The notes under the pieces: generated by a model
The model's database searches: none
The model's input: only the letters and a program-made list of their open reading frames with translations
Told to the model about the DNA's origin: nothing
DNA from: Thermoanaerobaculia bacterium
GTDB lineage: Bacteria; Acidobacteriota; Thermoanaerobaculia; Multivoradales; Multivoraceae
NCBI GenBank assembly: GCA_963664405.1
Contig: OY761158.1
Location: 1,568,001-1,632,000, forward strand
Length of the DNA stretch: 64,000 nucleotides
Direction of reading: 5' to 3'
In this document: piece by piece, positions 1 through 64,000 of the stretch
Layout of the letters: each line of letters opens with the position of its first letter
Position numbering within the stretch: the stretch's first letter is position 1
Translations under genes and position numbers: made by a program

Positions 1-2116
1 TGTTGGTGGCCATGACGCCGTAGAGCCCGCTCATCGCCAGCCCAAGAGCCAGGAGCGCGAAGATCGCGAAGAGGTAGCCAACGACTCGATGCTGCCACAC
101 GCTCTCGAGCAGCCGACTCTCCATCGACTGCACATCGTAGGCCGCCTGATCGGGATCGACGGCCCGAATCGCCGCCACCACCGAATCGGCGAGGGTCATC
201 GGATCGACCGAGGTCTTCATTACGACGAAAAAATTGTCGGGAGGGCGCGGCTGAGGCGAAGGAAGGTAGATGTCGTGCCGTGTGTCCGCCTCGTCGGCGC
301 GGTGCTTCACCTCACCCACCACTCCGACCACGGTGCGCCAGTCTGCCGACTCCGACCCCAATCGAACCCTCTGCCCCACTGGTGCAGTGTCCGGCCAGAG
401 GGTCTCTGCCAGCCCGCGGCTGATCATCACCACCAGAGGCGCCTCGGGACCGTCCCTGGAATCGAAGTCGCGCCCCGAGAAAAGGGGGATGTCCAAGCTC
501 CCCCGGTAGCCCCTGCTCACTCGCGTCAGCGCCGCCGAGGGATTGCGTTTCCACTCGTCCTCCGACTGACCGTCCGCGATCACCAGGTTGCGCTCGCGGC
601 TTTCGACCTGAGTCAGCGGCAGGCTCGAAGCCAGGGCGGCGCTCTCGACCCCGGGCAGCGCCGACAGTCGATCCAGGAACTGGCGATGGAACGAGCGCAC
701 CCGATCGTCGTCACGGTAGAGAAGCCAGGTCAGCGAGACGCGAAAGGTGAGCACGCGCTCGGTAGCGAAGCCCACCTCATTGTTCATGATGCGCATGAAG
801 CTGCGCATCACCAATCCCGCGCCGACCAGCAGGGTCACCGACAACGCGATCTCGGCCACCACCAACACCGAGCGCATCCGTCTCTGCGAGCGGCCGCCGG
901 CCAAAGCCCCGGCGTCGCCGCGCAGAGTCCCGATGCCGCTACTCGAAGAGGCCCGCAGCGCCGGCACGACACCTGCCAGGACACCGCAGAGAAGAGCGAG
1001 CAGAAAGGCAAACGCCATCACCGGTCCGTCGACCGAGACGGTCATCCACGGCGGCAGATCGAAGCGCACCAGCGCCACCAGCGCCTCGATCAGCCGCCCC
1101 GCCAGCCACAAACCCAGAACGCCGCCGGCAACGGCGAGGAGCAGGCATTCGATCAATACATGCTGGATCAATCTGCGGCGACCTGCTCCGAGAGCGGCGC
1201 GCAGCGCGATCTCGCGGGAGCGCCCTACGACTCGAGAGAGCAGCAGATTGGTGGCGTTGACACAAGCGATCAACAACACCAGCAACACCGCCCCAGAGAG
1301 CAGGACAGCGTAGACCCGCACCTCGGAGATGTAGGTCTCCCGCAGCGGTACCGCCTCCAGACCGACATCGCGGTGGGTGTCGGGATAGAGCTCCGCGAGA
1401 GTCGCCGCAACACTCCGGAGCTGCGCCCTCGCTTCGTCGAGGGAGACCCCCGAAGCGAGCCTGGCGATGCCGATCACCCGGCGGCGTCTCCGGTCCTGGG
1501 ACTCGGAAACCGAGTCCAGGATGAAAACGGAGCGGTAGATATCGGTACGCGAAGGGAAATCGAAACCTCGCGGAAGGACTCCAAAAACCGTATAGGGCGC
1601 GCCATCGAGAAATACACGGCTCCCGACCACTTCCGCGTCCGAATGAAAGCTGTTCCGCCAGATTCGATGACTCAAGACCAAGCCGAAGCTGCGTGTCCAG
1701 TCGTAGTCCTCGGGCCAGACCGTGCCAACCAGAGGGGTCACACCGAGCACCGAGAACAGGTCTCGAGTGGCCGTGATCGCTGCCAGCTGTTGAGGGCGAT
1801 CGTCAGTATTGAGATTGTAGGAAAAGCCGGGCACGTACCCGCCGACGCCATCGAAGACCTCGGTCATCTCGCGCAGCTCCTCGATCTCCAGCATCGAGAC
1901 TCTCCCGGGCTCGCCCTCTCGCCTCGCCTCGATGCGCACCAGCCGCTCCGGCTCCGGAAAGGGCAAGGGCTTCAAGAGGACCGTCCTGACGATGCTGTAA
2001 ACCGCCGTCCCCGAAGCGATGCCGAGAGCGAAAACGACAACGACCAGGGCGCTCAGCGCCGGCCGGCGCCGAAAGCTGCGCAGGGCCAGGCGAAGGTCGT
2101 CAACGAAGCCGCTCAT
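1..2116 (-). CDS. ABC-transporter permease, ADOP/MacB-FtsX-like (partial, runs off the left edge)
   Basis: Minus strand from ATG at 2116 reads MSGFVDDLRLALRSFRRRPALSALVVVVFALGIASGTAVYSIVRTVLLKPLPFPEPERLV, the typical ADOP N-terminus. It later contains CVNATNLLLSRVVGRSREIALRAALGAGRRRLIQHVLIE. Absent from the ORF track because no stop lies in the window. Confidence 0.9.
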   Translation of the reverse strand, partial: MSGFVDDLRLALRSFRRRPALSALVVVVFALGIASGTAVYSIVRTVLLKPLPFPEPERLVRIEARREGEPGRVSMLEIEELREMTEVFDGVGGYVPGFSYNLNTDDRPQQLAAITATRDLFSVLGVTPLVGTVWPEDYDWTRSFGLVLSHRIWRNSFHSDAEVVGSRVFLDGAPYTVFGVLPRGFDFPSRTDIYRSVFILDSVSESQDRRRRRVIGIARLASGVSLDEARAQLRSVAATLAELYPDTHRDVGLEAVPLRETYISEVRVYAVLLSGAVLLVLLIACVNATNLLLSRVVGRSREIALRAALGAGRRRLIQHVLIECLLLAVAGGVLGLWLAGRLIEALVALVRFDLPPWMTVSVDGPVMAFAFLLALLCGVLAGVVPALRASSSSGIGTLRGDAGALAGGRSQRRMRSVLVVAEIALSVTLLVGAGLVMRSFMRIMNNEVGFATERVLTFRVSLTWLLYRDDDRVRSFHRQFLDRLSALPGVESAALASSLPLTQVESRERNLVIADGQSEDEWKRNPSAALTRVSRGYRGSLDIPLFSGRDFDSRDGPEAPLVVMISRGLAETLWPDTAPVGQRVRLGSESADWRTVVGVVGEVKHRADEADTRHDIYLPSPQPRPPDNFFVVMKTSVDPMTLADSVVAAIRAVDPDQAAYDVQSMESRLLESVWQHRVVGYLFAIFALLALGLAMSGLYGVMATN

Positions 2117-2157
2117 GCTGCCGGCGATTCTAACCAGCTACGTTAAGCTGACACCCA

Positions 2158-4011
2158 ATGACGACCAAGAGATCCCTCCCCATCGCCGCCATCACCATGC
2201 TCGTGCTCTCGATCGTCGAACCGGCGCGCGGCTCAGAGCTGATTCGTGAAGCCATGCCCACGGAGCTGGTTCCTTCGCCAGCGGAGTACGCCGTTCTACT
2301 GCCAGATGGCTACGACGCGGAGGGCGAGCGCCTGCCGCTGCTCCTTTTGCTCCATGGCGCCGGCAGCGACCGCGAGCATCTCGACCGGGTTCGCCCCCAG
2401 ATCGAGGAGATGTGGCAGAGCGGCGAGCTTCCGCCGATGGTCGTGGCGACGCCTTCAGTCCCGCCCGGGACCGTCTACATGGACTTCCGCGACGGCTCGG
2501 CAAAGTGGGAGACCTTCGTCACCCAAGAGCTCTTGGCGCACCTGCAGTCTCGCTACCGCATCCGCAGCGATCGCGAAGGCACGATGGTGACCGGAGTCTC
2601 GATGGGTGGCTCGGGCAGCCTGCGCTTCGCCTTCCGCTATCCCGAGACCTTTGGCGCGGTCGCCGCGTTGGAGGCCGGCATCTGGCCGGCACTGCGGTGG
2701 CAAGACGTAGCGGAGGAACATCGCATCCGTCAGCCGGATCGGCTGGCGGCCCTGTTCGGTGATCCCTTCGACGAAGAGCTCTGGGAGAGCAGCAATCCGG
2801 CTTCGATCGCCGCGGCGGCGCCGTCACGCCTGCGCGACCTCGCGATCTACATCGAATGTGGCGAGGCCGACGCCTTCGGCTTTCACGAAGGCGCGGAGTT
2901 TCTCCACCAGACCCTCTGGCGTCACCGCATTCAACACCAGTACCGCCTGGTGCGCTGGGCCGATCATGTGGGCAGCAGTCGCTTCGAGCGCTCCGCCGAC
3001 CGCTTTCGCTTTCTCGCTCGCTATCTCGCGCAACCAACGCCGCCCGAACCGGATGTCGAGGCCTTTCGCGAGCGCATGGCCGAGCGCGACCGCGGGAAGG
3101 GATTTGCGCCCTTTCCATTCTGGCCGGATGAGCCGCGACGGGTCACCGAGACCGGGCAGACGAGCCCAGATCTGAGCAGCCTGCAGCAGCAGGCCGATCA
3201 GATCCGGCGCGAGCGAGGGGTGGTGCGGATCTCGGATGTTGGCTACGCGGAGATCGACGGCGTCGATCCCGAGCGGCTGAGCTTGGACGTCTACACCCGG
3301 GAGGGCCTCGCCGGCGCCCCGGTCATCCTCTACGCCCATGGCGGAGGATGGTCGCGAGGAAGCAAAGCGCAGGCTCTCTTCAAACCTGGAGTGCTGGTGC
3401 CTGCCGGCTATCTCTTCGTGTCGATGAACTACCGATTCCGGCCCGAGGCCGAGCTGAGGGAGATGGGCCTCGATATCGCAACCGCAGCGATGTGGCTGAA
3501 GCGCAACGCCAAAAAGTACGGCGGCGACCCGGAGCGAATCGTGCTGATGGGCCACTCAGCCGGCGCTCATCTAGTCTCGGCGGTCGGCACCGACGAGAGC
3601 TATCTCGAACAGGCGGGAGGATCGCTCTCGGATCTGCGCGGGGTCATCTCGCTCGACACCGCGATGTACAATGTTCCGCTGCAAATGGAGGGAGCCGGGG
3701 GCATCCAGACGGAAGCCTTCGGTACGGATCCGGCAGTGTGGCTCGAGGTCTCTCCATGGCATCACATCGAGGCCGGCAAGGGGATTCCACCCTACCTCCT
3801 CTTCATCTCCGACGGCCGCCGGGAGGCTTCGACGCAGCCGATCCCGTTCACCGAGAGGCTGAAGGCCGCCGGGGTTGATGCCGCATGGCACGAGATCGCC
3901 GGCAAGGGTCACTCGCCGCTCGATCTAATGATCGGGACCGAGGGCGACGAGACCACGCGGCTGATCTCAGAGTTCCTGGCGAGATACGCGCCCACCGCGA
4001 GCACGAGGTAG
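2158..4011 (+). CDS. Secreted two-domain alpha/beta hydrolase (esterase plus HSL-like carboxylesterase)
   Basis: Signal peptide; domain 1 has LLHGAG and nucleophile GVSMGG; domain 2 has HGGGW and GHSAG. Confidence 0.85.
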   Translation: MTTKRSLPIAAITMLVLSIVEPARGSELIREAMPTELVPSPAEYAVLLPDGYDAEGERLPLLLLLHGAGSDREHLDRVRPQIEEMWQSGELPPMVVATPSVPPGTVYMDFRDGSAKWETFVTQELLAHLQSRYRIRSDREGTMVTGVSMGGSGSLRFAFRYPETFGAVAALEAGIWPALRWQDVAEEHRIRQPDRLAALFGDPFDEELWESSNPASIAAAAPSRLRDLAIYIECGEADAFGFHEGAEFLHQTLWRHRIQHQYRLVRWADHVGSSRFERSADRFRFLARYLAQPTPPEPDVEAFRERMAERDRGKGFAPFPFWPDEPRRVTETGQTSPDLSSLQQQADQIRRERGVVRISDVGYAEIDGVDPERLSLDVYTREGLAGAPVILYAHGGGWSRGSKAQALFKPGVLVPAGYLFVSMNYRFRPEAELREMGLDIATAAMWLKRNAKKYGGDPERIVLMGHSAGAHLVSAVGTDESYLEQAGGSLSDLRGVISLDTAMYNVPLQMEGAGGIQTEAFGTDPAVWLEVSPWHHIEAGKGIPPYLLFISDGRREASTQPIPFTERLKAAGVDAAWHEIAGKGHSPLDLMIGTEGDETTRLISEFLARYAPTASTR

Positions 4012-4044
4012 CGACTCGAGGCAGGAGCCTCTCACTCCCCGCAC

Positions 4045-5955
<1,911 letters not shown>

Positions 5956-5971
5956 CCAGCATTTCTGGCGG

Positions 5972-8722
5972 CTACCCTGTGTTTTTTAGGCCAGCGGCAA
6001 GGCCGTTGATGGTCAAGAGCAGTGCTCGTCGCAGCGAGCGATCGGGCTCGCCGGCGAGGGAGCGCTGACGTTTGAGCAGCGCGATCTGCAGGTAGCTGAG
6101 CGGATCCAGGTAGGGCGCTCTCACCCGCAACGTCCGCTGCAGTGTCGGCTGCCGCTCGAGCAGCTCGGTCTGACCTGTCACCCACAAGACGTTGCGCACG
6201 GAGCTCTCGTGCTCGGCCTCGATGTCGGCGAAGATCGAATGCAGCTCGGGGCGCACCAACTCTTCTACGTAGCGCCGCGTGATCTCGAGGTCGGTCTTGA
6301 CCAGGGGCATCTCGACGCTCGAAAGGAGGGTCTGGAAGAAGCTCCACTCCTGGTGCATCTCCTTGAGTACCTCACCGAGCCCTTCCTCTCGGCCTCGCTC
6401 CAGCGCGGCACCGACGCCGTACCAGCCAGGCACGATCTGCCGCGACTGCGTCCAGCCGAAGACCCACGGGATCGCCCGCAGGCTGTCGATACCGGTGATC
6501 TCGCCGCCGCGTCGGGCCGGCCGCGAGCCGATGTTCATCTGGGCGAGCTCCTCCACCGGCGTCGAGGTCAGGAAGTACTCGACGAATCCTTCGCGCTCGA
6601 CCAAGGAGCGATAGTGCTGGTAGGCGATGGCGGACAGCCGGTCCATCGCTTCCCACCAGCGCTTGCGCACGGCTGCATCATGACGCGGCTCGGTGTGGAG
6701 CAGCGAAGCCTCGGTCACTGCCGCCAGCATGAGCTCCAGATGAGCTTCGGCAATGCCGGCGTTGCCGTAGTGATCGGAGATGACCTCGCCCTGCTCGGTG
6801 AGCTTGATGCGGCCGTCCACGGTGAGTGAGGGCTGAGCCAGGATGGCGTCGCGCGCCGGGCCACCGCCGCGGCCCGCGCTGCCACCGCGGCCGTGAAAGA
6901 GCATCAACGAGATGCCGTGGCGAGTGGCACAGTCACGAAGTGCGACCTGGGCACGATAGAGCTCCCATTGCGAGGTGGCGATGCCGCCGTCTTTCGACGA
7001 ATCCGAATACCCGACCATGACTTCAGCCGTATCGCCCTGGAGCTCGACGATCCTACGGACCGTGGGATCGGCCCAGTAGCGATCCATCACCTCGGCGGCA
7101 CAGCGTAGGTCCGCGACAGTCTCGAAGAGCGGAACCACCCGCAGCCGGGCGACCCCGGCGTGAGGATCCACCAGTCCAGCTTCCTTTGCCAACACGAGAA
7201 CGGCCATCAGATCCGAGCGATCGCGAGTCATCGAGATGATCCAAGTATCGAGCGCCTCCTCGCCGTAGCGATCCTGCGTCTCGCGCACCAGACGCGCGAG
7301 ATCGAGAACCTCTCGTGTGTGCGAGCTTGGCTCGGTAGAGGGGAGGCTCAAGGGGCGGCGGCCGGCGAGCTCGGTGGCGAGGATCTCGGCCCGCTCTCGC
7401 GGCGACCGTGCACCGAAGCCGGCACCCTCGGAATCGACGCGGTCGATGAGCTCGGCGACCGCCGCGTTGGTGACACTCGAGTCCTGGCGGATATCCATCG
7501 CCGCCAGTGTGAGCCCGAAGGTCTCGACGTCACGGATGAGGCGCTCGAGGCGGCCGCGGGCTACGTTGCGCCCGCGATGCGCCATCAGCGAGCGGTGCAT
7601 GACCAGGAGGTCCCGACGCAGCTCGCCTGCGCTCGAGTAGGTCGGGCCCGGCGGCGGCGCCCAGCTACGAGCTACCGCCAGGCCGTTCACCAGGCTCTCG
7701 TAAATGTAAGCGCAGTGCAGTCGGTAGGGCTCGTCGCGGTTGATCCGTCCGTAGCTCTCCCAGGCACCGGGCAGAGCCTCTTTGTGCCGCGCGAGTGATT
7801 GTCGTAGCTCCGCCGAAACCTCGACGATCAGGGAGGACTGGCTGAGCTCCGTGGCAAGGGCACGGACCTCGTCACGCAGCTTGCGCAGCGCGCGCTCTGC
7901 CTGGAGCCCGAGCACTTCGCGGGTTACGGCTGCGGTCACGTAGGGATTGCCGTCGCGATCGCCTCCCACCCAGGTTCTCAATCGCAGCGGGCTGCGAGGC
8001 TCCGACGGGCTCGCCCCGTGCTCCGCGAAGGCGTCGTCGAGCCGGTCTGCAGCGGCAGCGGCGATGCCGCCGAAGAGGCGCTCGAGGTAGTAGATGACGT
8101 TGCGAGCCTCGTCGAGCGGTCCTGGGCGCTCCTGACGCAGCTCGTCGGTCTGCAACATCGCCTCGATGAGCTCGACCATCCTCTCGCGGCCAAGCCGGCG
8201 TGAGCGCCCGCCGTCTTTAGCGTCTCTTCCGAGCTGGGTGTCCATCGCCTGCAACTTATCGAGGATCGAGCGCCGCGCCGCCTCGGTAGGATGAGCGGTG
8301 AAGACGGGACTGACGCGCAGTCGCGCGGCAAAGGCTGCGAGCTCTCGAGACGACACGCCGGCCTCGACCGCCCGCTCGAGCACATTCTCGATCCGGTTCT
8401 CCGCAGCCAGGAAGGAGTCGCCGACGCGGTGGTGCTGCTCGGCGGTGTTGGCGATGTGGAAGTAGCTGGTGAAGGCACGGACGAGACGCAGCACCTCCTG
8501 CATCGAGGCCCCATCGAGCTTCGCGAAGAGCTCCTTTCGCTCGGCCTCGACGGGCCTCGCCCGAAGAGTCCGGGTGGCGAGACGCACGCTCTCTTCCAGC
8601 TCGAAGAAGTCCTCGCCCCACTGGTCACGGATGACCGCGCCGAGGATCTCGCCGAGCTCGCGAATATCGGTCCGAAGCGCGGCATCGTCCTTAGCTGCAG
8701 CGTTCGGGTCGCGTCTTGCCAC
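5972..8722 (-). CDS. ppc: Phosphoenolpyruvate carboxylase
   Basis: VFTAHPTE, WVGGDRDGNP, MVGYSDSSKDGG, FHGRGGSAGRGG, LRAIPWVF and C-terminal GLKNTG. Start placed at GTG 8722 to avoid overlap with the upstream gene. Confidence 0.95.
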   Translation of the reverse strand: MARRDPNAAAKDDAALRTDIRELGEILGAVIRDQWGEDFFELEESVRLATRTLRARPVEAERKELFAKLDGASMQEVLRLVRAFTSYFHIANTAEQHHRVGDSFLAAENRIENVLERAVEAGVSSRELAAFAARLRVSPVFTAHPTEAARRSILDKLQAMDTQLGRDAKDGGRSRRLGRERMVELIEAMLQTDELRQERPGPLDEARNVIYYLERLFGGIAAAAADRLDDAFAEHGASPSEPRSPLRLRTWVGGDRDGNPYVTAAVTREVLGLQAERALRKLRDEVRALATELSQSSLIVEVSAELRQSLARHKEALPGAWESYGRINRDEPYRLHCAYIYESLVNGLAVARSWAPPPGPTYSSAGELRRDLLVMHRSLMAHRGRNVARGRLERLIRDVETFGLTLAAMDIRQDSSVTNAAVAELIDRVDSEGAGFGARSPRERAEILATELAGRRPLSLPSTEPSSHTREVLDLARLVRETQDRYGEEALDTWIISMTRDRSDLMAVLVLAKEAGLVDPHAGVARLRVVPLFETVADLRCAAEVMDRYWADPTVRRIVELQGDTAEVMVGYSDSSKDGGIATSQWELYRAQVALRDCATRHGISLMLFHGRGGSAGRGGGPARDAILAQPSLTVDGRIKLTEQGEVISDHYGNAGIAEAHLELMLAAVTEASLLHTEPRHDAAVRKRWWEAMDRLSAIAYQHYRSLVEREGFVEYFLTSTPVEELAQMNIGSRPARRGGEITGIDSLRAIPWVFGWTQSRQIVPGWYGVGAALERGREEGLGEVLKEMHQEWSFFQTLLSSVEMPLVKTDLEITRRYVEELVRPELHSIFADIEAEHESSVRNVLWVTGQTELLERQPTLQRTLRVRAPYLDPLSYLQIALLKRQRSLAGEPDRSLRRALLLTINGLAAGLKNTG

Positions 8723-8753
8723 CGGGTACCTCAGAAGCTCTTCCCGTTCCCCA

Positions 8754-9110
8754 TCAGCTCTTCTGATAGTGGGGCTGGTACAGCTCCACCTCGAAGTCAC
8801 CCGGCATCTTGAAGTGGGTCACGAGACCGAAACCCGCATCGACGATCCCGTCGCTGAACTCGACTCCCTTTTCTCGCATCTCGGCCACGGTCTCTTCGAT
8901 GTCGTCGCAGTAGAAAGAGATGTAGGGAGTTCCCGAAGTTTCTCCGTCGGTCGTCTCGGCGGGGTGGCAACCCATATCGGCCTCAGGAAGGTTGAAGATC
9001 AGCCATCCATCGCCGACATCGGTAAAGGGGAAGCCGAGCTTGTCGCGGATGAAGGCGCGCAGGGCCTCGGGCTCCGAGGTGTAGAACATGGTGTGAACGC
9101 CTTTGATCAT
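8754..9110 (-). CDS. VOC/glyoxalase-family protein
   Basis: 118 aa; IKGVH..FY, FIRDKLG, ISFYCDDIEETVAEM...GVEF, VELYQP pattern. Confidence 0.85.
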   Translation of the reverse strand: MIKGVHTMFYTSEPEALRAFIRDKLGFPFTDVGDGWLIFNLPEADMGCHPAETTDGETSGTPYISFYCDDIEETVAEMREKGVEFSDGIVDAGFGLVTHFKMPGDFEVELYQPHYQKS

Positions 9111-9176
9111 TGCATCCTCCTATGCGGGAATTATAGGTCCGGGCGCGTCGATCGGCCGCAGGGGATGTAGGATTGG

Positions 9177-10061
9177 ATGAAGCAGGGAGAAACGAACACG
9201 CCACAGCCACTGGATCCGGTTCCCGTCGAAGACTTCTCCGAGCTCAATCGAGAGATGGTCACGGCACTCCGCGATGACGACGAAGCGATCCGCCGCGTGG
9301 GTCTGAGAGAGACGGCTGAAGCACTCGACGACGAGCTCGCCGCTGAGCTGCTCCGCCTCCTCCACAGCGAAGGCGGCGAGGTGTTCCGGGGGGACGTGGC
9401 CATCGCACTGGGCCCGAGCCTGGAGCTCTGCGATGTCGAGCTCGACCCCGAAGGGCGCATCCCGGACACCCACGACGACCCGATGATGATGGCTCCACTG
9501 ACTCACGGAATGTACCAGCGGGTGACGGAGGATCTCCACTCTGTCTATGCCGATGCGAACTATCCCAAGCTGGTGCGCCGCAGAGCGCTAGAGGGTGCCG
9601 TCCGGTCACCCCGGCCGTGGCAAGAAGCGGCGACCCGCGCCGCCTGGGCCTCGGACGATCCCGAGTGGCGAGCCACCGCCGTTTTCTGCATGGGGCTCCT
9701 CCACCACTGCGACTTTGCGGAGGAGATTGCGGCCGCCCTCCACTGCGACGAAGATCCCAGCCGCTACGAAGCGGTCGTTGCCGCGGGTCATCGGGCGATC
9801 GAGGCTCTGGGCGCCGAGATCCGAGCGATCGCGCTCGACGAAGAAGCCCTCCCGGAGCTGCGCTACGTGGCGGTCGAGGCAATGCCGACGCTCGCTGTCA
9901 AAGATGCCGGAGACATCCTTCTCGAGTTGTCCAACTCGGACAACGAGCGAATGGCCGAAGCCGCGGAGAACGCGCTGGAGGAGCTCACACTGATTGGCCT
10001 CGCCGAGGCCTTCGACGAAGGGCTCGACGAATTTGACGATGACATCTTGAAACCCAACTGA
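9177..10061 (+). CDS. HEAT-repeat-like hypothetical protein
   Basis: Acidic all-helical protein with repeated R..A...L segments (VRRRALEGAV, WRATAVFCMG, RYEAVVAAG, LRYVAVEAM). Confidence 0.6.
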   Translation: MKQGETNTPQPLDPVPVEDFSELNREMVTALRDDDEAIRRVGLRETAEALDDELAAELLRLLHSEGGEVFRGDVAIALGPSLELCDVELDPEGRIPDTHDDPMMMAPLTHGMYQRVTEDLHSVYADANYPKLVRRRALEGAVRSPRPWQEAATRAAWASDDPEWRATAVFCMGLLHHCDFAEEIAAALHCDEDPSRYEAVVAAGHRAIEALGAEIRAIALDEEALPELRYVAVEAMPTLAVKDAGDILLELSNSDNERMAEAAENALEELTLIGLAEAFDEGLDEFDDDILKPN

Positions 10062-10077
10062 GTGAGGAGGAAGCTCG

Positions 10078-10386
10078 ATGCTTTATATGGTGGAAGCCGA
10101 GGGATCAATGGAGAGAGCCAACGCAATCGACGCGGAAGGAGGCCCCGGTGATTTCTTCAAAAAACTCGGCGAACGCTTCCAGCCGCAGTCGCTCTGGGCC
10201 GATCCGACCGGGCGACGGACATTCATGGTGGTCGAGCTCGAATCTGAAGCGAAGATCGCCGAGCTCATGTACGCCCTCACCTGGTTCTGCGGAACCGAGC
10301 CTATCTTCACACCGCTGATGGACCCGTCGATCTACGATGAGGCGATCGAGCAGGCCAAGAGAATCATTTCTCCTCCGCAAGGCTAA
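10078..10386 (+). CDS. Small hypothetical protein (DUF3303/GYD-like dimeric alpha-beta barrel)
   Basis: 102 aa, SD GAGGAGG upstream; GRRTFMVVELES...EPIFTPLM pattern. Confidence 0.5.
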   Translation: MLYMVEAEGSMERANAIDAEGGPGDFFKKLGERFQPQSLWADPTGRRTFMVVELESEAKIAELMYALTWFCGTEPIFTPLMDPSIYDEAIEQAKRIISPPQG

Positions 10387-10472
10387 ACGGCCACGGCGGC
10401 GACCCCAGGCCGGGATAGAATCTCCCTCATTCGACCCGACTCCCTATTCGATTGTCCCAAGGAGGCAAAGGT

Positions 10473-13310
10473 ATGTCGAAACGAATTTTCTTGCTCCACC
10501 TGGTGGCGTGGTGTGGCGTCAGCTTCCTCGCCACGACGCCCGTTCTCGCCCAATCGGCAACCTCGCTCACCGACGATTCCGTCGTCTCGCTCCGGGTACG
10601 CTTCGGCCTCACCGACACCGAACCGAGCTCGTGGGACGGAACTGTGGACGTCACCGGTGGCCAGGTGCTCGGCTTGCGCAACTGGAACCCACACCCCACG
10701 GAAGAGATCATCGGCACCACCGGCTGGGCGCTGGCGACGCGCCAGGGGTTGAACTACCCCCGCCGCGTCTATCAGTTCGAAGACCCGCTCGGCACGGTCG
10801 AGTTCGTCTATCACCCCGGCGTCGTCGTCGACGTGGCGACCCGATCGAGGACACGCCTCCAGTTCACCACCCCACGAGGAGAGTTCGAGGTGCGACCCAG
10901 CGATCTTCGCGTCGGCCGAGCGCTCTCTTTCCTCGATGGAGCGGTGTCGGTGGATCGAGTGACGCCCGCCGAGTCCTTGTCGACGCCGGAGTATGAGAGC
11001 GACTTCGCCACCATGGTGAGTGGCGAGAACGGCGAAGTCTGGGCCGCCTGGAACGCCTACCGCGACGGCGGCAATGTGATCTTCGCGCGGCGCTTCGACG
11101 GTGCGCGTTGGCAACCGGCCATCAAGGTCACAGAGAAGCCCGCCGACATCTACCTCCCGAAGATGGGGCGCGACAGTAAGGGGCGGGTATGGGTGGTGTG
11201 GTCGGAGCAGATCGAAGGCAACTTCGATCTCTACGGCCGCTATCGAGACGGCGACGCCTTCTCAGCGGTCGAGCGCCTCACCCGGGCACCGCAGTCGGAT
11301 GTGGAGCACACTCTGGTCAGCGACTCGCAGGGCAACATGTGGCTGGTCTGGCAGGGTTTCCGCAACGGAAGATCCGACATTTTCGCCCGCCGTTACGATG
11401 GCTCGCGATGGTCTGCCGAAGAGAAAATCTCGACTTCCAAAGCCAATGACTGGAAGCCTGCGATCGCCGCCGACAGCAGTGGCCACGTCTACGTCGCCTG
11501 GGACACCTACGATCAGGGCAACTACGACGTCCTGATGCGCCGCTGGTCCGGCGACAGCTGGGGCGAGGTGGTCCCCATCGCCCAGACACCCAAGTTCGAG
11601 GCCCACGTCAGCCTCGCCTGCGACCGCGATGACCGACTGTGGGCGGCCTGGAACGAGAGCGGCTACCAGTGGGGCAAAGACTCGGGTTTCGAGATCTACA
11701 AAGAAGCCACCCGCCTCTACGAGTGGCGCAAGGTCGCAGTCGCGGTCTGGAACGGCGACCGCTGGCAGATTCCTCAGGCCGACATCAACGAGATGTTGGA
11801 GCGTGAGCTTCCGGAGTACATCCCCGGATTCAACGACCTGCCGGTGTTGCAGAGCGACGCGGAGAACCGCATGTGGCTCTTCTTCCGTCATCGCTCACAG
11901 CGCGCCCGCGACACCCCCGACTTCACACCCTCGCACCGCGCGGCGTGGCAGATCTACGGCACCGCCTTGGTAGGAGGGCAGTGGACGCGTCCGCTCCATC
12001 TACCCTTCAGCCGCAGCCGAAAGGACGTCCGCTGGGGGATCGCTTCAGACGGAGAGGGAAATCTCTTCGCATCGTGGCCGACCGACAACCGAGACTCCGA
12101 AGAGTGGTTATACGTGCACGAGCAAGTGTACGCGGGCCGACTTCCGGGCCTCACCGGCGCAGCGACACCGCCGGTGCTCACCGAGCCGATCGAGCGCGTT
12201 CACTCGACCTATGCTGTGCACCCCAACGAGGTCGAAGACCTCGCACGCATTCGCAACTACAAGATCGAGTCGGGTGGCAAAACCTACCGTATCTATCGCG
12301 GCGACACCCATCGACACACCGAGTTCTCGCACGACGGCAACAACGAAGGGTCGCTGCTCGAGACCTATCGTTACGCCATGGACGCCGCCGAGCTCGACTT
12401 CCTCGGGGTGAGCGAGCACAACAACCTGGGCGGGCAGGACAACGAGTACATCAACTGGCTGCTGCCCCAGATCGCCGACATCTTCCGCCTGGAGCCGACC
12501 TTTACTCCTATTTACACCTACGAGCGAAGCCTCAGCTACCCCAACGGCCATCGCAACATCCTAGCGGCGAAGCGCGGCATTCCCACTCTTCCTATGAGCG
12601 AGGCCGAACGGGCCGGCGAAGAAGGCGCAGCGAGGCTCTACGAGTATCTGAAACGCTACGACGCCATCGCGATCTCCCACACTTCGGCCACCGACATGGG
12701 AACCGACTGGCGTGACAACGACCCCGAGGTCGAGCCTCTGGTCGAGCTCTATCAGGGCGATCGCACCTCCGCCGAGTACGAAGGCGCACCCCGCGCCCCT
12801 ACCGCCGAGAAGCCGATCGGCCAGCAGGGCGGCTTCCAGCCCGCGGGCTTTGTCTGGAACGCGTGGGCGAAGGGCTACAAGATCGGCGTCCAGGCAAGCT
12901 CAGACCACATCTCGACCCACATCTCCTACGCGGCCACGATCGCAGAAGACCCGAGCCCCCAGGGGCTGTTGGACGCGATGCGCAAGCGACATTCTTACGG
13001 CGCGACCGACAACATCATTCTCGACTACCGGATGCGAGCCGACGGCCGCGAGTACATCCAGGGCGACATCGTCGGCGAGGCAAGCTCCTTCGAGCTTTCG
13101 ATCAACGTCATCGGCACCGCTCGCATCGAGCAGATCGACATCATCCGCGACCAGACCTTCGTCCACAACAGGCAGAACCTCGGTCAAGAGGTGAGCCTCT
13201 CGTTCGTCGACACTGACGTCTCGCCGGGCGAGCACTACTACTACGTTCGAGTGATCCAGAAGAACAAGGAGATGGCCTGGTCCTCGCCCATCTGGGTGAC
13301 GACTCGGTAG
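10473..13310 (+). CDS. Secreted beta-propeller plus PHP-like metallohydrolase (DUF3604/CehA-McbA-like)
   Basis: SD AGGAGG before ATG 10473; signal peptide; W-rich repeats; GDTHRHTEFSHDG, SEHN, GHRN, SSDH; C-terminal YYYVRV...AWSSPIWV. Confidence 0.75.
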   Translation: MSKRIFLLHLVAWCGVSFLATTPVLAQSATSLTDDSVVSLRVRFGLTDTEPSSWDGTVDVTGGQVLGLRNWNPHPTEEIIGTTGWALATRQGLNYPRRVYQFEDPLGTVEFVYHPGVVVDVATRSRTRLQFTTPRGEFEVRPSDLRVGRALSFLDGAVSVDRVTPAESLSTPEYESDFATMVSGENGEVWAAWNAYRDGGNVIFARRFDGARWQPAIKVTEKPADIYLPKMGRDSKGRVWVVWSEQIEGNFDLYGRYRDGDAFSAVERLTRAPQSDVEHTLVSDSQGNMWLVWQGFRNGRSDIFARRYDGSRWSAEEKISTSKANDWKPAIAADSSGHVYVAWDTYDQGNYDVLMRRWSGDSWGEVVPIAQTPKFEAHVSLACDRDDRLWAAWNESGYQWGKDSGFEIYKEATRLYEWRKVAVAVWNGDRWQIPQADINEMLERELPEYIPGFNDLPVLQSDAENRMWLFFRHRSQRARDTPDFTPSHRAAWQIYGTALVGGQWTRPLHLPFSRSRKDVRWGIASDGEGNLFASWPTDNRDSEEWLYVHEQVYAGRLPGLTGAATPPVLTEPIERVHSTYAVHPNEVEDLARIRNYKIESGGKTYRIYRGDTHRHTEFSHDGNNEGSLLETYRYAMDAAELDFLGVSEHNNLGGQDNEYINWLLPQIADIFRLEPTFTPIYTYERSLSYPNGHRNILAAKRGIPTLPMSEAERAGEEGAARLYEYLKRYDAIAISHTSATDMGTDWRDNDPEVEPLVELYQGDRTSAEYEGAPRAPTAEKPIGQQGGFQPAGFVWNAWAKGYKIGVQASSDHISTHISYAATIAEDPSPQGLLDAMRKRHSYGATDNIILDYRMRADGREYIQGDIVGEASSFELSINVIGTARIEQIDIIRDQTFVHNRQNLGQEVSLSFVDTDVSPGEHYYYVRVIQKNKEMAWSSPIWVTTR

Positions 13311-13358
13311 CGGGGAGGAGGGCCGAGCTCTAGGCCGAAGTGATGCCGAGGCTCGGCG

Positions 13359-14069
13359 TCACTTCAAACGCAACTTCTTGAGCAGGCCCTTCTTGGCCTC
13401 CTCCTTCTCTTCTTCGACCGCCTCGTCCACCGCTTCTTCGACCGCCGCCCGCATCGCCTGCTTGACCGCCCCGCCGATCTCGCTCAAAAGCTGAGAGAAG
13501 ACCTGGGAGGCGATCTCTTCGCCGGTGCCCTCGAGGTTGTTGAACACCATCTCCCGAATGTTGAGATCGATGGGCTCGTCGCGCTCTTCACTCGACAAGG
13601 TGGCGACCGCGGCCTCGATCTCGATACGGTCGATGCGCAGAGAGACCGGCTCGCCCTCCTCGTCGACCGCCTCGGACTCTTCAGGCGGTGCATCACTCGA
13701 AAGGCCGGAGAGCAGCTCGTCGAAATTGCTGGTCTCGCCCTTCGACTCGGCTCGGATCTGGGTGTCGGCAACTCGAATCAGACTAATGGCCCCCGCGTCG
13801 GCATCGAGAGAGAGGGTGAGCTCACCCAGGGCAAGGGCTGAGTTGCGACTGTAGCCTGGAGGGTTGGCGACCTCGAGCCCGCGAATCGTTCCGCGGCCCT
13901 CGGAGAGATGTAGCTCGACGGCGGCAACCGAAACGTCGACGCCGAGCATCTTGGTGCCGATGCTCTCGATCGCCGCCTTGGCGATCCCATCGAGATTCGA
14001 GCCCACGAACATGAGCAAGCCGACGATCACAACGACCACAACACCCAAGCCAATGAGCACCTTCTTCAT
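13359..14069 (-). CDS. AsmA-like/DUF748-like membrane-anchored protein
   Basis: MKKVLIGLGVVVVVIVGLL anchor and GLEVANPPGY motif. The first 14 aa of the track ORF derive mostly from the adjacent repeat element. Confidence 0.7.
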   Translation of the reverse strand: MKKVLIGLGVVVVVIVGLLMFVGSNLDGIAKAAIESIGTKMLGVDVSVAAVELHLSEGRGTIRGLEVANPPGYSRNSALALGELTLSLDADAGAISLIRVADTQIRAESKGETSNFDELLSGLSSDAPPEESEAVDEEGEPVSLRIDRIEIEAAVATLSSEERDEPIDLNIREMVFNNLEGTGEEIASQVFSQLLSEIGGAVKQAMRAAVEEAVDEAVEEEKEEAKKGLLKKLRLK

Positions 14070-14080
14070 CGAACGTCCCC

Positions 14081-14245
14081 CTAGACCAGCGTTTCCAAAG
14101 TTCGTGTACATAGGTCGAGGTCATTCTGTTCGCTGGCCAGGCGCGCCGACGCAGGCATATTGGGCAATATGTCGAGGAGGCGAAACGACGCCAGCGGACA
14201 GAAGGGGCCGAGATATGTGCGCGAACTTTGGAAACGCTGGTCTAG
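14081..14245. mobile_element. CTAG-bounded palindromic MITE-like element, copy 1 (165 bp)
   Basis: 24-bp perfect terminal inverted repeat CTAGACCAGCGTTTCCAAAGTTCG; near-identical copies at 41741, 46485 and 58599. Confidence 0.9.
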
Positions 14246-14361
14246 TATCGATCCGTGAACGTCGATCCTATCCTGGTGAGCGGTCTCGCTAGAGAGAGTA
14301 AGATGGCTCGGCCCGAAGACCGAGGTGAGTGCAAGGCTGACGATGAGAGGAGCTCGATTCG

Positions 14362-15054
14362 ATGAGTGAACGGCGACCGACCCCGGAGATGGTCGACGGG
14401 ATGCCCATCAGCTACCCCGCCGATTGGCGCACCATCCCGGAAGACAGGTGGCGCTCGATGCGCACGACGCCCGAGGCGTATGAGCGCATGCGAGAGCTTC
14501 GCATCGAGCGCGAGCGACGGACTCCGGCGGTGGGAGACCCGGCGCCCGATTTCGAGCTTCCGATGTTGGTCGAGGGCAGTCCGGATCGCAATCGGACAGT
14601 GCGTCTCTCCTCGCTGGTCGGCACACCCGTCGGGCTGGTCTTCGGCTCCTATACCTGACCGCCCTTCCGGGTCCAGTTGGGCCGGCTCAACGACATCTAC
14701 CGCAGCTACGGGGAAAAGATGAGCTTCTTCTGCGTGTACATCCAGGAGGCCCACCCCGAAGACGGTTGGCAGGTGGAGTGGAATCTCGATGAGGGCCTGA
14801 TCTACAACCAGCCCGTCACCCTCGAGGAACGAGGCGAGATCGCCAACACCTGTGTCTTGCGCCACTCCGTGGAGATGCCGGTTCTCCTCGATGAGATGGA
14901 CAACGAGGTCGACCGTCTTTACGCCGCGCTTCCCGAGCGGCTCTATGTCATCGATCGCGAAGGGCGGGTGGCGTGGAAGAGCATCATGGGCTCTGGCGGC
15001 TTCGACGCGGAGGCCTTCGCCGACGCGGTGAGGCTGGCCTACCGGCCAGGTTGA
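14362..15054 (+). CDS. Iodothyronine deiodinase-like selenoprotein (Sec at TGA 14656-14658)
   Basis: Track ORFs 14362-14658 and 14677-15054 are in one frame, separated only by TGA. Read-through gives APDFEL...LVFGSYT-U-PPFR, YIQEAHPEDGW and YAALPERLYVI, the conserved deiodinase motifs, with U at the catalytic Sec/Cys position. Confidence 0.9.
14667..14685 (+). promoter_or_regulatory. Putative bacterial SECIS hairpin
   Basis: CCGG(G)TCC-AGTT-GGGCCGG stem-loop starting 8 nt after the TGA, with a G in the apical loop. Confidence 0.55.
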
Positions 15055-15081
15055 GATCGGGGGATCGCGACTAGTCCCCGA

Positions 15082-15405
15082 TCACTTCCGACCCTTGCCT
15101 TTCTTCTTGTCGGCCTTGCGAAGCTCTTTCTCGATCTTCTTGAGGCTCTTCTTGGTCTGGACGTCCTCTGGAGGTCCCTTACCCTTGTTCTTGTCGGCCG
15201 TTCGCAGGGCCTTCTCGACCTCCTTGGCTGCCTTCTTCGCCTCTTTGTCTTTGGGCGGCCCCTTCGTCGCCGTCGCCGCTCCAAATCCTCCTGCGACCGA
15301 GTAGGTGACGGCCACGAGGCCGGAGGCCAGGCTCTCAACAGCCGCGAGGGGAGTGGCTGCAAGCACAGCGATAAGTAGTATCGGGAGCGAGCGGGCAGGA
15401 CTCAT
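15082..15405 (-). CDS. Small Lys-rich protein with N-terminal hydrophobic segment
   Basis: 107 aa; two internal repeats KGPP(K/E)D...KK..K..EK.LR.ADK.KGKG; SD GGAG upstream. Confidence 0.55.
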   Translation of the reverse strand: MSPARSLPILLIAVLAATPLAAVESLASGLVAVTYSVAGGFGAATATKGPPKDKEAKKAAKEVEKALRTADKNKGKGPPEDVQTKKSLKKIEKELRKADKKKGKGRK

Positions 15406-15512
15406 ATTCGGCTCCAGGAGTCTCTCAAAAAAATCGAAACTGGAGGGAATTCATTATAGCGGGCGACCCACCTCAGTGCCTCCACGTTCACGCCGACGGG
15501 CTCTTCGCCCGA

Positions 15513-16919
15513 CTATTCTGCGTTGGCAAGAGCCGTCTTGTACCCCGAGTAACGCGGCTGATCGATCGCGACCTGGTTGACCACGGTCGTCCTCAGATGG
15601 TCCGCCAGCCCGGGCTCGTCAAGCGGCATGGTTCCGTCGCGTAGGGCATGGACCAGTCGCCAGCGCAGCTCTTCGAGGTCGCCCGCGGCACCTAGGATCT
15701 TGCTCAAGCGTCCGCGCTCACCTTGGCCATGCGCCTCACCAACGGCGAGCTCGCGTAACACGATGTCGAGGGAGTTACCGGCCACGCGCGAGAGGAAGTT
15801 GATGCGCCCACTCGTCGCGTCCATCACCTCCCCGTGCAAGAAGTCGCGCACGCTCGAGACCAGCTCATCGGTGCGCGGCATGTCGAGGGTCGAGCTCAGC
15901 TCCAGTGGCTCGAGAAGCTCGAACGAGCCGGGGATGAGCAGGTTGACACAGTCGACCTGGCATTCCGAGGTGCGCCTGCCGATAGCCGGGCGCTCGACGC
16001 TGGGGTCGGGGCCGGTGCGGTAAATCTGAGCCATGCCGAGCGTTCCCACCGCCCACCAGAAAGAGCCGAAGACCTCCCAGAACTTGACTCGCTCGAGGTC
16101 GACCTCCTTTCCCGACACGCTCTCATAGCCGGCGAGGAGGTCCTCGTAGCTGCCGAAGCCGCCCACCGGGAGATCGCTGCGCCCGAAGCGCCAGGAGTTG
16201 GTGCAGATCCAGCCCAGGTCTCGCATCGGGTCGCCGATGTGGGCCGTCTCCCAGTCGAGGATCGCCACCACGCCTTGCGGACCGACCATGATGTTGCCGT
16301 TGCGGAAGTCGTTGTGGACAAGCGCCATCTCGGTCTCGGCCGGCAGATGATCTTCGAGCCATCTCGCCGCGTAGTCGATCATCGGTTGCGGCGTGCCGAA
16401 GGCCTTGTAGTTGTTCCAGGTCTGCTCGATGAACTCCTGCGGTGTCTGCCGGGTGAGGGTCGACTCGAGACCGTCAACATCGGGATCGATAGCGTGGATG
16501 CGGGCAAGGATCTCTCCGCATTGCCGGGCCAGAAGGGGGCGCGCTTTCGCCAGCTCCTCCGACCGAACGACACGAGCGCCCAGAGTCTCGCCGTCGAGCC
16601 ACTCCATCAGAAAGCCGTCACCCAGACCTTCCTCGGCATCGAGCAGATGCAGCACTCGCGGCTCCGGAACGCCCGCCTCGAGGGCCGCTCGCATCAACGC
16701 CGCCTCGCCTCGCAGGCCCGGCCGCCCGAGCGCATCGGGAGCCCCGCCTCCGGCCGCCCTACGCAGCGCCAGCCGGAGCTCGCCCTCGTCGGTGTCGACG
16801 ACGACACGGTAAGTCTCCTGACTGGCACCGCCCGAGAGGCGCTCGGCCTTGACCAGTTTGCGGAAGCCGCCGACGCACTCCGCCAGCACAGCTTCGAGCC
16901 GCGTGTCGAAATCACTCAC
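15513..16919 (-). CDS. Phosphotransferase family protein (APH/ACAD10-11-like) with C-terminal DUF6285-like domain
   Basis: LSGGASQET, LVHNDFRNGN, ILDWETAHIGDPMRDLGW, C-terminal AIDQPRY; start at GTG 16919. Confidence 0.85.
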   Translation of the reverse strand: MSDFDTRLEAVLAECVGGFRKLVKAERLSGGASQETYRVVVDTDEGELRLALRRAAGGGAPDALGRPGLRGEAALMRAALEAGVPEPRVLHLLDAEEGLGDGFLMEWLDGETLGARVVRSEELAKARPLLARQCGEILARIHAIDPDVDGLESTLTRQTPQEFIEQTWNNYKAFGTPQPMIDYAARWLEDHLPAETEMALVHNDFRNGNIMVGPQGVVAILDWETAHIGDPMRDLGWICTNSWRFGRSDLPVGGFGSYEDLLAGYESVSGKEVDLERVKFWEVFGSFWWAVGTLGMAQIYRTGPDPSVERPAIGRRTSECQVDCVNLLIPGSFELLEPLELSSTLDMPRTDELVSSVRDFLHGEVMDATSGRINFLSRVAGNSLDIVLRELAVGEAHGQGERGRLSKILGAAGDLEELRWRLVHALRDGTMPLDEPGLADHLRTTVVNQVAIDQPRYSGYKTALANAE

Positions 16920-17038
16920 AGGCAGACCCTCACGACAGCGGGAGAATAACCCGTTCACGGATCGGAGTCGAAGCTTGGCCAGAGGCCGCAAGAGCACATA
17001 GAGTGGTGCTTCTCAGTTATCCGTGAAAGGAGCGAACG

Positions 17039-17512
17039 ATGTCAGACACACTCCAGGCCGCCCACGATCTTCTGCAAACCCATATCGGCAAAGAGCAGCC
17101 GCCCTCCGACTGGTTCACCGTCACCCAGGACCGTATCGACCAGTTCGCCGATGTCACCATGGACCACCAGTGGATCCACGTCGACCCGGAGCGGTCGAGC
17201 GCCGGGCCATTCGGAACGACGATCGCCCACGGGCACCTCACTCTTTCGCTCTTGGGTCACCTCCCGCGCTCGAGTGACGACACCGGTCTTCCTGCGCTCG
17301 AGGGCCAGAAGATGGGCATCAACTACGGCTTCGATCGGGTCCGATTTCCCTCGCCGGTGAAGGTCGGATCGCGCATTCGAACTCGAAGAACGCTACGGCG
17401 CGTCGAGATTAAGGGCGGCATGATCGAAGCGATGCACGAAGTCGTGATGGAAGTCGAGGGACAGGAGAAACCTGCGTGTGTCGCCGAGAGCCTCGGGCGG
17501 ATGGTGTTCTAG
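17039..17512 (+). CDS. MaoC-family dehydratase
   Basis: FADVTMDHQWIHVDPE, GPFGTTIAHGHLTLSL, NYGFDRVRFPSPV. Confidence 0.9.
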   Translation: MSDTLQAAHDLLQTHIGKEQPPSDWFTVTQDRIDQFADVTMDHQWIHVDPERSSAGPFGTTIAHGHLTLSLLGHLPRSSDDTGLPALEGQKMGINYGFDRVRFPSPVKVGSRIRTRRTLRRVEIKGGMIEAMHEVVMEVEGQEKPACVAESLGRMVF

Positions 17513-17565
17513 AGCCGCCCCCGAACGACCCCCCGACTTCGAACGGCGCAGTGAGCGCGCTATCC

Positions 17566-17610
17566 TCCCTGTCGGAGTGGCTACCGGAAGGGTTCGAGGG
17601 GCCAGCGTAG
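17566..17610 (+). pseudogene. Orphan 3' tail of a sulfatase paralogue
   Basis: Reads SLSEWLPEGFEGPA*, versus SLREWLPEGFEEPA* at the end of the sulfatase 31880-33349; the nucleotide sequences are clearly similar. Confidence 0.75.
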
Positions 17611-17647
17611 CCCGGGCGCGACGATCGCAAACTGCTAGCATCGCGAG

Positions 17648-17992
17648 GTGATCCCCGCCCCATCGAAGGTGTCACCCGCTATCGCCGACGTGGCGAAGGA
17701 GTTCTGCGAGCGGCTACGAGCTGAGCTTGGTGTGAACGTGCTTCGAGTGCGCCTCTTCGGTTCGTTCGTGCGTGGGGGAGCCAACGAAGACTCCGACATC
17801 GATATCGCCGTGGTGCTTCGGACCCTGGACTGGGCTACTCGGGGGCGCGTTATCGACATCGCTACCGACGTCGGTCTCGCCCACGACGCACTTCTCTCAC
17901 CGACACTCTTCGATCGACAAACGTACGAGCGATGGCGCGACCAGGATCGACCCCTTGTACGAGACATCGAGCGCGAAGGGGTCGAGGTTTGA
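17648..17992 (+). CDS. Minimal nucleotidyltransferase (MNT), antitoxin-like
   Basis: LFGSFVRGGANEDSDIDIAVV motif. Confidence 0.9.
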   Translation: MIPAPSKVSPAIADVAKEFCERLRAELGVNVLRVRLFGSFVRGGANEDSDIDIAVVLRTLDWATRGRVIDIATDVGLAHDALLSPTLFDRQTYERWRDQDRPLVRDIEREGVEV

Positions 17993-18378
17993 CCGGAGAG
18001 GGTCGGCAGGAGGCAGCGAACGCAGAGCTCGATCTCGCCGATGAGGAGCTTCGGGCCTGCCGCCAGCTGCTGGCTAGCGGTCTCGCCAGAGTAGCGCTGA
18101 CACGAGCCTACTTCGCTGTCTTTCACGCGGTCAGGGCTCGCCTGTATTCCGAGGGTCTCGAGCCGAGATCGCATATCGGAGCGCAGCGTCTCTTCAACCT
18201 ACACTTCGTGAAAACAGGCGCCTACGAACCGGCGACGTCGCGACTCCTCGCTCGACTCCAGAAGTTCCGCGAAGAAGCCGACTATGCCCAAGCTTTCGTC
18301 GTCGACGACGAAGGCGCCGGCGAAGAGATCGCGGCAGCCGAGCTGTTTGTGGCTCGGGTGCGTGAAGACCTCAGCTAG
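17989..18378 (+). CDS. HEPN-domain protein (MNT-HEPN pair)
   Basis: TTG start overlaps the MNT stop; RAYFAVFHAVRA, SHIGA...FNLHFVKTG, REEADY. Confidence 0.85.
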   Translation: MTGEGRQEAANAELDLADEELRACRQLLASGLARVALTRAYFAVFHAVRARLYSEGLEPRSHIGAQRLFNLHFVKTGAYEPATSRLLARLQKFREEADYAQAFVVDDEGAGEEIAAAELFVARVREDLS

Positions 18379-18499
18379 TAGACCTATTCCAGCACTCTTT
18401 AGGAAGGGCATAGGCGACCAGCGGTGCTACCGCCGCCGAGCCGAGTATTCGGAGCGCGGCGCGACGGTCGAGACCGCCTTCGCCGTCAGAGTCAGACAC
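18371..18499 (-). pseudogene. N-terminal fragment of a Tat-exported protein
   Basis: GTG start overlapping the upstream stop; GLDRRAALRILGSAAVAPLVAYA is a twin-arginine signal. The ORF ends after about 42 aa at the HEPN gene. Confidence 0.5.
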
Positions 18500-18961
18500 T
18501 GACAGTCTGGTCCACGAAGGCCTCACGCACGTTGCCCATGGCTTGCTCGGCCTCCGCGACGATATCGAGAACAATCTGCCCAGCCGGCTTGACCGCATGA
18601 ATCAGCCCCGAGCCCGTCCCCGCGGCGTAGCTGCCCTTGGTGCCATCCACATCGTCCGGAATTCGCATCGATCCCACTCTCTGGACCGCCATGATCTCCA
18701 TCGGCTTCTTCCCCGGCTCGTCGTGCGAATCCAGCTCGGCGAAGAAGTCGTTCCTCACCAAGGCCTGTCGGTGAGCTCCACCAACTTGACCATCTGCTCA
18801 CGCGAGCCTTCCAGCCCGAAGGTTGCACTCGACAGGGTTCCGAGTCCTCCGGCGTTCGAGACCGCCGCGGTGAGCCGTGAATCGCTCTGACCCATCATGC
18901 CGCCAAGAATGATCGGGTGCTCGATACCGAGAACTTCGCAAATCGGGGTTCGTATGGACAT
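18492..18961 (-). pseudogene. Nitronate monooxygenase/FabK-like gene with large internal deletion
   Basis: N-terminus (IEHPIILGGM...LTAAVSNAGGLGTL...LTDRP) is joined out of frame to the C-terminus (AGTGSGLIHAVKPAGQIV..IVAEA); the central part is absent. Confidence 0.8.
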
Positions 18962-19031
18962 CGTGTTGCTCCAACAGGCGTTGAGTTGATCGTTCAGAGC
19001 GGCAGGGTCGGCTTCGGCCCGGCGTAAAGGG

Positions 19032-20235
19032 TTATCGCCGGCTCGGCATCGCGAGCGGGCTGACCGGAGAAACTACGGTCAGGGTCTCCGTCTTGGGTCT
19101 GTAGCACACCGTAGCGCTGCAGGCTTGATAGTCGACTCTCACCGGGATCTCCATGACCTCGGGTTTGTCCTGAATGGTCCAGTTCATCACCTCGGAGGTC
19201 AGGGATACCGGGACGGCGATATCGACGACACCTTCGTAGACATCCAGCGTCACTCCCAGAGCCTCGAAGGTCTTCGGGCTGGTGGCCGGATAAGAAGGGG
19301 TCCCGACTTCGCAGTCCTGGAGTCTCGTCGATGCTCACTGTGGTTGCGAAATAGCCGTCCGGGAGGTCGCCGCTGTAGACGTGCAGGCCTTCTTCGAGCT
19401 CGAGGCGCACATAGAGCACGCTGTGATACTCGAACTTCAGCGACTCATCCGCCAAGAAGGCGGTGATCTCGACTTGGTCGTTACGCAGAGACTCGTTGGG
19501 CGCCTCTTTCGGCATCAGCACGTCGCCCAGGGCCGAATCCACGATCGACCCAGCGGAGGCCCGGCTGGCGTAGTGGCGGTAGAAGAACTTCTCGGTGACC
19601 ACGCCCGACTCATCGGTTACGTAAACGCCCGGGAAGGGCAGGCCGTACATCCTCTCCGAGTCTTCCGGAGCGATCAGCGTGTTGAGGATGCCGAACTTCT
19701 TGATCACCTCCGAATCGACATCGGAGAGGAGGTCATAGCTCAAATCGTACTGATCCACGAAGGAAGTGAGGCTGGATTGCGGGTCGTAGCTGACGCCATA
19801 GACCTTGACATTGTCTGAAGCGAGATCTTCCATTCGGTTGTGCAACTCGACCAGTTGCGTGCGGCAGTACGGTCACCAAACAACGGAACGGTAAAAGACC
19901 ACAATCGCCTTGGAGTCGCCGCGGTCCTGATGGAAGTCGACCAGCTCCCCATTCTGATTGGGGAGTGAGAACTCCGGCAGGCGCTCCCCCACTTCAGGAC
20001 CGGTGAGGAATTCCCAGGTAGCCGGATATCGCCGCCCGGGGGAGCTGACCGGCGCCCTCGGCACCGTAATGCCCAGGTCGTCGGTCTTCTCGTCGGCCGC
20101 CATGCCTTCGTGGGCGCCGCGCACTGTCACCCCGCCGTCCTGGGCCCCGGCGCCCCCGGCCGTCAAGGCGACTCCGAGAAGGAGAGCTATCAGTCCGTAG
20201 AGTCGACCACTGCTCGTCATCGATGTGTCCGTCAT
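19032..20235 (-). CDS. Exported peroxiredoxin-like (AhpC/TSA) UxxC selenoprotein fused to a DsbD N-terminal-like domain; one frameshift near 19310
   Basis: ORF 19873-20235 ends FYRSVVW-TGA and continues in frame PYCRTQLVEL...GVSYD...LLSD...FGIL...PFPGVYV. Removing one base near 19311 joins it to ...YEGVVDI...YQACSATVCYRP (ORF ending 19032). Confidence 0.8.
19842..19858 (-). promoter_or_regulatory. Putative bacterial SECIS hairpin
   Basis: Minus strand GCAACT-GGTCG-AGTTGC: perfect 6-bp stem with GGT in the loop, starting 14 nt after the TGA at 19875-19873. Confidence 0.65.
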
Positions 20236-20287
20236 CTAGTAACTCCTCTTCCAGTTCCCTCGCTTGGCCTCGGCGACCCTAACGCCA

Positions 20288-20806
20288 CTAGGCCGCGTTT
20301 GCGAGCTCGTCTGTAATAGCACGCGGCGAGCGGAAGCGTAATGGGCGCCTCGCCGTGCAGGAACGGACCCGGGCTGTTCTCGAGCTTCTCTTCCCAGTAC
20401 GAGTACTGGCGTCGGTACGCTTCGACGCTGGCCGGCTTGGATTCCGTGCCAACCGCTTCAGGGCCAAGTAGAAGTACAAGACCGTGAAGCCAAGCAGGAA
20501 GTGGTGCAAGAGTCGGCGCCGCAGCTGCGGAACTCCGTCTCGCACCAAGCTCCATCGGTGCCAGAAGTGCGCGGCGCTATCGACGCGGTGGATCCCCCCG
20601 CGAAGCGCTCGACTCAAGCCGAGCATCTCCTCGCTAGAAACCGCCTGAAAACCGAGCGCGCGCAGAATGGACTCGGACTGCAGGAGCCACGGTCCGCCGT
20701 CCAGACTCGCGGCCGGCATCAAGATTCCGCTGTTCCGAAACACGGAGAGCGGCGGAACGAGGGCCACGGTGTGCGGAATCCCGCGCTCGTGGATTCCCAA
20801 AAGGAC
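20288..20806 (-). pseudogene. Glutathione S-transferase-like remnant
   Basis: VLLGIHERGIPHT...LMPAASLDGGPWLLQSESIL (GST-N-like). After a frameshift YWEEKLENSPGPFLHGEAP (GST-C-like), then truncated; the 5' end is missing. Confidence 0.55.
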
Positions 20807-20807
20807 C

Positions 20808-21105
20808 GTTGCTCCTCCGCCGAGCGGCGGCCTTCCCCTTATGGCAGGAAGGTCGGCTCCAGCGAGAAACTTTCGGGGCCTTCTCAGGGTTCACTCACGT
20901 TGCGGCCTGCACCTTTGCCCTCTGGACTTTCTCCAGATATTCCGGAGGCTTCAGCCGATCGGTCACCCGATTCGACTGCTCCGGCGGCTACCGGGGTGTA
21001 CCGACAACTCCCCGGGCGCGACTCTCACCCGCCGGCCTTCGAGACCCAGAGGTCTCCTATCTCTGTCTTTCGATCAGATCATCAGATTCCTCCTTCGTGT
21101 CGCAC
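20808..21105 (-). mobile_element. Group II intron 5' fragment (domain I only)
   Basis: Minus strand starts with the GTGCG 5' splice consensus (GTGCGACACGAAGG). It contains GGGTGAGAGTC..CCGG...CCGGTAGC, GCTGAAGCCTCCGG, GCAGGCCGCAACGTGAGTGAAC and GCCGACC...GGGGAAGGCC, segments I recognise from group II intron domain I. No RT ORF or domain V seen. Confidence 0.7.
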
Positions 21106-21303
21106 TGCCAGCCGACTATTTCAGGGAGGCGCCGGCTCGGGCTCGCTAACTCGGTCCCGCGGTGAGCCTGGATCCCTCGAGACTGCGGAGAACAGCCGGT
21201 TCCAAGCACTCTGTACTTTCCGCGATCACCTAGGGGTCACCAATCTGGCGGTGGGAGGCGGCCTCCGCGCACCCAGTCGCCACTGTCCCCCTCACCGTCG
21301 CCA

Positions 21304-21356
21304 CCATCATCGCCATTGTCATTGCCATCATCGCCATTGTCATTGCCATCATCGCC
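21304..21356 (-). repeat. 2.5 x 21-bp tandem repeat in an orphan Gly/Asp-rich C-terminal tail
   Basis: CCATCATCGCCATTGTCATTG repeated; minus strand reads GDDGNDNGDDGNDNGDDGGDGEGDSGDW...PDW* (stop 21237-21239). Confidence 0.7.
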
Positions 21357-21367
21357 GTCGTTGGGGT

Positions 21368-22493
21368 TGTGGGGGGCGAAAACCCAACTGTCCTAGGCCG
21401 CGAGTCGTCGACGGTATCGATGGTGTAATCCACCGACCAGCGGGAACGCGATTACGTCGCCCATCTCGGGCGGCTCGACGCACGGGGCACGGGACAGTCG
21501 TTCTCCAGCGACTGGTGAGTGCGCGTATCATGGTAGTAGGCGACGTAGCTGCGGAGAACTCGGCGGTGATGCTGCTCATTGAGGACCACAAGACATGGTC
21601 GAGGCACTCACGACGCATGGAGCCAATCAGCCGTTCGCAGAACGGATTCTGCCAGGGTGAGTGGGGCGCAGTCTTGACCTCTTCGATACCGATCGACTCG
21701 ATGCATCTGGCGAACTCCCCCGAGGAACTTCGTGTCGTTGCCACGGAGTAAGTAACGAGGAGCGGTGTCGTAGGGAAACGCCTCGAGGAGTTGCTGAGCG
21801 GTCCAGGCGCTGGACGGCGAGTCGGTTACGTTTGAGTGGATGATTCTGCGGCGGTCGTGCGACATGATGATCAGGACGTATAGGACTCGAAACGTCGCCG
21901 TCGGCACGGTAAAGAAATCGATGGCTACCAGGTCCTCGACGTGATTGTCGAGGAAGGCTCGCCAGGTTTGCGACGGTGGCGTTTGCCGCTTTGGCTTGTA
22001 CGTGGCGACGGTGGAATCGCTAACGCTGATGCCGAGCTTGGCGAGTTCAGACTGAATTCGCCGCTTGCCCCAAGTCGGATTGACGTTCCAAATGTCGCGG
22101 ATCAGCTTGCGCTGCTCGGGAGCGATCCTCGGTCGGCCTCCCTTGGGTCGGCTTTTCCGGCGCCAGTAGTACCTGAATCCAGCGCGATGCCCGTTGATGA
22201 TGGTGGCAGGTTGGACCAGTTGGAGCCCATCGCGCCAGTTGGGCCACACATGCTCCAGGCAGATCCAAAAGAGTCGGTCATGGTCTTCGAGTTGCGGCTT
22301 GGTCGACCGGCGATGGAGTACTGCGAGTTGGTGGCGAAGCGCGAGGTTCTCTAGCGCCAGATCGCACCTCGGCCGGAGACTCGACACGGCACTGCGAACG
22401 ATGGTTCGGAGTAGTTCCCACATAGGATGCCGACTCTACCGACCGGTACGGAAGGTGAGTGACTTCGGGGCGGACGGGTATTCGCCCCCCACA
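21368..22493 (-). mobile_element. IS481-like insertion sequence (1126 bp)
   Basis: Terminal IRs TGTGGGGGGCGAAAACCC (21368) and GGGTATTCGCCCCCCACA (22493), 17/18 match, with TGT..ACA ends. No flanking direct repeat. Confidence 0.8.
21393..22423 (-). pseudogene. Integrase-core (DDE/rve) transposase, frameshifted
   Basis: LENLALRHQL, NPTWG..RI..EL.KLG, AIDFFTVPT; then in other frames SPWQNPFCERLIGSMRRECLDH and GGLHHRYRRRLAA*. Confidence 0.85.
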
Positions 22494-22587
22494 AGCGGCT
22501 CCGCCTCAGCTGGAGCGGTGGACCGGCGCCGCTCAGTCGTGTGTTCTCGATGCGTGCGGAGTAGCCGCCGGCGGGTGCGCTTCGCCG

Positions 22588-25173
22588 TCAATCCTTGTAG
22601 AAAGGCCACAAAGCGGTGAACTCTTCTTCGCCCATCGCGACTTCGCCGACCAACTCGATCAGCGTCTCACGGGAGATGTCCGTATTGCCCTTCATGGCTT
22701 GGATGCGCGCGCGCAGAAGGCCCTTCATGATCAGGACCTCTCGCCTCAGACGCTCGAGATTCTCCGCGCTTCGATCCGGATCACGGACCAGGCTCTCGAC
22801 GGACTCGAGGTGCAACTCGAACATCTCCAGATTGGCGGCGAAGATCTCACGGGTCACTGGAGGGCGGCGAAGGATGGCGTACTCGAGGTAGGGCCTGTTG
22901 TCCGAGTTCTCGGGTACATCCGGCCCAACGATCAGATCGAGAGCGTCGGGTCCAGCTACGAAAGTGGAGAGCAGGCGCCACACATCCGGATTGCCGATCA
23001 TCTTCAGATTGGCGCTGACTCCCGGCTGCTGCAGTCGCTCCTCCATCTGTCGAATATCGATCACCAGCGGCTCTTCGCGCCGGCCCATGAGCAGCACAGA
23101 CGTTCCGTCATACCAGAGGGAGCTTTCGGGAAAGACGTTCAGAAACCCTCTCATGATGACCCGGAGGTGCTCGGGGGAGAGGTGGAAGAGAGGCACCCAC
23201 TGCACCATGATGCCGCCAATGTCGAGGCGGTCGTAGCACAGCTGCATGAAGTCCTGGGTGTACTGGTAGACCACCGGAGGATCGGTCGGGTCTACGCTGA
23301 TGACGTCGTAGTGATGTTCTGTCGTCAGCAAGAAGTGGCGGCCGTCGTGAATCCAGAGATGGAGACGCGGATCGTTCCACGGCCGCCCATTGACCGACGC
23401 GAACAGGCGATGGGCCGGGACGACTTCGGCGACGATCTCGATGGTGTCAATCCGCTCAGGCTCCTGGTAGGAAGCCACAGCTCCCAGCGATACGCCGGCC
23501 CCAAGACCCACCAGGGCGACTCGTTTGGGATCCTCATGCAGGAGCATGGGGAGATGCGCCTTCAGAAGGAGATCCCAGATGTCGTGAAGGGAGTCCTCCG
23601 CCACTGCGACGCCGTTGACGGTCAGCGCTCGGATCTCGCCATTGGTCGCCACCCCGACGGTTCCCTCGATCCCCTCGTCGAGAAAGAGAGTTTGATCGGG
23701 CGGCAGTCGTTGGACCTGAGTGAAGCCGCCGTTGAACCAATAGATCGGTCGTCTCACCGAAGGCAGCGCGACGAGCATCATGGCGGCCAAAGCGAGAGAG
23801 GCAGAGATCATGCGCAGGCGTGGAGCTTGAACGACCATGGCCGCCAGCAGGCAGTAGATCAGGCTCAACAGCATGAGGCTGGTATTGAGTCCGAGAAAGG
23901 GGATCATCAGGAAGCCGGAGCAGAAAGAGCCCGCGATGGAGCCGATCGTGTTCCAGGCGTAGAGAACGCCGATGTCATGCCCGAGTGTGGTCACCGACCG
24001 GCTGCACCATCGAAAGAGCGACGGAAGGACCGTTCCGAAGACCGTCGCCGGGATCGCCACCACCACGAACATAGCGGCCAGCGAGAGATTCACCTTGTCC
24101 AGAGTGGTGAGTGTTTCCATCGCTCTGATGTTGTGAAACATCCATCCCAGCTTCGACTGCCCCAGGACCGAGGCCCCGAGAAGAACGGCGCTGGTGAGGA
24201 TCGAAAGAGCGACCGCCACGTCCAGCGAGCGCAGGCGATCGACCCATCGCGAGACCAGGAAGCTGCCCAGGGCAATGCCGGTCAGGAAGGCGCCCAGAAT
24301 GGTGGCGAAGGTCAGCACGTTGCCGGTCAGAAAATTGACAAAGAGTCGGGTCCAGAGAACCTCCGCGGCGAGGGTGATGAAGCCGGAGCTGAAAGCGACC
24401 GTGTAGAGAACCGTCAACCGGCTTCCGGGTAGCGAAGAGGTCAGGCCGGTGCCGTCGCTCGTGGGCAGAGGCGGAGGCTCGTCCGACCCCGCACGCTCAT
24501 CCGGACCCGACTCCGAACGTGCGCTGAGCACACAGGAGAAGACCCCCACCAGCCCGGTTATGGCGCAAGCGAGAAGCATCGTTCCGGCGACGCCCAAGCG
24601 CAGGATCAGCACATAGGCGGCCGCCAGTGATCCGAAAACAGCGCCGAGCGTGTTGAGGCCGTAGAGCAGCCCCATCCACTTGCCGATGCTTTGTGAAGAT
24701 CGGGTGACGAACTTGGCCAGAACGGGAAGAGTTCCTCCCATGAGTGTGGTGGGAGGAAGGAGGAGGACCACGGCGATCGAGAACTTGATCAGACTCGTCA
24801 GGGTGTGGGAGAGCTCCCGTCCCCGCAGGAGAGCGACCATCATTTCTTGCAGCCAGGGGATGGCGAGGACGAACAGGGTCACATAGATCGCGAGAGCGAT
24901 CTCAAGGACGCCATAGACCAGGAGTGGCCTTCGCTGACGATCGATCCAACGGCCGAGGAGGTAGCTGCCAAGCGCCAGGCCGGCCATGAAGACGGTCAGG
25001 ACGGTGCTGATGGCGTAGATCGTGGTGCCGAAGCTTAGACTCAGAACTCGCACCCAGGCCACCTGGTAGATGAGCGCCGAGAAGCCCGAGGCCGCGAAGA
25101 GCAGACACACTGCCGCGATAAGAGGTGGGCTCAGAGTCTGCGAACCGGCCGCGGAGGGTTGTTGTGTCTTCAC
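22588..25173 (-). CDS. Fused multi-TM/spermidine synthase-like SAM-dependent transferase
   Basis: SGFSALIYQVAW, LMGGTLP, LYGLNTLGAV, LYAWNTIGSI; then VGLGAGVS, IHDGRHFL, YDVISVDP, NSDNRPYLEY. Start at GTG 25173. Confidence 0.85.
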   Translation of the reverse strand: MKTQQPSAAGSQTLSPPLIAAVCLLFAASGFSALIYQVAWVRVLSLSFGTTIYAISTVLTVFMAGLALGSYLLGRWIDRQRRPLLVYGVLEIALAIYVTLFVLAIPWLQEMMVALLRGRELSHTLTSLIKFSIAVVLLLPPTTLMGGTLPVLAKFVTRSSQSIGKWMGLLYGLNTLGAVFGSLAAAYVLILRLGVAGTMLLACAITGLVGVFSCVLSARSESGPDERAGSDEPPPLPTSDGTGLTSSLPGSRLTVLYTVAFSSGFITLAAEVLWTRLFVNFLTGNVLTFATILGAFLTGIALGSFLVSRWVDRLRSLDVAVALSILTSAVLLGASVLGQSKLGWMFHNIRAMETLTTLDKVNLSLAAMFVVVAIPATVFGTVLPSLFRWCSRSVTTLGHDIGVLYAWNTIGSIAGSFCSGFLMIPFLGLNTSLMLLSLIYCLLAAMVVQAPRLRMISASLALAAMMLVALPSVRRPIYWFNGGFTQVQRLPPDQTLFLDEGIEGTVGVATNGEIRALTVNGVAVAEDSLHDIWDLLLKAHLPMLLHEDPKRVALVGLGAGVSLGAVASYQEPERIDTIEIVAEVVPAHRLFASVNGRPWNDPRLHLWIHDGRHFLLTTEHHYDVISVDPTDPPVVYQYTQDFMQLCYDRLDIGGIMVQWVPLFHLSPEHLRVIMRGFLNVFPESSLWYDGTSVLLMGRREEPLVIDIRQMEERLQQPGVSANLKMIGNPDVWRLLSTFVAGPDALDLIVGPDVPENSDNRPYLEYAILRRPPVTREIFAANLEMFELHLESVESLVRDPDRSAENLERLRREVLIMKGLLRARIQAMKGNTDISRETLIELVGEVAMGEEEFTALWPFYKD

Positions 25174-25186
25174 CGCAACTGTTCCC

Positions 25187-27031
25187 TCAGTGTGACGAAG
25201 CAGACATCTGGGCGAGGCGCCGCCGTGCTTCTTCTGAGCTAGGCTCGATGCCGAGCGCTTGTTCGAAGGCTTGCCGCGCGGCGGTCGGATCACCAAGCTG
25301 TTGATAGGCCCGCCCGAGACGGACGTGGAGAAGGGATCGAAAGCCGGCGGGCCAGTGCACCTGCGTCTGGTCGATGGCCCGCTGAAGAAACTTGCGGGCC
25401 TCCTCGTAGCGGCCGACTCGACCATAGTGATCGCCGAGCCGAGCGAGCGCGACGCCATTCTCTGGGTTGAGCTTCACGGCCGCCAGGTAGAGCTCGAGTG
25501 CCTCGTCTTCTCGGCCCAACTTGGCGAGGAGGTGACCGTTCGTCGCCAGGATCTCGGAGTCTTCGGGCAGCAGCTCCAGGGCTCCCTCGGAGGCTGTCAA
25601 CGCCTCCGAGGTTTTCCCCGCCCAACCCAAGGTGACGGCGAGGTTGTGGAGCGCTCTGCCCATATCAGCCGGGCCCATGAGCCGTTCCGCTCTCGAGGCG
25701 ACCCGCTTCTCGATCTCCTCCGGCAAGGGCCCGCCTTCGCTGAGACCCAGATCTCCCACTACTTCATACAGCGCCTTGGCGAGCTCGGCGTGCGCCTCGA
25801 TGTTTGGATGGAGGTGATCGAGGAAGAGCTCACTGCCGAGAATCTCCTGGCCGTGCTCGCTACGGTTGTGCAGGCGAAGAATCTCCGGGTAGTCGACGAG
25901 ATGAATCCCGTGGCCGGCCGCCACCTCGCTTACGATCACCTCGATCTCCGAAAGCGCACGCAAAGGGGCTATGTCCTCGTCCTTGGCGCGGACGAAGTAG
26001 GAGTAGGCCTCTTCTGGGCGGCCCTTCTCGAGCAGGGCGCGCCCGAGCAGGTAGAGGTTCTCCGCGTGATGGGGGTCGAGCGACTCCGCTTGCTCGAGTG
26101 CACTGAGGGCTTCGTCCGGGTTGCCTTCGGCGAGCTCCCGCCGGCCCTCCTCGAAGAGCTCGTTCCAGCGCTCGAGGGTAGATGCGCTCAACACCGAGCT
26201 CTCGCTCTTGAAGGGGCCGAAGTCCTTCAGATTGCTGGCGGGGTTGACGAGGATCACTCGCGCCCCGCTCTCTTCGGCCATGGTGACGATACGCTCGAGG
26301 CTGAATCGGTAGTGGTCGAGAACTCTCTCGCGCAGCTGCAAGTCTCTGTGGTAGGTCTCGGGGCCGTCGCGCTCGAGAATGGTGGTGACTTCTCGTGCCA
26401 TCTGCACGGAAGGCGCGGGCGGAGAGACGATCGCTTCCCGTGCCGCCTGCATGAAGGAATAGAGGCGCGAACGTGAGGCCAGGCCGACGGCGGTCGAAAA
26501 AGAGCTCGACCAGTCGCGAACCTCGGAGTAGCTACGCTCTTCGAGAAACTCGTTGTGTCCCGTGTACACGATCACCAGGTCCGGCGTGTACTGCCTGAGC
26601 TCCTCCATCAGGAGGGCTAAACGGTAGCTTGCGTAAGAGATACCACCGGCATTGATGATCTGCCAGTCGATGGCAGGATCCGCCTCTTCGAGGTAGGCCT
26701 CCAGGAACGCAGGGTAGGCGGTCCGACTGTCATAGGGCCGGCCGTAGGTGGTCGAGCCGCCGATACAAAAGGCTCGGAGAGAGCTCTTCTCTTTATGCAC
26801 CGGGAAAGTTTGAAAGTTGAAGAAGGCGAGTTTTCTGGGATCGGTGACGTAGTCGTCGCCGTCCCGTGCGAACAGAGAGACACCGGGCCGGAAGCCAACG
26901 AAAGGGTCCCTTATCTGTCGTACCGGCTTGACGCCAAGCACCGTAAGAGCCAGCTCGACCACGACGAAGAAGGTCACGGTGGTGGCTACGGCAAGGGCCA
27001 GCTTCTTCCCTAAAGGCAGCTCTGCCGGCAC
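25187..27031 (-). CDS. SGNH/GDSL-hydrolase-like protein with TPR repeats
   Basis: N-terminal TM segment; CIGGSTTYG, INAGGISYAS, YTGHNEF, DHLHP; TPR helices. Confidence 0.8.
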   Translation of the reverse strand: MPAELPLGKKLALAVATTVTFFVVVELALTVLGVKPVRQIRDPFVGFRPGVSLFARDGDDYVTDPRKLAFFNFQTFPVHKEKSSLRAFCIGGSTTYGRPYDSRTAYPAFLEAYLEEADPAIDWQIINAGGISYASYRLALLMEELRQYTPDLVIVYTGHNEFLEERSYSEVRDWSSSFSTAVGLASRSRLYSFMQAAREAIVSPPAPSVQMAREVTTILERDGPETYHRDLQLRERVLDHYRFSLERIVTMAEESGARVILVNPASNLKDFGPFKSESSVLSASTLERWNELFEEGRRELAEGNPDEALSALEQAESLDPHHAENLYLLGRALLEKGRPEEAYSYFVRAKDEDIAPLRALSEIEVIVSEVAAGHGIHLVDYPEILRLHNRSEHGQEILGSELFLDHLHPNIEAHAELAKALYEVVGDLGLSEGGPLPEEIEKRVASRAERLMGPADMGRALHNLAVTLGWAGKTSEALTASEGALELLPEDSEILATNGHLLAKLGREDEALELYLAAVKLNPENGVALARLGDHYGRVGRYEEARKFLQRAIDQTQVHWPAGFRSLLHVRLGRAYQQLGDPTAARQAFEQALGIEPSSEEARRRLAQMSASSH

Positions 27032-27072
27032 CGCGAAAGATTAGCACGCACTACACACGAGTCCCTCCAGTC

Positions 27073-27680
27073 ATGATTGATTTTCATCAAGCTCTGAACG
27101 TCTTCGCCCCCGATCTCTTTGCCGGGCGCACCGTCGTCGTGACCGGGGGCGGCCGTGGCATCGGGCGCCGCATCGCTCTCGGTTTCGGGCGCTACGGAGC
27201 CAATGTCGTGATCGCCAGCCGAAACCCAGAGAATCTCGATCCGACTGAGCAGGAGCTGCTTTCGCTAGGCGCCGATTGCCTGGCGATGCCAACCGACATC
27301 CGCGAGATCGGGGATGTCGAGGCGCTGCTCGCGGCGAGCCTGGAGCGCTTCGGTCAGGTGGACTTCCTGATCAACAATGCGGGTGGACAGTTCCCGGCCC
27401 GCCCGACCGAGATCAGGGACGGAGGCTGGCGTGCTGTCGTCGACCTCAATCTCAACGGCACTTGGAACATGTGCTCTCGTTTCGGGCGTCATATGCTCTC
27501 GCGCGGTTTCGGTTCGATCGTCAACGTCGTCCACATCTACTCCCTCGATCGTGGCGGCCCCGATTGGGCGCACTCGGGGGCGGCACGGCGCGGGAGTCGT
27601 CAACCTGAGTAAGAGCCTCGCCTATCACTGGGCGCACCGCAATGTGACGGTCAACGCGCTGGCGCCCGGAATGGTCGAGA
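27073..27680 (+). pseudogene. SDR oxidoreductase (enoyl-CoA-reductase-like), frameshifted and 3'-truncated
   Basis: VTGGGRGIG, NNAGGQF, HSGAAR; frameshift near 27588 to AGVVNLSKSLA...VNALAPGMVET, after which similarity is lost. Confidence 0.75.
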
Positions 27681-27792
27681 CGCGAGAAGCCCGCCTGTGG
27701 TGCAGAGAGCCTGGGGCGGATGGTCTTCTAGGGCGACCGTGGACGACACCACCACTTCGAAACGTACGCAAAGCGCGCTATCCTGATTGCCA

Positions 27793-29856
27793 ATGAACCT
27801 CGCGCGGAGGCCGGCTGTGCCGGTCATCACGATCGCTGCGACACTCCTTCTCGCTGCCGTCAGCGCCGGCGAGAATGTCGACTGGCCGCGCTTCGGTAAC
27901 GATGGCGGCAACGGGAAATACTCCACCCTCGACCAGATCGACGCCGACAACTTCGACCAGGTCGAGGTGGTCTGGACCTGGGAATCGGTCGACGCTCAAC
28001 TCGAGGACCGGGTTGAAGGCGCGCAGAAAGGCGGCGTAGCGCGCCCCGATCCGGAAGACGGGTTCGCCCTCGCCAACGCCGCGGAGAACGGACTGCCCAC
28101 GCAGGTTCGTCCGGGACCTTTCAAAGCCATTCCGGTGGTGATCGACGGGCGAATGTACGTGAGCACCGCTCTCGGACAGGTTGCGGCGATCGACGCGGCC
28201 TCCGGCGAGCCGCTGTGGAGCTACGATCCCCAGAGCTGGGAGGCCGGGCGACCGGCGAATATGGGCTTTCAGCATCGAGGCGTGGCCTACTGGCAGCGGG
28301 GCGACAAGAAGCGCGTGTTGATGCCGACGCACGACCGCCGCCTGCTTTCGCTCGACGCCATGACCGGCAAGCCGGACCCCGACTTCGGCAGATACGGCGC
28401 GGTGGCGATGACCAAGGATCTCGGTCGCGACATCACCGAGTCGAGGACGACCCACAGCTCGCCGCCCTCGCTGTGTCGTGACCGGGTGATCGTCGGCTCG
28501 ATCGTGTCCGATATTCCAAGCTACAAAGAAGCGCCCCCGGGGCATGTGCGCGCCTACCATGTCGAGAGTGGCGAGTTGGCGTGGGTCTTCCACACCATCC
28601 CCCAGCCGGGTGAAGAAGGCCATGAGACCTGGGAGGAGGGTTCGTGGAAGTACACAGGCGCCACCAACGTGTGGTCCCTGATCTCGGTGGATGAAGAGCT
28701 CGGCCTCGCCTATCTTCCGATCTCGACGCCGACCAACGACCTCTACGGCGGCCACCGCCTGGGAGATAACCTGTTCGCCGAGAGTCTGGTAGCCGTCGAT
28801 TGCGAGACCGGAGAGAAGCGCTGGCACTTCCAGATGGTGCACCACGGCCTGTGGGACTACGATCTGCCGACGGCGCCGACCCGGATCGATGTGAAGGTCG
28901 GGGACAAGCTGGTCAAGGCGGTGGCGCAGCCGACCAAGCAGGCCTTCCTCTTTGTTTTCGACGCCGAGACCGGCGAGCCGCTGTGGCCAATCGAAGAGAA
29001 GCCGGTGCAGACAGGGACGGTGCCGGGAGATCGCGCCTCACCGACCCAGCCCTTCCCCACCAAGCCGGCGGCCTACGACTACCAGGGGATCTCCGAAGAC
29101 GATCTCATCGACTTTTTGCCGGAGCTTCGCCGCGAGGCACTGGAGATCGCGGCCGACTACGAGCTGGTGCCGCTCTACACGCCCCCGCGTCTGGAGGGTG
29201 AGGGCAAACCGACGATTCAGCTCCCTGCCGATGGCGGGGGTACCAACTGGACCGGCGCCGCCGTCGATCCCGAGAGCGGCCTGATCTATGTGCCGTCCCT
29301 CACTCGACCGGTTACCGTCTCGCTGACCACGCCGGACCCCAATCGCTCGAATATGCGCTACACGCCGAGCCGCTGGTACGACGGCGTCCAAGGTCCCCGT
29401 GGCTTGCCGCTGGTGAAGCCGCCCTACGGCCGGATCACCGCCATCGATCTCGCCACCGGCGAGCATGCCTGGGTGGCGGCGCACGGGGAGGGGCCGCGCA
29501 ACCACCCCGCGCTCCGGGAGCTCGGTCTCGGTCGACTCGGTGCGACGAATCACACTGCGGCACCGCTGGTCACCAAGACCCTCCTCTTCGTCACCCTGCG
29601 GGCTGAGAACACGACCGGCGGCAGCCGGCGGGAACCCGATCGACCGGCCGAGATCAGTGTCTACGACAAGAAGAGCGGCGCCTACCTCGGTGGCATCGAG
29701 CTCCCGGACTCGCCCAAGTCGAACCTCATCACCTACGAAGTGGATGGCCGGCAGTATCTCGCCGTCAGCGTCGGTGGGGGGCGCTCGACGATCGGCGGCG
29801 GCGGAACCCCGGCCCGGGTCGTCGCCCTGGCACTCCGTTCGCCGGGAGCCCCGTGA
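27793..29856 (+). CDS. PQQ-dependent dehydrogenase (quinoprotein glucose dehydrogenase-like), paralogue A
   Basis: KYSTLDQID..N, RGVAYW, NVWS...DEELG..YLP, WHFQMVHHGLWDYD, SPTQPFPTKP, KPPYGRITAIDL. Confidence 0.9.
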   Translation: MNLARRPAVPVITIAATLLLAAVSAGENVDWPRFGNDGGNGKYSTLDQIDADNFDQVEVVWTWESVDAQLEDRVEGAQKGGVARPDPEDGFALANAAENGLPTQVRPGPFKAIPVVIDGRMYVSTALGQVAAIDAASGEPLWSYDPQSWEAGRPANMGFQHRGVAYWQRGDKKRVLMPTHDRRLLSLDAMTGKPDPDFGRYGAVAMTKDLGRDITESRTTHSSPPSLCRDRVIVGSIVSDIPSYKEAPPGHVRAYHVESGELAWVFHTIPQPGEEGHETWEEGSWKYTGATNVWSLISVDEELGLAYLPISTPTNDLYGGHRLGDNLFAESLVAVDCETGEKRWHFQMVHHGLWDYDLPTAPTRIDVKVGDKLVKAVAQPTKQAFLFVFDAETGEPLWPIEEKPVQTGTVPGDRASPTQPFPTKPAAYDYQGISEDDLIDFLPELRREALEIAADYELVPLYTPPRLEGEGKPTIQLPADGGGTNWTGAAVDPESGLIYVPSLTRPVTVSLTTPDPNRSNMRYTPSRWYDGVQGPRGLPLVKPPYGRITAIDLATGEHAWVAAHGEGPRNHPALRELGLGRLGATNHTAAPLVTKTLLFVTLRAENTTGGSRREPDRPAEISVYDKKSGAYLGGIELPDSPKSNLITYEVDGRQYLAVSVGGGRSTIGGGGTPARVVALALRSPGAP

Positions 29857-29872
29857 TATAAGCGTCGCTACC

Positions 29873-31837
29873 GTGCCCCCCCTCAAGACCCTGCTATTCG
29901 CCTCCTGCGCCGCATCGCTGCTCCTCGCCGCCGTGGCGACGCCTGCCGATACCGACTGGCCCCACTTCGGCAACGACGCCGGCAATACGAAGTACTCACC
30001 GCTCGACCAGATCGACGCCGACAACTTCGACCGCGTCGAGGTGGTCTGGACCTGGGATTCGGTCGACGGTCAGCTCAAAGACCTGCCAAGCGCCGTACGC
30101 CCAGGGCCTTTCAGACCGATCCCGGTGGTGATCGACGGACGTATGTACGTGAGCACCGCGCTCGGCCAGGTAGCAGCGATCGACGCCACCAGCGGCGAGC
30201 AGCTGTGGAGCTACGACCCGCAGAGCTGGGAGGCGGGGCGGCCGGCGAATATGGGCTTTCAGCATCGCGGAGTGGCGGTCTGGCACAAGGGCGAGAGACA
30301 ACGAGTGATGATGGCGACCCACGACCGGCGCCTGCTCTCGCTCGACGCCATGACCGGCAAGCCCGATCCGGCCTTCGGCAAGTACGGCGCGGTGGAGATG
30401 ACCAAGGATCTGGGGCGCAAGATCCTCGAGTCGCGCACTACACACAGCTCGCCGCCGGCGATCTGTCGCGACACCGTGATCGTCGGCTCGATCGTTGCCG
30501 ATATGGCCACGCATCAAGAGGCACCGCCCGGTTTCGTGCGCGCCTATGATGCCGAGAGCGGCGCCCTGGCGTGGGTCTTTCACACCATCCCCCAGCAGGG
30601 AGAGGAGGGCACAGAGACCTGGGAGAACGAGTCCTGGCGCTACAGTGGCAACACCAATGTGTGGTCGATGATCACCGTCGACGAGGAGCTCGGCCTCGCC
30701 TATCTTCCGATCGGCACGCCGTCGAGTGACCTCTATGGCGGTCATCGCCTCGGCGACAACCTCTACGCCGAGAGCCTGGTGGCGGTCGACTGCGAGACCG
30801 GCGAGAAGCGCTGGCACTTCCAGATCGTGCACCACGGCCTCTGGGACTATGACCTGCCACCGCCGCCGAACAGGATCGACCTCGTGGTGGGCGGCAAGCT
30901 CCGCAAGGTGGTGGCGCAAGCCAGCAAGCAGGCCTTCCTCTTCGTCCTCGATGCCATGACGGGAGAGCCGCTGTGGCCGATCGAAGAGCGTCCCGTGCCG
31001 CCGAGCCAGGTGCCGGGGGATCGTGCCTCGCCGACCCAGCCTTTCCCCACCAAGCCCGCCGCCTACGATCGCCAGGGCATCAGCACCGATGATCTGATCG
31101 ACTTCACGGCCCAGCTTCGGAAAGAGGCCCTCGAGATCGCGAGTGCGTACGAGCTGGCGCCACTGTACACACCGCCTCGCGTCACGGGCGAAGGTAAGCC
31201 GGTGATCCAACTACCCAGTGAGTGGGGCGGCACCAACTGGACCGGCACCGCAGTCGACCCCGAAACCGGCATGATCTACGTGCCTTCCCAGACCAGGCCG
31301 GTATCCGTCTCGCTCACCCTGCCCGACCCCAATCGCTCGAATCTACGCTACGTGCCGGACGGCTGGTACGAGCGAGTCGAGGGTCCGCGTGGTCTGCCGC
31401 TGGTCAAACCGCCCTACGGACGCGTCACCGCGATCGATCTCGCGACCGGCGAGCACGTCTGGGTAGCGGCCCACGGTGAGGGGCCGCGCAACCATCCGAC
31501 GATCAAGCACTTGGGCCTGGATCGGCTGGGCTCCCCGAACCACGTAGCAGCGCCGCTGGTGACCAAGACTCTGTTGTTCGTCACCCATCGTGCCGAGAAC
31601 ACCACCGGCGCCGATCCCACCACCACGGATCGACCGGCCGAGATCAGCGTTTACGACAAGAAGACCGGGGCCTACCTCGGCGGCATCGAGCTTCCCGATT
31701 CGCCCAATTCGAACCTCATCACCTACGAAGTCGACGGTCGTCAGTATCTCGCAGTGAGCGTCGGCGGCGGAAGCGACCCGGGCGAGAGCGACGACACTCC
31801 GACGGGCGTCGTTGCGCTCGCGCTCGCCCCACTCTAG
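29873..31837 (+). CDS. PQQ-dependent dehydrogenase, paralogue B (tandem duplicate of A)
   Basis: Same motifs and long near-identical stretches with 27793-29856; start set at GTG 29873, before the signal peptide. Confidence 0.9.
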   Translation: MPPLKTLLFASCAASLLLAAVATPADTDWPHFGNDAGNTKYSPLDQIDADNFDRVEVVWTWDSVDGQLKDLPSAVRPGPFRPIPVVIDGRMYVSTALGQVAAIDATSGEQLWSYDPQSWEAGRPANMGFQHRGVAVWHKGERQRVMMATHDRRLLSLDAMTGKPDPAFGKYGAVEMTKDLGRKILESRTTHSSPPAICRDTVIVGSIVADMATHQEAPPGFVRAYDAESGALAWVFHTIPQQGEEGTETWENESWRYSGNTNVWSMITVDEELGLAYLPIGTPSSDLYGGHRLGDNLYAESLVAVDCETGEKRWHFQIVHHGLWDYDLPPPPNRIDLVVGGKLRKVVAQASKQAFLFVLDAMTGEPLWPIEERPVPPSQVPGDRASPTQPFPTKPAAYDRQGISTDDLIDFTAQLRKEALEIASAYELAPLYTPPRVTGEGKPVIQLPSEWGGTNWTGTAVDPETGMIYVPSQTRPVSVSLTLPDPNRSNLRYVPDGWYERVEGPRGLPLVKPPYGRVTAIDLATGEHVWVAAHGEGPRNHPTIKHLGLDRLGSPNHVAAPLVTKTLLFVTHRAENTTGADPTTTDRPAEISVYDKKTGAYLGGIELPDSPNSNLITYEVDGRQYLAVSVGGGSDPGESDDTPTGVVALALAPL

Positions 31838-31879
31838 GCAGGTAGGTTTACAATCGGGTCAACGATAGGAGAACGAGAG

Positions 31880-33349
31880 ATGAGCAAAAAACAAACGCGA
31901 CGGGAGTTCCTCCAGCAATCTTCTCGGCTTGTCGCCGGCACGGCGCTGGCCGGGCAGGTTGCGACGGGCGTCGAGGCACAAGAGGAGCGCCCGCCCAACA
32001 TCCTCTTCTTCTTCCCCGATCAGCACCGCCCCGACTGGATCGGCTACGGTCCCGACGCGCTGCCCATCTCGACTCCCAATCTGGCGCGTCTGGCGCGCAC
32101 CGGAGTCAGCTTCAGCCGCGCCGGCGTCGCCTCTCCTGTGTGTGCTCCCTCTCGGGCCTGCCTAGCATCCGGGCGGGAGTACGACCGCTGCGGAGTGCGC
32201 AAGAACGGCATCGTGTATCCACGGGATCGCTACACCTACTACAGTCTGCTGCGAGACGCCGGCTACCACACCATGGGCGTAGGCAAGCTCGATCTCGCGC
32301 AGGGCACGATGGACTACGGCTCGACTCACGCCGACGCCTGGGGCTTCTCGGCGATGATCAACGGCGCCGGCAAGAGCGCCGGCATGCGCGCGTATCTCCG
32401 CGAGCCGGTCGGCCCCAAGGGCCCCTACTACGAATATCTCGACTCTCTGCAGCCACCTCAAGGCCGCATCTGCGCCGACGACCTGGCCAAGCGCTACTCC
32501 AACTTTCCCGACAGCTGGTGGGGCGACACTTATCCCTCGCCGCTGGACCACGAGCACTACAACGACAACTGGATTGCGCGCAATGGCCTCAAGCTTCTCG
32601 AGGAGGCGCCCGCCGACAAGCCCTGGCATCTAGTCATCAACTTCGTCGGCCCCCACCCCTCGGTCGACATCACCCGCCAGATGGAGCGAACGGTGCGCGG
32701 CCCTGACCGGGTCGTGGAGGGTCTGCCGACGCCTCACCACTACAAAGGTGCACTGAGCCCCGAAGAGCACGTCCGCACGCGTCAGAACTACACCGCCATG
32801 ATCGAGAACATCGACGGCTGGCTCGGCCGTTATCTCGACATGCTCGAAGAGACCGGCCAGCTGGAGAACACGATCGTCGTCTACAGCTCAGATCACGGCG
32901 AGATGCTGGGAGACCACGCCCGCTGGGGCAAGTCGGTGCCCTACCAGGCGTCCCTCGGCGTACCGCTGCTGGCGGCGGGTCCGGGAATCCGTGCCGGCGT
33001 CCAGAGCGACGCCCTCGCCAGCATCATGGATCTGGCCGCGACCTTTCTCGACTACGGTGGGGTCGACCGGCCCTCCGACATGGACAGCCGCTCGCTGCGT
33101 CCTCTGCTCGAAGGCCATACCGACAGGCACCGAGAGGTACTGCTCTCGGGTCTTTTGACAGGGGAAGGCGATTGGCGCCTGGCGTGGGACGGCCGCTACA
33201 AGCTGCTGCGAGACTTCGGCGAAGAGCAGTATCAACTCTTCGACCTCGAGGCCGACCCGCTCGAGACCCGCAATCTGGCCTCCCGCGAGCCGGGTCGTGC
33301 TCGAAGCCTGAGAGAGTGGTTACCGGAGGGTTTCGAGGAGCCAGCGTAG
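31880..33349 (+). CDS. Tat-exported Cys-type sulfatase
   Basis: TRREFL Tat motif, PNILFFFPDQH, CAPSRA, SDHGEMLGDH. Confidence 0.9.
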   Translation: MSKKQTRREFLQQSSRLVAGTALAGQVATGVEAQEERPPNILFFFPDQHRPDWIGYGPDALPISTPNLARLARTGVSFSRAGVASPVCAPSRACLASGREYDRCGVRKNGIVYPRDRYTYYSLLRDAGYHTMGVGKLDLAQGTMDYGSTHADAWGFSAMINGAGKSAGMRAYLREPVGPKGPYYEYLDSLQPPQGRICADDLAKRYSNFPDSWWGDTYPSPLDHEHYNDNWIARNGLKLLEEAPADKPWHLVINFVGPHPSVDITRQMERTVRGPDRVVEGLPTPHHYKGALSPEEHVRTRQNYTAMIENIDGWLGRYLDMLEETGQLENTIVVYSSDHGEMLGDHARWGKSVPYQASLGVPLLAAGPGIRAGVQSDALASIMDLAATFLDYGGVDRPSDMDSRSLRPLLEGHTDRHREVLLSGLLTGEGDWRLAWDGRYKLLRDFGEEQYQLFDLEADPLETRNLASREPGRARSLREWLPEGFEEPA

Positions 33350-33418
33350 AGCGCGACGCCGTTCGCGGCTTCCGGCGGAATAGTCTAGGCTAGGAGTCCG
33401 CGCGGCAGGACTCCGGAT

Positions 33419-33435
33419 GCGCCGTCCTCGGCGCC
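33419..33435 (-). repeat. 17-bp REP-like hairpin GGCGCCGAGGACGGCGC, copy 1
   Basis: Identical copies at 33998-34014 (-) and 49764-49780 (+). Confidence 0.7.
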
Positions 33436-33479
33436 ATGAGCAACTAGGCGGAGCAAATGATACTCATCATTTGTAGAGC

Positions 33480-33881
33480 CTAGCGGGGCCTTATCTCGAC
33501 GAACCCTGCTGCGGCGAAATCGCCGTCGTAGGCGAGAGCCTCGGTCAATCGCAGACCCTCCATCAGGGCAAAGCTCGTCGCATCGACGAACGAGTACTCT
33601 CTTTCGTCGTGATGCAGCAGCCAACGCAGACCTCGTGCCTCCTGGTCAGGGGTGACCACGTCGACGCGGATTCTAGGCGAGCTCTCGAGCGAGTCGAGGA
33701 AAGCAACAGCAGAGCGATGATCTGCCTTCCTTCGCAGGTACGTCCAGGTCTCGCCACGAACGTGGTTGCTGGTGACGAAGCCCGAGCGTTCTCTCTGGCG
33801 GAGGATTGCAACAGCCTCTTGGTGGTGCCGGTCCCGCCGATTCCGAAGAGCCACGAAGAACGACGTGTCGATGAAGATCAC
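33480..33881 (-). CDS. vapC: VapC/PIN-domain toxin
   Basis: IFIDTSFF, V..ET, YSFVDATSFALM, YDGDF...GF. Confidence 0.9.
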   Translation of the reverse strand: MIFIDTSFFVALRNRRDRHHQEAVAILRQRERSGFVTSNHVRGETWTYLRRKADHRSAVAFLDSLESSPRIRVDVVTPDQEARGLRWLLHHDEREYSFVDATSFALMEGLRLTEALAYDGDFAAAGFVEIRPR

Positions 33882-33967
33882 CGGTAGACCACTTCATCGA
33901 CCGACTCGGGCTCGAAATCGTCGGCGCCGATCATCTGGCCCAGCGGGTCAGCATCGAGCGGGGGCAG
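33878..33967 (-). pseudogene. C-terminal remnant of the cognate antitoxin
   Basis: LPPLDADPLGQMIGADDFEPESVDEVVYR* with GTGA overlap onto vapC; the N-terminal DNA-binding part and its start are missing. Confidence 0.65.
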
Positions 33968-33997
33968 GGCAGCCGCCCGTCCTCGGACGGGTGACGC

Positions 33998-34014
33998 GCG
34001 CCGTCCTCGGCGCC
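33998..34014 (-). repeat. 17-bp REP-like hairpin, copy 2
   Basis: Identical to 33419-33435; a variant CCCGTCCTCGGACGGG lies just beside it. Confidence 0.7.
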
Positions 34015-34038
34015 GATAACAAGTGACCGGAGGAGGTG

Positions 34039-36033
34039 CTACTCACCACCTCTGGAGGGAACCGCGTAGGCGATGAGCTCGGCCTTCTCGCGAACTCCCC
34101 CGCCGGAGATGACGATGTACTGTCGCCCCTTGTAGAGGTATGTCATCGGGGCGCTGTGCAGACTGCGGTCGACCTCTACCTCGGCCAGTAGCTTGCCTGT
34201 GACCTTGTCATAGGCGTGAAGAAAAGCGCCGCCCGGGACTCCGTCGGCGGGCCTCTTGCCGAGCTCGTCGAGCTTGGAGGCAAAGGTGATCAGCAGAGTC
34301 TTGGTGGTCAGCAGGCCGCCCTCGGTGACCGCGGCTGAAGACTGACTGCCTAGCGGACCCAGGTCGAGATGCTTGATCGCCGGGTGTCCGGTCGGACCCT
34401 CACCCAGAGGCGTCTGCCAGATCAGATCTCCGGTCTTGAGATCGATCGCCGAGATACGCTTGTAGGGCGGTTTGACCAGAGGCAGTCCCTGCGGACCTTC
34501 GAGCGGAACCCGGTCGAGCACATACTTCCAATCCGACCGCGCGGGATCGGGCTGGGTCAAAGCCAGCGCCGAAGGCCGGGTCATCGACTGCACGTAGAGG
34601 TAGCCGGTCTCGGGATCCGCGGAGCCACCCGGATGACTGGCACCCCCGCCGGCGCCGGGCACGAAGATCGTCCCCCTCTTCTCCCCTCCGCTCAGGATCA
34701 GCGGCGGGAACATCCCTCCGTACTCGTACTGTTCGAGAATCTCGAGGGCTTCCTGCCTCAGCTCAGGAGTGAAGTCGATGAGGTCGTCCTCGGTCAATCC
34801 CTGGCGGTCGAAGGGCGGCGGCTTGGTCGGAAAGGGCTGCGTGCGAGCCAGCTTCTCGCCTGGAACCGTAGTGTGCCAGTTGACCGGACGCTCTTCGATC
34901 GGCCACAGAGGCTCCCCCGTGGCTCGATCGAAGACATAAGTGAAGGCCGTCTTCGATACCTGCGCCACCGCCTTGACCAGCCGGCCATCGACAACGACGT
35001 CGAGCAGGATCGGAGCCGACGCGATGTCGTAGTCCCAGATTCCGTGGTGCACGGTCTGAAAGTGCCAGACGCGCTCCCCGGTCTCCACGTCGACACAGAC
35101 CAGGCTCTCGGCGTAGACGTTGTCACCATGGCGCTGGCCGCCGTAGTAGTCGTTGGTCGGAGTGCTGGTACCGAAGTAGACGTAGCCCAGCTCTTCATCG
35201 CCACTCAGCGCAGCCCACACATTGGTGTTGCCCGTCAGCTTCCAGGAATCGTTCTCCCAGGTCTCGACGAAGTCCTCTCCCTCCTGGGGGATGGTGTGGA
35301 AGCGCCATCTGAGCTTACCGGTGCGCACATCGTAGGCGCGCACATGACCAGGCGGGTTGCGGTTACGTAGAGGGAAGTCCCAGATTCTCGAGCCGACGAC
35401 GTAGGTATCACCGACCACGATCCCCGGCTGACCGTGGCTGATGCTACGAATAGTGGTGCCCTCGCGCCCCAGATCGCGCGATAGATCGACGATGCCATCC
35501 TCACCGAAAGCCGGATCGGGTCGTCCGGTCTGGGGATCGATCGACACCAGCTGCCTGCCAATGCTGGCGAGGAAAATGCGCTCGATTCCACCGGCCTGGC
35601 CGGCCTTGCCGTCGGTCCAATATTCGAGTCCACGGGTGTAGACGTTGGTCTGCGTAGGCCTACCGATCGCGTAGCTCTTCGGGTCGTAGACCCAGAGCTC
35701 CTCGCCGGTTGCCGCATCGAGAGCCGCAACCTGGCTGAGCTCGGTGGGCACGTAGATGCGGCCCCCGACCATCAGAGGGGTGGCACGCCAGGGTCGCCGC
35801 TCATAGGGAGACACATGGTCGATGCGCTTGTCGGCGGACTCCCAGCGCCACGCCACCTCGAGCCGTGAGAAGTTCTCTGCGTCGATCTGGCTCAGCGGCG
35901 AATAGCGCGCAGAGCTCTTGTCGCGACCATGGTGACGCCACTCGACATCGGGCTCGGCGCCGAAGCAGACAGCGGGTACACAGAGACCTAACGCCAAGAC
36001 AAAGAATCGCGTCCAAAATCTGCACTTCTCCAC
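34039..36033 (-). CDS. PQQ-dependent dehydrogenase, paralogue C
   Basis: RYSPLSQIDAEN, ATPLMVGG, NVWA...DEELG, WHFQTVHHGIWDYD, TQPFPTKPPPFDRQG, PMTY..KGRQYIV. Confidence 0.9.
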   Translation of the reverse strand: MEKCRFWTRFFVLALGLCVPAVCFGAEPDVEWRHHGRDKSSARYSPLSQIDAENFSRLEVAWRWESADKRIDHVSPYERRPWRATPLMVGGRIYVPTELSQVAALDAATGEELWVYDPKSYAIGRPTQTNVYTRGLEYWTDGKAGQAGGIERIFLASIGRQLVSIDPQTGRPDPAFGEDGIVDLSRDLGREGTTIRSISHGQPGIVVGDTYVVGSRIWDFPLRNRNPPGHVRAYDVRTGKLRWRFHTIPQEGEDFVETWENDSWKLTGNTNVWAALSGDEELGYVYFGTSTPTNDYYGGQRHGDNVYAESLVCVDVETGERVWHFQTVHHGIWDYDIASAPILLDVVVDGRLVKAVAQVSKTAFTYVFDRATGEPLWPIEERPVNWHTTVPGEKLARTQPFPTKPPPFDRQGLTEDDLIDFTPELRQEALEILEQYEYGGMFPPLILSGGEKRGTIFVPGAGGGASHPGGSADPETGYLYVQSMTRPSALALTQPDPARSDWKYVLDRVPLEGPQGLPLVKPPYKRISAIDLKTGDLIWQTPLGEGPTGHPAIKHLDLGPLGSQSSAAVTEGGLLTTKTLLITFASKLDELGKRPADGVPGGAFLHAYDKVTGKLLAEVEVDRSLHSAPMTYLYKGRQYIVISGGGVREKAELIAYAVPSRGGE

Positions 36034-36086
36034 GGTTTTCTCCTGCGATACCCCGATGAGGGACGGAGCCCCTAAGAGACGGGGTG

Positions 36087-36139
36087 TAAAGTACCAAAGT
36101 ACTAAAGTACTAAAGTACTAAAGTACCAAAGTACCAAAG
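36087..36139. repeat. 8-bp tandem repeat (Y)AAAGTAC x 6.6 in a divergent intergenic region
   Basis: TAAAGTAC CAAAGTAC TAAAGTAC TAAAGTAC TAAAGTAC CAAAGTAC CAAAG. Confidence 0.9.
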
Positions 36140-36199
36140 CGCCTTCCATCGGCACTGGGCGCGCGTCATCTACACCTCGAGTGCCAAAAGGAGTCAGCC

Positions 36200-37288
36200 A
36201 TGCAGATGAGAGCCCTCTCTGTCGGTTTCAGTCTCGCTCTGGCCTTCGCATTCATGGGTCTGCCCAGCTCGGGTGCCGAGAACGACATCCCGAGGACAGC
36301 GAACGGAAAGCCGGATCTATCGGGAACCTATGACATCGGCAGCTTGACTCCGCTGCAGCGCGACGAGAAATACGGCGAGAGCGTCTATACCACCGCCGCG
36401 GAGACCCGGAAGCTCGAAGAAGCCGCGATCGCAGCACAGGCCGAGGACGATGCCTCGAGGGCGACAAATCGCGTCGCACCCCCAAGCATCAAGGACGAAG
36501 AATTCAAGAGCATCGGTGCTTACAACCGATTCTGGTTCGACCGGGGCACCACGACCTTCGCCGTCGACGGCAAGTACCGCACCTCGATCCTCACCGATCC
36601 GGCCGACGGCCGGCTGCCTCCGGTCAGCGAGCTCGGCAAGGAGCTACGAGCGGGGGCACCCCTCTTCTCGTACAAGAACACGGGCCTGGCGTGGTGGATG
36701 GAGACCGGCGAAGCCCCCTACGACGGGCCGGAGACCCAAACGCTCGGGACCCGCTGCCTCTTCGCCGGAGGCCCGTCGGTGCCGATGAGGCCGAGTGCCT
36801 ACAACAACGTCAAGACCATCACCCAAACCGACACCCACGTCTCGATCCTGGTCGAATGGATGCACTGGAATCGCATCGTCCGCCTTAACTCCGAGCACCT
36901 GCCTCCCGAGATTCGCTCTTTCGGAGGCGATTCGATCGGATGGTGGGAGGGGGACACCCTGGTGGTGGAGACCACCAACTTTCGGCTGCCACCGCCGGCC
37001 CCCTGGGCCCAGGAGCTCCTAGCCGCCCAGGACTCTGCCAGCCAGGAGATGCGCGTCGTGGAGCGCTTCACGCCGATCGACGGGGACACCCTGCACTACG
37101 AGTTCACGGTCGATGATCCCGGTTACACGGCACCCTACACCGGCTCGCTACCGTTCCCGCGCACCGACGCCAAGCTCTTCGAGTATGCCTGCCACGAAGG
37201 AAACTACTCGATGGGCAACATGATGCGGGGTGCGCGCCAGCTGGAGGAAGAATGGCGCGCGGAACGCACCTCCTCGCAACAGCCGTAG
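36200..37288 (+). CDS. Conserved secreted hypothetical protein
   Basis: Signal peptide; PRT..GKPDLSG.Y, GDSIGWWEGDTLVVETTNF, VVERFT, FEYACHEGNY. A paralogue end lies at 63904-64000. Confidence 0.8.
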   Translation: MQMRALSVGFSLALAFAFMGLPSSGAENDIPRTANGKPDLSGTYDIGSLTPLQRDEKYGESVYTTAAETRKLEEAAIAAQAEDDASRATNRVAPPSIKDEEFKSIGAYNRFWFDRGTTTFAVDGKYRTSILTDPADGRLPPVSELGKELRAGAPLFSYKNTGLAWWMETGEAPYDGPETQTLGTRCLFAGGPSVPMRPSAYNNVKTITQTDTHVSILVEWMHWNRIVRLNSEHLPPEIRSFGGDSIGWWEGDTLVVETTNFRLPPPAPWAQELLAAQDSASQEMRVVERFTPIDGDTLHYEFTVDDPGYTAPYTGSLPFPRTDAKLFEYACHEGNYSMGNMMRGARQLEEEWRAERTSSQQP

Positions 37289-37374
37289 CACTCGGATCCG
37301 ATAGAAGATCCACCCAGTGTCTCTCTACCGCCTACCCGCGTCGCCTCACACGAGTATGGTAGTATTCCCTCAGT

Positions 37375-37668
37375 ATGGCACACGCCAAGGCGACCTTCAC
37401 GCTGGATCGAGCAACTGTCGATCGACTTCGCCGCACTGCCGAGAGGCTTGGTCGACCCAAGAGTGAAGTCGTTCGCCTCGCGATTCACGACTACAGCGAC
37501 CGCGTTGGCCGCCTGAGCGAGCGCGAGAGGCTACAGAAGCTACGCGCCATAGATAGACTGGTAGCCCGGATCCCATCCCGACCCCAGGCTGACGTTGACG
37601 CCGAGATCGCAGTGATCCGCAAAGCTCGTCGAAGCGGCGGTCGGAAGGGCCCGAGCGAGGCCCGATGA
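37375..37668 (+). CDS. vapB: Ribbon-helix-helix (CopG-like) antitoxin
   Basis: KATFTLD....RLRR.A...G.PKSEVVRLAI; ATGA overlap with the PIN gene. Confidence 0.8.
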   Translation: MAHAKATFTLDRATVDRLRRTAERLGRPKSEVVRLAIHDYSDRVGRLSERERLQKLRAIDRLVARIPSRPQADVDAEIAVIRKARRSGGRKGPSEAR

Positions 37669-38048
37669 TCGTCCTCGACACCTCGGTGTTGATCGACGCT
37701 CTGACCGGCCCCTGCCGGGCGACTCCCTATCTACGGGCTGCCTTCGCCGCCGGCGAGCGCATTGTCCTCCCCTCTCTCGTTCTCTACGAATGGCTGCGCG
37801 GGCCACGCCATGCCGAAGAGCTCGAGGCGCAGGAAGAGCTCTTCCCTCGCAGCGAGGGTCTCGCGTTCGGAAGCGAAGAAGCTGCGCTGGCTGCCGAGCT
37901 CTATTCAACCGTCAAACGCCCACGCGGTCGTGAGATCGATTTGGCGATCGCCGCCACGACGATTCGCAACGTCGCGCAACTGTGGACCGCCAACCTGGCG
38001 GACTTTCGCGACATTCCCGGACTCGATCTCTACACGCCTACCCACTGA
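37665..38048 (+). CDS. vapC: VapC/PIN-domain toxin
   Basis: IVLDTSVLID, LYEW..G, IDLAIAA, LWT.N..DF..IPGL. Confidence 0.9.
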   Translation: MIVLDTSVLIDALTGPCRATPYLRAAFAAGERIVLPSLVLYEWLRGPRHAEELEAQEELFPRSEGLAFGSEEAALAAELYSTVKRPRGREIDLAIAATTIRNVAQLWTANLADFRDIPGLDLYTPTH

Positions 38049-38092
38049 CCGCCTATCGCGCTTCGGGGAGAAAAGCGCCACGCGCGCGGCCG

Positions 38093-39499
38093 CTAGCGCT
38101 CTCGGAGTGAGTACAGTCGAGTCTTGGTCCGCATCAGAAGGCGATCACCCACCAAAGCCGGCGAGGCCAGCACCATCTCGTCGAGCGGGTTGGCATGCAG
38201 CTGCTCCATCTCGTCTCCGGTGCCGAAGACGAAGGTCGTACCTTCCTCGTCGGTCGCGAAGATCCTGCCGCGGTAGGCCCACGGTGAGGCGGTAAAGGCT
38301 CGAGCCGAGTCTTGGATGCGCGCTTTGAAGACCTGCTCTCCGGTAGTAGCGTCATAGCGGGCGAAGAAACCCCGATCGTAGACCACCCATAATGAGCCCC
38401 GATAGGCCACCGGAGTCGGAAGATAGGTACCGGCAGCGGGGTCGTACCAACGAACCGACTCACTACTGCGCGCACCCTCGGGCAGCGTCAGATCGCCGGA
38501 AGCGCCGGACTCGATCGAAGTGATCGGCCGGAAGCTGTCACCATGAACCCCCGAGGTCACGAAGAGCTTCCCTTGGTAGGCAAATGGGGTCGGCACCGGA
38601 AACCGCGACTGATTGGACATTCGCCACAGCTCTCGGCCGCTGGTGTCGTAGCTCAAGACCGTGCTCGGACCCAAGGCGATGATCTCGGTACGGTCCGCGG
38701 TCCGCCAAACGAAGGGCGTGGTCCACCCGGTCTTGCTTCCCTGGGCACCCGGCATGGTGTCGCGGGCGGTCCGCCACCGCTCACGGCCATCCGCTTTAGC
38801 GAACGCCGCGATGAACTGATGCTCCTGATTGTCATTGACGATCACGACCTCGTCGTCGGTGAGCGCCGGCGAGCCTCCGGTGCCGAAGTCGAGAAAGATC
38901 TGAAAAGAGTCGAGCTCTCTGTGCCAACGCAGCTCGCCGGCGAGAGAGACGGCCCACAGACCCAGATTGGCGACGTAGACGAAGATCGTCTCACCGTCGG
39001 TGACCGGTGTTTCCGAGGCGAACGAGTTCTTGGCGTGGCGACCGCCCGGGGGCGGGCCGCGAAAGAGCGTGTGGCGCCAGAGCTCTTGACCGCCTTCGAG
39101 GGCATAGGCGATCAGAAGGTACTCGAGCTCGACCTCCCGGGGAAACTCGATGTAGCGCTCGTTGTGCTTCTCGATGACCTCGGCGCCCGGTAGGCCCTGC
39201 TCTCTCAGCTCGGCGATGTAGTCGTTGCTGAAGTCGGTGCCCATCTCGGGCGGCTTAGCCGCGGTCGACCCGGTGGCCGTAGTCACCCATACCCTGCCAT
39301 CGGCAACAATAGGCGAAGACCAGCCCGCGCCGGGAACCTCGACGACCCATTCCACGTTCTCCGTCGTGGACCAGTGCAGTGGGAGCCGCTCGTTGTCGGA
39401 TACCGGAACCCCTCCGGGACCCCGGAAGCCGGGCCAGGGTGGCTCGGAAGCCGCGGCCACCAGCGGCAGCGCCAAGAAGAGAGCCGGCGTGGCTCTCAT
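38093..39499 (-). CDS. PQQ-like beta-propeller repeat protein (BamB-like)
   Basis: WPGFRGP, W..EVPGAGWSSPIV, ASETPVTDG, ASPAL...LLMRT..RLY. Confidence 0.85.
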   Translation of the reverse strand: MRATPALFLALPLVAAASEPPWPGFRGPGGVPVSDNERLPLHWSTTENVEWVVEVPGAGWSSPIVADGRVWVTTATGSTAAKPPEMGTDFSNDYIAELREQGLPGAEVIEKHNERYIEFPREVELEYLLIAYALEGGQELWRHTLFRGPPPGGRHAKNSFASETPVTDGETIFVYVANLGLWAVSLAGELRWHRELDSFQIFLDFGTGGSPALTDDEVVIVNDNQEHQFIAAFAKADGRERWRTARDTMPGAQGSKTGWTTPFVWRTADRTEIIALGPSTVLSYDTSGRELWRMSNQSRFPVPTPFAYQGKLFVTSGVHGDSFRPITSIESGASGDLTLPEGARSSESVRWYDPAAGTYLPTPVAYRGSLWVVYDRGFFARYDATTGEQVFKARIQDSARAFTASPWAYRGRIFATDEEGTTFVFGTGDEMEQLHANPLDEMVLASPALVGDRLLMRTKTRLYSLRER

Positions 39500-39507
39500 C
39501 CAGGAGG

Positions 39508-40338
39508 TCACGCGACGTCTCGAAAGAAGACCCGAATCCCTGCCTCGTCGACCCAGGAATTCCCGGCCTTGCCCCGCACGAGGCTCGTGCCCAAGTCGCC
39601 GACGGCCGCCTCCAAGAGCTCCCGACTCCGCCCCACGACATCGAAGGCGGCAACCCCGTCGCCACGACCATTCTCGTCGTCGACGAAGCGAATCACGCCG
39701 CGTTTCTTACCGCGAGCACCCGCGCCAGGAACCGAAGCATCGAGATCGATGTACCACGCGGCCCGATCATCCGGCGTCTGCCCCTCGGCCGCCGGCGCAC
39801 CCAGAAGCTCACTCCAGCGCGCAGCCATTGCCGCCCGGTCGGACGACTGCAGCTCCACCCCACAGATCTGAGACAAGAACGAAGAGTCGTGGTCCTGCCA
39901 TCCCGGCCCCGCCCAGGTCCACGCGTCCGTCGGCCGCGCCTCGTCGACCGAAAGGATGGCGCCGCCACAATCCCGCGGATGGACATGAAGCCCTTCCGTC
40001 GTCTCACCCGAGCTTCCCGCGCCCTTGGCGTTCCAGACGATCCGCGCACCGACTTTTTCGATCCGCGATCTTGCAGCGTCCAGGTCAGGGACCTGCAGAA
40101 TCACCATGTAGCCGCCGTCGCCGCCACGTCGTTCGAGATAGCGCCCAGCTGTCGTGTTCTCCTGCACCGGAGAAACCACCTCGAGAAAAGTATCGCCGAT
40201 CGCCGCGACCCAATTGTCGAGCCCGAACTTGATGATGCCGGGATCGTGGTACCCGTAATCGATGCCGAGCAACTTGGCGAGGCGCCCGGTGGTGGCCTCG
40301 AGGTCTTCGGCAACAAGAGCTACCTGCCGTAATCGCAT
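39508..40338 (-). CDS. VOC/glyoxalase-like protein
   Basis: MRLRQVALVA.DL, FGLDN...IGDTFLEVVSP, AGRYLERRGGDGGYMVILQ, HPRDCGGAILS. Confidence 0.8.
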   Translation of the reverse strand: MRLRQVALVAEDLEATTGRLAKLLGIDYGYHDPGIIKFGLDNWVAAIGDTFLEVVSPVQENTTAGRYLERRGGDGGYMVILQVPDLDAARSRIEKVGARIVWNAKGAGSSGETTEGLHVHPRDCGGAILSVDEARPTDAWTWAGPGWQDHDSSFLSQICGVELQSSDRAAMAARWSELLGAPAAEGQTPDDRAAWYIDLDASVPGAGARGKKRGVIRFVDDENGRGDGVAAFDVVGRSRELLEAAVGDLGTSLVRGKAGNSWVDEAGIRVFFRDVA

Positions 40339-40479
40339 CCTGTTCTCCTAGTCGAGACATCGAGAAGCTCCCCGGTGTTCTCGGTGAGCATGTTACAAGC
40401 TGAGCGAGGTGCCTCAAACGCTGGACCTGGGTCGGCACAAGCGAAGAGGGTCTCGACGGCGTCGACGCCGCCGCGCGGA

Positions 40480-40562
40480 GGCAGTCGATCTCCCAGCGCG
40501 TTGCCGTGACAGGCATTGATGTGCTCGAATCGATCGAGATCGAGGCGCAGCAGACTCGACAT
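40480..40562 (-). pseudogene. GGDEF-domain remnant
   Basis: SLLRLDLDRFEHINACHGNALGDRL resembles the DLD.FK.IND..GH..GD.L start of diguanylate cyclase domains; the remainder is absent. Confidence 0.5.
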
Positions 40563-40601
40563 CTCCCCTAGCGAGCCCGCCAGACGACCGGAGTAGAGAC
40601 C

Positions 40602-41732
40602 ATGTCAGACCCCTTTCTCCGCGATCTCCGAGTCGTTGCCCTCGAGCAGGCGGTCGCGGCGCCGCTGTGCAGCCGACGCCTAGCCCAGGCCGGCGCGGAT
40701 GTGATCAAGATCGAGCGTCCGGAAGGCGACTTCGCCCGCTTCTACGACACCGCGGTCCACGGAGAGAGTGCCTATTTCGTATGGCTGAACTACGGCAAGC
40801 GCTCGGTCGTCCTCGACTTCAGAACCGCCCAGGGGCTCGACGACCTTAAGGGGCTGATCCGTACCGCGGACGTCTTCATCCAGAACCTCAAGCCCGGGGC
40901 GCTGGCCCGAGCCGGTGTCGACCTCGAAGCCCTACGGGAAGCCAACCCGCGCCTCATCACCTGCACTGTGGCGGGATATGGAAGCACGGGGCCGAGTGCA
41001 AACAAGAAAGCCTACGATCTCTTGATCCAGGCCGAGACCGGACTCTCCGCCATCACCGGTAGCCCACACGCTCCGGGGCGAGTAGGGGTATCGGTCTGCG
41101 ATATCGCGACGGGGATGTTCGCGTACGAAGCCATCCTCGGTGCCCTGCTCCAGCGCGTCACGACCGAAAGAGGGGAAGCGATCGAGGTCACTCTCTTCGA
41201 CGCGATGGCGGAGTGGATGGCTGTGCCTTATCTACTCGAGCGCTACGGCGGCACGGCACCTCAGCGCGTTGGACTCGCCCATCCGGGTATCGCCCCCTAC
41301 GGAGTGTTCCGCAGCGCCGACGATGTGGCCTTCGTGCTCGCGATTCAAAACGAGAGGGAGTGGAAAAGTCTGTGTGAAGCGGTCTTGAAGGACGCAGACT
41401 TCGCGACCGCCCCGCGATGCTCTTCGAATGAGCTGCGAGTGACGAACCGTGACTTCATCGACAGCACAGTGCAAACCGAGGTTGGAAAGCTGGTCTACGA
41501 GCCGTTGAGCGCGCTGCTGACCACCGCCGATATCGCCCATGCACCGGTGAACGAGGTCGGCGCGCTGAAGCACCATCCGGACTTCGCGACCGACCCCATC
41601 CTCGTCAACGGAGCGAAAGTGGAGCTGCCACACACTCCTGGGCATGCCCCCAACCCGAACCCGCCCTCGGTGCCGAGGCTCGGCGAGCACACCGCCGCCG
41701 TTCTGCGGGAGCTCGCTGAGCTTCTGGCATGA
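40602..41732 (+). CDS. CaiB/BaiF (class III) CoA-transferase
   Basis: GADVIKIERPEGD, WLNYGKRS, ADVFIQNLKPG, KAYDLLIQAETG, PRLGEHT. Confidence 0.9.
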   Translation: MSDPFLRDLRVVALEQAVAAPLCSRRLAQAGADVIKIERPEGDFARFYDTAVHGESAYFVWLNYGKRSVVLDFRTAQGLDDLKGLIRTADVFIQNLKPGALARAGVDLEALREANPRLITCTVAGYGSTGPSANKKAYDLLIQAETGLSAITGSPHAPGRVGVSVCDIATGMFAYEAILGALLQRVTTERGEAIEVTLFDAMAEWMAVPYLLERYGGTAPQRVGLAHPGIAPYGVFRSADDVAFVLAIQNEREWKSLCEAVLKDADFATAPRCSSNELRVTNRDFIDSTVQTEVGKLVYEPLSALLTTADIAHAPVNEVGALKHHPDFATDPILVNGAKVELPHTPGHAPNPNPPSVPRLGEHTAAVLRELAELLA

Positions 41733-41740
41733 GCCGTCTA

Positions 41741-41906
41741 CTAGACCAGCGTTTCCAAAGTTCGTGCTGCATAGCTCGAGCTCATTCTGTTCGCTGGCTA
41801 GGCGCGCCGACGCAGGCATATTGGGCAATATGTCGAGGAGGCGCAACGCCGGCAGCGGGCAGAAGGGGCCGAGATATGTGCGCGAACTTTGGAAACGCTG
41901 GTCTAG
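41741..41906. mobile_element. CTAG-bounded palindromic MITE-like element, copy 2 (166 bp)
   Basis: Same TIR and core as copy 1; the right CTAG provides the stop codon of ORF 41903-42109. Confidence 0.9.
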
Positions 41907-42109
41907 AGCTCGAAGGGCTCACCCCGAGTCGTTCCGCGAGCTCGAAGCGCCTCGTAGGTACCCTGTCCCGCGGCACGAGACGCAGCGAGCACCTGCTCCA
42001 AGGATTCGCTTTGCTGGCGAAGGTCGCGTAGACGGGCCACGTCGACTTCGTCAGTGGGCACATCGCTGTCGAGGTCGAGGGGCTCAGAGGCTACGGTGAA
42101 TCTCTTCAT
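41903..42109 (-). CDS. Small protein coupled to the upstream nucleotidyltransferase
   Basis: 68 aa, overlaps the 3' end of 42084-42614; ends GEPFEL*. Confidence 0.55.
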   Translation of the reverse strand: MKRFTVASEPLDLDSDVPTDEVDVARLRDLRQQSESLEQVLAASRAAGQGTYEALRARGTTRGEPFEL

Positions 42110-42614
42110 AGTCTTTGTCTAGTCCATGCCGGTGGAAGTATTCTCGCACCTCGTCACGATCCACGCTCTCGATACGAAGCAGCACACGAATGTCGGCGAG
42201 ATCCTGCAACCGCCGCGTCCGGTCGTTCCTATAGGCCGTGACCTTCATCGCTATGAGGTGCTCTGGCTTCGGCACCAAGGCTTTGCAGCCCGGAAAGACC
42301 AGACGTTCGCGGGCGTCGGCAAAGAGCTTGGCTTCGGTCTCGCCGCGAACGTAGATCAAGTCTACGCGGCCCCAGGCCGGGTCCGCGTGGAGGTGGTTCG
42401 AATAACCGGAGGAGCGATGCAGTGTCTCGTAGCCGAGAGACTCGAGATAGGCGACCACGGCATCCTGTTGGTCGAAGGGGACGATCAAGTCGAGATCGAA
42501 GGTCGTACGACCGCCCCCGTAGCTGTTCAATCCCCATCCACCGGCGACCGCACACCGGGAGCTCTGATGGTTGAGAAAGCTAGCGACAGCCTCGTGGACG
42601 CGAGTGTATTCCAT
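42084..42614 (-). CDS. Nucleotidyltransferase-fold protein (AbiEii/DUF6036-like)
   Basis: AVAGGWGL..YG..RTT.DLDL, RVDLI, PEHLIAMK..A......R.QDLADI. Confidence 0.8.
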   Translation of the reverse strand: MEYTRVHEAVASFLNHQSSRCAVAGGWGLNSYGGGRTTFDLDLIVPFDQQDAVVAYLESLGYETLHRSSGYSNHLHADPAWGRVDLIYVRGETEAKLFADARERLVFPGCKALVPKPEHLIAMKVTAYRNDRTRRLQDLADIRVLLRIESVDRDEVREYFHRHGLDKDYEEIHRSL

Positions 42615-42695
42615 GGCTCGTGCTTGAACAGTTTACCGGCCTCGACGACCGATCGCCCGTGCGCCACGTGCGACACAAACCTCCACCTGCGGCCC

Positions 42696-43436
42696 TCAGG
42701 AGAACGGCCGCAGCCTGTTCTCATTGAAGGAGGTGAACATCTCGTAGTCCTCGCTGCGAAAGAAGATGCGGCCGTTTGGCCCTCCTGGTGGCAGCTCGAC
42801 GATGAAGCGGGTGTGTGGATAGACCGCTTCTGGCGGCTGCATGCCTTCACTGGTGTTCAGCTGGGTGCGCGTCCCCCCGGGGATCAGACCGTGAACCAGC
42901 ACATCGTCCTGCCCGATCTTGCGCAGCTCGCGGGCCAACGACTTGGTCAGCACCGCGACTCCCGCCTTCGAGGAGCTGTATGCCGACAGCGTGCGCCGTC
43001 CCGCTTCGCCTTCTCTGGAGCAGACGTTGATGATACGGCCATGGCGGCGCTCGAGCATGCCGGGAAGCACGGCGTGGGTGCAGCGCGCCACTCCGCTCAG
43101 ATTGACGTCGATGACCGCCTTCCAGTCGGCGAACGGCCGATCAATGAGATCGCCCTGATTGGCGATACCTGCATTGTTGATCAGGACGTCGATCCTTCCA
43201 CCGATCGCCATAGCGGCGTCGGTCAGCCGCTTCACGTCCGCGTCCGAGGTGACGTCGCCGGTGACACAACGTATCCGGCCACCGCAGATCGCAGTGGTCT
43301 CCGCGAGGCCTGGCTCATCCAAGTCGAAACCGACCACGTCAGCGCCATCCGCAACGAAGCCGGTGCAAAGGGCGCGGCCGATACCACTCCCGGCCCCCGT
43401 AATGACGATCACTTTTCCACTCACACCTTCGCTCAT
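42696..43436 (-). CDS. SDR family oxidoreductase
   Basis: ITGAGSGIG, LINNAG, YSSSK, PGG.RT. Confidence 0.9.
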   Translation of the reverse strand: MSEGVSGKVIVITGAGSGIGRALCTGFVADGADVVGFDLDEPGLAETTAICGGRIRCVTGDVTSDADVKRLTDAAMAIGGRIDVLINNAGIANQGDLIDRPFADWKAVIDVNLSGVARCTHAVLPGMLERRHGRIINVCSREGEAGRRTLSAYSSSKAGVAVLTKSLARELRKIGQDDVLVHGLIPGGTRTQLNTSEGMQPPEAVYPHTRFIVELPPGGPNGRIFFRSEDYEMFTSFNENRLRPFS

Positions 43437-43475
43437 CGATTCCTCCGATAAGAGATCTGAAGCAGGAGACTCGAT

Positions 43476-44846
43476 CTATGACGTCTCCGAGCGCTCTGGC
43501 CCCTCGATCTCGAGACACTGCCGCTCCATCTCGCGACGGAAGAGTACCGCCTCGTCCGACGGAGAGGACTCGACGTCGTCCCAGCGCACAAGGCCCCCCT
43601 CCTCCACCTCTCGGATCAATCTAAGCCCTCGCGCAAGACCGATCGGGAGACAGCCCCGCTCGAGAGACGTTGTCGCCGGCAGCTGACGACCCCAGACGCT
43701 GAAGCCACCCTCACCGTCGAGGATCTCTCCGACTCTGAGAGCCCGCTTGGCGACTGCCACGACATCGGACCGGAAGGCGTCTGCGCACCCGGTCGGCTCC
43801 TGTCGGCAGGCGATCGAGGCAATTGAGATGCCGAGCTCCAGGCCGATGAAGTGGGCCGGCCGCCAGAGCGCGAAGTGCTCCTGCTCGCGATCAGCGGAAA
43901 AGCCGTACTCACCGAGGCAGCGGCGCACATAGTCGTGGTCGGCAGCGACAACGACATAGGTGCCCAGCGTGAGGTCGTCTTCGATCTTGGCGCCGTCCCG
44001 CCGCAACGAGGAGACCACCTCGGTAGTCCCAGACCGACTGAGCTGACCGCCCTTGGCCCGCGGCCGACACACCTCTGCCAGCTCCCGGCACGCCGCGGGC
44101 GGAAAGCCGAGCCCCTCTGCCTGGGGAACGAGGCCGGTGGCGTTGGCCACCGCAGTCATCTCGATCGCCGACTTCGAGCCATCGATGAAGCTGGTGAACA
44201 TCTGCGGGTTCATGCCACCTCTCGCGGCCACCTCGGCAGTGATCCCGAAAGCCTCCCAGACCGTCTCCGGAGTCGAATGATGAAAGCGCGGCAGGTAGCG
44301 GGTGCCTTTGCCGGCGCAGACGACTTCGAAGCCACAGGTACGGGCCCAGTCGACGTGTTCACAGATCAGGGCCGGCTGATCGCCCCAGGCAAGGCTGTAG
44401 ATCACCCCGGCCTCGGCCGCACGCCGGGCAAGAAGAGGGCCGGCCAAAGCGTCGGCCTCCACATTCACCATCACTACATGACGCCCGGCCGTGAACGCGG
44501 CCAGGGCGTGAGCGATGCCGGCCCGCGGGGAGCCCGTCGCCTCGACGAGAATGTCGAGATCCGGGGCCTCGATCAGAGCCTGGGTATCGTCGGTCAGCCA
44601 GGTGCCACCAGTGCGAAGAGCTGATTCGACGTCGGCAGCGCCGACCCGTTCCGTCGCCCAGCCGGTTGCCTCCAGTGCGAGACGAGCGCGCTCGGGCTCG
44701 AGGTCTGCGATCCCTACAATGTGTACCCCTGCCATCTTTCTGGCCTGAGCCAAAAACATCGCCCCGAACTTGCCGGCTCCAACCAGACCCACTCGTACCG
44801 GTTCACCTTTCGCCTCGCGCTCTCGCAGCGACCGGTACAAGCTCAT
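43476..44846 (-). CDS. NAD(P)-dependent oxidoreductase (homoserine-dehydrogenase-like) with C-terminal SAF domain
   Basis: VGLVGAGKFG, VEATG, MVNVEAD, GDQP, FIDGSKSAIEM, AVAKR.L..GE.LDGEGG. Confidence 0.85.
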   Translation of the reverse strand: MSLYRSLREREAKGEPVRVGLVGAGKFGAMFLAQARKMAGVHIVGIADLEPERARLALEATGWATERVGAADVESALRTGGTWLTDDTQALIEAPDLDILVEATGSPRAGIAHALAAFTAGRHVVMVNVEADALAGPLLARRAAEAGVIYSLAWGDQPALICEHVDWARTCGFEVVCAGKGTRYLPRFHHSTPETVWEAFGITAEVAARGGMNPQMFTSFIDGSKSAIEMTAVANATGLVPQAEGLGFPPAACRELAEVCRPRAKGGQLSRSGTTEVVSSLRRDGAKIEDDLTLGTYVVVAADHDYVRRCLGEYGFSADREQEHFALWRPAHFIGLELGISIASIACRQEPTGCADAFRSDVVAVAKRALRVGEILDGEGGFSVWGRQLPATTSLERGCLPIGLARGLRLIREVEEGGLVRWDDVESSPSDEAVLFRREMERQCLEIEGPERSETS

Positions 44847-44968
44847 GCACCGATCATAGCCGGGAGGGATGAAGGGACAAGCCTCGACATCCGCCAGCGT
44901 CAGATATGCTCACCCGACTAGGGCCAATTCATCAGCCTCCCTCTCACCTCTCTTTCAAGGAGTCATCG

Positions 44969-45733
44969 ATGGCGTACGAACGTTCGCTCTCCCTTCTTCC
45001 GGCTGTCGTCCTGCTTGTCGGCGGTGCTCTCGCCGCATCTCCATCTGCGGCCGATGTCTATGAGCTGCGGACATACACGACAAACGAAGGCAAGCTGGAC
45101 GCACTCAATGCCCGTTTCCGTGATCACACGGTGCGGCTGTTCGAGAAGCACGGGATCGAGTCGGTTGGCTACTGGGTTCCGACCGACGAAGAGCGGTCGA
45201 AGAACACCTTGATCTACGTCATCAAGCACAAGAGCCGCGACGCTGCGAAGGCATCTTGGAAGGCGTTTCTCGCCGACCCCGAATGGAAGAAGGCGGCAAA
45301 GGAATCGGGAGTCGGGGCTCTGGCGAACCCGCCGGTGTCGGTCTTCGCGGAGGCTACTGACTTCTCACCAGCATGGAAGAACGAAAAGACAGACGGAGAG
45401 GCCGCTTTCGAGCTGCGGATCTACCGCTGCAACGAAGGAGAGCTGGGCAATCTCGACGCACGGTTTCGAGACCACACCATAGGTATCTTCGATCGTTTCG
45501 GCATGCGCTCAGTCGCCTATTGGCATCCCACCGACGAGCCAGACTCGAAGGACACCCTGATCTACCTTCTGCGCCACGACTCCCGTGAAGCGGGGACTGC
45601 CTCGTGGAAGGCCTTCGGAGCTGACGAGGAATGGAAGAAGGTCGCTGTCGAATCGCAGAAGGACGGCAGGTTTCTTCGCGAGCGCCCAGAGTCGATCTAT
45701 ATGAAGGCAACCGACTACTCGGCGATCCAGTAG
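44969..45733 (+). CDS. NIPSNAP-family protein (two domains, signal peptide)
   Basis: YELRTY...GKLDALNARFRDHT and FELRIY...G.L..LDARFRDHT; SD AAGGAG before ATG 44969. Confidence 0.9.
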   Translation: MAYERSLSLLPAVVLLVGGALAASPSAADVYELRTYTTNEGKLDALNARFRDHTVRLFEKHGIESVGYWVPTDEERSKNTLIYVIKHKSRDAAKASWKAFLADPEWKKAAKESGVGALANPPVSVFAEATDFSPAWKNEKTDGEAAFELRIYRCNEGELGNLDARFRDHTIGIFDRFGMRSVAYWHPTDEPDSKDTLIYLLRHDSREAGTASWKAFGADEEWKKVAVESQKDGRFLRERPESIYMKATDYSAIQ

Positions 45734-45763
45734 ACATGTCGGAGTGGCTCCGACCGGGGCCGA

Positions 45764-46111
45764 CTACAGACCCAGATGGAGGCGAAGGGCGTCTTCCAGG
45801 TCGGACATGAGCGACGGCGGAAGCTGGCCAACTCGTCCGCCCACCCTTTCGATCGCTATCGAGCGTACCTGCTCCGCTTGCGCCTTGGAGTCGCGGGACA
45901 ATCCGCATTCCGCAGCGGGCAGCCTCACCTGGAAGGGATATATCCGGGTCACGTTCGAGGTTACCGGCACCACAGTGATGATGCCGCGACCGAGTCGAGA
46001 GGCCGTGGCGTTGGCGCCATCGTTACTAACGATCACCGCCGGCCGGCTCTTCTTCACCTCGGACCCTCGCGCTGGAGCGAGATCGACAACACGAAGCTCA
46101 CCGCGGAGCAT
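45764..46111 (-). CDS. mazF: MazF/PemK endoribonuclease toxin
   Basis: MLRGE...VDL.PARGSE..K.RPAVIVSND, VVPVTSN, SKAQAEQVRSI. Confidence 0.92.
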   Translation of the reverse strand: MLRGELRVVDLAPARGSEVKKSRPAVIVSNDGANATASRLGRGIITVVPVTSNVTRIYPFQVRLPAAECGLSRDSKAQAEQVRSIAIERVGGRVGQLPPSLMSDLEDALRLHLGL

Positions 46112-46344
46112 CACCGCTCCTCGACCTGCGGATCGAGCCCATCGCCACTCACCGCCTCCCACAGACTCGCATCGCCGGCTTCCCACTCTTCCCATGCCTG
46201 CGCGTAGGCGGGACCGAGCTCGGTTGCACGCAACAGGCGAACCGCCTGTTGAAGGACAGCAGACCGAGAACGGGCCCCTACGTTGCGAGCATAGTCGTCG
46301 AGAAACTCGATGTCCTCCTCGGGTAGACTCACACTCAACTTCAT
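46111..46344 (-). CDS. mazE: RHH antitoxin (MazE-like)
   Basis: MKLSVSL..EDI.FLD.YA......SRSAVLQ.AVR.LR...L..AY..AW.EW; TGATG overlap with mazF. Confidence 0.85.
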   Translation of the reverse strand: MKLSVSLPEEDIEFLDDYARNVGARSRSAVLQQAVRLLRATELGPAYAQAWEEWEAGDASLWEAVSGDGLDPQVEER

Positions 46345-46351
46345 ACCTTTA

Positions 46352-46369
46352 TGCTACCACTAGGTAGCA
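46352..46369. promoter_or_regulatory. mazEF operator palindrome overlapping the -10 box
   Basis: TGCTACC-ACTA-GGTAGCA; minus-strand TAGCAT lies 6 nt before the ATG. Confidence 0.65.
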
Positions 46370-46460
46370 ACAAGATAGCAACACGCCACGGTCCAGCTGT
46401 TCTTCTGACTCCATGGTGTAGGCTCTGCGGCCTATGACTCGAAAAAGGGGAGAGACCGTG

Positions 46461-48161
46461 ATGGCAATGCTCCGCGTCCGCGCCCTAGACCAGCGTTTCC
46501 AAAGTTCGTGCTGCATAGCTCGAGGTCATTCTGTTCGCTGGCCAGGCGCGCCGACGCAGGCATATTGGGCAATATGTCGAGGAGGCGAAACGCCGCCAGC
46601 GGGCAGAAGGGGCCGAGATATGTGCGCGAACTTTGGAAGCGCTGGTCTAGTACTCGTTCTGGGGTTGATCTCGGCGCTCGGCTGTCAACCTGCGGAACAA
46701 CCCACGGAGACGGGCGCCCCTCCCGCGGCGGCGGTGGCGGCCGCGCCGAATATCATCGTCATCCTCGCCGACGATCTCGGCTATGGCGACATCGGAGCCT
46801 ACGGTTCCCAGATCCCGACCCCCAACATCGACCAGCTGGCGCGGGACGGCGTTCGGCTGACCTCCGGCCATGTTTCGGCAGCGGTATGCAGCCCGACACG
46901 CGCCGGCCTCCACACCGGCCGCTACCAGAATCGCTTCGGTTGGGAGTACAACCCCTTCTACTTCAGCGGCGCCGACAGAGGTCCCGATGCCGACCTCGGT
47001 CTTCCTCTCGACCAGGCCACACTCGCCAACCTCTTTCAGGATGCCGGCTACACCACCGGCCTGATCGGCAAGTGGCATCTCGGTGTGGCTGAGCAGTACC
47101 ACCCGATGAACCGTGGCTTCGACGAGTTTTACGGAATCCTGGGAGGCGGTACCAGCTACATCGACTCCCGCCTTCCCGGCACTCACGAGTGGCCCGAGGA
47201 GGGTGCCCCGACCACCCGCAGCGGAGACTCGCGCGTCATCCGCGACGGCTTCGAGGTGATCGAGGTCGAGGAGTACCTGACCGACGTCTTCGCCGAGAAG
47301 GCGGTCGACTTCATCGATCGCCATGCGGACGAGCGCTTCCTACTGATGCTGACGCCGAATACCCCACACACGCCCCTTCAGGCGACGGACGAGTACATGG
47401 AGCGGGTGCAGCACATCGAGGGAGAGGGCGCACGCCTCTACGCCGCGATGGTGGTCTCACTCGACGATTACGTCGGTGATGTCGTCGCCGCCCTACGCAA
47501 GCACGACCTTGAGCGCGACACGATCGTCGTCTTTCTCTCCGACAACGGCTGCATCAACTACATGAGCGAGCCGATCTGCACCAACGCCCCCCTGGCTGGC
47601 AACAAGCGCTTCCACCTCGAAGGGGGCCATCGCGTTCCTTTCATCGTCAAATGGCCGGCAGGCCTTCCTCAGGGCGAGGTCTACGATGAGCACGCGATCG
47701 CTCTCGACCTCTACGCGACCTTCGCAGCTGCCAGCGGTCTCGAAGCCAGCTCTCCCGACAGCGTGAACCTGCTTCCCCATCTACGTGGTGAGGCCTCCGA
47801 ACCGCCACACGAGTTCCTCTACTGGCGCGCGGCACCCAACATCGCGATCCTGTGGGGGAAGTGGAAGATGTGGAAGGTCAACAACACCGATCTCGAGATC
47901 CCTCCGGGGCCGCCGGGCCAACAAGTACCGCTGCAGGAATGGCCACCCCACTCTTCGCCCCTAGGCCAGGCCACGGTTCTCTATGACCTTTCCACCGACA
48001 TCGGCGAGACCACGAATGTCGCCGACCAGCATCCCGAGATCGTCGAGCGTCTGGAGAGCGAGCTCGAAGCGTGGGAGGAGACGCTCTCCGAGCCACTCTG
48101 GGTCAACCGCCGCTCGACCTTGCATGAACTGCACGGTCAGACTGTGCACCTCTTCTTCTAA
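46461..48161 (+). CDS. Lipoprotein Cys-type sulfatase with a 54-aa element-derived insertion in its signal peptide
   Basis: PNIIVILADDLGYGD, CSPTRAGL.TGRY, GKWHLG, SDNG; in-frame element at 46485-46650. Confidence 0.9.
   Translation: MAMLRVRALDQRFQSSCCIARGHSVRWPGAPTQAYWAICRGGETPPAGRRGRDMCANFGSAGLVLVLGLISALGCQPAEQPTETGAPPAAAVAAAPNIIVILADDLGYGDIGAYGSQIPTPNIDQLARDGVRLTSGHVSAAVCSPTRAGLHTGRYQNRFGWEYNPFYFSGADRGPDADLGLPLDQATLANLFQDAGYTTGLIGKWHLGVAEQYHPMNRGFDEFYGILGGGTSYIDSRLPGTHEWPEEGAPTTRSGDSRVIRDGFEVIEVEEYLTDVFAEKAVDFIDRHADERFLLMLTPNTPHTPLQATDEYMERVQHIEGEGARLYAAMVVSLDDYVGDVVAALRKHDLERDTIVVFLSDNGCINYMSEPICTNAPLAGNKRFHLEGGHRVPFIVKWPAGLPQGEVYDEHAIALDLYATFAAASGLEASSPDSVNLLPHLRGEASEPPHEFLYWRAAPNIAILWGKWKMWKVNNTDLEIPPGPPGQQVPLQEWPPHSSPLGQATVLYDLSTDIGETTNVADQHPEIVERLESELEAWEETLSEPLWVNRRSTLHELHGQTVHLFF
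46485..46650. mobile_element. CTAG-bounded palindromic MITE-like element, copy 3 (166 bp), intragenic and in frame
   Basis: Removing 162 bp (element minus one CTAG) restores MAMLRVRALVLVLGLISALGCQP, matching the paralogue MAMRSQLRRALVLCLGLLSIIGCQS. Confidence 0.92.
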
Positions 48162-48165
48162 GGGG

Positions 48166-49707
48166 ATGGCGATGAGATCTCAGTTGCGCCGAGCTCTTGT
48201 GCTCTGTCTGGGACTACTCTCGATCATCGGCTGCCAGTCTCCCCAGGAGCCGATAGAAACCGGCGCGCCCCCGGCGCTGGGCGCGCCGACCGCCCCCAAT
48301 ATCATCGTCATCGTGGCCGACGACCTCGGCTACGGTGACATCGGCGTCTTCGGATCGGAGACCATCCCGACCCCCCACATCGACGCGCTGGCACGCGACG
48401 GCGTGCAGTTGACCGCGGGCTACGTTTCCGGAGCGGTGTGCAGTCCCACTCGGGCCGGGCTCCACACCGGGCGCTACCAGAACCGCTTCGGCTACGAGTA
48501 CAACCCCACCGCCAACTATGTGAGGGGGGCCGACGCGGAGCTCGGTCTGCCCGAGGATCAGACGACGATCGCCAATCTCTTTCAAGACGCCGGTTACACC
48601 ACCGGTCTCATCGGCAAGTGGCATCTCGGCATCCGCGAGCCCTACCATCCGCTCAACCGCGGCTTCGACGAGTTCTACGGGATTCGGGGCGGCGCCACGA
48701 GCTATATCGACTCACGGCTTCCGGGGGTGCATTCGTTCCCGGCGGAGGGCGCCCCGACCGAGCGTACCGGGTATGAGCGCGCCATCATCGACGGCCGCGA
48801 AGAGGTGGACGTCCCCGAGTACCTGACCGACGTCTTCGCCGAGAAGGCGGTGGACTTCATCGACCGCCACGCGGACGAGCGCTTTCTCTTGATGCTGACG
48901 CCGAACACTCCCCACACGCCGATCCAGGCGACCGACGAGTACGTCGAGCGAGTCAAGCACATCGAAGAAGAGGGCGCGCGCATCTATGCCGCGATGGTCG
49001 TCTCTCTCGACGACTATGTCGGCGACGTCGTCGCCGCCCTGCGCCGGCACGATCTCGAGCGCGACACACTCATCGTCTTTCACTCCGACAACGGCTGCAT
49101 CAACTACATTGGCGAAGTGATCTGCACCAATGCTCCGCTGTCTGGCGGCAAGCGCTACCACCTCGAAGGAGGCATCCGTGTGCCTTTCATCATCAAGTGG
49201 CCCGCGGGTCTGCCGCAGGGCGCGGTCTACGAAGAACCGGTGATCGCTCTCGACACCTACTCGACCGCGGCCGCCGCCGCTGGCCTCGACGCCAGTACTC
49301 CCGACAGCGTCAACCTCCTTCCCTATCTCCGTGGCGAGACCTCCGAAGCACCGCACGAGTTCCTCTACTGGCGCTCCGCTCCCAACCACGCGATCCGTTG
49401 GGGGAAGTGGAAGATGTGGAAGGTCAACAACACCGATCTGGCCTTCGGCGATCCTCCGCCTCCCGGTCGGTTACTGCCCGAAGTGGACTACCCGATCGAG
49501 TCCCCCCATGGGCAGACGACGGTTCTCTACGACCTCTCGGCCGATGTCAGCGAGCAGCAGAATCTCGCCGACCAGCACCCCGAGATCGTCGAGCGCCTGG
49601 AGGCCGAGCTCGAAGCCTGGGCCTCCGAGCTCGCCGAGCCGATGTGGACCAGCCGCCGCGCGACTCTCGACGACCTCCACGGCCAGACCGTTCAGCTCTT
49701 CTTCTAG
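48166..49707 (+). CDS. Lipoprotein Cys-type sulfatase (tandem paralogue)
   Basis: Same motifs; highly similar to 46461-48161 over its length; lipobox-like IIGC. Confidence 0.92.
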   Translation: MAMRSQLRRALVLCLGLLSIIGCQSPQEPIETGAPPALGAPTAPNIIVIVADDLGYGDIGVFGSETIPTPHIDALARDGVQLTAGYVSGAVCSPTRAGLHTGRYQNRFGYEYNPTANYVRGADAELGLPEDQTTIANLFQDAGYTTGLIGKWHLGIREPYHPLNRGFDEFYGIRGGATSYIDSRLPGVHSFPAEGAPTERTGYERAIIDGREEVDVPEYLTDVFAEKAVDFIDRHADERFLLMLTPNTPHTPIQATDEYVERVKHIEEEGARIYAAMVVSLDDYVGDVVAALRRHDLERDTLIVFHSDNGCINYIGEVICTNAPLSGGKRYHLEGGIRVPFIIKWPAGLPQGAVYEEPVIALDTYSTAAAAAGLDASTPDSVNLLPYLRGETSEAPHEFLYWRSAPNHAIRWGKWKMWKVNNTDLAFGDPPPPGRLLPEVDYPIESPHGQTTVLYDLSADVSEQQNLADQHPEIVERLEAELEAWASELAEPMWTSRRATLDDLHGQTVQLFF

Positions 49708-49897
49708 CTTTCGTATAGTTTTCGAAAATGATCGCTATCATTTCCGAAATCTAGTTGCTGTTTGGCGCCGAGGACGGCGCACTCGTGCGTTGCTTCCTAT
49801 TCGCTCCGGAAAACGGCGCGGGCCGATTCGGGGGTCTTAGGGCCGGACGCCCACGTCCCTCGGAGCGAATAGGAAACAGCGCCTGAAAGCTAACTAG
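49704..49897. repeat. Two abutting CTAG-bounded palindromic segments (49704-49754 and 49751-49897) containing REP-like copy 3
   Basis: First segment: GAAAATGAT-CGCT-ATCATTTTC hairpin. Second: perfect 15-bp IR TTCCTATTCGCTCCG/CGGAGCGAATAGGAA, CTAGTT...AACTAG ends, and GGCGCCGAGGACGGCGC at 49764-49780. Confidence 0.65.
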
Positions 49898-49992
49898 TTG
49901 TTGTCTAGCCTCGGCTGATACGCCTCGTCCAAGGGGCGACAATTTGGGTGTTATAAGCTCGACGCCAACTCTTTTCAGGAGGAGCGGAAACG

Positions 49993-50997
49993 GTGGAGCG
50001 AATCTCAGGACTCTCGATCACCTTCTTTGTTGCGGCCTGCGCCGCCCCACCGGAAGCCGACCTCGACGACATACTAGGGGCGACGCCACCCGACTTGTCG
50101 GCTTACCAGAAATACGAGATCGAGTCCTCAGCCGAGGGCAACCTACAAGTCACTTTCCTCGGCGTCGCCACCCTGCTCTTCGACGACGGAGAGACGGCGA
50201 TCATGACCGACGGCTACTTCACTCGCATCAGCCGCGAGCAGATGGCTCTGGGCGATCCGATCGCGCCGGATCAAGCTTTGGTCGCGGCAGGTTTACAACG
50301 CGTCGGGGTCGATCGACTCGCCGCCGTCATGACGGTGCATTCGCACTTCGATCACTCTCTGGACACCCCGGTCGTCGCGAAGCTCACCGGCGCCACCGTC
50401 GTCGGCTCGCGCTCCACCGCGAACATCGCCCGCGGTTGGGGACTCGACGAGACGCAGATCAAAGAAGTCGTGAACGGGGACTCAATGCGTTTCGGTGACT
50501 TCGAAGTGACCTTCATCCAGTCGAAGCACTACGCGCTCCCCGCAGCCGCTGCCACCTCGATCGGCAAAGAGATCCTCTCGCCCCTGGTGCCGCCACAGCC
50601 GACCACCGCCTATGTCGAAGGCGGCAGTTACTCCATCCTGATCGACCATCCCGTACAGAGCTTTCTGGTGCAGGGCAGCGCGGGGTCCCTGCCGGGCGCC
50701 TTGGACGCCTATTCCGCGGACATAGTCCTGCTCGGCATCGGCGGCCTGGGGCGCATGGAGCGGGACTACAAGGAAGGCTATTGGCGAGACGTGGTCGAGG
50801 CTGTAGATGCGAAGGTCGTAATTCCGATTCACTTCGACGACTTCACTCGCTCCGCCACTGCACCCCTCGGTGCGATGCCCGATGTGCCGCAGGCTTTCGA
50901 CTTTCTGATCGACAAGGCGGGTGAGGCCAATGTGGAGTTTGCGCTGCTGCCCTACTACCTACCCGCGGCGCCCCGTCCGTCCCAGACCGCCCCTTGA
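49993..50997 (+). CDS. MBL-fold metallo-hydrolase (probable lipoprotein)
   Basis: VTFLGVATLL, TDGYFTR, HSHFDHSLD, IPIHFDDF. Confidence 0.85.
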   Translation: MERISGLSITFFVAACAAPPEADLDDILGATPPDLSAYQKYEIESSAEGNLQVTFLGVATLLFDDGETAIMTDGYFTRISREQMALGDPIAPDQALVAAGLQRVGVDRLAAVMTVHSHFDHSLDTPVVAKLTGATVVGSRSTANIARGWGLDETQIKEVVNGDSMRFGDFEVTFIQSKHYALPAAAATSIGKEILSPLVPPQPTTAYVEGGSYSILIDHPVQSFLVQGSAGSLPGALDAYSADIVLLGIGGLGRMERDYKEGYWRDVVEAVDAKVVIPIHFDDFTRSATAPLGAMPDVPQAFDFLIDKAGEANVEFALLPYYLPAAPRPSQTAP

Positions 50998-51353
50998 TAG
51001 GCGTCCTGGATCGCCCGGTCTCGAGTCAGCAGCGGCACATCGTTGATCACCGCATGGCTGACGATGATGCGGTCGAATGGATCGCGAGTCCAATTCTGAT
51101 CACGAGCGGTGGTCGCCACCTGCTCGAAGGGCAAGTCGCATACGACCAGGCCCAAGGGCGCCCGCAGAGTAGCTAGAACTTCTTCAGCCGGCTTCCCGGT
51201 CCGTCCGATCTCATACAGATACTGAAGCTCCAGCCCCACCATCGGAGAGATCAACAGTTCATTGCCTTCGATCAGAGAACGGGCAAGGGCCGGTATCAGA
51301 TCGACGCGGCCGGCGTAGAGCCAGGCGACAACGTGGGTGTCGAGATAGATCAA
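50955..51353 (-). CDS. vapC: VapC/PIN-domain toxin
   Basis: IYLDTHVVAW, ISPMVGLEL, RDPFDRIIV, LLTRD; TTG start overlaps the antitoxin stop. Confidence 0.88.
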   Translation of the reverse strand: MIYLDTHVVAWLYAGRVDLIPALARSLIEGNELLISPMVGLELQYLYEIGRTGKPAEEVLATLRAPLGLVVCDLPFEQVATTARDQNWTRDPFDRIIVSHAVINDVPLLTRDRAIQDAYQGAVWDGRGAAGR

Positions 51354-51571
51354 GGCTTCCAGGCTTCCGACCAATCGATGTCGAGAAGATCTTCGGGCTC
51401 AGCGAGCAGATAGTCACGAGGCTCGAGCCGGTCGAGCTTGGCACGCCGCTCAAGCGGTACGACTCGTAGGATCTGACCGCGACGCTCCACCTCGAGTGGA
51501 ATGCCGGTCTCGAGAACTTGGTCGAGGAGGCGGTAGATGTCCTGTCGAAGGCTCGATGCTGTGACTGTCAT
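51350..51571 (-). CDS. Phd/YefM-like antitoxin
   Basis: TASSLRQDIYRLLDQVLETG.P.EVERRG; upstream ACGTACGT palindromes at about 51615-51648 (probable operator). Confidence 0.8.
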   Translation of the reverse strand: MTVTASSLRQDIYRLLDQVLETGIPLEVERRGQILRVVPLERRAKLDRLEPRDYLLAEPEDLLDIDWSEAWKP

Positions 51572-51726
51572 AGCGGCTCCCCTTGTCTCTCTCTCAAAGC
51601 TATCCCACGAACGATACGTACGTCAATATACAGAACGTACGTACGTACCCTAGATCACTACTCTCACGCTAAGGTCCGCCGTACACTCGGGACTCCAGCA
51701 ACAGAAAGGAAGAGGCTGGCAATCTT

Positions 51727-52497
51727 ATGTATCCGAATCCCCTGAAAGAGAAGATCCACGACGGCAAGCTCGTCCTTGGCACGATGCTACCGACCCACGA
51801 CATCCGCATCGCTGCCTTCCTGGCCAACGGCTGCACAGCAGACTTCATCTGGCTCGACCAGGAACACTCGCCCTTCGGCCCGCGCGACATGGAGATGATT
51901 CCGATCATGCTCCGCCAAAAGGGAATCGCCCCCTTGGTGCGGGTGGCGTGGAACGATCCGGGGCTGATCAAGAAGGCCTACGATGCTGGAGCCGTCTCGG
52001 TGATGGTGCCGCAGGTCGGCAACGTCGAGGAAGCCAAGCTCGCGGTCCAGTACGGCAACTATCCCCCGCTGGGCAATCGTGGAATCTCCCCGCACTGGCC
52101 ACTGCTGGCAGGCGAAGACTTTGTCAATGTCGTAAAGACCGCAAACGACGAGACGGTCCTCGTTCTGCAGATGGAGACGGTCGAGGCCTACGAACAGATC
52201 GACGAGATCCTCGCCGTCGACGGCTTCGACGTTCTCTTAGTCGGTCCGATGGATCTTTCAGCATCTCTTGGTGTCACCGCCGAGATGCAGAATCCAAAAG
52301 TGCAGACGATCATGGAGGACGTACCGAAGCGAGCCGAAGGCAGCGGCAAGATCATCGGAACAACACTCCAAGACCCGGAGGAGATCCGCCAGAAGATCGA
52401 CTGGGGCTACAAGTTCCTCAATCTCGGCAGCCCGATCGGTTTCGGCATTCGATTCGTCAACGACCGCTTCGCCGAATATCGCGAGCAAGCGGGCTAG
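51727..52497 (+). CDS. HpcH/HpaI aldolase family
   Basis: DFIWLDQEH, LVRV, DAGA..VMVPQV, YPPLGNRG, QMET, VGPMDLSASLG. Confidence 0.9.
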   Translation: MYPNPLKEKIHDGKLVLGTMLPTHDIRIAAFLANGCTADFIWLDQEHSPFGPRDMEMIPIMLRQKGIAPLVRVAWNDPGLIKKAYDAGAVSVMVPQVGNVEEAKLAVQYGNYPPLGNRGISPHWPLLAGEDFVNVVKTANDETVLVLQMETVEAYEQIDEILAVDGFDVLLVGPMDLSASLGVTAEMQNPKVQTIMEDVPKRAEGSGKIIGTTLQDPEEIRQKIDWGYKFLNLGSPIGFGIRFVNDRFAEYREQAG

Positions 52498-52506
52498 TAA
52501 CGGCCT

Positions 52507-52686
52507 CTAGTGTCCTGTATCAGTAGTTCGTCACACAACTCGCTGGCCCTTTTGGGCGCTGCCGTCGTTGGCTGGGCGCCCCCGCTCTCCTCGCAATATT
52601 GCCCAATATACCTTCGTCGTAGCGCCTTGGCAGCACCCAAAATGACTGCGCGATTTATGCAACGAACCACTGATACAGGACACTAG
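52507..52686 (-). mobile_element. Related CTAG-bounded palindromic element, subfamily 2 (180 bp)
   Basis: TIR CTAGTGTCCTGTATCAGT / ACTGATACAGGACACTAG; minus-strand core CGACGAAGGTATATTGGGCAATATTGCGAGGAG matches the core of copies 1-3. Confidence 0.8.
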
Positions 52687-52704
52687 AAACGGGAGGAACG
52701 AGAC

Positions 52705-53667
52705 GTGCCCAAGTTCGTGATGCTGCCGCCCATCGATGATCTTCGCCGAGATTGGGCGGAGCGCCTCGCCCGCGAGCTACCCGAGCTCGAGGTTGTGGTC
52801 GCCGAAGACGACGCCGAGGCGGCGGTCGAGCTGGTCGACGCCGACGGCGCCTATGGCTGGGTGCCGCCGGAGGTTCTGCCGACCGTCGAGAAGCTGAGCT
52901 GGCTGCAGAATCCCGACGCCGGCCCCTTCATCGGTTACTACTACAAAGAGCTGATCGAGCATCCGGTCACGATCACGAATCCGCGCGGAATCTATTCGGA
53001 CCACATCGCCCATCACATTCTGATGTTCCTATTGGCGCTGTCACGCGGCCTGCCCTATTTCGTCGCGGAGCAGGCGAAGGGTCGGTGGAACAGGAACGCG
53101 CGCAAGCACGGCTATGTCAACCTTCCAGACTCCACCGTCCTCATCAACGGCCTCGGCGGGATCGGCGCCGAGACGGCGCGCCTGTGTGCGGAGCTCGGTG
53201 CACGGGTGATCGGCGTCGACCCGCGACCCGAGCACGAAACCCCGGCCGAAGTCATCGCGCCCAGCGAGCTGGATCGTCGTCTTCCTGAGGCGGATTTCGT
53301 CGTCACCACCGTGCCGCACACTCCCGAGACCGAGGGCATGTGGAACACGCAACGCTTGGCGCTGATGAAGAAGTCCGCGTACTTCATCAATATCGGACGC
53401 GGCAAGACGGCCAAGCTCGACGATCTGGTGACCGCGCTCGAATCGGGCGAGATCGCCGGCGCGGGGCTCGACGTCTACGAGACCGAGCCGCTTCCCGAAA
53501 GCCATCCACTCTGGCACATGGAGAACGTTCTGCTCACACCGCATATCGCGGTCTACGAGGCCGAGAACATTCCCGAGCGCCGCTACCAGCTCATCCTCGA
53601 GAATGCGCGACGCTTCCTCGACGGACGTGAGCTCCTGAACGTGGTCGACAAGGCAAAGTGGTATTGA
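52705..53667 (+). CDS. D-2-hydroxyacid dehydrogenase
   Basis: GLGGIG, PHTPET, FINIGRG, GAGLDVYE.EPLP, LTPHIA. Confidence 0.92.
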   Translation: MPKFVMLPPIDDLRRDWAERLARELPELEVVVAEDDAEAAVELVDADGAYGWVPPEVLPTVEKLSWLQNPDAGPFIGYYYKELIEHPVTITNPRGIYSDHIAHHILMFLLALSRGLPYFVAEQAKGRWNRNARKHGYVNLPDSTVLINGLGGIGAETARLCAELGARVIGVDPRPEHETPAEVIAPSELDRRLPEADFVVTTVPHTPETEGMWNTQRLALMKKSAYFINIGRGKTAKLDDLVTALESGEIAGAGLDVYETEPLPESHPLWHMENVLLTPHIAVYEAENIPERRYQLILENARRFLDGRELLNVVDKAKWY

Positions 53668-53689
53668 CCAAACGCGGCACTGCGAAACA

Positions 53690-53728
53690 TCCTTGAAAAT
53701 CCTCAGTTCGGCTGAGGATTTTCAAGGA
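53690..53728. terminator. Strong hairpin between convergent genes
   Basis: TCCTTGAAAATCCTCAG-TTCGG-CTGAGGATTTTCAAGGA, 17-bp perfect stem. Confidence 0.65.
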
Positions 53729-53796
53729 ACATTTTCAACGAATGGCAAGCCCAAGCGGAGGGAATCTACCTTCGCGACAGCGACCTTCTCACTTTG

Positions 53797-55245
53797 TCAG
53801 CGCGGCCCGAAGAGATTTCTTATCGGCAGCCCGGGGTCCTTGGCGGGGTCGTAGTCGGGATTGCGCGTCGGCAGCTCGAGATCGACTTCTTCGAAGTAGG
53901 AGTCGAGTCGCTGCGAGAGCTTCTTCGCGATCTCGGGGCGCCAACTGCTCAGATCGGTCGACTCCCGGAGGTCGAGCTCGAGATCGTAGAGGTACTCTCG
54001 ACCCGATTCGAGCTCGCGGATGAGCTTGTGGTTGCCGCTACGAATGGCCGCCTGCGGCGCCACGTGCTTCATGTTGCGATAGGCGCCGTAGTACCAGACC
54101 AGCTCGTCCGTGCCGCGCTCGACTGTCGAGGCACGACCGGCTAGGACTCCCGCCAGGCTCCCTCCGTCTACGTCGCTCGGAACATCGTCGCCTTCGCCGA
54201 TCCACTCGGCGATCGTCGGCAGAAAGTCATAGCCGATCGCCGGAACATGACTCTGCGATCCGGCTTCGATTCCCGGACCCCGAACGATCAGCGGCACCCG
54301 AATGCCGCCCTCCCACACATGAGTCTTGCCCATGAACAACGGAGTATTGCTGGTCACCGGGGTATCCGATTCACCACCGTTGTCGGAGGTGAAGATCACA
54401 TAGGTATTCTCCGAGAGTCCGAGCTCGTCCAGCTTCGCGAGGATCTTGCCGACACTCTCGTCCATCTCCTCCGTCATCGCGGCATAGACCTCGTTCGAGT
54501 GGTTGTTGCCGGTGGGATAAGTCTTGTAGCGCTCCACGTTCTTGGGGAAGGCCCGGAGAGGAGTGTGCACTGCGTAGTAGGAGACCTGGAGATAGAAGGG
54601 TCGTCCACTCGGCCCGTACTTGTCGAGGAAGGCGAGCGAGTCTTTGGTGATCTCCCCGGAGCGCTTGGGGTCGGGTGGTCCCTGCCCACCCGGCGTGTTG
54701 GTGGTGGTGCCGTTGTGCTCGTCGTAGCCATGGCGCTCGGGCGGGGTCGCGCCCATATGCCATTTGCCGAAGTGACCGGCGACCGTCTTCGAATCGTGCC
54801 GCTTCAGATACTCGGCGATGGTGAGCTCGCTTTCCGGCAGATCGTCGATCGGAAAAGGCACGAGCAGAGGTTTGTTGAAATACATCATGTCGTGGAAGGG
54901 CTGGATCAGCGCCTTGCCGTTCTCGTCAGGCACCACGTCGATGATGTCGGTGGCGCCAAGACGCGCCGCGGTCTTCCCGGTCTGGATCGCCATCCGGGTC
55001 GGCGAGCAGTTCGGCGCCGGGGAGTAGGCGTTGGAGAAGCGCATACCCTGGCTCGCCATCCGCTCCAAGCTCGGAGTGCGGTAAAGATCGCTCTTTGAGC
55101 CCGCCACACGGTCGTCCATCTGCACCGACGAGCCGGTCCAACCCATGTCGTCGGCGAGCAAGAGAACGATGTTCGGCGTGTCCGCCGCGCTGGCGGTCAG
55201 CGGTAGGGCTATGGCGAGTAGGAGAGTAGCGACTTCAAGTCTCAT
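53797..55245 (-). CDS. Secreted Cys-type sulfatase
   Basis: PNIVLLLADDMGW, CSPTR, GKWH, YYAVHTP, TSDNGG, EGGIRVP. Confidence 0.92.
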   Translation of the reverse strand: MRLEVATLLLAIALPLTASAADTPNIVLLLADDMGWTGSSVQMDDRVAGSKSDLYRTPSLERMASQGMRFSNAYSPAPNCSPTRMAIQTGKTAARLGATDIIDVVPDENGKALIQPFHDMMYFNKPLLVPFPIDDLPESELTIAEYLKRHDSKTVAGHFGKWHMGATPPERHGYDEHNGTTTNTPGGQGPPDPKRSGEITKDSLAFLDKYGPSGRPFYLQVSYYAVHTPLRAFPKNVERYKTYPTGNNHSNEVYAAMTEEMDESVGKILAKLDELGLSENTYVIFTSDNGGESDTPVTSNTPLFMGKTHVWEGGIRVPLIVRGPGIEAGSQSHVPAIGYDFLPTIAEWIGEGDDVPSDVDGGSLAGVLAGRASTVERGTDELVWYYGAYRNMKHVAPQAAIRSGNHKLIRELESGREYLYDLELDLRESTDLSSWRPEIAKKLSQRLDSYFEEVDLELPTRNPDYDPAKDPGLPIRNLFGPR

Positions 55246-55333
55246 GACTCCTCCTGAGGATCGGATTTTCTGCGGGCATCAACTCTAGCATCGTGAGCGA
55301 CGTCGAAGCCGCAGTGACACGCTGGGGGATCCT

Positions 55334-55741
55334 CTATTCACTCGCGTCTGTGCGCAGCACGGGTCCCGCCCAATCGAGAATGCGTTGGTCAGCCGTGGCC
55401 AGGACAGCTCCCTCGCGCAGGGCGGTGGCGACAATGATGCGGTCGGCGGGATCGGCGTGGAAGTCGGCCAGAGCCGCCGCTCGTGCACCGATATCTCCGA
55501 TGACCGCGATCTCCACCAGGCCGGCGCGAAGCAGTTTCGACCTCCAGGCGTCGAGATCGAGCGCCAGCGACACCCGACCCTTGCGTAGCAGGGTACCGAT
55601 CTCCCAGAAGCTGATGGCAGAGACCGAGAGCCCATCTTCCGCGAGCGCTCGGTCGAGTGCCAGACGCGCCTTCGGTCCCAGTCTCGAGCTTCCGCCGTCG
55701 AGCCAAAGCAGGACGTGGGTGTCGAGCAGGGTCATTGCCAA
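55334..55741 (-). CDS. vapC: VapC/PIN-domain toxin
   Basis: LLDTHVLLW, SAISFWEI, HADPADRIIVATA, LATAD. Confidence 0.9.
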   Translation of the reverse strand: MAMTLLDTHVLLWLDGGSSRLGPKARLALDRALAEDGLSVSAISFWEIGTLLRKGRVSLALDLDAWRSKLLRAGLVEIAVIGDIGARAAALADFHADPADRIIVATALREGAVLATADQRILDWAGPVLRTDASE

Positions 55742-55771
55742 GCTCCTGCGACGAATGGAGCGTTCGACGAG

Positions 55772-56011
55772 CTACTCGGCATTCCCCCCGCTGGCCTCCC
55801 ACTCGTTCTCGATCGGGGAGACGACGTCGCCGTGAATCACGAGCTCCTTACGGTGGAGGCCGAAGAGGGTCTCTGGCTTCTCCAGATACGCGACCAACCG
55901 ACTCACCGGACGACCGTTCTTCGTGATCACGATGGACTCGTTGGTCTCTGCGACTTCGTCCATCAAGGCGAGACACTTGGATTTGAACTCGGACGCTTTG
56001 ATCTTCTTCAT
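55772..56011 (-). CDS. Phd/YefM antitoxin
   Basis: IKASEFKSKCLALMDEV.ET.E.IVITKNGRPVSRLV. Confidence 0.9.
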   Translation of the reverse strand: MKKIKASEFKSKCLALMDEVAETNESIVITKNGRPVSRLVAYLEKPETLFGLHRKELVIHGDVVSPIENEWEASGGNAE

Positions 56012-56030
56012 TGCCGCCCCCTCAGTTATC

Positions 56031-56054
56031 TGACCATGGTCATGACCATGGTTA
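56031..56054. promoter_or_regulatory. Tandem palindromic operator upstream of the phd-vapC pair
   Basis: TGACCATGGTCA TGACCATGGTTA, 20-43 nt upstream of the antitoxin start. Confidence 0.65.
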
Positions 56055-56102
56055 TATGGAGACTAACAGAAGCCTCATCCGTCACACACTATTAGGGTCG
56101 CC

Positions 56103-56549
56103 TCATCGACGAGAAAATGCATCGGCTCGGCGAAAGGCGAAGTGAAGCACTCGCCGGGCAATGCGCCAACCCTCGGCGGTGCGCACGAACTCGTCCTCGT
56201 AATGTCCCACCGCGGCGGGCCCTTCGAAAGCGATGGGATCGTCGGTCAAGCTCTCGTCACCGACATGCCGATACAGGCTGAGATAAGAGATGCCGCGGGC
56301 GTGATCCGAGTCGACGACTTCGACGTGGATATTGGTCAGGACATGACGGGAGCGCAGCGTGTCCGGTCGCTTCTTGAACGACTTGCGAATCGCCTCTTTG
56401 CCGTCAAAGGGATAGCCGGCGTTGAGATGGGCGTCCTCGGCAAAGAGCTCGACAAAGGCGTCGTACTCGCGGAAGTCGACGTGACGCGCGTAGGCGATCG
56501 AAAGCTGCTGGCAGGTGTGCTCGATATCGATTCTCTCTAAGGCTTGCAT
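56103..56549 (-). CDS. SnoaL-like/NTF2-family protein
   Basis: YARHVD......ELFAEDA, RHVLTN, GHYEDEFVRT.EGWRIARR; SD AAGGAG before ATG 56549. Confidence 0.85.
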   Translation of the reverse strand: MQALERIDIEHTCQQLSIAYARHVDFREYDAFVELFAEDAHLNAGYPFDGKEAIRKSFKKRPDTLRSRHVLTNIHVEVVDSDHARGISYLSLYRHVGDESLTDDPIAFEGPAAVGHYEDEFVRTAEGWRIARRVLHFAFRRADAFSRR

Positions 56550-56630
56550 GGTCGCTCCTTCACACTTGTGGTTTGACACCTGGATGGCGAGGCAGCTCCG
56601 TTCTCTCCCCACACATAGTAGTCCGACGGG

Positions 56631-56807
56631 ATGAAGATCTCTCTCAGCCTCTGCACTTGCCTTTCGGTCGCGGTCTCTGGCTTAGGCCTGCAGCCGGCGC
56701 ATGCCGTCAATGACACCGAGCGAGAATGCCGCAACCTGATCCGCCTCACCGACTTCAATCACGCGGTCGAGCCCGCGGCACGGGCAAGTGCGAAACCTCC
56801 GTACTGA
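56631..56807 (+). pseudogene. Short signal-peptide ORF, probably an N-terminal gene fragment
   Basis: MKISLSLCTCLSVAVSGLGLQPAHA-VNDTERECRNL...PPY*; 58 aa, ends just before the higBA promoter. Confidence 0.35.
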
Positions 56808-56895
56808 CGCCAGGCGCCTGGGTCGCGAAGTGCTCGGGCACCGAAAACTAGAGGGTGACAGTCAACGGGGTCGCGCCGGGTCGGCCATGCCAGCT

Positions 56896-56930
56896 GTACG
56901 CTTGACGTACTACACGAAGCGTACTAACCT
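56896..56930 (+). promoter_or_regulatory. higBA sigma70-type promoter with overlapping operator
   Basis: -35 TTGACG (56902), 17-nt spacer, -10 TAACCT (56925); IR GTACGCTT...AAGCGTAC; GTG start 6 nt downstream. Confidence 0.75.
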
Positions 56931-56936
56931 TGCAAA

Positions 56937-57224
56937 GTGATTCGCTCGTTCGCGGACGGCAAGACTCGTCGGCTGTTCGAGGACGATCGAAGAAGAGGGT
57001 TTCGCGGTCTCGACTACGACCGAGCACTACTATTGCTTGACGCCCTGGATGCCGCGCGTTCCCTCGAGCCGCTACGAGCTCTGCAAGCGGTTCGGCTCCA
57101 CTCGCTGAAGGGTGGTCGCAAGGGGCAGCAAGCAATGACCGTGAACCGGCGCTGGAGGATCACTTTCAAGTTCGAGGAAGGCGATGCACAAGACGTGGCA
57201 ATCGAGGACTACCACAGGAGCTAG
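56937..57224 (+). CDS. higB: HigB (RelE/ParE-superfamily) toxin
   Basis: MIRSFAD..T.RLF, RLH.LKG.RKGQ....VN.RWRITFKF, IEDYH. Confidence 0.9.
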   Translation: MIRSFADGKTRRLFEDDRRRGFRGLDYDRALLLLDALDAARSLEPLRALQAVRLHSLKGGRKGQQAMTVNRRWRITFKFEEGDAQDVAIEDYHRS

Positions 57225-57227
57225 CTG

Positions 57228-57515
57228 ATGACGAGAGTGAGAAGCCACCCGGGCCAGCTACTTCGCGCCGAGCTCGAAGCTCGAGAGATGAGTGCCAATC
57301 AGCTCGCTCTGGCACTGCGTGTGCCGGCGAATCGCATCACAGCCATCCTGCGTGGAGAGCGGTCCGTTACGGCGGAGACAGCGCTTCGGCTGGGGCGATA
57401 TCTGGGGACCGACGCCGCGTTCTGGATGAACCTCCAGACCGCCTACGACATCTCGCTGATCGATGCGGAGAGAGGGCATCTGATCGAAGAGGAAGTGCCC
57501 GCGCCCACAGCTTGA
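57228..57515 (+). CDS. higA: HigA HTH antitoxin
   Basis: HPGQLL, LA.AL.VP.NRI..I..G.R.VTAETALRL..Y.GT.A.FWMNLQ..YD. Confidence 0.92.
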   Translation: MTRVRSHPGQLLRAELEAREMSANQLALALRVPANRITAILRGERSVTAETALRLGRYLGTDAAFWMNLQTAYDISLIDAERGHLIEEEVPAPTA

Positions 57516-57563
57516 GGAAGGACGGCCGTAGGACACCCCAGGTCGTGGACACGGTCCATGAAA

Positions 57564-57806
57564 TCAGCGACCGCCGGCCGCGATCTGCGGCAGAGCGAAG
57601 GCGACGAGCTCCGCTTTCTCGCTCACTCCGCCGGCGGCAACGACGATGTACTGGCGCCCCTCGTGGAGATAGGTGATTGGCGAGCTGTGCAGACTGCGCT
57701 CGACCTCGACCTGGGCCAGCAGCTTGCCGCTGCCCCTCTCGTAAGCCTGGAGATAAGCGCCTCCCGGCCCTTCTCTGATCCGCTTGCCGAGCTCGTCGAG
57801 CTTGGC
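57564..57806 (-). pseudogene. C-terminal remnant of a PQQ-dehydrogenase paralogue
   Basis: AKLDELGKRIREGPGGAYLQAYERGSGKLLAQVEVERSLHSSPITYLHEGRQYIVVAAGGVSEKAELVAFALP closely matches the ends of 34039-36033 and 60665-61471. Confidence 0.85.
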
Positions 57807-57916
57807 GGGCCCGCCGAAGAGGAGCGCGGCTGTCAACTCTTTCGGGTGCTCGGCCGCGTCTCGAAAATGTTCGGGTGGCACCCCGCCGGCCGGAGGCCGG
57901 CGGGGGTGTTGCCGGC

Positions 57917-57940
57917 TGATATATACCATGATATATATCA
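57917..57940. promoter_or_regulatory. vapBC operator palindrome
   Basis: TGATATATA-CCATGA-TATATATCA immediately upstream of the vapB start. Confidence 0.65.
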
Positions 57941-57943
57941 AGC

Positions 57944-58213
57944 GTGAAACCAACGAAAGAACGTCCCCAGAGACGCGAGTACCGAGCGAAGGTCTTCCGT
58001 AACGGGCGCAGCCAGGCGATACGCCTCCCCAAGGAGCTCCGATTCGATGAGCAAGAGAAGGAGGTTCGTGTGTGGCGGGAGCACGGACGCCTGGTAGTCG
58101 AATCGATCGACGAGTGGCCGGAGGACTTCTGGCGACTCTTCGGAAGCGTTCCTGATCTCGAGCTCCCCGAGCGAACGCCCCTCGCCGAGGCACGCGACCG
58201 CTTCAATCGGTGA
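57944..58213 (+). CDS. vapB: AbrB/MazE-fold antitoxin VapB
   Basis: AKVFRNGRSQAIRLPKELRF. Confidence 0.92.
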   Translation: MKPTKERPQRREYRAKVFRNGRSQAIRLPKELRFDEQEKEVRVWREHGRLVVESIDEWPEDFWRLFGSVPDLELPERTPLAEARDRFNR

Positions 58214-58602
58214 GGTACCTCCTCGACACCGATACGGTGAGCTTCATCCTGCGCGGAGAGGGGAGGGTCGAAGACCACTTTCTTCGCCTCCGCCCGTCGG
58301 ACATCTGCACCAGTCCGATCGTCGTAGGAGAGATTGAGCTCGGCCTCGAACGGAGAAAGAACCCGAGGCTTCGACTGCTCGCTGAACGTCTCTTCGAGAT
58401 CTTGTCCGTCGCGCCTTACGACAGGGAGGCTGGCCAGCACTACGGCCGATTGGCAGCTTCCCTCCTGGCAACAGGAACCCCGATCGGGGTCGAGGACACG
58501 ATGGTCGCGGCCCACGCCCTGTCGTTGGGCCTGACTCTGGTCACTCACAACACCAGGCACTTTGAGCGAGTACCGGGGCTCAGGGTCGAGGACTGGTACT
58601 AG
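58210..58602 (+). CDS. vapC: VapC/PIN-domain toxin
   Basis: YLLDTDTVS, GEIELG, GTPIG..DTMVAAHA, LVTHNTRHF.RVPGL.VEDW. Confidence 0.92.
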   Translation: MRYLLDTDTVSFILRGEGRVEDHFLRLRPSDICTSPIVVGEIELGLERRKNPRLRLLAERLFEILSVAPYDREAGQHYGRLAASLLATGTPIGVEDTMVAAHALSLGLTLVTHNTRHFERVPGLRVEDWY

Positions 58603-58763
58603 ACCAGCGTTTCCGAAGTTCGTGTACAGAGCTCGAGGTCATTCTGTTCGCTGGCAAGGCGCGCCGACGCAGGCATAGCAGGGACTATGTCGAGGAGGCG
58701 CAACGCCGCCAGCGGGCAGAAGGGGCCGAGAACTGTGCGCGAACTTCGGAAACGCTGGTCTAG
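58599..58763. mobile_element. CTAG-bounded palindromic MITE-like element, copy 4 (165 bp, divergent)
   Basis: The left CTAG contains the vapC stop; carries paired compensatory substitutions relative to copies 1-3. Confidence 0.9.
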
Positions 58764-58824
58764 CGCGGCGCCAGTGAGAAGGCTCGTCGCGTTCGCTCAT
58801 CCGGTCTACCGCGCTAAAATCGTA

Positions 58825-59395
58825 ATGCTCGCTCACCGCCGGGGAGCGCCACTCAACGCTGCCGGGCTTGCCCGTAGCCTGGCGGTGGACGGCAAGACCA
58901 TCGCGCGGTATCTCGACCCATGGTGGACCTGCTTCGGCCACCGCTTCCTGCGTGTTATCGATGTGCCGAGCGATACATCCGGTGCTTCGAAAGCCGCCTG
59001 TGAGATCTGGGGAACGACGCTCGAAGGCGAGCGCTGGACGCAGCCTGTGAGCATCCCGATGACCGGCTTTCGCCAGGACTGCTATCCGGCAGATCGATGT
59101 GATCCGCGATCAGACCCTCGTCCACAATCGCCAAAACCTCGGCCAGGACGTGAGCTTCAGCTTCGTCGACAACGAGGTCGGGCCTGGGGAGCACTACTAC
59201 TATGTGAGGGTGCTTCAAAACGACGGCAACCTCGCTTGGTCATCTCCCATCTGGGTGACGAATCGTTAGCCCCAGGGCAGAGCGCCAATAAGCCCGCGGT
59301 TCTCGATCTCGAGAGTCCGGTCGATTTGGAGAAACTCGCGAACACGGCCGGCTATCTCGAGTTCGATCCGATCGACTCGTGATCTTCGATGAGCA
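58825..59395 (+). pseudogene. Mosaic scar: AAA-ATPase (DUF4143-type) fragments plus two fragments of a paralogue of 10473-13310
   Basis: MLAHRRGAPLNAAGLARSLAVDGKTIARYLD; FGHRFLR...EIWGTTLEGERWTQPV (cf. FRHRSQR...QIYGTALVGGQWTRPL); 59084-59269 IRQIDVIRDQTLVHNRQNLGQ...AWSSPIWVTNR*; LDLESPVDLEKLAN...RLVIFDE. Confidence 0.7.
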
Positions 59396-59503
59396 CCCAC
59401 GAACAGGCGCCGAATGCCGCTTTGATGCCAACTCCGATCTTGCGATCGCGATCCGGCATCAGGTTTCAGCCGGCAAGGGAGTCGCCCAGGCTAAGATCCT
59501 TCC

Positions 59504-59920
59504 ATGAGCGGCGGAGTCAGCGACACCAAAACCATCGCGGCGGCGCTCTCGGATGAGCTCGCTTCGGTGGGCGACGTGGTCGCAGCGTATCTCTTCGGGA
59601 GTGTCGCTCGAGGTCGGCACCACCGCGCGAGCGATGTCGATGTCGCTCTCCTCCTGGCGGAAGATCCGCCTGGTACCCTGGCAGGGCTAAGGCTCGACCT
59701 GGCGGCGAAGCTCGGCGACCGTCTCGGCCTGCCGGTGCAGGTCGTGCTGCTGAATCAGGCACCGGCGGACCTCGCTCACCGCGTTCTACGCGACGGCCAG
59801 CTCCTGATCGACCGCGATCCCGGCAGGCGTATTCGTTTCGAGGTTCGCTCCCGCAACGAGTACTTCGACCTCCATCTGATTCGGCAGCGCTATAGGCACG
59901 GCAGCAGGAGAGCGTCGTGA
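59504..59920 (+). CDS. mntA: MNT antitoxin (MntA-like adenylyltransferase)
   Basis: AYLFGSVARG.....SDVDVALL, V.LN.AP..LAHRVLRDG.LL. Confidence 0.85.
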   Translation: MSGGVSDTKTIAAALSDELASVGDVVAAYLFGSVARGRHHRASDVDVALLLAEDPPGTLAGLRLDLAAKLGDRLGLPVQVVLLNQAPADLAHRVLRDGQLLIDRDPGRRIRFEVRSRNEYFDLHLIRQRYRHGSRRAS

Positions 59921-60345
59921 CCGATGGGGAGCTGGTTGCGAAGAAGCTCGCCGAGATCGAGACCCGCGTTCGCGAGCTCGAACGGCTGGCCCAACCCGAG
60001 CTGATGGCGACAGACCTGAAGGAGCAGCGTTTCATCCTGATGACCCTGCAGCTGGCGATCCAGGCTGCTCTCGACGTGGCCTCGCACATCGTCTCCGACG
60101 AGCAGCTCGGCGAGCCGGAGCGCAACCGAGACTTGTTCGGTCTCCTCACCGCAGCAGGCTGGCTGACCGAGGAGCTGGGGGGCCGCCTGCAGCAGATGGC
60201 GGGTTTTCGCAACGTCCTCGTTCACGAGTACATGCGAACCGATCTCGCGGTTGTGCGCGACGTTCTGGAGAACCGACTCGAAGATCTACTGAGCTTCAGT
60301 GCGGCAGTGAGACAGCGGCTTCCTCCGTCGAGCAAGCGCGGTTAG
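59917..60345 (+). CDS. hepT: HEPN/DUF86 RNase toxin (HepT-like)
   Basis: LQLAIQAALDVASHIV, MAGFRNVLVHEY (RxxxxH motif). Confidence 0.88.
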   Translation: MTDGELVAKKLAEIETRVRELERLAQPELMATDLKEQRFILMTLQLAIQAALDVASHIVSDEQLGEPERNRDLFGLLTAAGWLTEELGGRLQQMAGFRNVLVHEYMRTDLAVVRDVLENRLEDLLSFSAAVRQRLPPSSKRG

Positions 60346-60664
60346 CTCAGACAGTAGTTGCGGCTCTGTCGCCTGCCACGCAGACCTCGTCACTCGCGGC
60401 TCGATCCGGCCTTCCCCAGTACATCCGCTTCGAGCACCCGGGCACCCCGTAAAATGCCTCCCATCGAGTAATTGCCCTCGTGACAGGCGTACTCGTAAAA
60501 CCCGCTCCGTGGTAGAGCGCAAAACGTACTCGCCGGTCCACGGCGCCGTCCAAGACGTCTGGTCTTCGACCGTCCCTGTATTCTTCTCGCATGTTAGATT
60601 GTTCAGAATTTCATCCTGCAGCACAAAGTGTAAATACGGTCGTAAATCTCTCGTGAAGGGATCC

Positions 60665-61471
60665 ATGCAGCTCGTCCTCGCCGCGCTCGCCGCCGGCCTA
60701 GGGGTAAGCACCGCCTTCGGTCAGCAAGGAGCTGCCGACGGCGAATGGCGGCACCACGGCGGCGGCAACGGCTCTTCGAGGTATTCCGGGCTGAGCCAGA
60801 TCGACGCCGCGAACTTCTCGCAGCTCGAAGTAGCCTGGGGTTGGGAGTCCGCCGATCTGCGAATCGAGGAGAGCTCTCCCTACAAGCGGCAACCCTTCCG
60901 GGCCACACCTCTGATGATCGGTGGCCGCCTCTACGTGCAGTCGCGAACGGCGCCAGGAGCGATGGCGCTGACGCAACCGGACCCCGCGCGGTCCGATTGG
61001 AAGTATGTGAATAGCGGCGTACGGGCCGCGGGCCCCCGGGGGCTGCCCCTCGTCAAGCCCCCCTATCGGCGGATCACGGCGGTCGACCTGAAGATGGGCG
61101 ATCTCACCTGGCAGGCTCCGTTGGGGCAGGGCCCGACCGGGCACCCGGCGATCAAGCATCTCGAGCTCGGGCCCCTGGGCGGCCGTGGCTCCAGCGGCGT
61201 CGACGAGGGCGGGCTGCTCATCACCAGGACACTGTTGATCACCTTCGCCGCCAAACTCGACGAGCTCGGCAATCGCCTCCGCGATGGAATGGGGGGCGCC
61301 TATCTTCAGGCCTACGACAAGGCCACGGGCAAGTTGTTGGCCGAGGTCGAGGTCGACCGCAGCCTGCACAGCTCACCGATGACCTATCTCCACCAAGGGC
61401 GCCAGTACATTGTCGTTGCCGGCGGCGGCGTAACGGAGAAAGCGGAGCTTGTCGCGTTCGCTGTGCCGTAG
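60665..61471 (+). pseudogene. PQQ-dehydrogenase paralogue with in-frame internal deletion (open 268-aa ORF)
   Basis: N-terminus to ATPLMIGGRLYV is joined directly to QSRTAPGAMALTQPDPARSDWKYV; paralogue C has 386 extra codons between the equivalent points. Confidence 0.85.
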
Positions 61472-61486
61472 CAGAGGGGGAGAACG

Positions 61487-62431
61487 ATGAAAGCTCGTAG
61501 AAAACTCATTGGGTCGCTGCTGATGGCTGCGATGGGTTTGACCAGTCGCGGGCTCGCCCAGCCGCCTGAAGTGAAGTTAGAGGAGCTGGATGGCCGCATT
61601 CGCATCGAAATCGATGGCGAGCTGTTCACCGAATACATCTATGCAGGCTACGACAAGCCGTTGCTCTATCCGATCATTGGCCCCACCGGGACCGGGATGA
61701 CTCGCAGCTATCCGATGAAGCTGGGGGTAAAAGGAGAACCCACCGATCATCCTCATAACAGTTCCATGTGGTTTACGCACGGCGACATCAACGGCGAAAA
61801 CTTCTGGAACCACGGTCCCGATTTGGGCAAAGTGCGGCAGACGGAATTGATCCGCGCGGTTTCCGATGGCAAGTCGGCCGAGCTCGAGACGAAAAATCAG
61901 TGGCGGAAGGCCGATGGGACAGTTGTTTGTACCGACACCCGGGCCTTACGTTTCTCGACCACCGCGGATCAACGCATTATTGACTGGCGCGTTACGATTC
62001 ATGCTTCGCACGGCGACGTAGTCATTGGCGATCTCAAAGAGGGAACGATGGGTATTCGCACCCATCCGAAACTGAGTCCGGCTGGCGGCGGCAACGCAGC
62101 CAATAGCGAAGGAGCGAGCGGCAGCGAGATCTGGGGCAAGCGAGCCAAGTGGGTTGACTATTGGGGTGACATTGAGGGGAAGACGGTTGGGATCGCGATT
62201 TTCGACCATCCGGCAAACTTACGACATCCGACCTGGTGGAACGCCCGTGGTAGCGGCTTCGTGGCGGCAAACCCGTTTGGAATCCACGACTTCGAAAGCC
62301 GGCCGGCAGGTACCGGTGACCTCACGATTCCCGACGGCGAAAGCCTTACTCTCCGCTACCGCTTTGTGTTTCACCAGGGCAATCCCGACACCGCCAAGGT
62401 CGACCATTTTTTCAAGCTCTTTGCCGATTGA
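61487..62431 (+). CDS. Secreted DUF6807/'PmoA'-named family protein
   Basis: KPLLYPI.GPTG, TRSYP, DHPH..SMWF.HG, HPTWW.AR..G..AANPFG, LRYRFVFH. Confidence 0.8.
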   Translation: MKARRKLIGSLLMAAMGLTSRGLAQPPEVKLEELDGRIRIEIDGELFTEYIYAGYDKPLLYPIIGPTGTGMTRSYPMKLGVKGEPTDHPHNSSMWFTHGDINGENFWNHGPDLGKVRQTELIRAVSDGKSAELETKNQWRKADGTVVCTDTRALRFSTTADQRIIDWRVTIHASHGDVVIGDLKEGTMGIRTHPKLSPAGGGNAANSEGASGSEIWGKRAKWVDYWGDIEGKTVGIAIFDHPANLRHPTWWNARGSGFVAANPFGIHDFESRPAGTGDLTIPDGESLTLRYRFVFHQGNPDTAKVDHFFKLFAD

Positions 62432-62468
62432 AGGCTGAGCTCCCGCCCACTTAGGAGGTTCGAAAATC

Positions 62469-63788
62469 ATGTTGAGAATGCCACCTCTCTGTTGCCTGTT
62501 CTCATCCTTGGCGCTCGTCGCCGCGTGCGAGAGCGGCACGATCGTGCCCGACGCGGTCGCGCCGGACGACGGCGTACCGCCGATCACGGTAGTCGGGGCA
62601 ACACTGATCGATGGCACCGGTGCGGCACCGATCGAGGACGCGGTCATCGTCATTCGCGGCAACCGTATCGTGAGCATCGGCTCGCGGTCGGATACCGCGA
62701 CGCCCGAAGGCGGAGAGATCGTCGACGGCACCGGGAAGTTCGTGATCCCGGGCCTAGTGGATCTTCACTGCCATTTCGGTGGCGGACGCGCCGAGGTCGA
62801 GCGTGTCCTGGGAGTGCAGCTGCGTTTCGGCGTCACCACCGCTCGTAGCCTGGGCTCGGATGGCGAGGAGAACCTCGCTCTCGTGGCCGATGTCCGTGCC
62901 GGTAAGGTGCCTGGCCCGCGCCTGTACACGGCGGGGCGGGGATTCTCGGCACCTGGGGGGATGCCGTCGAGCGCCAATGCTCCGACCAGCGAGGAGGAAG
63001 CCGTCGAGATGGTCCGCGCGCTTGCGGCGCAGAATGTCGACTTGGTCAAGATGTGGGTCGAAACCCGTTTCGACACCCTGCCCGAGATCACCCCCGAAAT
63101 GCGCACGGCGATCGTTCGCGAGGCTGCCGCCCACGGCATTCCCGCCGCCGCCCATATCTACGACGAAGAAGACGTCCGCCAGCTCGCCGATCTCGGGGTG
63201 ACCGACTTCATTCACAGCGTTCGGGATCGCGAGGTCGACGCCTCCTTCGTCGCATTTGCGCGACAGAAGAAGCTGTCCTTTGCCCCGGCTCTCACCCAGG
63301 CCCAGAACTTCTGGTACCTGGTGGAAAATCCCGAGGTGCTCAACGATCCGGAGTTCCGCGACTCCTACACCGCCGAGCGAGCCGACCGCATGCTCTCGCA
63401 GGGTCGTGAGCAGATGATGGCCAACCCTTTGCTCGAGGAGCGCCGTCGCGATTACGCCAGGGCCCTCGTGTTCATCAAGACGATGCACGACGGTGGTGTT
63501 CGGATCGCAGTCGGCTCCGACAGTGGCGCCGGCGTGGCCTTTGGTTGGGGGGCTCATCACGAGATGCAGCAGCTCGTGGTCGCCGGTCTCGAGCCGGTGG
63601 AGGCGATTGCCGCGGCGACCGGCAACGGGGCCCGAGTCTTGGAAGGCGACGATGCCGAGTTCGGAGTCCTGGCGGCCGGCAAGATCGCCGATCTGGTGCT
63701 CCTCGACGCCGATCCGCTCGCCGACATCGGCAACACGCGCAAGATCGCGCGGGTGATGCAGGGCGGGAACTGGCTCGAGCGTCGATAG
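62469..63788 (+). CDS. Amidohydrolase family lipoprotein
   Basis: IPGLVDLHCH, GVTTARSLG, LVKMW, AAHI, FIHS, GSDSG, GKIADLVLLDADP. Confidence 0.9.
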   Translation: MLRMPPLCCLFSSLALVAACESGTIVPDAVAPDDGVPPITVVGATLIDGTGAAPIEDAVIVIRGNRIVSIGSRSDTATPEGGEIVDGTGKFVIPGLVDLHCHFGGGRAEVERVLGVQLRFGVTTARSLGSDGEENLALVADVRAGKVPGPRLYTAGRGFSAPGGMPSSANAPTSEEEAVEMVRALAAQNVDLVKMWVETRFDTLPEITPEMRTAIVREAAAHGIPAAAHIYDEEDVRQLADLGVTDFIHSVRDREVDASFVAFARQKKLSFAPALTQAQNFWYLVENPEVLNDPEFRDSYTAERADRMLSQGREQMMANPLLEERRRDYARALVFIKTMHDGGVRIAVGSDSGAGVAFGWGAHHEMQQLVVAGLEPVEAIAAATGNGARVLEGDDAEFGVLAAGKIADLVLLDADPLADIGNTRKIARVMQGGNWLERR

Positions 63789-63903
63789 TGACGCACTGCC
63801 CTCGGCGACCCGCCGCTCGAGAGCACCATCGATTCAATCGATGAACACTTCCGCAAGAGCGATGCCGCTTTCTCCGGCCACGGCATAGAACCGCCGCTGA
63901 GGC

Positions 63904-64000
63904 TCAGTTCTTCGGCGCATTGTCTTTCCCCTTCATCTCGTAATACTCCTTCTCGAGAAGGCGCGCTCCGCGCAGCATGTTCCCCATCGCGTAGTTGCCT
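63904..64000 (-). CDS. C-terminal end of a paralogue of 36200-37288 (partial, right edge)
   Basis: GNYAMGNMLRGARLLEKEYYEMKGKDNAPKN*, versus GNYSMGNMMRGARQLEEEW. Confidence 0.75.
   Translation of the reverse strand, partial: GNYAMGNMLRGARLLEKEYYEMKGKDNAPKN

Follow-up and report, generated by a model that had tools for sequence, protein, structure and literature searches.

A family of palindromic repeats in a 64,000-nucleotide stretch of DNA from a Thermoanaerobaculia bacterium (GCA_963664405.1 OY761158.1:1568001-1632000; hereafter the window) is very probably a CTAG-inserting family of non-autonomous DNA transposons (MITEs) of an Acidobacteriota lineage, moved in trans by an enzyme encoded outside the window. 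Each copy is a near-complete palindrome between CTAG flanks, and the enzyme acting in trans would insert such copies at CTAG. The initial annotation had proposed a palindromic family that targets CTAG, is mobile and has no transposase of its own in the window, and this is borne out by nine dispersed copies and by an empty-site allele at the protein level; mobility of the family is supported at the level of sequence comparison.

Copies and their insertion sites

Nine full copies were found in total, five in the window and four in one contig of an Acidobacteriota MAG. They have in common a core of about 110 nt, which is enclosed by one of three different outer stems, and a fourth outer-stem type (type D) was found in metagenome proteins. 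The copies in the window and the genes that are needed to follow their insertion are:

14081..14245, + strand: copy w1, type A outer stem, 165 nt, 179.9 bits
41741..41906, + strand: copy w2, type A, 166 nt, 182.3 bits
46485..46650, + strand: copy w3, type A, 166 nt, 181.2 bits
52507..52686, - strand: copy w5, type B outer stem, 180 nt, 136.9 bits, divergent
58599..58763, + strand: copy w4, type A, 165 nt, 179.4 bits, with three paired changes
46461..48161, + strand: sulfatase gene hosting w3
48166..49707, + strand: tandem sulfatase paralog, 75.6% amino-acid identity, signal peptide uninterrupted
57944-58213, + strand: vapB-like gene
58210-58602, + strand: vapC (PIN domain)

The four type A copies (starting at 14081, 41741, 46485 and 58599) had already been described as lying on the + strand, being 165-166 nt long and carrying CTAG at both ends, all of which was confirmed. 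Their common orientation holds for these four but not for the family, given that the divergent fifth copy, w5, whose core contains an extra block of 13 nt, lies in the opposite orientation. For type A, the four window copies are oriented alike, while the three in the MAG are +, - and +. The copies measure 165-180 nt overall, or about 161-176 nt between the CTAG flanks, and their six-frame translations yield short peptides only. The flanks of the nine copies are unrelated beyond CTAG, which is present at 17 of the 18 ends and on both sides of eight copies; the exception is m3 of the MAG, whose left flank is GTAG and whose right flank is CTAG. CTAG is itself scarce here (65 sites versus approximately 141 expected). 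Tandem clustering of CTAG-bounded palindromes was observed at L003 1997-2260.

The family is rare. A 16-nt end pattern allowing up to three mismatches gave 10 matches versus 0.47 expected, eight of which are element ends and two of which are three-mismatch matches elsewhere. The covariance-model search that had been suggested, run with filters off over 76 kb, returned no copy beyond the nine. In a collection of genomes from 185,579 species, the exact 22-nt end pattern matched only three loci, all MITE-sized, and the sole genome matched was the Acidobacteriota MAG. The family gave five matches among 1.84 billion cluster representatives and five more in a set of 5.8 billion.

The tetranucleotide CTAG includes TAG when read on one strand and CTA when read on the other, and insertions are therefore found in three settings: at stop codons of the TAG type, in the short spacers of operons and at CTA-G codon junctions within genes. 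The target of w4 is the TAG stop of the vapB-like/vapC operon, which is held in the left CTAG of this copy. Copy w1 sits between two ORFs on the - strand, to which it is consequently antisense, and its right CTAG contains the stop codon of ORF 14242-14865 (-). Copy w2 starts 8 nt downstream of a CoA-transferase gene (40602-41732, +), counted from its stop, with convergent genes on either side. Copy w5 is flanked on one side by the stop codon of an HpcH-type aldolase gene and on the other by the ribosome-binding site of a 2-hydroxyacid dehydrogenase gene, and it is antisense to the two genes. The CTAG ends had been said to supply the stop codons of vapC and of ORF 41903-42109 (-); both genes indeed end in the TAG/CTA of a flanking CTAG, but this TAG belongs to the target and is not borne by the element.

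The clearest insertion within a gene is that of w3, which adds exactly 54 stop-free codons, in frame, to the region encoding the lipoprotein signal peptide of the sulfatase. The N-terminus of this protein reads MAMLRVRA, followed by the 54 inserted codons and then LVLVLGLISALGC, whereas the ortholog P0011 (89% identity over 504 residues) reads MLRVRT-LVLVPGLISALGC and lacks the insert. The tandem paralog also lacks the 54 codons and serves as an internal proxy for the empty site, so that the search for empty sites that had been advised led to an insert-free allele at the protein level. In the right arm of w3, an in-frame ATG at 46620 follows GAAGGGG and might allow translation to start anew, with a signal peptide that is still usable. 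In-frame insertions in otherwise intact genes are represented by w3, m3, P0006 (FAD monooxygenase, with the insert between its two domains), P0008 (a membrane protein) and P0009 (with one stretch of a PIN_3 domain matched on each side of the insert); a type D copy likewise interrupts a sulfatase in frame (P0005). The commonest form within genes amounts to exactly 54 codons free of stops, whichever its orientation, and an insertion of this length can be tolerable for the host genes.

Fold, covariation and the unit under selection

Each window copy is predicted to form one long hairpin (-109.1 kcal/mol with z -14.5 for w1, and -120.1 kcal/mol with z -13.0 for w4), in agreement with the near-whole-length folding first noticed for the four type A copies. 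The arms pair almost from end to end, with 86-89% complementarity between the inverted repeats formed by the terminal 37 nt, and 95.1% of the cells are paired in the alignment of the nine copies. The three paired changes reported for w4 are all present (columns 17/164, A-U to G-C; 32/149, U-A to G-C; 81/88, U-A to G-C). Among the nine DNA copies, which are a small sample, double changes occur in 28 of 68 pairs versus 6.5 in shuffles (0/500 reach 28) and 1-8 in slid controls, with the caveat that the shuffle controls overstate the significance because the copies are related. For w5 and m2, the outer stem has 12 and 13 pairs, respectively, altered on both sides and still paired, and no pair altered on both sides has become unpaired. 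The compensatory changes are real and reach past the terminal repeats, given that the inner 36 pairs considered on their own contain nine double changes (2.1 in shuffles, with 0/500 reaching this number, and 0-2 in slid controls).

The pairing is not symmetric between the strands. Pair positions with G-U number 16 versus three with A-C (binomial p 0.004), an excess that is weak when minority (recent) events alone are counted (10 versus 3). The G-U pair at columns 42/140 persists in 9/9 copies and that at 76/93 in 8/9. For all nine copies, the plus strand is predicted to fold 18-28 kcal/mol better than the minus strand, and DNA parameters give the same preference (-61.2 versus -47.9). This asymmetry suggests that the single-stranded fold matters, although it does not distinguish RNA from single-stranded DNA.

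Conservation is also distributed unevenly along the copies. Between types, the termini are identical at 27 of 59 positions, while the core is kept at 73-85 of 98-99. The motif CTAG-N6-GTNTC is common to all types, a G directly follows TA in all three outer-stem types, and a purine-rich CGAGGAG in a loop is invariant. In classical MITE families it is the termini that constitute the conserved part. The divergence of the termini with retention of the core is therefore the opposite of what such families display, and speaks against a MITE reading. Selection on the hairpin of one strand would explain the compensated pair changes, the persistence of G-U and the conservation of the core above that of the termini, and this hairpin, as RNA or as single-stranded DNA, is probably itself under selection.

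A purely DNA-level origin is rather unlikely. The palindrome would then derive from a fold-back event, with ends that co-evolve with a dimeric transposase and possibly with correction from arm to arm, and the single-stranded fold would be unselected. The distribution of the double changes fits this proposal, given that 19 of the 28 fall in the outer 30 bp or so, where a transposase would bind, and the motif common to all types fits as well; whole-length hairpin potential is, moreover, described as common in MITEs in passages of PMC10969869. Nonetheless, inner pairs also co-vary, the 16 versus 3 excess of G-U over A-C is unexpected for recognition of double-stranded DNA, and mismatches between the arms are kept as G-U across the subfamilies (the 42/140 and 76/93 pairs above), which argues against arm correction.

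It is unlikely that the transcribed hairpin has an RNA function at the level of the host, as a cis element for mRNA processing or stability (for example an RNase III substrate, as with Correia elements) or as a small RNA gene, with mobility being secondary. Covariation reaching into the core, the excess of G-U on one strand, the stronger conservation of the core and the invariant loop motif would all be accommodated, and the descriptions of bcr1, Correia and ERIC elements in PMC3184786 and PMC10969869 offer precedents for RNA-level effects and compensatory changes. However, orientation relative to the flanking genes shows no bias among the nine copies (five sense, three antisense, one ambiguous), copies lie within coding regions in both orientations, the family is rare, the flanks are unrelated, and no conserved promoter or intrinsic terminator is present. 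In the search for such signals, w2 had no promoter-like or terminator-like site and w5 had one weak promoter-like match. Of the features of an independent structured RNA gene, covariation was thus found, while a promoter and terminator of its own, or a constant orientation, were not. The structured mobile RNA or 3'-UTR element put forward in the initial annotation is not borne out by these observations. The Rfam comparison that it had advised, a whole-window scan at gathering score, matched no described family to the repeats and returned only a group II intron elsewhere; a permissive scan of w1 gave MIR839 alone, at 21.7 bits against a cut-off of 200.

A more radical reading, which we consider doubtful, is that selection acts on the hairpin formed by one specific strand, together with its conserved core of about 110 nt, rather than on the terminal repeats, making the family a mobile single-stranded module. 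This module could be hairpin DNA placed next to CTAG by an HUH-like or other enzyme, or a transcribed RNA that spreads by virtue of a useful fold. If true, the outer stem would be free to vary as long as it remains paired, and the family would be set apart from classical MITEs defined by their TIRs.

Candidate mobilizing enzymes

For the enzyme that would move the copies in trans, three types fit the flanks. The most likely of the three, although still a tentative assignment, is a DDE transposase of the IS630/Tc1 type, which would duplicate the TA within CTAG. IS630 reportedly prefers the TA within CTAG, according to the title of work by Tenzen and Ohtsubo from 1991 that is cited in PMC2170065. 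ISY100, of the IS630/Tc1-mariner family, is described in PMC2170065 as duplicating TA. TA duplication within CTAG is consistent with the flanks of all nine copies when these are written as C-TA-[G...C]-TA-G, including the GTAG/CTAG flanks of m3, which favour it but are a single case. An IS630-type transposase or a parent with these ends was found neither among the 51 window ORFs nor by the 22-nt pattern search across 185,579 species. Indeed, the absence of a cognate transposase from the window, already noted before, was confirmed by a Pfam scan of the 51 ORFs, and the proposed search for a transposase gene flanked by the element ends returned only MITE-sized loci with the exact 22-nt pattern, which diverged ends would escape. 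The sole insertion sequence of the window (rve type, 21367-22494) was rejected as parent, since its ends are unrelated and it lacks CTAG flanks.

The attribution first made, to an IS5-group MITE with a 4-bp CTAG (YTAR) target duplication, is improbable as it stands. The CTAG flanks fit it, with CTAG on both sides in 8/9 copies, and MITEPsy1, which derives from ISPsy2, is described in PMC3189936 as duplicating CTAG or YTAA; it is, however, only one of three fitting readings, beside IS630-type TA duplication and HUH-type insertion next to CTAG. The unequal flanks of m3 and the G that follows TA in all three outer-stem types, as if it were the element's own, count against it, as does the failure to find an IS5-like parent among the window ORFs or with the 22-nt pattern. 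Because the target is itself palindromic, the flanks do not show whether 2 or 4 bp of it are duplicated.

Least probable of the three is an HUH tyrosine transposase (IS200/IS605, RAYT or TIRYT kind), which would recognize a one-strand hairpin and insert it 3' of CTAG with no target duplication. In this mode of insertion, CTAG would also form the 3' end of the element itself. The strand-specific fold that tolerates G-T, also with DNA parameters, would suit such an enzyme, the same CTAG-both-sides flanks would result, the GTAG of m3 would be a variant target, and the tandem cluster at L003 1997-2260 would fit. Yet no Y1/HUH gene was found among the window ORFs in Pfam scans, and the orientation of the type A copies is uniform in the window but not in the MAG. 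Known elements of this sort carry short subterminal hairpins, unlike the 165-nt whole-length palindrome seen here. Acidobacteria do have their own group of TIR-associated tyrosine transposases, according to passages of PMC3733652. Assignment to REP/BIME or IS200/IS605-type single-strand elements is not supported, given that hairpins of about 20-40 nt would be expected versus 165 nt and that the Pfam scans returned no Y1 family.

Relation to known families and significance

Several known repeats resemble the family described here in part. Rickettsia palindromic elements (RPE) are described in PMC3184786 as in-frame inserts within protein-coding genes; they are palindromic repeats of about 100-170 bp that add a peptide without breaking the frame. 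The 54-codon inserts in sulfatase, PIN, FAD-monooxygenase and membrane-protein genes are alike in behaviour, as judged by description, but RPE belong to another phylum, whereas this family is found in GC-rich Acidobacteriota DNA with strict CTAG flanks. The Correia/NEMIS elements of Neisseria and ERIC are bacterial MITEs of comparable length, with extended inverted repeats and TA-containing targets, which fold as long RNA hairpins if co-transcribed; effects of RNase III and RNase E are described in PMC10969869. They are defined by their terminal repeats, unlike the present family, in which the core is conserved and the outer stems differ by subfamily. MITEPsy1 (IS5 family, Pseudomonas syringae) is likewise a small MITE, inserted at CTAG or YTAA and duplicating 4 nt, but, as presented in the passages of PMC3189936 that describe it, it has 100 nt with 18-nt repeats, is not a whole-length hairpin, and its printed end sequence is unrelated. 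The mobile bcr1 repeat, which has about 155 bp and occurs in the Bacillus cereus group, is described in PMC3184786 as having an RNA structure maintained by compensatory changes. It differs in being cruciform-like, with two stem-loops and 5-bp direct repeats, and in having no CTAG target. Overall, the copies are best regarded as a new family of MITEs, with likenesses to both RPE and Correia elements.

A well-defined mobile-element family is hereby added to the Acidobacteriota, whose mobile DNA is, to our knowledge, little described. It provides a clean case of palindromic insertions that keep the reading frame of real genes, namely those for a sulfatase (in its signal peptide), a PIN toxin and a monooxygenase, a behaviour best known, according to the account in PMC3184786, from Rickettsia palindromic elements. 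It also carries a warning for genome annotation, given that these elements make false long ORFs and that stop codons may look element-derived. The conservation of core and pairing while the termini diverge, with only one strand folding well, is a puzzle; if the hairpin serves as a substrate of single-stranded transposition or acts as a functional RNA, this family would lend itself to testing that role in a compact system.

Copies, ends and distribution of the element

The four copies recognized in the initial annotation agree in position, strand and length (165-166 nt) with those found here, and a repeat search has added a fifth one (w5), which lies in the opposite orientation. These five copies, together with the only insertion sequence discussed below, are the following.

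Elements and insertion sequence of the window
14081-14245, plus strand: copy w1, 165-166 nt, CTAG at both ends
41741-41906, plus strand: copy w2, 165-166 nt, CTAG at both ends
46485-46650, plus strand: copy w3, 165-166 nt, CTAG at both ends
58599-58763, plus strand: copy w4, 165-166 nt, CTAG at both ends
52507-52686, opposite orientation: copy w5, 180 nt, CTAG-bounded
21367-22494, minus strand: insertion sequence with 19-bp inverted ends, HTH_32 and rve_3 transposase split by a frameshift

In the alignment of w1-w4 with their flanks, every copy reads CTAG at either end, and the flanking sequences cannot be aligned. Searching with a 16-nt end pattern and allowing up to three mismatches returned 10 matches where 0.47 were expected; element ends make up eight of these. 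The outer stem of w5 is quite different in sequence from that of w1-w4, and its core is related. Among species-representative genomes, the exact 22-nt end pattern retrieved three loci (L001-L003), all within about 170 kb on one contig of a single Acidobacteriota MAG and containing four elements, and did not retrieve a full-length parent element. The outer stem of the element at L001:2220-2385 is of a third kind, and the element of L003 combines the outer stem of w1-w4 (type A) with a longer core as in w5. A covariance model of the nine copies, applied without filters to the 76 kb made up of the window and the MAG loci, detected no copies beyond these nine. Their scores are 137-182 bits in one orientation but 63-84 bits in the reverse one; the matches ranking next are other palindromes and reach about 23 bits at most. 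The translated element gave five hits against 1.84 billion protein cluster representatives, two of them with a fourth type of outer stem (type D), and a second search with the frame of the other strand, restricted to longer proteins, gave five hits among 23 scored candidates. Plasmid and phage collections contained nothing similar to the element by blastn. Given the few protein hits and the single MAG among the genomes, the family is real yet rare and narrowly distributed.

Other repeats are found in the same regions. A second, unrelated CTAG-bounded family of about 147 nt (window 49751-49897; L003 2205-2260; L002 375-441) is about 90% identical between window and MAG and forms a less perfect fold (-77 kcal/mol, z -5.3). 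Its L003 copy stands in tandem with the type A element and with a perfect palindrome of 29 nt, neighboring units having CTAGs in common. Very short CTAG-bounded palindromes or hairpins (L003 2172-2208, window 33385-33483) are clustered, with adjacent units sharing a CTAG; the same insertion mechanism may have left them as footprints or minimal derivatives. Several paralogous PQQ-dependent dehydrogenase genes (27787-31837, 34039-36033, 60509-61471) are the source of most long repeats in the window, both direct and inverted.

Fold, covariation and strand asymmetry

Folding bears out that each copy forms one long hairpin (-109.1 kcal/mol, z -14.5, for w1 and -120.1 kcal/mol, z -13.0, for w4). The three paired changes reported earlier for w4 are present at columns 17/164, 32/149 and 81/88 of the nine-copy alignment, and at 17/164 one MAG copy has the G-U intermediate. 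The consensus hairpin of this alignment has 68 pairs, with 95.1% of the cells paired. Of the 68 pairs, 28 have double changes that leave them paired, compared with 6.5 in shuffles (none of 500 reaching the observed value) and 1-8 in slid controls, which retain the relatedness of the sequences and agree with the shuffles; with only nine related sequences, the shuffle figures are not probabilities. When the outer 34 columns on each side are masked, nine of the inner 36 pairs still have double changes, above shuffles (2.1; 0 of 500) and slid controls (0-2), so that the internal covariation that had been proposed holds.

Comparison of the stem types shows identity at 27 of 59 positions in the outer 30 bp and at 73-85 of 98-99 in the core. 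The outer stems of w5 and of the MAG copy m2 have 12 and 13 pairs, respectively, changed on both sides and still paired, and in neither is a pair changed on both sides and broken.

The two strands are not equivalent. The plus strand has G-U at 16 pair positions and A-C, which on one strand corresponds to G-U on the other, at 3 (binomial p 0.004); minority events alone give a weak 10 to 3. The plus-strand fold is better by 18-28 kcal/mol in every copy, and the advantage is also seen with DNA parameters. Several G-U pairs are conserved across all stem types, at 42/140 in all nine copies and at 76/93 in eight of nine, which stands against simple correction of one arm by the other and argues for pairing in a single-stranded form, either RNA or single-stranded DNA.

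Target site, insertion into genes and mobilization

The initial annotation held that the CTAG ends supply stop codons to neighboring genes. The coincidence with the TAG stop of vapC is confirmed, and is also seen for ORF 14242-14865 and, in L003, for a 508-codon ORF. Some other elements are located after a stop codon and ahead of the following ribosome-binding site. CTAG is strongly depleted in the window, which has 65 sites; dinucleotide-preserving shuffles predict 141, and all 100 of them exceed 65. Given this coincidence and this scarcity, it is the stop codons that supply targets to the element, and not the reverse. Further toxin-antitoxin-like genes lie near the elements, namely a nucleotidyltransferase/HepT pair (59504-60345, plus strand) and an AbiEii-like nucleotidyltransferase fragment (42084-42614, minus strand).

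Copy w3 lies inside the lipoprotein signal-peptide coding region of the sulfatase gene 46461-48161, and in the encoded protein MAMLRVRA is separated from LVLVLGLISALGC by the product of 54 stop-free codons. The signal peptide of the tandem paralog (75.6% identical) is uninterrupted. A search with the N-terminal 200 residues retrieved a protein (P0011) that is 89% identical over 504 residues, starts with MLRVRT-LVLVPGLISALGC and lacks exactly the 54 codons, making it an empty-site allele at the protein level. Copy m3 of the MAG is likewise in the signal-peptide region of a sulfatase, and since this sulfatase is only 45% identical to that of the window, the two insertions are probably independent, and the idea of a single ancient orthologous insertion was dropped. 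In the 166-nt form, the frame beginning with CTA has no stop on either strand. Protein hits reveal three more genes with the 54-codon insert in the opposite orientation, coding for a PIN-domain protein whose Pfam domain is matched as two stretches flanking the insert, an FAD monooxygenase where it falls between the two domains, and a membrane protein; in P0005, another sulfatase, the interrupting copy is of type D. The right arm of w3 contains GAAGGGG and, after it, an ATG that shares the reading frame of the sulfatase and might restore a usable signal peptide.

An element of the family thus occurs in three different sulfatase genes (window, MAG and P0005), two of the three bearing it in the signal-peptide region. 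The window has several sulfatase genes (46461-49707, the tandem pair; 31880-33349; 53797-55245). The m3-bearing sulfatase (L002 1-2177, minus strand) is split into three reading frames after about 253 codons, reflecting either a pseudogene or assembly indel errors.

As stated previously, no cognate transposase is present in the window: the Pfam scan of 51 ORFs found a single transposase, the frameshifted rve-type gene of the insertion sequence 21367-22494. Three mechanisms would yield identical flanks. The evidence leans towards an IS630-type transposase that duplicates the TA inside CTAG, because the left flank of m3 is GTAG and its right flank CTAG, a single variant only, and because every stem type begins with G directly after TA. 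IS630 reportedly prefers TA in CTAG, going by the title of a 1991 paper by Tenzen and Ohtsubo. Duplication of TA is described for ISY100 in a passage of PMC2170065. An IS5-type 4-bp duplication at CTAG, as in the account of MITEPsy1 excerpted from PMC3189936, would give the same flanks, as would an HUH single-strand transposase inserting next to a tetranucleotide, one group of which is specific to Acidobacteria according to part of PMC3733652. All stem types share CTAG-N6-GTNTC, which may be a protein-contact motif. A 6-bp NCTAGN duplication, the habit of IS481, was rejected because in each copy the bases beyond CTAG on the left are not those on the right, and the insertion sequence 21367-22494 was rejected as parent, its 19-bp ends being unrelated to the element and CTAG flanks being absent.

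Possible RNA function and nature of the family

The element matches no Rfam family, a comparison already pointed to in the initial annotation: at gathering scores the whole window gave only a group II intron piece, and a permissive search with w1 only a chance hit to a microRNA model. Scanning two copies for promoters and terminators produced no consistent signal, and relative to neighboring genes five copies are sense, three antisense and one ambiguous. Given the absent Rfam match, the unrelated flanks, the inconsistent promoter and terminator signals and the mixed orientation, an independent RNA gene is unlikely. From their position, several copies must be co-transcribed within host mRNAs. 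The intron piece (20895-21034, minus strand), adjoined by the insertion sequence 21367-22494, matches the model RF02003 (group II intron domains D1-D4) in full length, at 96.1 bits. As neither a reverse-transcriptase ORF nor a match to D5-D6 was found close by, it looks like a fragment or an ORF-less intron.

By its size, its palindromy, the logic of its targets and its in-frame insertions, the family resembles the Rickettsia palindromic elements, Correia/ERIC and bcr1, known bacterial MITEs treated in sections of PMC3184786 and PMC10969869. A description of the family was not found in the literature, and the supplementary catalogue of PMC11602168, a large survey of MITEs, may list it. The family is a newly found bacterial MITE family of known type, with the unusual traits of a conserved core, termini that diverge but are always compensated, and a fold on one strand. 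These same traits keep alive a reading that we consider rather improbable, in which the selected unit would be the one-strand hairpin with its core rather than the terminal repeats, that is, a mobile single-stranded module.

Follow-up and report, generated by a model that had tools for sequence, protein, structure and literature searches.

An in-frame TGA at the catalytic position of a bacterial deiodinase-like gene from a Thermoanaerobaculia genome

In a 64-kb stretch of DNA from a Thermoanaerobaculia bacterium (contig OY761158.1; the whole stretch is referred to below as the window), two neighbouring open reading frames share one frame and are separated by a single TGA, in the context LVFGSYT-TGA-PPFR. 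The locus raises the question of whether this codon ends a protein or is read as selenocysteine (Sec) in the active site of an enzyme related to the iodothyronine deiodinases, as the initial annotation had proposed, and what reaction such an enzyme might catalyze. The features of the gene considered here are as follows.

14348..14352, + strand: Shine-Dalgarno-like AGGAG, 9 nt 5' of the ATG at 14362 (direct sequence reading)
14362..15054, + strand: deiodinase-like gene (PF00837), 230 codons plus terminal TGA, with the internal TGA read as Sec
14641..14670, + strand: active-site motif F94-G-S-Y-T-U99-P-P-F-R103, from alignment with Dio3 and Dio2
14656..14658, + strand: in-frame TGA, proposed Sec codon 99 (TGA in homologues, Cys in database relatives)
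14737..14769, + strand: Y126-I-Q-E129-A-H131-P-E-D-G-W136, start of the deiodinase-specific insertion, with residues matching the Dio hydrogen-bond/proton-relay network
14851..14853, + strand: TGT codon of Cys164, invariant across both the Sec and the Cys forms, a candidate resolving cysteine
15052..15054, + strand: terminal TGA at the end of the same frame, taken as the stop

Reading frame and coding signals

The upstream ORF (14362..14658; 98 aa, ATG start) and the downstream ORF (14677..15054; 125 aa, TTG start) lie in the same frame of the + strand. Inspection of the sequence and its translation confirmed that the frame 14362-15054 is interrupted solely by the TGA at 14656-14658, codon 99, which is the only stop between the two ORFs. 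The motifs described earlier downstream of this codon were found intact in the translation, YIQEAHPEDGW as residues 126-136 and YAALPERLYVI as residues 187-197. The third-position GC content of the frame is 0.80 before the TGA and 0.86 after it, and therefore both halves of the gene look coding. TGA terminates 14 of the 36 long ORFs in the window, the deiodinase-like gene itself included, and is thus an ordinary stop codon in this organism. Promoter and terminator scans of the region 14050-15450 found nothing. The sole Rfam match in the window was a group II intron fragment, with no family at the site of the TGA and the hairpin that follows it.

The N-terminal part of the protein, about 50 residues long, had been described as Arg/Pro-rich and as taking the place of a membrane anchor. 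The first 55 residues of the read-through protein do contain 12 Arg and 7 Pro, and no hydrophobic or membrane segment was detected in it (maximum Kyte-Doolittle 19-residue mean of 1.04). This segment is common to homologues, with the pattern ISYPADWR.IP..W..M.MTPE.Y in the read-through products, and judging from these alignments it is a conserved extension rather than a loose linker.

Codon 99 and the downstream stem-loop in homologous copies

In an alignment of 68 sequences, the column of codon 99 was occupied by Cys in all 31 full-length database homologues, while G95, S96, Y97, T98, C/U99, P100 and R103 were invariant. The first alignment, with 27 homologues, gave 17 Cys, one Trp and nine fragments beginning just past the column. 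Short entries of this kind are frequent: 35 of the 120 homologues among the matches listed span 126-135 residues and begin immediately past the TGA column, which is explained by annotation halted at the TGA. The single Trp, in database homologue P0005, most likely results from a gene caller reading TGA as Trp.

At the DNA level, codon 99 is TGA in 63 of 63 homologous copies and at 61 of 65 related genome loci (the other four lack that part of the gene), although these figures do not give an unbiased family-wide rate, because the loci were scanned with peptide patterns drawn from the Sec clade. The TGA-bearing loci span seven named phyla: Pseudomonadota (28 of 31 loci), Myxococcota (14 of 14), Chloroflexota (8 of 9), Acidobacteriota (3 of 3), Binatota (2 of 2), Verrucomicrobiota (1 of 1) and Thermodesulfobacteriota (1 of 1), with a further 4 of 4 unassigned. 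The tblastn matches run across the stop, covering residues 16-223 or similar. Since homology crosses the stop and the TGA is conserved in every copy, the arrangement is beyond chance.

Two hairpins can be drawn in the window downstream of the TGA.

14667..14685, + strand: candidate bSECIS hairpin of 7 bp with one bulged G and apical loop AGUU (14675-14678), -8.9 kcal/mol
14676..14691, + strand: alternative hairpin GUUGGG-CCGG-CUCAAC, -5.7 kcal/mol, overlapping the 3' arm of the stem common to the family

The first of these starts 8 nt past the TGA, as had been noted before, and its UGA-to-loop spacing is 16 nt. A published bSECIS model (PMC13188914, Fig. 2 legend) specifies a loop of 3-9 nt, a stem of 4-16 bp, a G within the first two nucleotides of the loop, a distance of 16-37 nt from the UGA and an energy of -7.5 kcal/mol or lower. 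The hairpin at 14667-14685 satisfies all of these constraints, with its spacing at the lower limit. However, 406 of the window's 1490 TGA triplets (27%) also pass them, so that the hairpin alone is weak evidence. The model is permissive in such GC-rich DNA. Folding of the region 14650-14720 was no better than that of shuffled sequences (z = +0.92), and for 51% of the 1490 triplets the sequence downstream folds with an energy as low or lower; by itself, the window hairpin is not beyond chance. The alternative hairpin fails the model, as its first two loop nucleotides lack a G and its energy is above -7.5 kcal/mol.

The homologous copies give a family-level signal. The same bSECIS model (PMC13188914) is met by 51 of 60 copies, among which the 16-17 nt register of the window is a minority (8 of 60). 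The consensus stem of the family is 81.3% paired, compared with at most 43.8% when the partners are slid; compensatory changes occur at four pairs, and the observed score was reached by none of 500 shuffles. In the window this common register is weak, at -1.2 kcal/mol with the five formable pairs and +2.5 with a sixth, against a family median of -9.0. Codons +6 to +10 past the UGA have a synonymous-codon entropy of 0.32 (median 0.73), the lowest of 112 five-column windows, with dominant codons such as CGC (52 of 58), CTG (50 of 60) and CAG (53 of 54). A tblastn search of plasmids produced no match and hence no Cys-form DNA with which the stem-loop could be compared as a negative control.

Another TGA-containing gene, Prx-like, is located 5 kb away on the minus strand (18994-20235). 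Its in-frame TGA lies in the motif W-U-PYC (UxxC), for which Cys homologues read WCPYC, and a hairpin with a GGUCG loop is found 20 nt past its UGA. The gene is frameshifted relative to a 97%-identical homologue. The presence of a second TGA gene of a known selenoprotein type at such a short distance suggests that the organism decodes Sec. No matching Pfam match for selA, selB or selD was obtained among the 52 ORFs of the window, and no tRNA (tRNA-Sec included) was identified in the 64 kb.

Three other accounts of the TGA have to be weighed against this evidence. Were it a real stop, in a pseudogene or through an assembly error, nothing functional would lie past codon 98; the chance-level hairpin of the window would fit such an account, and the frameshift in the Prx-like neighbour indicates that reading frames are at times broken in this stretch. 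However, a nonsense mutation would not be common to 61 loci in seven phyla, and neither the protein conservation and high third-position GC on either side of the TGA nor the constraint on synonymous sites right after it is expected of a dead frame, so that we regard this account as extremely improbable. We consider it equally hard to believe that the locus encodes two proteins, an N-terminal one of 98 residues and another of 125 residues initiated at the TTG at 14677. Gene callers have indeed reported C-terminal pieces of this kind, the 126-135-residue database entries, but these are accounted for by annotation ending at the TGA; the split would also cut the thioredoxin fold at the active-site motif and lose the catalytic residue, whereas the full-length Cys forms are single chains.

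Readthrough with an amino acid other than Sec, that is Trp, Cys or Gly through a reassigned code, or near-cognate suppression, might be invoked because the 64-kb window shows no Sec machinery and because P0005 carries Trp at the column. A reassigned code is at odds with the use of TGA as a terminator by over a third of the long ORFs of the window, and the column concerned is that of the catalytic Sec of the animal enzymes, at which the bacterial Cys forms have Cys. The family-wide stem-loop lies at bSECIS distance after the codon, and the family is treated as Sec-containing in published analyses (PMC1088965). Non-Sec readthrough is on these grounds very unlikely, and the UGA at codon 99 of the window gene almost certainly encodes selenocysteine.

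Family membership and active-site residues

The read-through protein matched Pfam T4_deiodinase (PF00837) over residues 85-215 with an E-value of 2.1e-23 (83.3 bits, cut-off 27). The match to AhpC-TSA (PF00578; 3e-9, 37.3 bits, cut-off 26) was much weaker and therefore indicates kinship at the superfamily level only. NCBIfam NF038285 (deiodinase_rel, 'deiodinase family protein', a hypothetical equivalog) gave 2.7e-51 and 175.1 bits, under its 250-bit cut-off: positions 174-342 of the 347 in the profile were matched, corresponding to the C-terminal catalytic half, and the ∼170 N-terminal positions have no counterpart. Among solved structures, Dio3 (4tr3) was found at 2.9e-16 with the single sequence and at 1.1e-31 with the family profile, and Dio2 at 1.4e-27 with the profile. 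All other solved thioredoxin-fold proteins scored 3.3e-8 or weaker with the profile, those of ResA and TlpA type lying between 1e-4 and 1e-8; Dio3 and Dio2 beat any Prx or TlpA structure by more than 20 orders of magnitude. In these alignments the codon-99 TGA falls on the catalytic Sec position, FGSYT-TGA-PPF pairing with the Dio3 sequence FGSCT(U->C)PPF and the Dio2 sequence FGSAT(U->C)PPF; the crystallised Dio constructs carry a Sec-to-Cys substitution (PMC11592359). The proposal of a deiodinase-family gene with UGA at the catalytic position was thus borne out by the profile match, both structures and the homologous codons.

The protein resembles animal Dio1-3 (Dio3 4TR3, Dio2 9H48) in its FGS.T-U-PPF motif, the EAHP.DGW insertion, the ERLY motif, the relay Ser, Thr, Tyr, Glu and His together with a Trp, and, judged by sequence, a thioredoxin/Prx-like fold. 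The relay network of Dio2 is formed by Ser127, Thr129, Tyr157, Glu160, His162 and His182 (PMC11592359). Five of these six are matched here (S96, T98, Y126, E129, H131), in addition to W136; across the 68-sequence alignment Y126, E129 and H131 do not vary, and W136 hardly does. The distal relay His, His182 of Dio2, aligns with the nearly invariant Pro151. The thyronine-contacting Arg275 and Phe258 of Dio3 correspond to Met209 and Pro191, respectively. Because these two residues are replaced and no hydrophobic segment is present, the protein belongs to the family by sequence without being a thyroid-hormone deiodinase of the animal type; animal Dio1-3 possess an N-terminal membrane anchor, and their SECIS element is located in the 3'UTR, whereas the candidate element of the window gene lies in the coding region. 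Cys164 was invariant in both alignments (27 homologues; 68 sequences), in Sec and Cys forms alike, and is the bacterial family's own; Cys239 of Dio3 aligns with Met172 instead. This conservation makes it a candidate resolving cysteine.

With peroxiredoxins of the AhpC-TSA type and with TlpA/ResA, the protein shares an N-terminal APDF strand, a nucleophile located where helix 1 begins and the pattern P-E-R-L-Y-V-I-D-x-x-G. Unlike them, it has the deiodinase insertion, and it contains neither a CxxC nor a standard Prx motif.

A bacterial family of deiodinase-like selenoproteins was described in 2005 by Zhang, Fomenko and Gladyshev (PMC1088965) and is also listed in PMC2398784, PMC9312934 and PMC13188914. 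The existence of such proteins, mentioned in the initial annotation, has accordingly been in print since that date, and the window gene adds to a known family. It shares with the 2005 family PF00837, the in-frame UGA, Cys homologues and a bacterial-type stem-loop directly after the UGA; members of that family came mostly from uncultured environmental bacteria, and the window gene shows no difference in kind. Two reviews tag the bacterial family as UxxC, whereas all 63 copies analyzed here read U-P-P-F; the GOS paper gives no motif. The best database relative, among the matches listed, is 76% identical (P0004), and P0010, P0011 and P0016, also among the closest, stand at 60-61%. The subclade of the window copy is marked by Leu instead of Ala at +7 and by GSGGF close to the C-terminus, and longer fused forms of the family also exist, with many matches of 300-900 residues. 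Taken as a whole, the gene product is very probably a soluble, cytoplasmic, 230-residue bacterial deiodinase-like selenoprotein (PF00837) in which the TGA is read as Sec.

Proposed catalysis and possible substrates

In the mechanism we propose, the ribosome would read the UGA of codon 99 as Sec after recruitment of SelB with Sec-tRNA(Sec) by an mRNA stem-loop just 3' of the UGA, most likely the candidate at 14667-14685, whose AGUU loop is 16 nt away from the UGA. No comparable element stands at a suitable distance from the TGA at 15052, and translation would terminate there. The enzyme is predicted to adopt a thioredoxin/peroxiredoxin-type fold with the deiodinase-specific insertion, in which the U99 selenolate would attack an electrophilic atom of the substrate, while S96, T98, Y126, E129, H131 and W136 would form a hydrogen-bond network as in Dio2/Dio3, R193 being part of the ERLY motif. 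A thiol, most plausibly that of the invariant Cys164, would resolve the Se-X intermediate so formed (a selenenyl halide or selenenic acid), and the selenenylsulfide would then be reduced by a thioredoxin-type reductant.

The gene context was analyzed for clues to the substrate. Clustering of 556 neighbouring ORFs revealed no conserved partner: once pieces of the gene itself and its antisense shadow were set aside, no family occurred in more than eight loci. A Pfam scan of 105 proteins (103 nearest-neighbour ORFs, of the 110 produced, and two window ORFs) showed heterogeneous neighbours, among them flagellin, EamA, FolD, enoyl-CoA hydratase, MerR and radical SAM proteins, and no sel genes. Neither the clustering nor the Pfam scan revealed anything tied to aromatic or halide metabolism among the neighbours, and the dehalogenation idea is not favoured by the gene context.

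As mere estimates, we put a small halogenated phenolic compound, undergoing reductive dehalogenation, at less than an even chance, a hydroperoxide or other redox substrate somewhat lower, and something else at the rest. As a tentative hypothesis, bacterial deiodinase-like proteins of the Sec type, which occur in at least seven phyla, may be corrinoid- and flavin-free reductive dehalogenases of natural iodo- and bromophenolics (halotyrosines, bromophenols) that use the selenolate and proton-relay chemistry of animal deiodinases; thyroid-hormone deiodination would then have descended from an ancient microbial enzyme that detoxified organohalogens or salvaged halide. Against such a reading, the equivalents of Arg275, the distal His and Phe258 are not conserved, and natural Cys forms are common, though Sec-to-Cys replacement lowers Dio activity ∼1000-fold (PMC11592359). 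We found no activity assay of a bacterial deiodinase-like member in the literature. We would not expect thyroid hormones to be substrates.

That the protein is a peroxidase of peroxiredoxin-like type, or a redox protein dependent on thiols, rather than a dehalogenase, is a possibility that we hold at well short of even. The AhpC-TSA match above the cut-off, the abundance of Cys forms, the invariant second Cys and the lack of thyronine-specific residues all point in this direction. The arrangement of Ser/Thr, Sec/Cys and the Arg of ERLY also presumably resembles the Prx catalytic triad. A redox role was suggested by the discoverers of the family (PMC1088965). On the other hand, the deiodinase-specific insertion and five of the six relay residues (S96, T98, Y126, E129, H131), together with W136, are conserved from bacteria to animals and are not a feature of ordinary peroxiredoxins, and the gap separating Dio3 and Dio2 from every Prx or TlpA structure also weighs against this alternative.

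The finding will be no surprise to specialists. For annotation it matters that the gene would otherwise be called as two fragments or missed, as the many C-terminal pieces among the matches listed illustrate, and its correct reading identifies the organism as one that uses Sec. A soluble member of 230 residues that retains the deiodinase motif and most of the relay is therefore convenient for testing whether Se-dependent dehalogenation predates animals.

The reading frame and its protein family

The candidate gene consists of two open reading frames parted by a single TGA:

14362..14658, forward strand: ORF 1, 98 aa, ATG start
14656-14658, forward strand: internal TGA, codon 99, within LVFGSYT-TGA-PPFR
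14677..15054, forward strand: ORF 2, 125 aa, TTG start, in the frame of 14362..14658

This same-frame arrangement, proposed in the initial annotation, was seen in both the ORF scan and the translation of 14362-15054. The TGA at codon 99 is the sole internal stop, the frame ends with a terminal TGA, and the motifs YIQEAHPEDGW and YAALPERLYVI, which had been described as intact, follow the internal TGA in frame. The GC content at third codon positions is 0.80 upstream of the internal TGA and 0.86 downstream, so that the frame looks coding on either side of it. AGGAG lies 9 nt upstream of the ATG at 14362. The hairpin reported to begin 8 nt past the TGA was also confirmed (14667-14685), and the sequence description was accurate throughout. 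A 9-bp GC-rich inverted repeat directly past the stop (15055-15083) separates the gene from a convergent one (15082-15405, reverse strand); it is without a T-run and does not exceed shuffles (z = -0.94).

The 230-aa read-through protein matched Pfam T4_deiodinase (2.1e-23; 83.3 bits, cut-off 27) and AhpC-TSA (3e-9). NCBIfam NF038285 ('deiodinase family protein') scored 175 bits, under its 250-bit cut-off, with the match confined to the C-terminal half of the 347-position profile. The only strong matches among solved structures were the mouse iodothyronine deiodinases Dio3 (4TR3) and Dio2 (9H48), at 2.9e-16 and 4.3e-13 in a single-sequence search, values that improved to 1.1e-31 and 1.4e-27 when a profile of 68 sequences was used (next thioredoxin-fold protein, 3.3e-8). 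The internal TGA aligns with the catalytic position of both enzymes, which is shown as Cys in the two structures because selenocysteine (Sec) was swapped for Cys in the crystal constructs for expression (PMC11592359).

A search of a 5.8-billion-protein collection gave 160 matches, and the 120 listed fall into two length classes: full-length proteins of ~205-260 residues, and 35 proteins of 126-135 residues covering 47-54% of the query. An alignment of 27 of these 120 contained (i) 17 proteins with GSYT-C-P at the TGA column, (ii) nine fragments starting directly past it, as expected of gene callers ending at the TGA, and (iii) P0005 (188 aa, JGI; 55% identical), with Trp at this column (GSYTWPPFR), probably a TGA translated by the source's gene caller under a Trp-reading code. 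To the window protein and 36 read-through locus translations, a further alignment added 31 full-length proteins from databases, every one of which carries Cys at the Sec column; G95, S96, Y97, T98, P100, R103, Y126, E129, H131, N141, R157, C164, D177, Y187, P191 and G210 are invariant. The family is large: when 1.84 billion cluster representatives were searched with a profile, 524 proteins passed E <= 1e-30 and 3617 passed E <= 1e-10, and many of them carry additional N-terminal domains. The T4_deiodinase membership and the Sec/Cys column anticipated by the initial annotation were both recovered, and its identification of a deiodinase-like selenoprotein is right.

Conservation of the TGA codon and the downstream stem-loop

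To cover genomes, 185,579 species representatives were scanned with the peptide patterns CVYIQEAH and [LRA][YF][AN]ALP[ED]RLY, both drawn from the Sec-type clade, yielding 65 loci (38-58% identity). The motif [ST]-stop-PPFR was found in 61 loci as 63 copies, and the stop was TGA in all 63. Since the patterns derive from the Sec clade, this count cannot be taken as an unbiased estimate of Sec against Cys across the family. A private nonsense mutation or sequencing error at 14656-14658 is ruled out by this uniformity.

Loci with TGA at the motif, by phylum
Pseudomonadota: 28 of 31
Myxococcota: 14 of 14
Chloroflexota: 8 of 9
Acidobacteriota: 3 of 3
Binatota: 2 of 2
Verrucomicrobiota: 1 of 1
Thermodesulfobacteriota: 1 of 1
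Unassigned phylum: 4 of 4

The four loci without the motif region are N-terminally truncated (L058 and L062, Rhodospirillaceae contigs whose copies are without everything 5' of the SECIS region) or end at a contig edge (L064, L065). Two loci hold two Sec-type copies each, ~700 bp apart (L001 at 470 and 1150; L034 at 6238 and 6993), and a Terriglobia copy (L063) has an extra frame break directly upstream of the active site, which may be a long-read indel.

In a quick tree (FastTree) of the 68-sequence alignment, a minimum of three changes between Sec and Cys is required, whereas shuffled states average 22.7. Ten sequences, all with Sec, form the clade (local support 98) in which the window protein groups with copies from alpha- and betaproteobacteria, apart from the eight Chloroflexota copies. 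This grouping is at odds with the PEP carboxylase encoded at 5972-8800, whose relatives, where named, come mainly from Chloroflexi and Dehalococcoidia MAGs (53-66% identity), and hints that the selenoprotein gene may have been laterally transferred.

The 60 nt from the TGA onward were aligned for 60 homologue copies and the window. A family stem occupies columns 17-23/29-35, lengthened by 10-14/36-40, with a 5-nt loop whose sequence is CGUGC in 29 of 61 cases. Paired cells make up 81.3% of the stem, compared to at most 43.8% after sliding the 3' partners. Two-sided changes occur in four pairs (e.g., UA to CG in eight sequences, CG to GC in three), and the covariation score was reached by none of 500 column shuffles; RNAalifold alone recovered the four central pairs and no more. 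Codon use in majority-amino-acid sequences is strongly skewed at +6 (CAG, 53/54), +8 (GTG, 30/33), +9 (CGC, 52/58) and +10 (CTG, 50/60), and codons +6 to +10 form the minimum of normalised synonymous entropy (0.32, median 0.73) among 112 five-column windows over 149 codons. This synonymous constraint is independent support for a family recoding signal.

The consensus model of the bSECIS, the bacterial hairpin directing Sec insertion, specifies in its figure legend (PMC13188914, Fig. 2) a loop of 3-9 nt on an upper stem of 4-16 bp; G within the first two loop positions; UGA-loop spacing of 16-37 nt; and energy <= -7.5 kcal/mol. As so stated, it is satisfied by 51 of the 60 homologue copies, with a spacing of 20-21 nt in 42, 16-17 nt in eight and 30 nt in one. 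The window's own candidate lies within the gene:

14667-14685, forward strand: candidate bSECIS hairpin, 7 bp, one bulge, loop AGUU, -8.9 kcal/mol

It satisfies all four constraints in the minority 16-17 nt register (spacing 16 nt), with stability equal to that of the usual family hairpin. The majority register, where the homologues' median is -9.0, is absent: five formable pairs give -1.2 kcal/mol, and +2.5 with a sixth. The window codons are CAG TTG GGC CGG CTC, against CAG GCN GKN CGC CTG in the family. An alternative hairpin (14676-14691, loop CCGG, -5.7) fails the model. The closest listed relatives, P0004 (76%) and P0010, P0011 and P0016 (60-61%), start at or beside the Leu matching TTG, which suggests that they share the hairpin variant.

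The hairpin described in the initial annotation passes the model, but so do those at 406 of 1490 background TGA triplets in the window (27%; 19% at <= -8.9). Folding of 14650-14720 showed no gain over shuffles (z = +0.92), and 51% of the 1490 triplets have equal or better downstream folding. Taken alone, the hairpin is weak evidence for recoding. The case that UGA at codon 99 would be read as Sec is nonetheless strong, and comes from comparison rather than from this hairpin alone.

A second TGA-bearing gene and the surroundings

A reassigned genetic code is unlikely because, of the window's 36 long ORFs, 14 end in TGA (TAG 19, TAA 3), 14362-15054 among them. No tRNA genes were found in the 64 kb, and none of 52 ORFs matched selenium-pathway families. 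A second gene lends indirect support to Sec use by the organism:

18994-20235, reverse strand: peroxiredoxin (Prx)-like candidate selenoprotein, in-frame TGA 19873-19875, VVW-U-PYC
19842-19858, reverse strand: GCAACU-GGUCG-AGUUGC hairpin, 20 nt past the UGA, -8.0 kcal/mol

The read-through matches the full AhpC-TSA profile (3e-28), and its hairpin satisfies the bSECIS model as stated in that legend. Full-length homologues P0425 and P0481 carry WCPYC, while the others are mostly ~260-280-residue fragments starting past the TGA. The layout is that of a selenoprotein fusion described in PMC9402790, a Prx-like U/CxxC domain joined to DsbC/DsbD_N (PF11412). The N-terminus resembles a putative signal peptide (hydrophobic stretch LYGLIALLLGVALTAGGAGA). 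The gene seems frameshifted at ~19300-19340, inside the C-terminal DsbD_N domain, whose second half (7e-9, profile positions 50-117) lies in a different frame at 19032-19334; P0393, 97% identical, is continuous through it. The break is due either to an error of sequencing or assembly or to decay of the gene.

Mobile-element debris adjoins the gene (20288-22423, reverse strand), with a group II intron D1-D4 fragment (20895-21034, 96 bits), for which no reverse-transcriptase ORF was detected, and a split IS3-like transposase (HTH_32/HTH_21 in 21608-22423, rve_3 in 21349-21744). The region 29465-63788 encodes many PQQ-dependent dehydrogenases (29465-31837, 34039-36033; PQQ_2 at 38093-39511; a C-terminal fragment at 60509-61471). 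Three sulfatases (31880-33349, 46434-48161, 53797-55245) and three PIN-domain genes (33480-33881, 37375-38048, 50955-51374), one with an RHH partner, were also observed.

Active site, possible substrate and place in the family

In animal deiodinases the Sec nucleophile is described as accepting the halogen, formally I+, and the oxidised selenium as being resolved by a Cys; a hydrogen-bond relay (Ser127, Thr129, Tyr157, Glu160, His162 and His182 in Dio2) and a conserved Trp border the deiodinase-specific loop (PMC11592359). The window protein conserves the first five relay residues (S96, T98, Y126, E129, H131) and the Trp (W136). The distal His182, by contrast, is replaced by P151, nearly invariant in the alignment, and Dio3 Arg275, Phe258 and Cys239 by M209 (variable), P191 (invariant) and M172. 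Cys164 is invariant in Sec and Cys forms of the bacterial family, and from this conservation we propose it as a candidate resolving thiol. The first 55 residues are Arg/Pro-rich, as first noted, and conserved with homologues (ISYPADWR.IP..W..M.MTPE.Y); no hydrophobic segment is present, and the enzyme is therefore soluble, with these residues as a conserved extension at its N-terminus.

The enzyme may follow a peroxiredoxin-like cycle, in which selenolate attack would give an Se-X intermediate, then a selenenylsulfide between Sec and Cys164, reduced by a thioredoxin-type donor. Judged from sequence, dehalogenation of a halogenated phenolic is a tentative assignment, somewhat short of an even chance. 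The deiodinase-specific insertion and the relay are kept, and similarity to deiodinases is far above that to any Prx. However, the thyronine contacts are missing, the gene context is uninformative, and natural Cys forms are abundant, though replacing Sec by Cys is reported to cost animal deiodinases ~1000-fold in activity (PMC11592359). A peroxide or other redox substrate is a realistic candidate, with a probability clearly below even.

Bacterial deiodinase-like selenoproteins were reported in 2005 from the Sargasso Sea as four Sec and six Cys sequences; bacterial SECIS elements were described and a redox function was suggested (PMC1088965). The GOS study lists 22 selenoprotein sequences of the family in a table that gives no motif (PMC2398784), and two reviews include it with the motif UxxC (PMC9312934, PMC13188914), a small discrepancy with the U-P-P-F of all 63 copies and the animal enzymes. 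Among the papers returned by a full-text literature search, none assaying a bacterial member was found. The window gene is a further member of this described family, and specialists will find nothing unexpected in it; its value for annotation is useful, and the biochemical question that it raises is genuine and long-standing.

Follow-up and report, generated by a model that had tools for sequence, protein, structure and literature searches.

A non-autonomous MITE, which by its terminal sequence is of the IS630/Tc1/mariner family, interrupts in frame the probable signal peptide of a sulfatase gene in the DNA stretch of 64,000 nucleotides analysed here (the window). The same family was found in frame before the hydrophobic core in seven independent exported proteins, namely the sulfatase of the window and at least six others. 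We consider that the insertion into the sulfatase gene is tolerated and near-neutral, the extra residues being confined to the cleaved leader and the mature enzyme being unchanged, and we put the probability of this reading at about 0.6.

The inverted-repeat search identified a near-perfect palindrome at positions 46485-46650 of the window, the 27-nt arms of which (46485-46511 and 46624-46650) are 93% complementary. The distance from CTAG to CTAG in the sulfatase insert is 162 bp, and the reading frame 46434..48161, with its start ATG at 46461, crosses the element without a stop. The gene thereby gains 54 codons at 46488-46649, after codon 9. The coordinates and the reading frame agree with an earlier reading made from the sequence only, which described a palindromic element in frame in a sulfatase signal peptide, with a net insertion of 162 bp (54 codons) and no stop. 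The positions of the features are given in Table 1.

Table 1. Features of the interrupted sulfatase gene, the inserted element and its further copies (positions are those of the window).
Feature	Position	Strand	Remarks
Shine-Dalgarno-like GGGGAG	46447..46452	+	8 nt 5' of the native ATG 46461; outside the element hairpin
Interrupted sulfatase gene	46461..48161	+	566 aa including the insert; Pfam Sulfatase PF00884, 3.2e-59
Left CTAG	46485..46488	.	includes TA 46486-46487, the probable left-hand target duplicate; CTA is the Leu9 codon
MITE body	46488..46647	+	160 bp, G...C, under the TA-duplication model; near-perfect palindrome
Left terminal inverted repeat	46488..46511	+	first 21 nt are one end of the L009 IS630-family IS
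In-frame ATG in the right arm of the element	46620..46622	+	residue 54; GAAGGGG (46606-46612) lies 7 nt upstream
Right terminal inverted repeat	46624..46647	-	one mismatch to the left repeat in the 21-nt core
Right CTAG	46647..46650	.	includes TA 46648-46649, the probable right-hand target duplicate
Hydrophobic core and probable lipobox Cys	46650..46685	+	Cys codon TGT 46683-46685; abuts the 3' end of the element
Uninterrupted tandem paralogue	48166..49707	+	513 aa, 75% identical; start 5 nt beyond the stop of the interrupted gene
Second copy	14084..14242	+	159 bp; located roughly twelve nt upstream of a minus-strand gene start (DUF748-like membrane protein)
Third copy	41744..41903	+	160 bp; its CTAG is 9 nt past the stop of a CoA-transferase
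Fourth copy	58602..58760	+	159 bp; a VapC (PIN) gene stops at the TAG of the left CTAG
Variant copy	52510..52683	-	related core, different terminal repeats, CTAG flanks; nhmmer E 3.9e-16

The element consists of a single hairpin, and no ORF with a transposase domain is present inside its 160 bp. The RNA hairpin predicted for it has a stability of -113.8 kcal/mol (z = -14.3), which was reached by none of 200 shuffles, and the 21-nt end of the element occurs eight times in the 64-kb window, while 0.01 occurrences are expected. These two values indicate that the palindrome did not arise by chance. The mRNA of the sulfatase gains from it an 80-bp hairpin that starts 24 nt past the start codon. According to the predicted fold, this hairpin is self-contained and the native ATG 46461 is unpaired in the centroid structure. 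The Rfam scan of positions 46300-46800 (E up to 1) assigned the element to no known RNA family; a match to a plant miRNA precursor (23 bits against the gathering score of 200) and another to a viral hairpin were read as hairpin look-alikes. The scan of positions 46250-46800 for promoters and terminators returned none of either.

The interrupted gene shows the features of a type I (formylglycine) sulfatase, i.e., the PF00884 domain and the C/S-x-P-x-R motif. Its active-site motif CSPTR is intact and aligns with that of the paralogue, and the gene is otherwise free of stops and frameshifts. The best named relatives of this sulfatase belong to Acidobacteriota. Arg residues are located 5' of the insert, and past it the leader continues with a 12-residue core, having a mean hydropathy of 2.68, and then G-C. 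The leader is probably a lipoprotein signal peptide, as judged from this composition, and its positions -3 and -2 (A and L) depart from the textbook lipobox. The insert parts the n-region from the h-region and contains an in-frame ATG near its 3' end, both as originally proposed. The proposal that excision of the insert restores an uninterrupted leader was likewise supported. The alignment with the paralogue begins exactly past the insert (residue 63 of the sulfatase against residue 11 of the paralogue), and in the best database relative, P0001 (89% identity, 510 aa), MLRVRT is followed directly by LVLVPGLISALGC without the insert. Judged by its sequence, P0001 is an empty site at the protein level, the level at which both comparisons of filled and empty sites (P0001 and the tandem paralogue) stand. 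Since both this orthologue and the paralogue are without the 54 residues, the insertion is the derived state.

Four close copies of the element and one variant are present in the window. The close copies are 91-97% identical to one another and have unique flanks; the copy in the sulfatase gene shares 97% identity with copies 14084 and 41744. With a length below about 300 bp, terminal inverted repeats, no transposase gene and several copies at unrelated sites, the family has the properties of a MITE. The genome scan revealed at least 14 loci, including at least six complete copies (L002, L003, L006, L010, L013, and L014) in at least two other Acidobacteriota genomes, and a blastn search of the element against a plasmid collection gave no match. 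Most copies lie between genes or at stop codons; those that are read through occur in leaders only. The variant copy lies between the stop of an aldolase gene and the start of the following gene. A hairpin located 3' of an in-frame TGA at 14656 was no more stable than its shuffles.

The link to the IS630 family was provided by locus L009, which belongs to a different genome and a different phylum from the window. There, the same 21 nt (21/21) form one end of a 1281-bp IS (2001-3281) flanked on both sides by CTAG. Its 392-aa ORF matches the NCBIfam model 'IS630 family transposase' (NF033545) at 205 bits (cutoff 100) and contains the Pfam domains DDE_3, HTH_32, and HTH_29. We assigned the MITE to the IS630 family because of this end. 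A Mesorhizobium plasmid has a similar end with CTAG flanks and an annotated IS630-family transposase, 70% identical. In contrast to the L009 IS, both ends of the window element resemble one single IS end. The 64-kb window itself yielded no IS630 transposase. The ORF 21608-22423 (HTH_32) was considered as the partner transposase and rejected, because it showed no resemblance to the L009 transposase; it looks like a frameshifted IS481/IS3-type remnant.

The CTAG flanks had been taken in the sequence-only reading as direct evidence of a 4-bp CTAG target duplication. We do not retain this conclusion, since duplication of TA within CTAG gives the same sequence, and the CTAG...CTAG flanks of all four close window copies are compatible with both. 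Meanwhile, the left flank of the L013 copy is CTA and the right flank is TAC, which are unequal as 4-mers and equal as TA. Duplication of a TA target by IS630-family elements is described in PMC2170065, and the title of Tenzen & Ohtsubo 1991, which is cited there, reports a preference of IS630 itself for CTAG. As the L013 flanks fit TA only and the end of the element is of the IS630 family, duplication of TA within a CTAG target, rather than of the 4-bp CTAG, is most likely, judging from these sequences. The element would share the TA duplication and the CTAG preference with the autonomous IS630/ISY100 elements, and the L009 IS with the same end passes the IS630 model, but the window element is only 160 bp long and has no transposase ORF. 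An IS5-type MITE duplicating the whole CTAG would also account for the identical flanks of the four copies. Such a case is MITEPsy1 of Pseudomonas syringae, described in PMC3189936 as a small IS5-derived MITE with a 4-nt duplication of CTAG or YTAA. This mechanism is disfavoured and, in our opinion, very unlikely for the window element, the end of which is shared, without a mismatch, by an IS that encodes an IS630-family transposase; moreover, the L013 flanks fit only a 2-nt duplication, and no IS5-type transposase was seen carrying these ends. It should be noted that the right flank of the L002 copy is mutated (TCG).

The read-through cases comprise the sulfatases of the window and of L013, TolB of L002 (TIGR02800, 2.4e-91), the DUF3604 proteins P0126 and P0128, the amidohydrolase P0127, and the TPR protein P0130/P0131. 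In all seven, the element sits between the start or the n-region and the hydrophobic core, which begins 0-18 residues past the element, and two reading frames are used. No copy read through in the middle of a domain was seen among the 12 database proteins found. The mature parts of P0130 and P0131 show no difference over about 85 residues; the leaders differ by two in-frame indels (26 and 3 residues). As every canonical copy has a net length of 162 bp, a copy that lands inside a gene necessarily stays 'in frame'. Such a copy can be read in four frames, three of which are open; the probability of this was 0.020-0.027 (20,000 shuffles). The supply of targets alone is insufficient to explain the clustering in leaders, since only one or two of the 25 free CTAG sites inside the coding sequences of the window fall within the first 15 codons. 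Six of these 25 sites are in the first tenth of genes, an enrichment that is indicative only. The sites were counted with a hand-curated gene list that was checked against Pfam and has approximate start codons.

For the protein searches, the 54-residue insert was compared with 1.84 billion cluster representatives, which gave five matches; N-terminal inserts in proteins clustering with uninterrupted relatives are invisible in such a set. Two longer word-indexed searches gave three and six matches, which are examples and not counts. All these searches detect only open read-through cases, in two query frames and one orientation. Some ORFs may have been extended by gene callers through an element that is truly in the 5' UTR. 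The sulfatase fragment P0125, which ends inside a related element, is a disruptive case.

According to the explanation that we prefer, a transposase acting in trans would have inserted the MITE into the TA of a CTAG spanning codons 9-10 of the sulfatase gene, with duplication of this TA. The element and the duplication together would make up 162 bp, open in the frame that was struck. Ribosomes would then begin at the gene's own start, translate 54 additional residues, most of them basic or neutral, and continue into the hydrophobic core, which is left intact, and on to the lipobox Cys and the enzyme. From the sequence, we infer translation through the element, export, and cleavage, with a leader of 75 residues that would support export. 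The added residues would belong to the portion of the signal peptide removed on cleavage, leaving the mature sulfatase unchanged, and expression would perhaps be lower or altered because of the hairpin gained by the mRNA.

In the sequence-only reading, it was suggested that the element may silence, relocalise or re-start one of the two duplicated sulfatases. It is also possible, though on the unlikely side, that the insertion knocked the sulfatase gene down or out, either by the long mRNA hairpin or by an unusable 75-residue leader, with the paralogue sufficing and the open frame being a by-product of the 162-bp length. The fixed net length of the canonical copies is in line with this, as it places any intragenic copy in frame. 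The 97% identity to the sibling copies indicates that the insertion is young; therefore, the intact frame says little about selection for the sulfatase gene. Moreover, the paralogue starting 5 nt past the stop, one of four sulfatases in the window, could buffer a loss, and the hairpin predicted at -114 kcal/mol could impede translation or attract RNase III, which cuts the hairpins of Correia elements in Neisseria mRNAs. In spite of these points, the same family is present at the same place in at least six other exported proteins, including TolB, which indicates that such insertions are tolerated and that no buffering paralogue is needed. The frame of P0130/P0131 was kept through the two indels, and the database proteins found included no mid-domain read-through copy. 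In addition, the native ribosome-binding site and ATG are outside the hairpin and are not sequestered in the predicted fold. All these observations speak for tolerance and against silencing.

A further way to the original hydrophobic core would be a re-start of translation at the in-frame ATG of the element, giving a short leader. The purine-rich GAAGGGG is at a suitable spacing, copies 14084, 41744, and L014 also have this ATG, the opposite end of copy 14084 also offers an ATG opening into the frame of the neighbouring gene, and an internal Met occurs again in the other reading frame of the element. Nevertheless, we regard the re-start as improbable: the site lies within the right arm of the hairpin, the resulting leader has no Lys or Arg before the hydrophobic core, and the ATG is missing from copies 58602, L003, and L013. 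As L013 is itself an in-frame sulfatase case, the re-start is not a general feature. A misplacement of a repeat copy inside the gene during assembly is hardly credible. Repeats do break or confuse assemblies, and related IS are found at contig ends in L004, L007, and L012, but the junctions fall exactly at CTAG, the signal peptide restored across them agrees with those of the orthologue and the paralogue, the sulfatase copy carries private substitutions, and equivalent insertions are present in independent assemblies.

It is doubtful, meanwhile, whether the family has been shaped for life in export signals, with its 54 net codons, three of four frames free of stops, and a basic leader that ends at the hydrophobic core of the host protein and rebuilds a working n-region, the mRNA hairpin serving as a regulatory handle for exported enzymes. 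Both forward frames would encode such a basic leader, and in one of them, four to six of the last 15 element-encoded residues are Lys or Arg. A bolder variant is the speculation that ribosomes might bypass the element by hopping from the preceding CTA codon to the identical one at the element's end; the matching codons are the only support for this.

The Rickettsia palindromic elements (RPEs), with which the element had been compared before, are described in PMC10969869 as palindromic sequences of about 150 bp that occur repeatedly in frame in protein-coding genes and are thought to be compatible with function. The comparison is apt as an analogy, since the window family also lies recurrently in frame in protein-coding genes, in at least seven cases. 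All of these are in cleaved leaders rather than in mature domains, whereas RPEs sit within the mature proteins of many metabolic genes. The window family also differs in having a clear IS630-type end with TA/CTAG flanks. We know of no transposase partner of RPEs. As the best named relatives of the host protein are from Acidobacteriota and Rfam gave no match, the element seems to be an analogue of the RPEs and not a member of them.

Correia elements of Neisseria are MITEs of about 100-155 bp that have a TA duplication, are co-transcribed with genes, fold into hairpins, and can provide promoters or processing sites. In contrast to the window family, they are known mainly for regulation in UTRs and not for residence in signal peptides, and the sequences are unrelated. 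The enterobacterial IS630 MITEs, i.e., ERIC/IRU (MITEEc1_IS630) and RU-1 and RU-2 of Delihas, are similarly short, palindromic, non-autonomous, tied to IS630, and found inside annotated genes with the reading frame kept. This likeness is a family link, not a comparison by sequence, and the window family differs in its Acidobacteriota host and high GC. It differs as well in its signal-peptide site, which recurs in seven proteins of known families and in two frames, and for which an empty site is documented. A search of open-access full texts for MITEs located in signal peptides brought up a single relevant paper, Delihas 2007, and the word 'signal' has no occurrence in the 2024 review PMC10969869. 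In-frame MITEs such as RPE and ERIC are of an already known kind, and what the present family adds, modestly, is the recurrent location in signal peptides.

To our knowledge, few MITEs are retained inside bacterial genes, most of the known ones being from Rickettsia and enterobacteria. Here, a high-GC, poorly studied phylum has a MITE family with a traceable IS630-type parent, the read-through copies of which are concentrated at a single kind of site, the leader that exported proteins discard. The sulfatase gene of the window is, by its sequence, probably still usable, with the paralogue alongside. Should the pattern extend genome-wide, it would show where a compact genome absorbs selfish DNA at no cost to mature proteins, and it would provide natural 54-residue extensions for probing the N-terminal load that Sec and lipoprotein signals can bear. 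The element also matters for annotation, as gene callers swallow it into the protein or mis-set the start.

The product of the gene interrupted by the palindromic element was identified as a type I sulfatase (Pfam PF00884, 3.2e-59) with an intact CSPTR motif. The open reading frame 46434..48161 contains no stop across the element, and its probable start is ATG 46461, which has GGGGAG 8 nt upstream. The element adds 54 codons (46488-46649), and its left and right CTAG are spaced 162 bases apart. The BLASTP alignment with the tandem paralogue opens at the first residue past the insert (residue 63 of the sulfatase, residue 11 of the paralogue). The closest of the 6428 scored database relatives, P0001 (89% identity, 510 aa), begins with MLRVRT and runs into LVLVPGLISALGC without a break; judged by this alignment, a close relative carries the same gene without interruption. 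None of the best 120 of these 6428 relatives aligned to the 54-residue insert, their query coverage being 82-93%. As P0001 and the best relatives lack the insert, the insertion in the sulfatase gene is the derived state. The sequence-only reading had described an in-frame, stop-free insert of 162 bp, and this description was correct, the uninterrupted state being seen in P0001 as well as in the tandem paralogue. The named relatives of the sulfatase belong to Bryobacterales and Holophagales (about 60% identity), and these, with the genomes in which the element recurs, point to an Acidobacteriota host. Four sulfatases are present in the window, at 31880, 46461, 48166 and 53797.

The unit at 46485-46650 comprises 166 bases with CTAG at both borders, and its 27-base outer inverted repeats are 93% complementary. 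Its RNA folds into a single hairpin of -113.8 kcal/mol (shuffle mean -60.5, z = -14.3, none of 200 shuffles as stable). The window has eight occurrences of the 21-base terminal core with at most one mismatch, arranged in four inverted pairs; the expected number is 0.01. The four close copies are co-oriented and align over their full length with 91-97% identity, and their flanks are unrelated. The sulfatase copy, being 97% identical to its siblings, is young. The core of the fifth, diverged unit is related to the family and its terminal repeats are different, and another IS630-type transposase may act on it. This unit sits between the stop of an HpcH-type aldolase and the start of a 2-hydroxyacid dehydrogenase.

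Positions of the element copies and neighbouring features in the window, and database proteins with the element before the hydrophobic core
Feature	Position	Remarks
Element copy	14084-14242	CTAG both sides
Element copy	41744-41903	CTAG both sides
Element copy in sulfatase	46488-46647	CTAG both sides
Element copy	58602-58760	CTAG both sides
Diverged unit	52510-52683	174 bp; found with a profile built from the copies; CTAG flanks
Interrupted sulfatase	46461-48161	
Tandem sulfatase paralogue	48166-49707	75% identical to interrupted sulfatase
Transposase-like ORFs	21349-22423 (-)	two overlapping ORFs
Candidate selenoprotein	14362-15054 (+)	two same-frame ORFs split by single TGA 14656-14658
Toxin-antitoxin-type genes	33480-33881, 37665-38048, 45764-46344, 50955-51571, 55772-56011, 57944-58602, 59504-60345	four PIN/VapC, one MazF/PemK, two Phd/YefM, one HepT-like
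AbiEii-like gene	42084-42614	one
PQQ genes	27787-31837, 34039-36033, 38093-39511, 60509-61471	PQQ-dependent dehydrogenases (three full), PQQ_2 protein (one), and one ORF with a partial match
P0126, P0128		DUF3604 paralogues, 59% identical; point of entry and frame of the element differ between them
P0127		amidohydrolase; element before hydrophobic core
P0130, P0131		one TPR protein, two variants; element before hydrophobic core

Species-representative genomes were scanned with the element end, which gave at least 14 loci; by our own estimate, about four chance matches are expected in the genome collection for 19 fixed bases. Among the matches listed, complete units of 160-173 bp were found at six loci (L002, L003, L006, L010, L013 and L014) from one Vicinamibacteria genome and another Acidobacteriota genome. 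The unit of L001 is interrupted by the contig end, and the single end matches of L005, L008 and L011 have no TA flanks; we take them as chance or decayed sites. A second, partial copy without terminal repeats (profile positions 27-133) lies at L003 2387-2493, ~230 bp from the complete one.

The remaining loci (L004, L007, L009 and L012) all come from a single alphaproteobacterial genome. L009 carries a 1281-bp element (2001-3281), one end of which is identical to the 21-base core (21/21), while the inverted repeat at the opposite end is imperfect; CTAG stands at both borders. Its 392-aa ORF matches the NCBIfam model 'IS630 family transposase' with 205 bits (cutoff 100), as well as Pfam DDE_3, HTH_32 and HTH_29. 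A 70%-identical transposase of a Mesorhizobium plasmid, annotated as IS630 family, is likewise flanked by CTAG, with an end of similar sequence. Because the 21-base end is common to the L009 element and the window copies, the latter are MITEs of the IS630 kind, which either descend from an IS630-family element or are mobilised by one. At L004, L007 and L012 the contig stops 1.1-1.3 kb inside the L009-type element, so that three of the four IS copies seen break contigs; repeated ISs often break assemblies. The end shared by the alphaproteobacterial IS and the Acidobacteriota MITEs hints at a transposon lineage exchanged across phyla. No IS630-family transposase of the L009 kind was found within the window. 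The only transposase-like ORFs there encode an HTH_32 domain and, towards the C-terminus, an integrase-like part, and resemble the remains of a frameshifted transposase of IS481/IS3 type; they were rejected as the partner, having no similarity to the L009 protein.

The sequence-only reading had also proposed a 4-bp CTAG target duplication, a reasonable idea since an IS5-derived MITE of Pseudomonas syringae is described as duplicating the 4 bp CTAG (PMC3189936). The IS630 family link and the flanks of the L013 copy speak against it. These flanks are CTA on the left and TAC on the right, so the 4-mers are unequal and the TA is equal; the right flank of the L002 copy is mutated to TCG and is uninformative. 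The CTAG...CTAG arrangement arises equally from a TA duplication if a G...C element enters the TA of CTAG. IS630 reportedly transposes preferentially to TA in 5'-CTAG-3', going by a title of Tenzen and Ohtsubo from 1991. Insertion of IS630-family elements into TA, with its duplication, is described in a passage on ISY100 (PMC2170065). The duplicated sequence is thus very probably TA.

At the DNA level, 11 complete units were located among the matches listed, five in the window and six at the other loci. In two of them the gene upstream has the TAG of the left CTAG as its stop codon (VapC 58210-58602, window 58599-58605; 2-hydroxyacid dehydrogenase, L014 1998-2004), so that these copies abut the coding end and the protein is unchanged. 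Copies 41744, 52510 and 14084 have a stop or start within about 20 nt. Three of the 11 units lie in the first codons of exported proteins, namely the window sulfatase, the L013 sulfatase and the L002 TolB (TIGR02800, 2.4e-91). In L013, six codons are followed by the element, read in the frame that the window sulfatase uses, and then directly by the hydrophobic core and a lipobox-like LSAC. In TolB the element comes after three codons, uses the other open frame and leads into the hydrophobic core.

The protein database was searched with two element-encoded peptides, which detects only open read-through copies in the two query frames and the query orientation, and 12 distinct proteins were obtained. 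In five of them, from four genes, the element stands between the start and the hydrophobic core; P0126, P0127 and P0128, which have the same longest contig (6,780,313 bp), probably share one genome. Six others (P0122, P0123, P0124, P0125, P0129 and P0132) meet the element at their C-terminal end, P0125 being a sulfatase fragment that a more distantly related element truncates about 140 residues in, and P0121 has no known domain. The same leader topology was thus seen in seven independent cases (window sulfatase, L013, L002, P0126, P0127, P0128 and P0130/P0131), and in all seven the most hydrophobic 12-residue N-terminal window starts 0-18 residues past the element.

Part of this placement may be set by the supply of targets. 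In the 63% GC window CTAG is rare (65 sites, 215 expected from base composition), and the free sites, counted on a hand-curated gene list with approximate start codons, comprise 24 in non-coding DNA (19% of the window), 7 at stop codons and 25 in genes; of these last, 6 fall within the opening tenth of their gene, and no more than one or two within the first 15 codons. This distribution favours gene ends, and placement of all read-through copies ahead of a signal-peptide core is not what it predicts. Some ORFs may have been stretched by gene callers through an element truly located in the 5' UTR. None of the 12 proteins carries a read-through copy mid-protein, though the searches were able to report such copies. 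The simplest account is survivorship, in which a 54-residue insertion is purged from a mature domain and kept in a cleaved leader; this implies that such leaders still work.

The unit together with TA measures 162 bases and is stop-free in three of the four intragenic readings (two frames in two orientations). Three open readings were also present in copies 41744 (intergenic), 46488, L003 and L006, and of 20,000 trials with shuffled interiors, 2.0% gave at least three open frames when shuffled freely and 2.7% when the palindrome was preserved. About 85 mature residues of P0130 and P0131 are identical, and their leaders differ by in-frame 26-residue and 3-residue indels and three substitutions, which suggests that the element-derived leader evolves much faster than the remainder. 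One element frame has a strongly basic end (4-6 Lys/Arg among its final 15 residues) and the window frame has three Arg among the 15 residues next to the core, so every case except L013 keeps basic residues by the core, as an n-region should. Taken together, the open frames, in-frame indels and basic ends hint that the leader copies are translated; Arg-rich frames are also expected from GC-rich DNA.

We propose that an IS630-type transposase acting in trans would have put the MITE into the TA of CTAG at codons 9-10 of the sulfatase gene. From translation onward, we infer that synthesis would still start from ATG 46461, which lies with the ribosome-binding site outside the self-contained hairpin, and would yield a leader of 75 residues instead of the 21 without the element. 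The hydrophobic core and Cys 46683-46685 would be unaltered, and the mature sulfatase would be the same as before after export and cleavage. Long N-terminal extensions of Sec signals work in some autotransporters. Sulfatase expression may well be lower, or modulated, because of the hairpin. Outright silencing, with the paralogue as a buffer, has about one chance in four: the youth of the copy would suit it, and the main argument against it is the recurrence of the arrangement in other exported proteins, notably TolB, which is normally single-copy. A second, shorter precursor could also be made from the in-frame ATG that the sequence-only reading had noticed inside the element. This ATG is indeed present at 46620, with GAAGGGG 7 nt upstream, but it lies in the hairpin stem, its product would have no basic residue ahead of the core, and it is missing in the L013 case. 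The left end of copy 14084 (14067-14111, minus strand) mirrors this right-end ATG of the sulfatase copy: it offers an ATG in frame into a neighbouring DUF748-like membrane protein, 14 codons before its likely start (MKKVL...).

In-frame intragenic MITEs are already established. A 2024 review describes fusions of this sort as 'not unusual', with the Rickettsia palindromic elements as its special example (PMC10969869), and the ERIC-type unit figures among IS630-related MITEs in PMC11602168. The window family works like both and, judged by its end, belongs to the IS630 MITE kind; we regard it as an analogue of the Rickettsia palindromic elements, not as one of them. In the open-access literature, we found no family with read-through copies recurring in the leaders of many exported proteins.

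Some neighbouring genes also deserve mention. If TGA 14656-14658 is read as selenocysteine, one 230-residue protein with the motif FGSYT-U-PPF results, which matches the NCBIfam model 'deiodinase family protein' (2.7e-51, below cutoff) and Pfam T4_deiodinase and is a candidate selenoprotein. No SECIS-like hairpin was found, as the 60 nt past this TGA fold no better than shuffles. Toxin-antitoxin-type genes are unusually dense, and MazF/PemK with a small upstream partner directly precedes the interrupted sulfatase. Among the PQQ genes of the table, one ORF aligns with no more than the final fifth of the PQQ model and is possibly a fragment. The PQQ-dependent dehydrogenases together with the four sulfatases suggest a polysaccharide- or alcohol-scavenging lifestyle.
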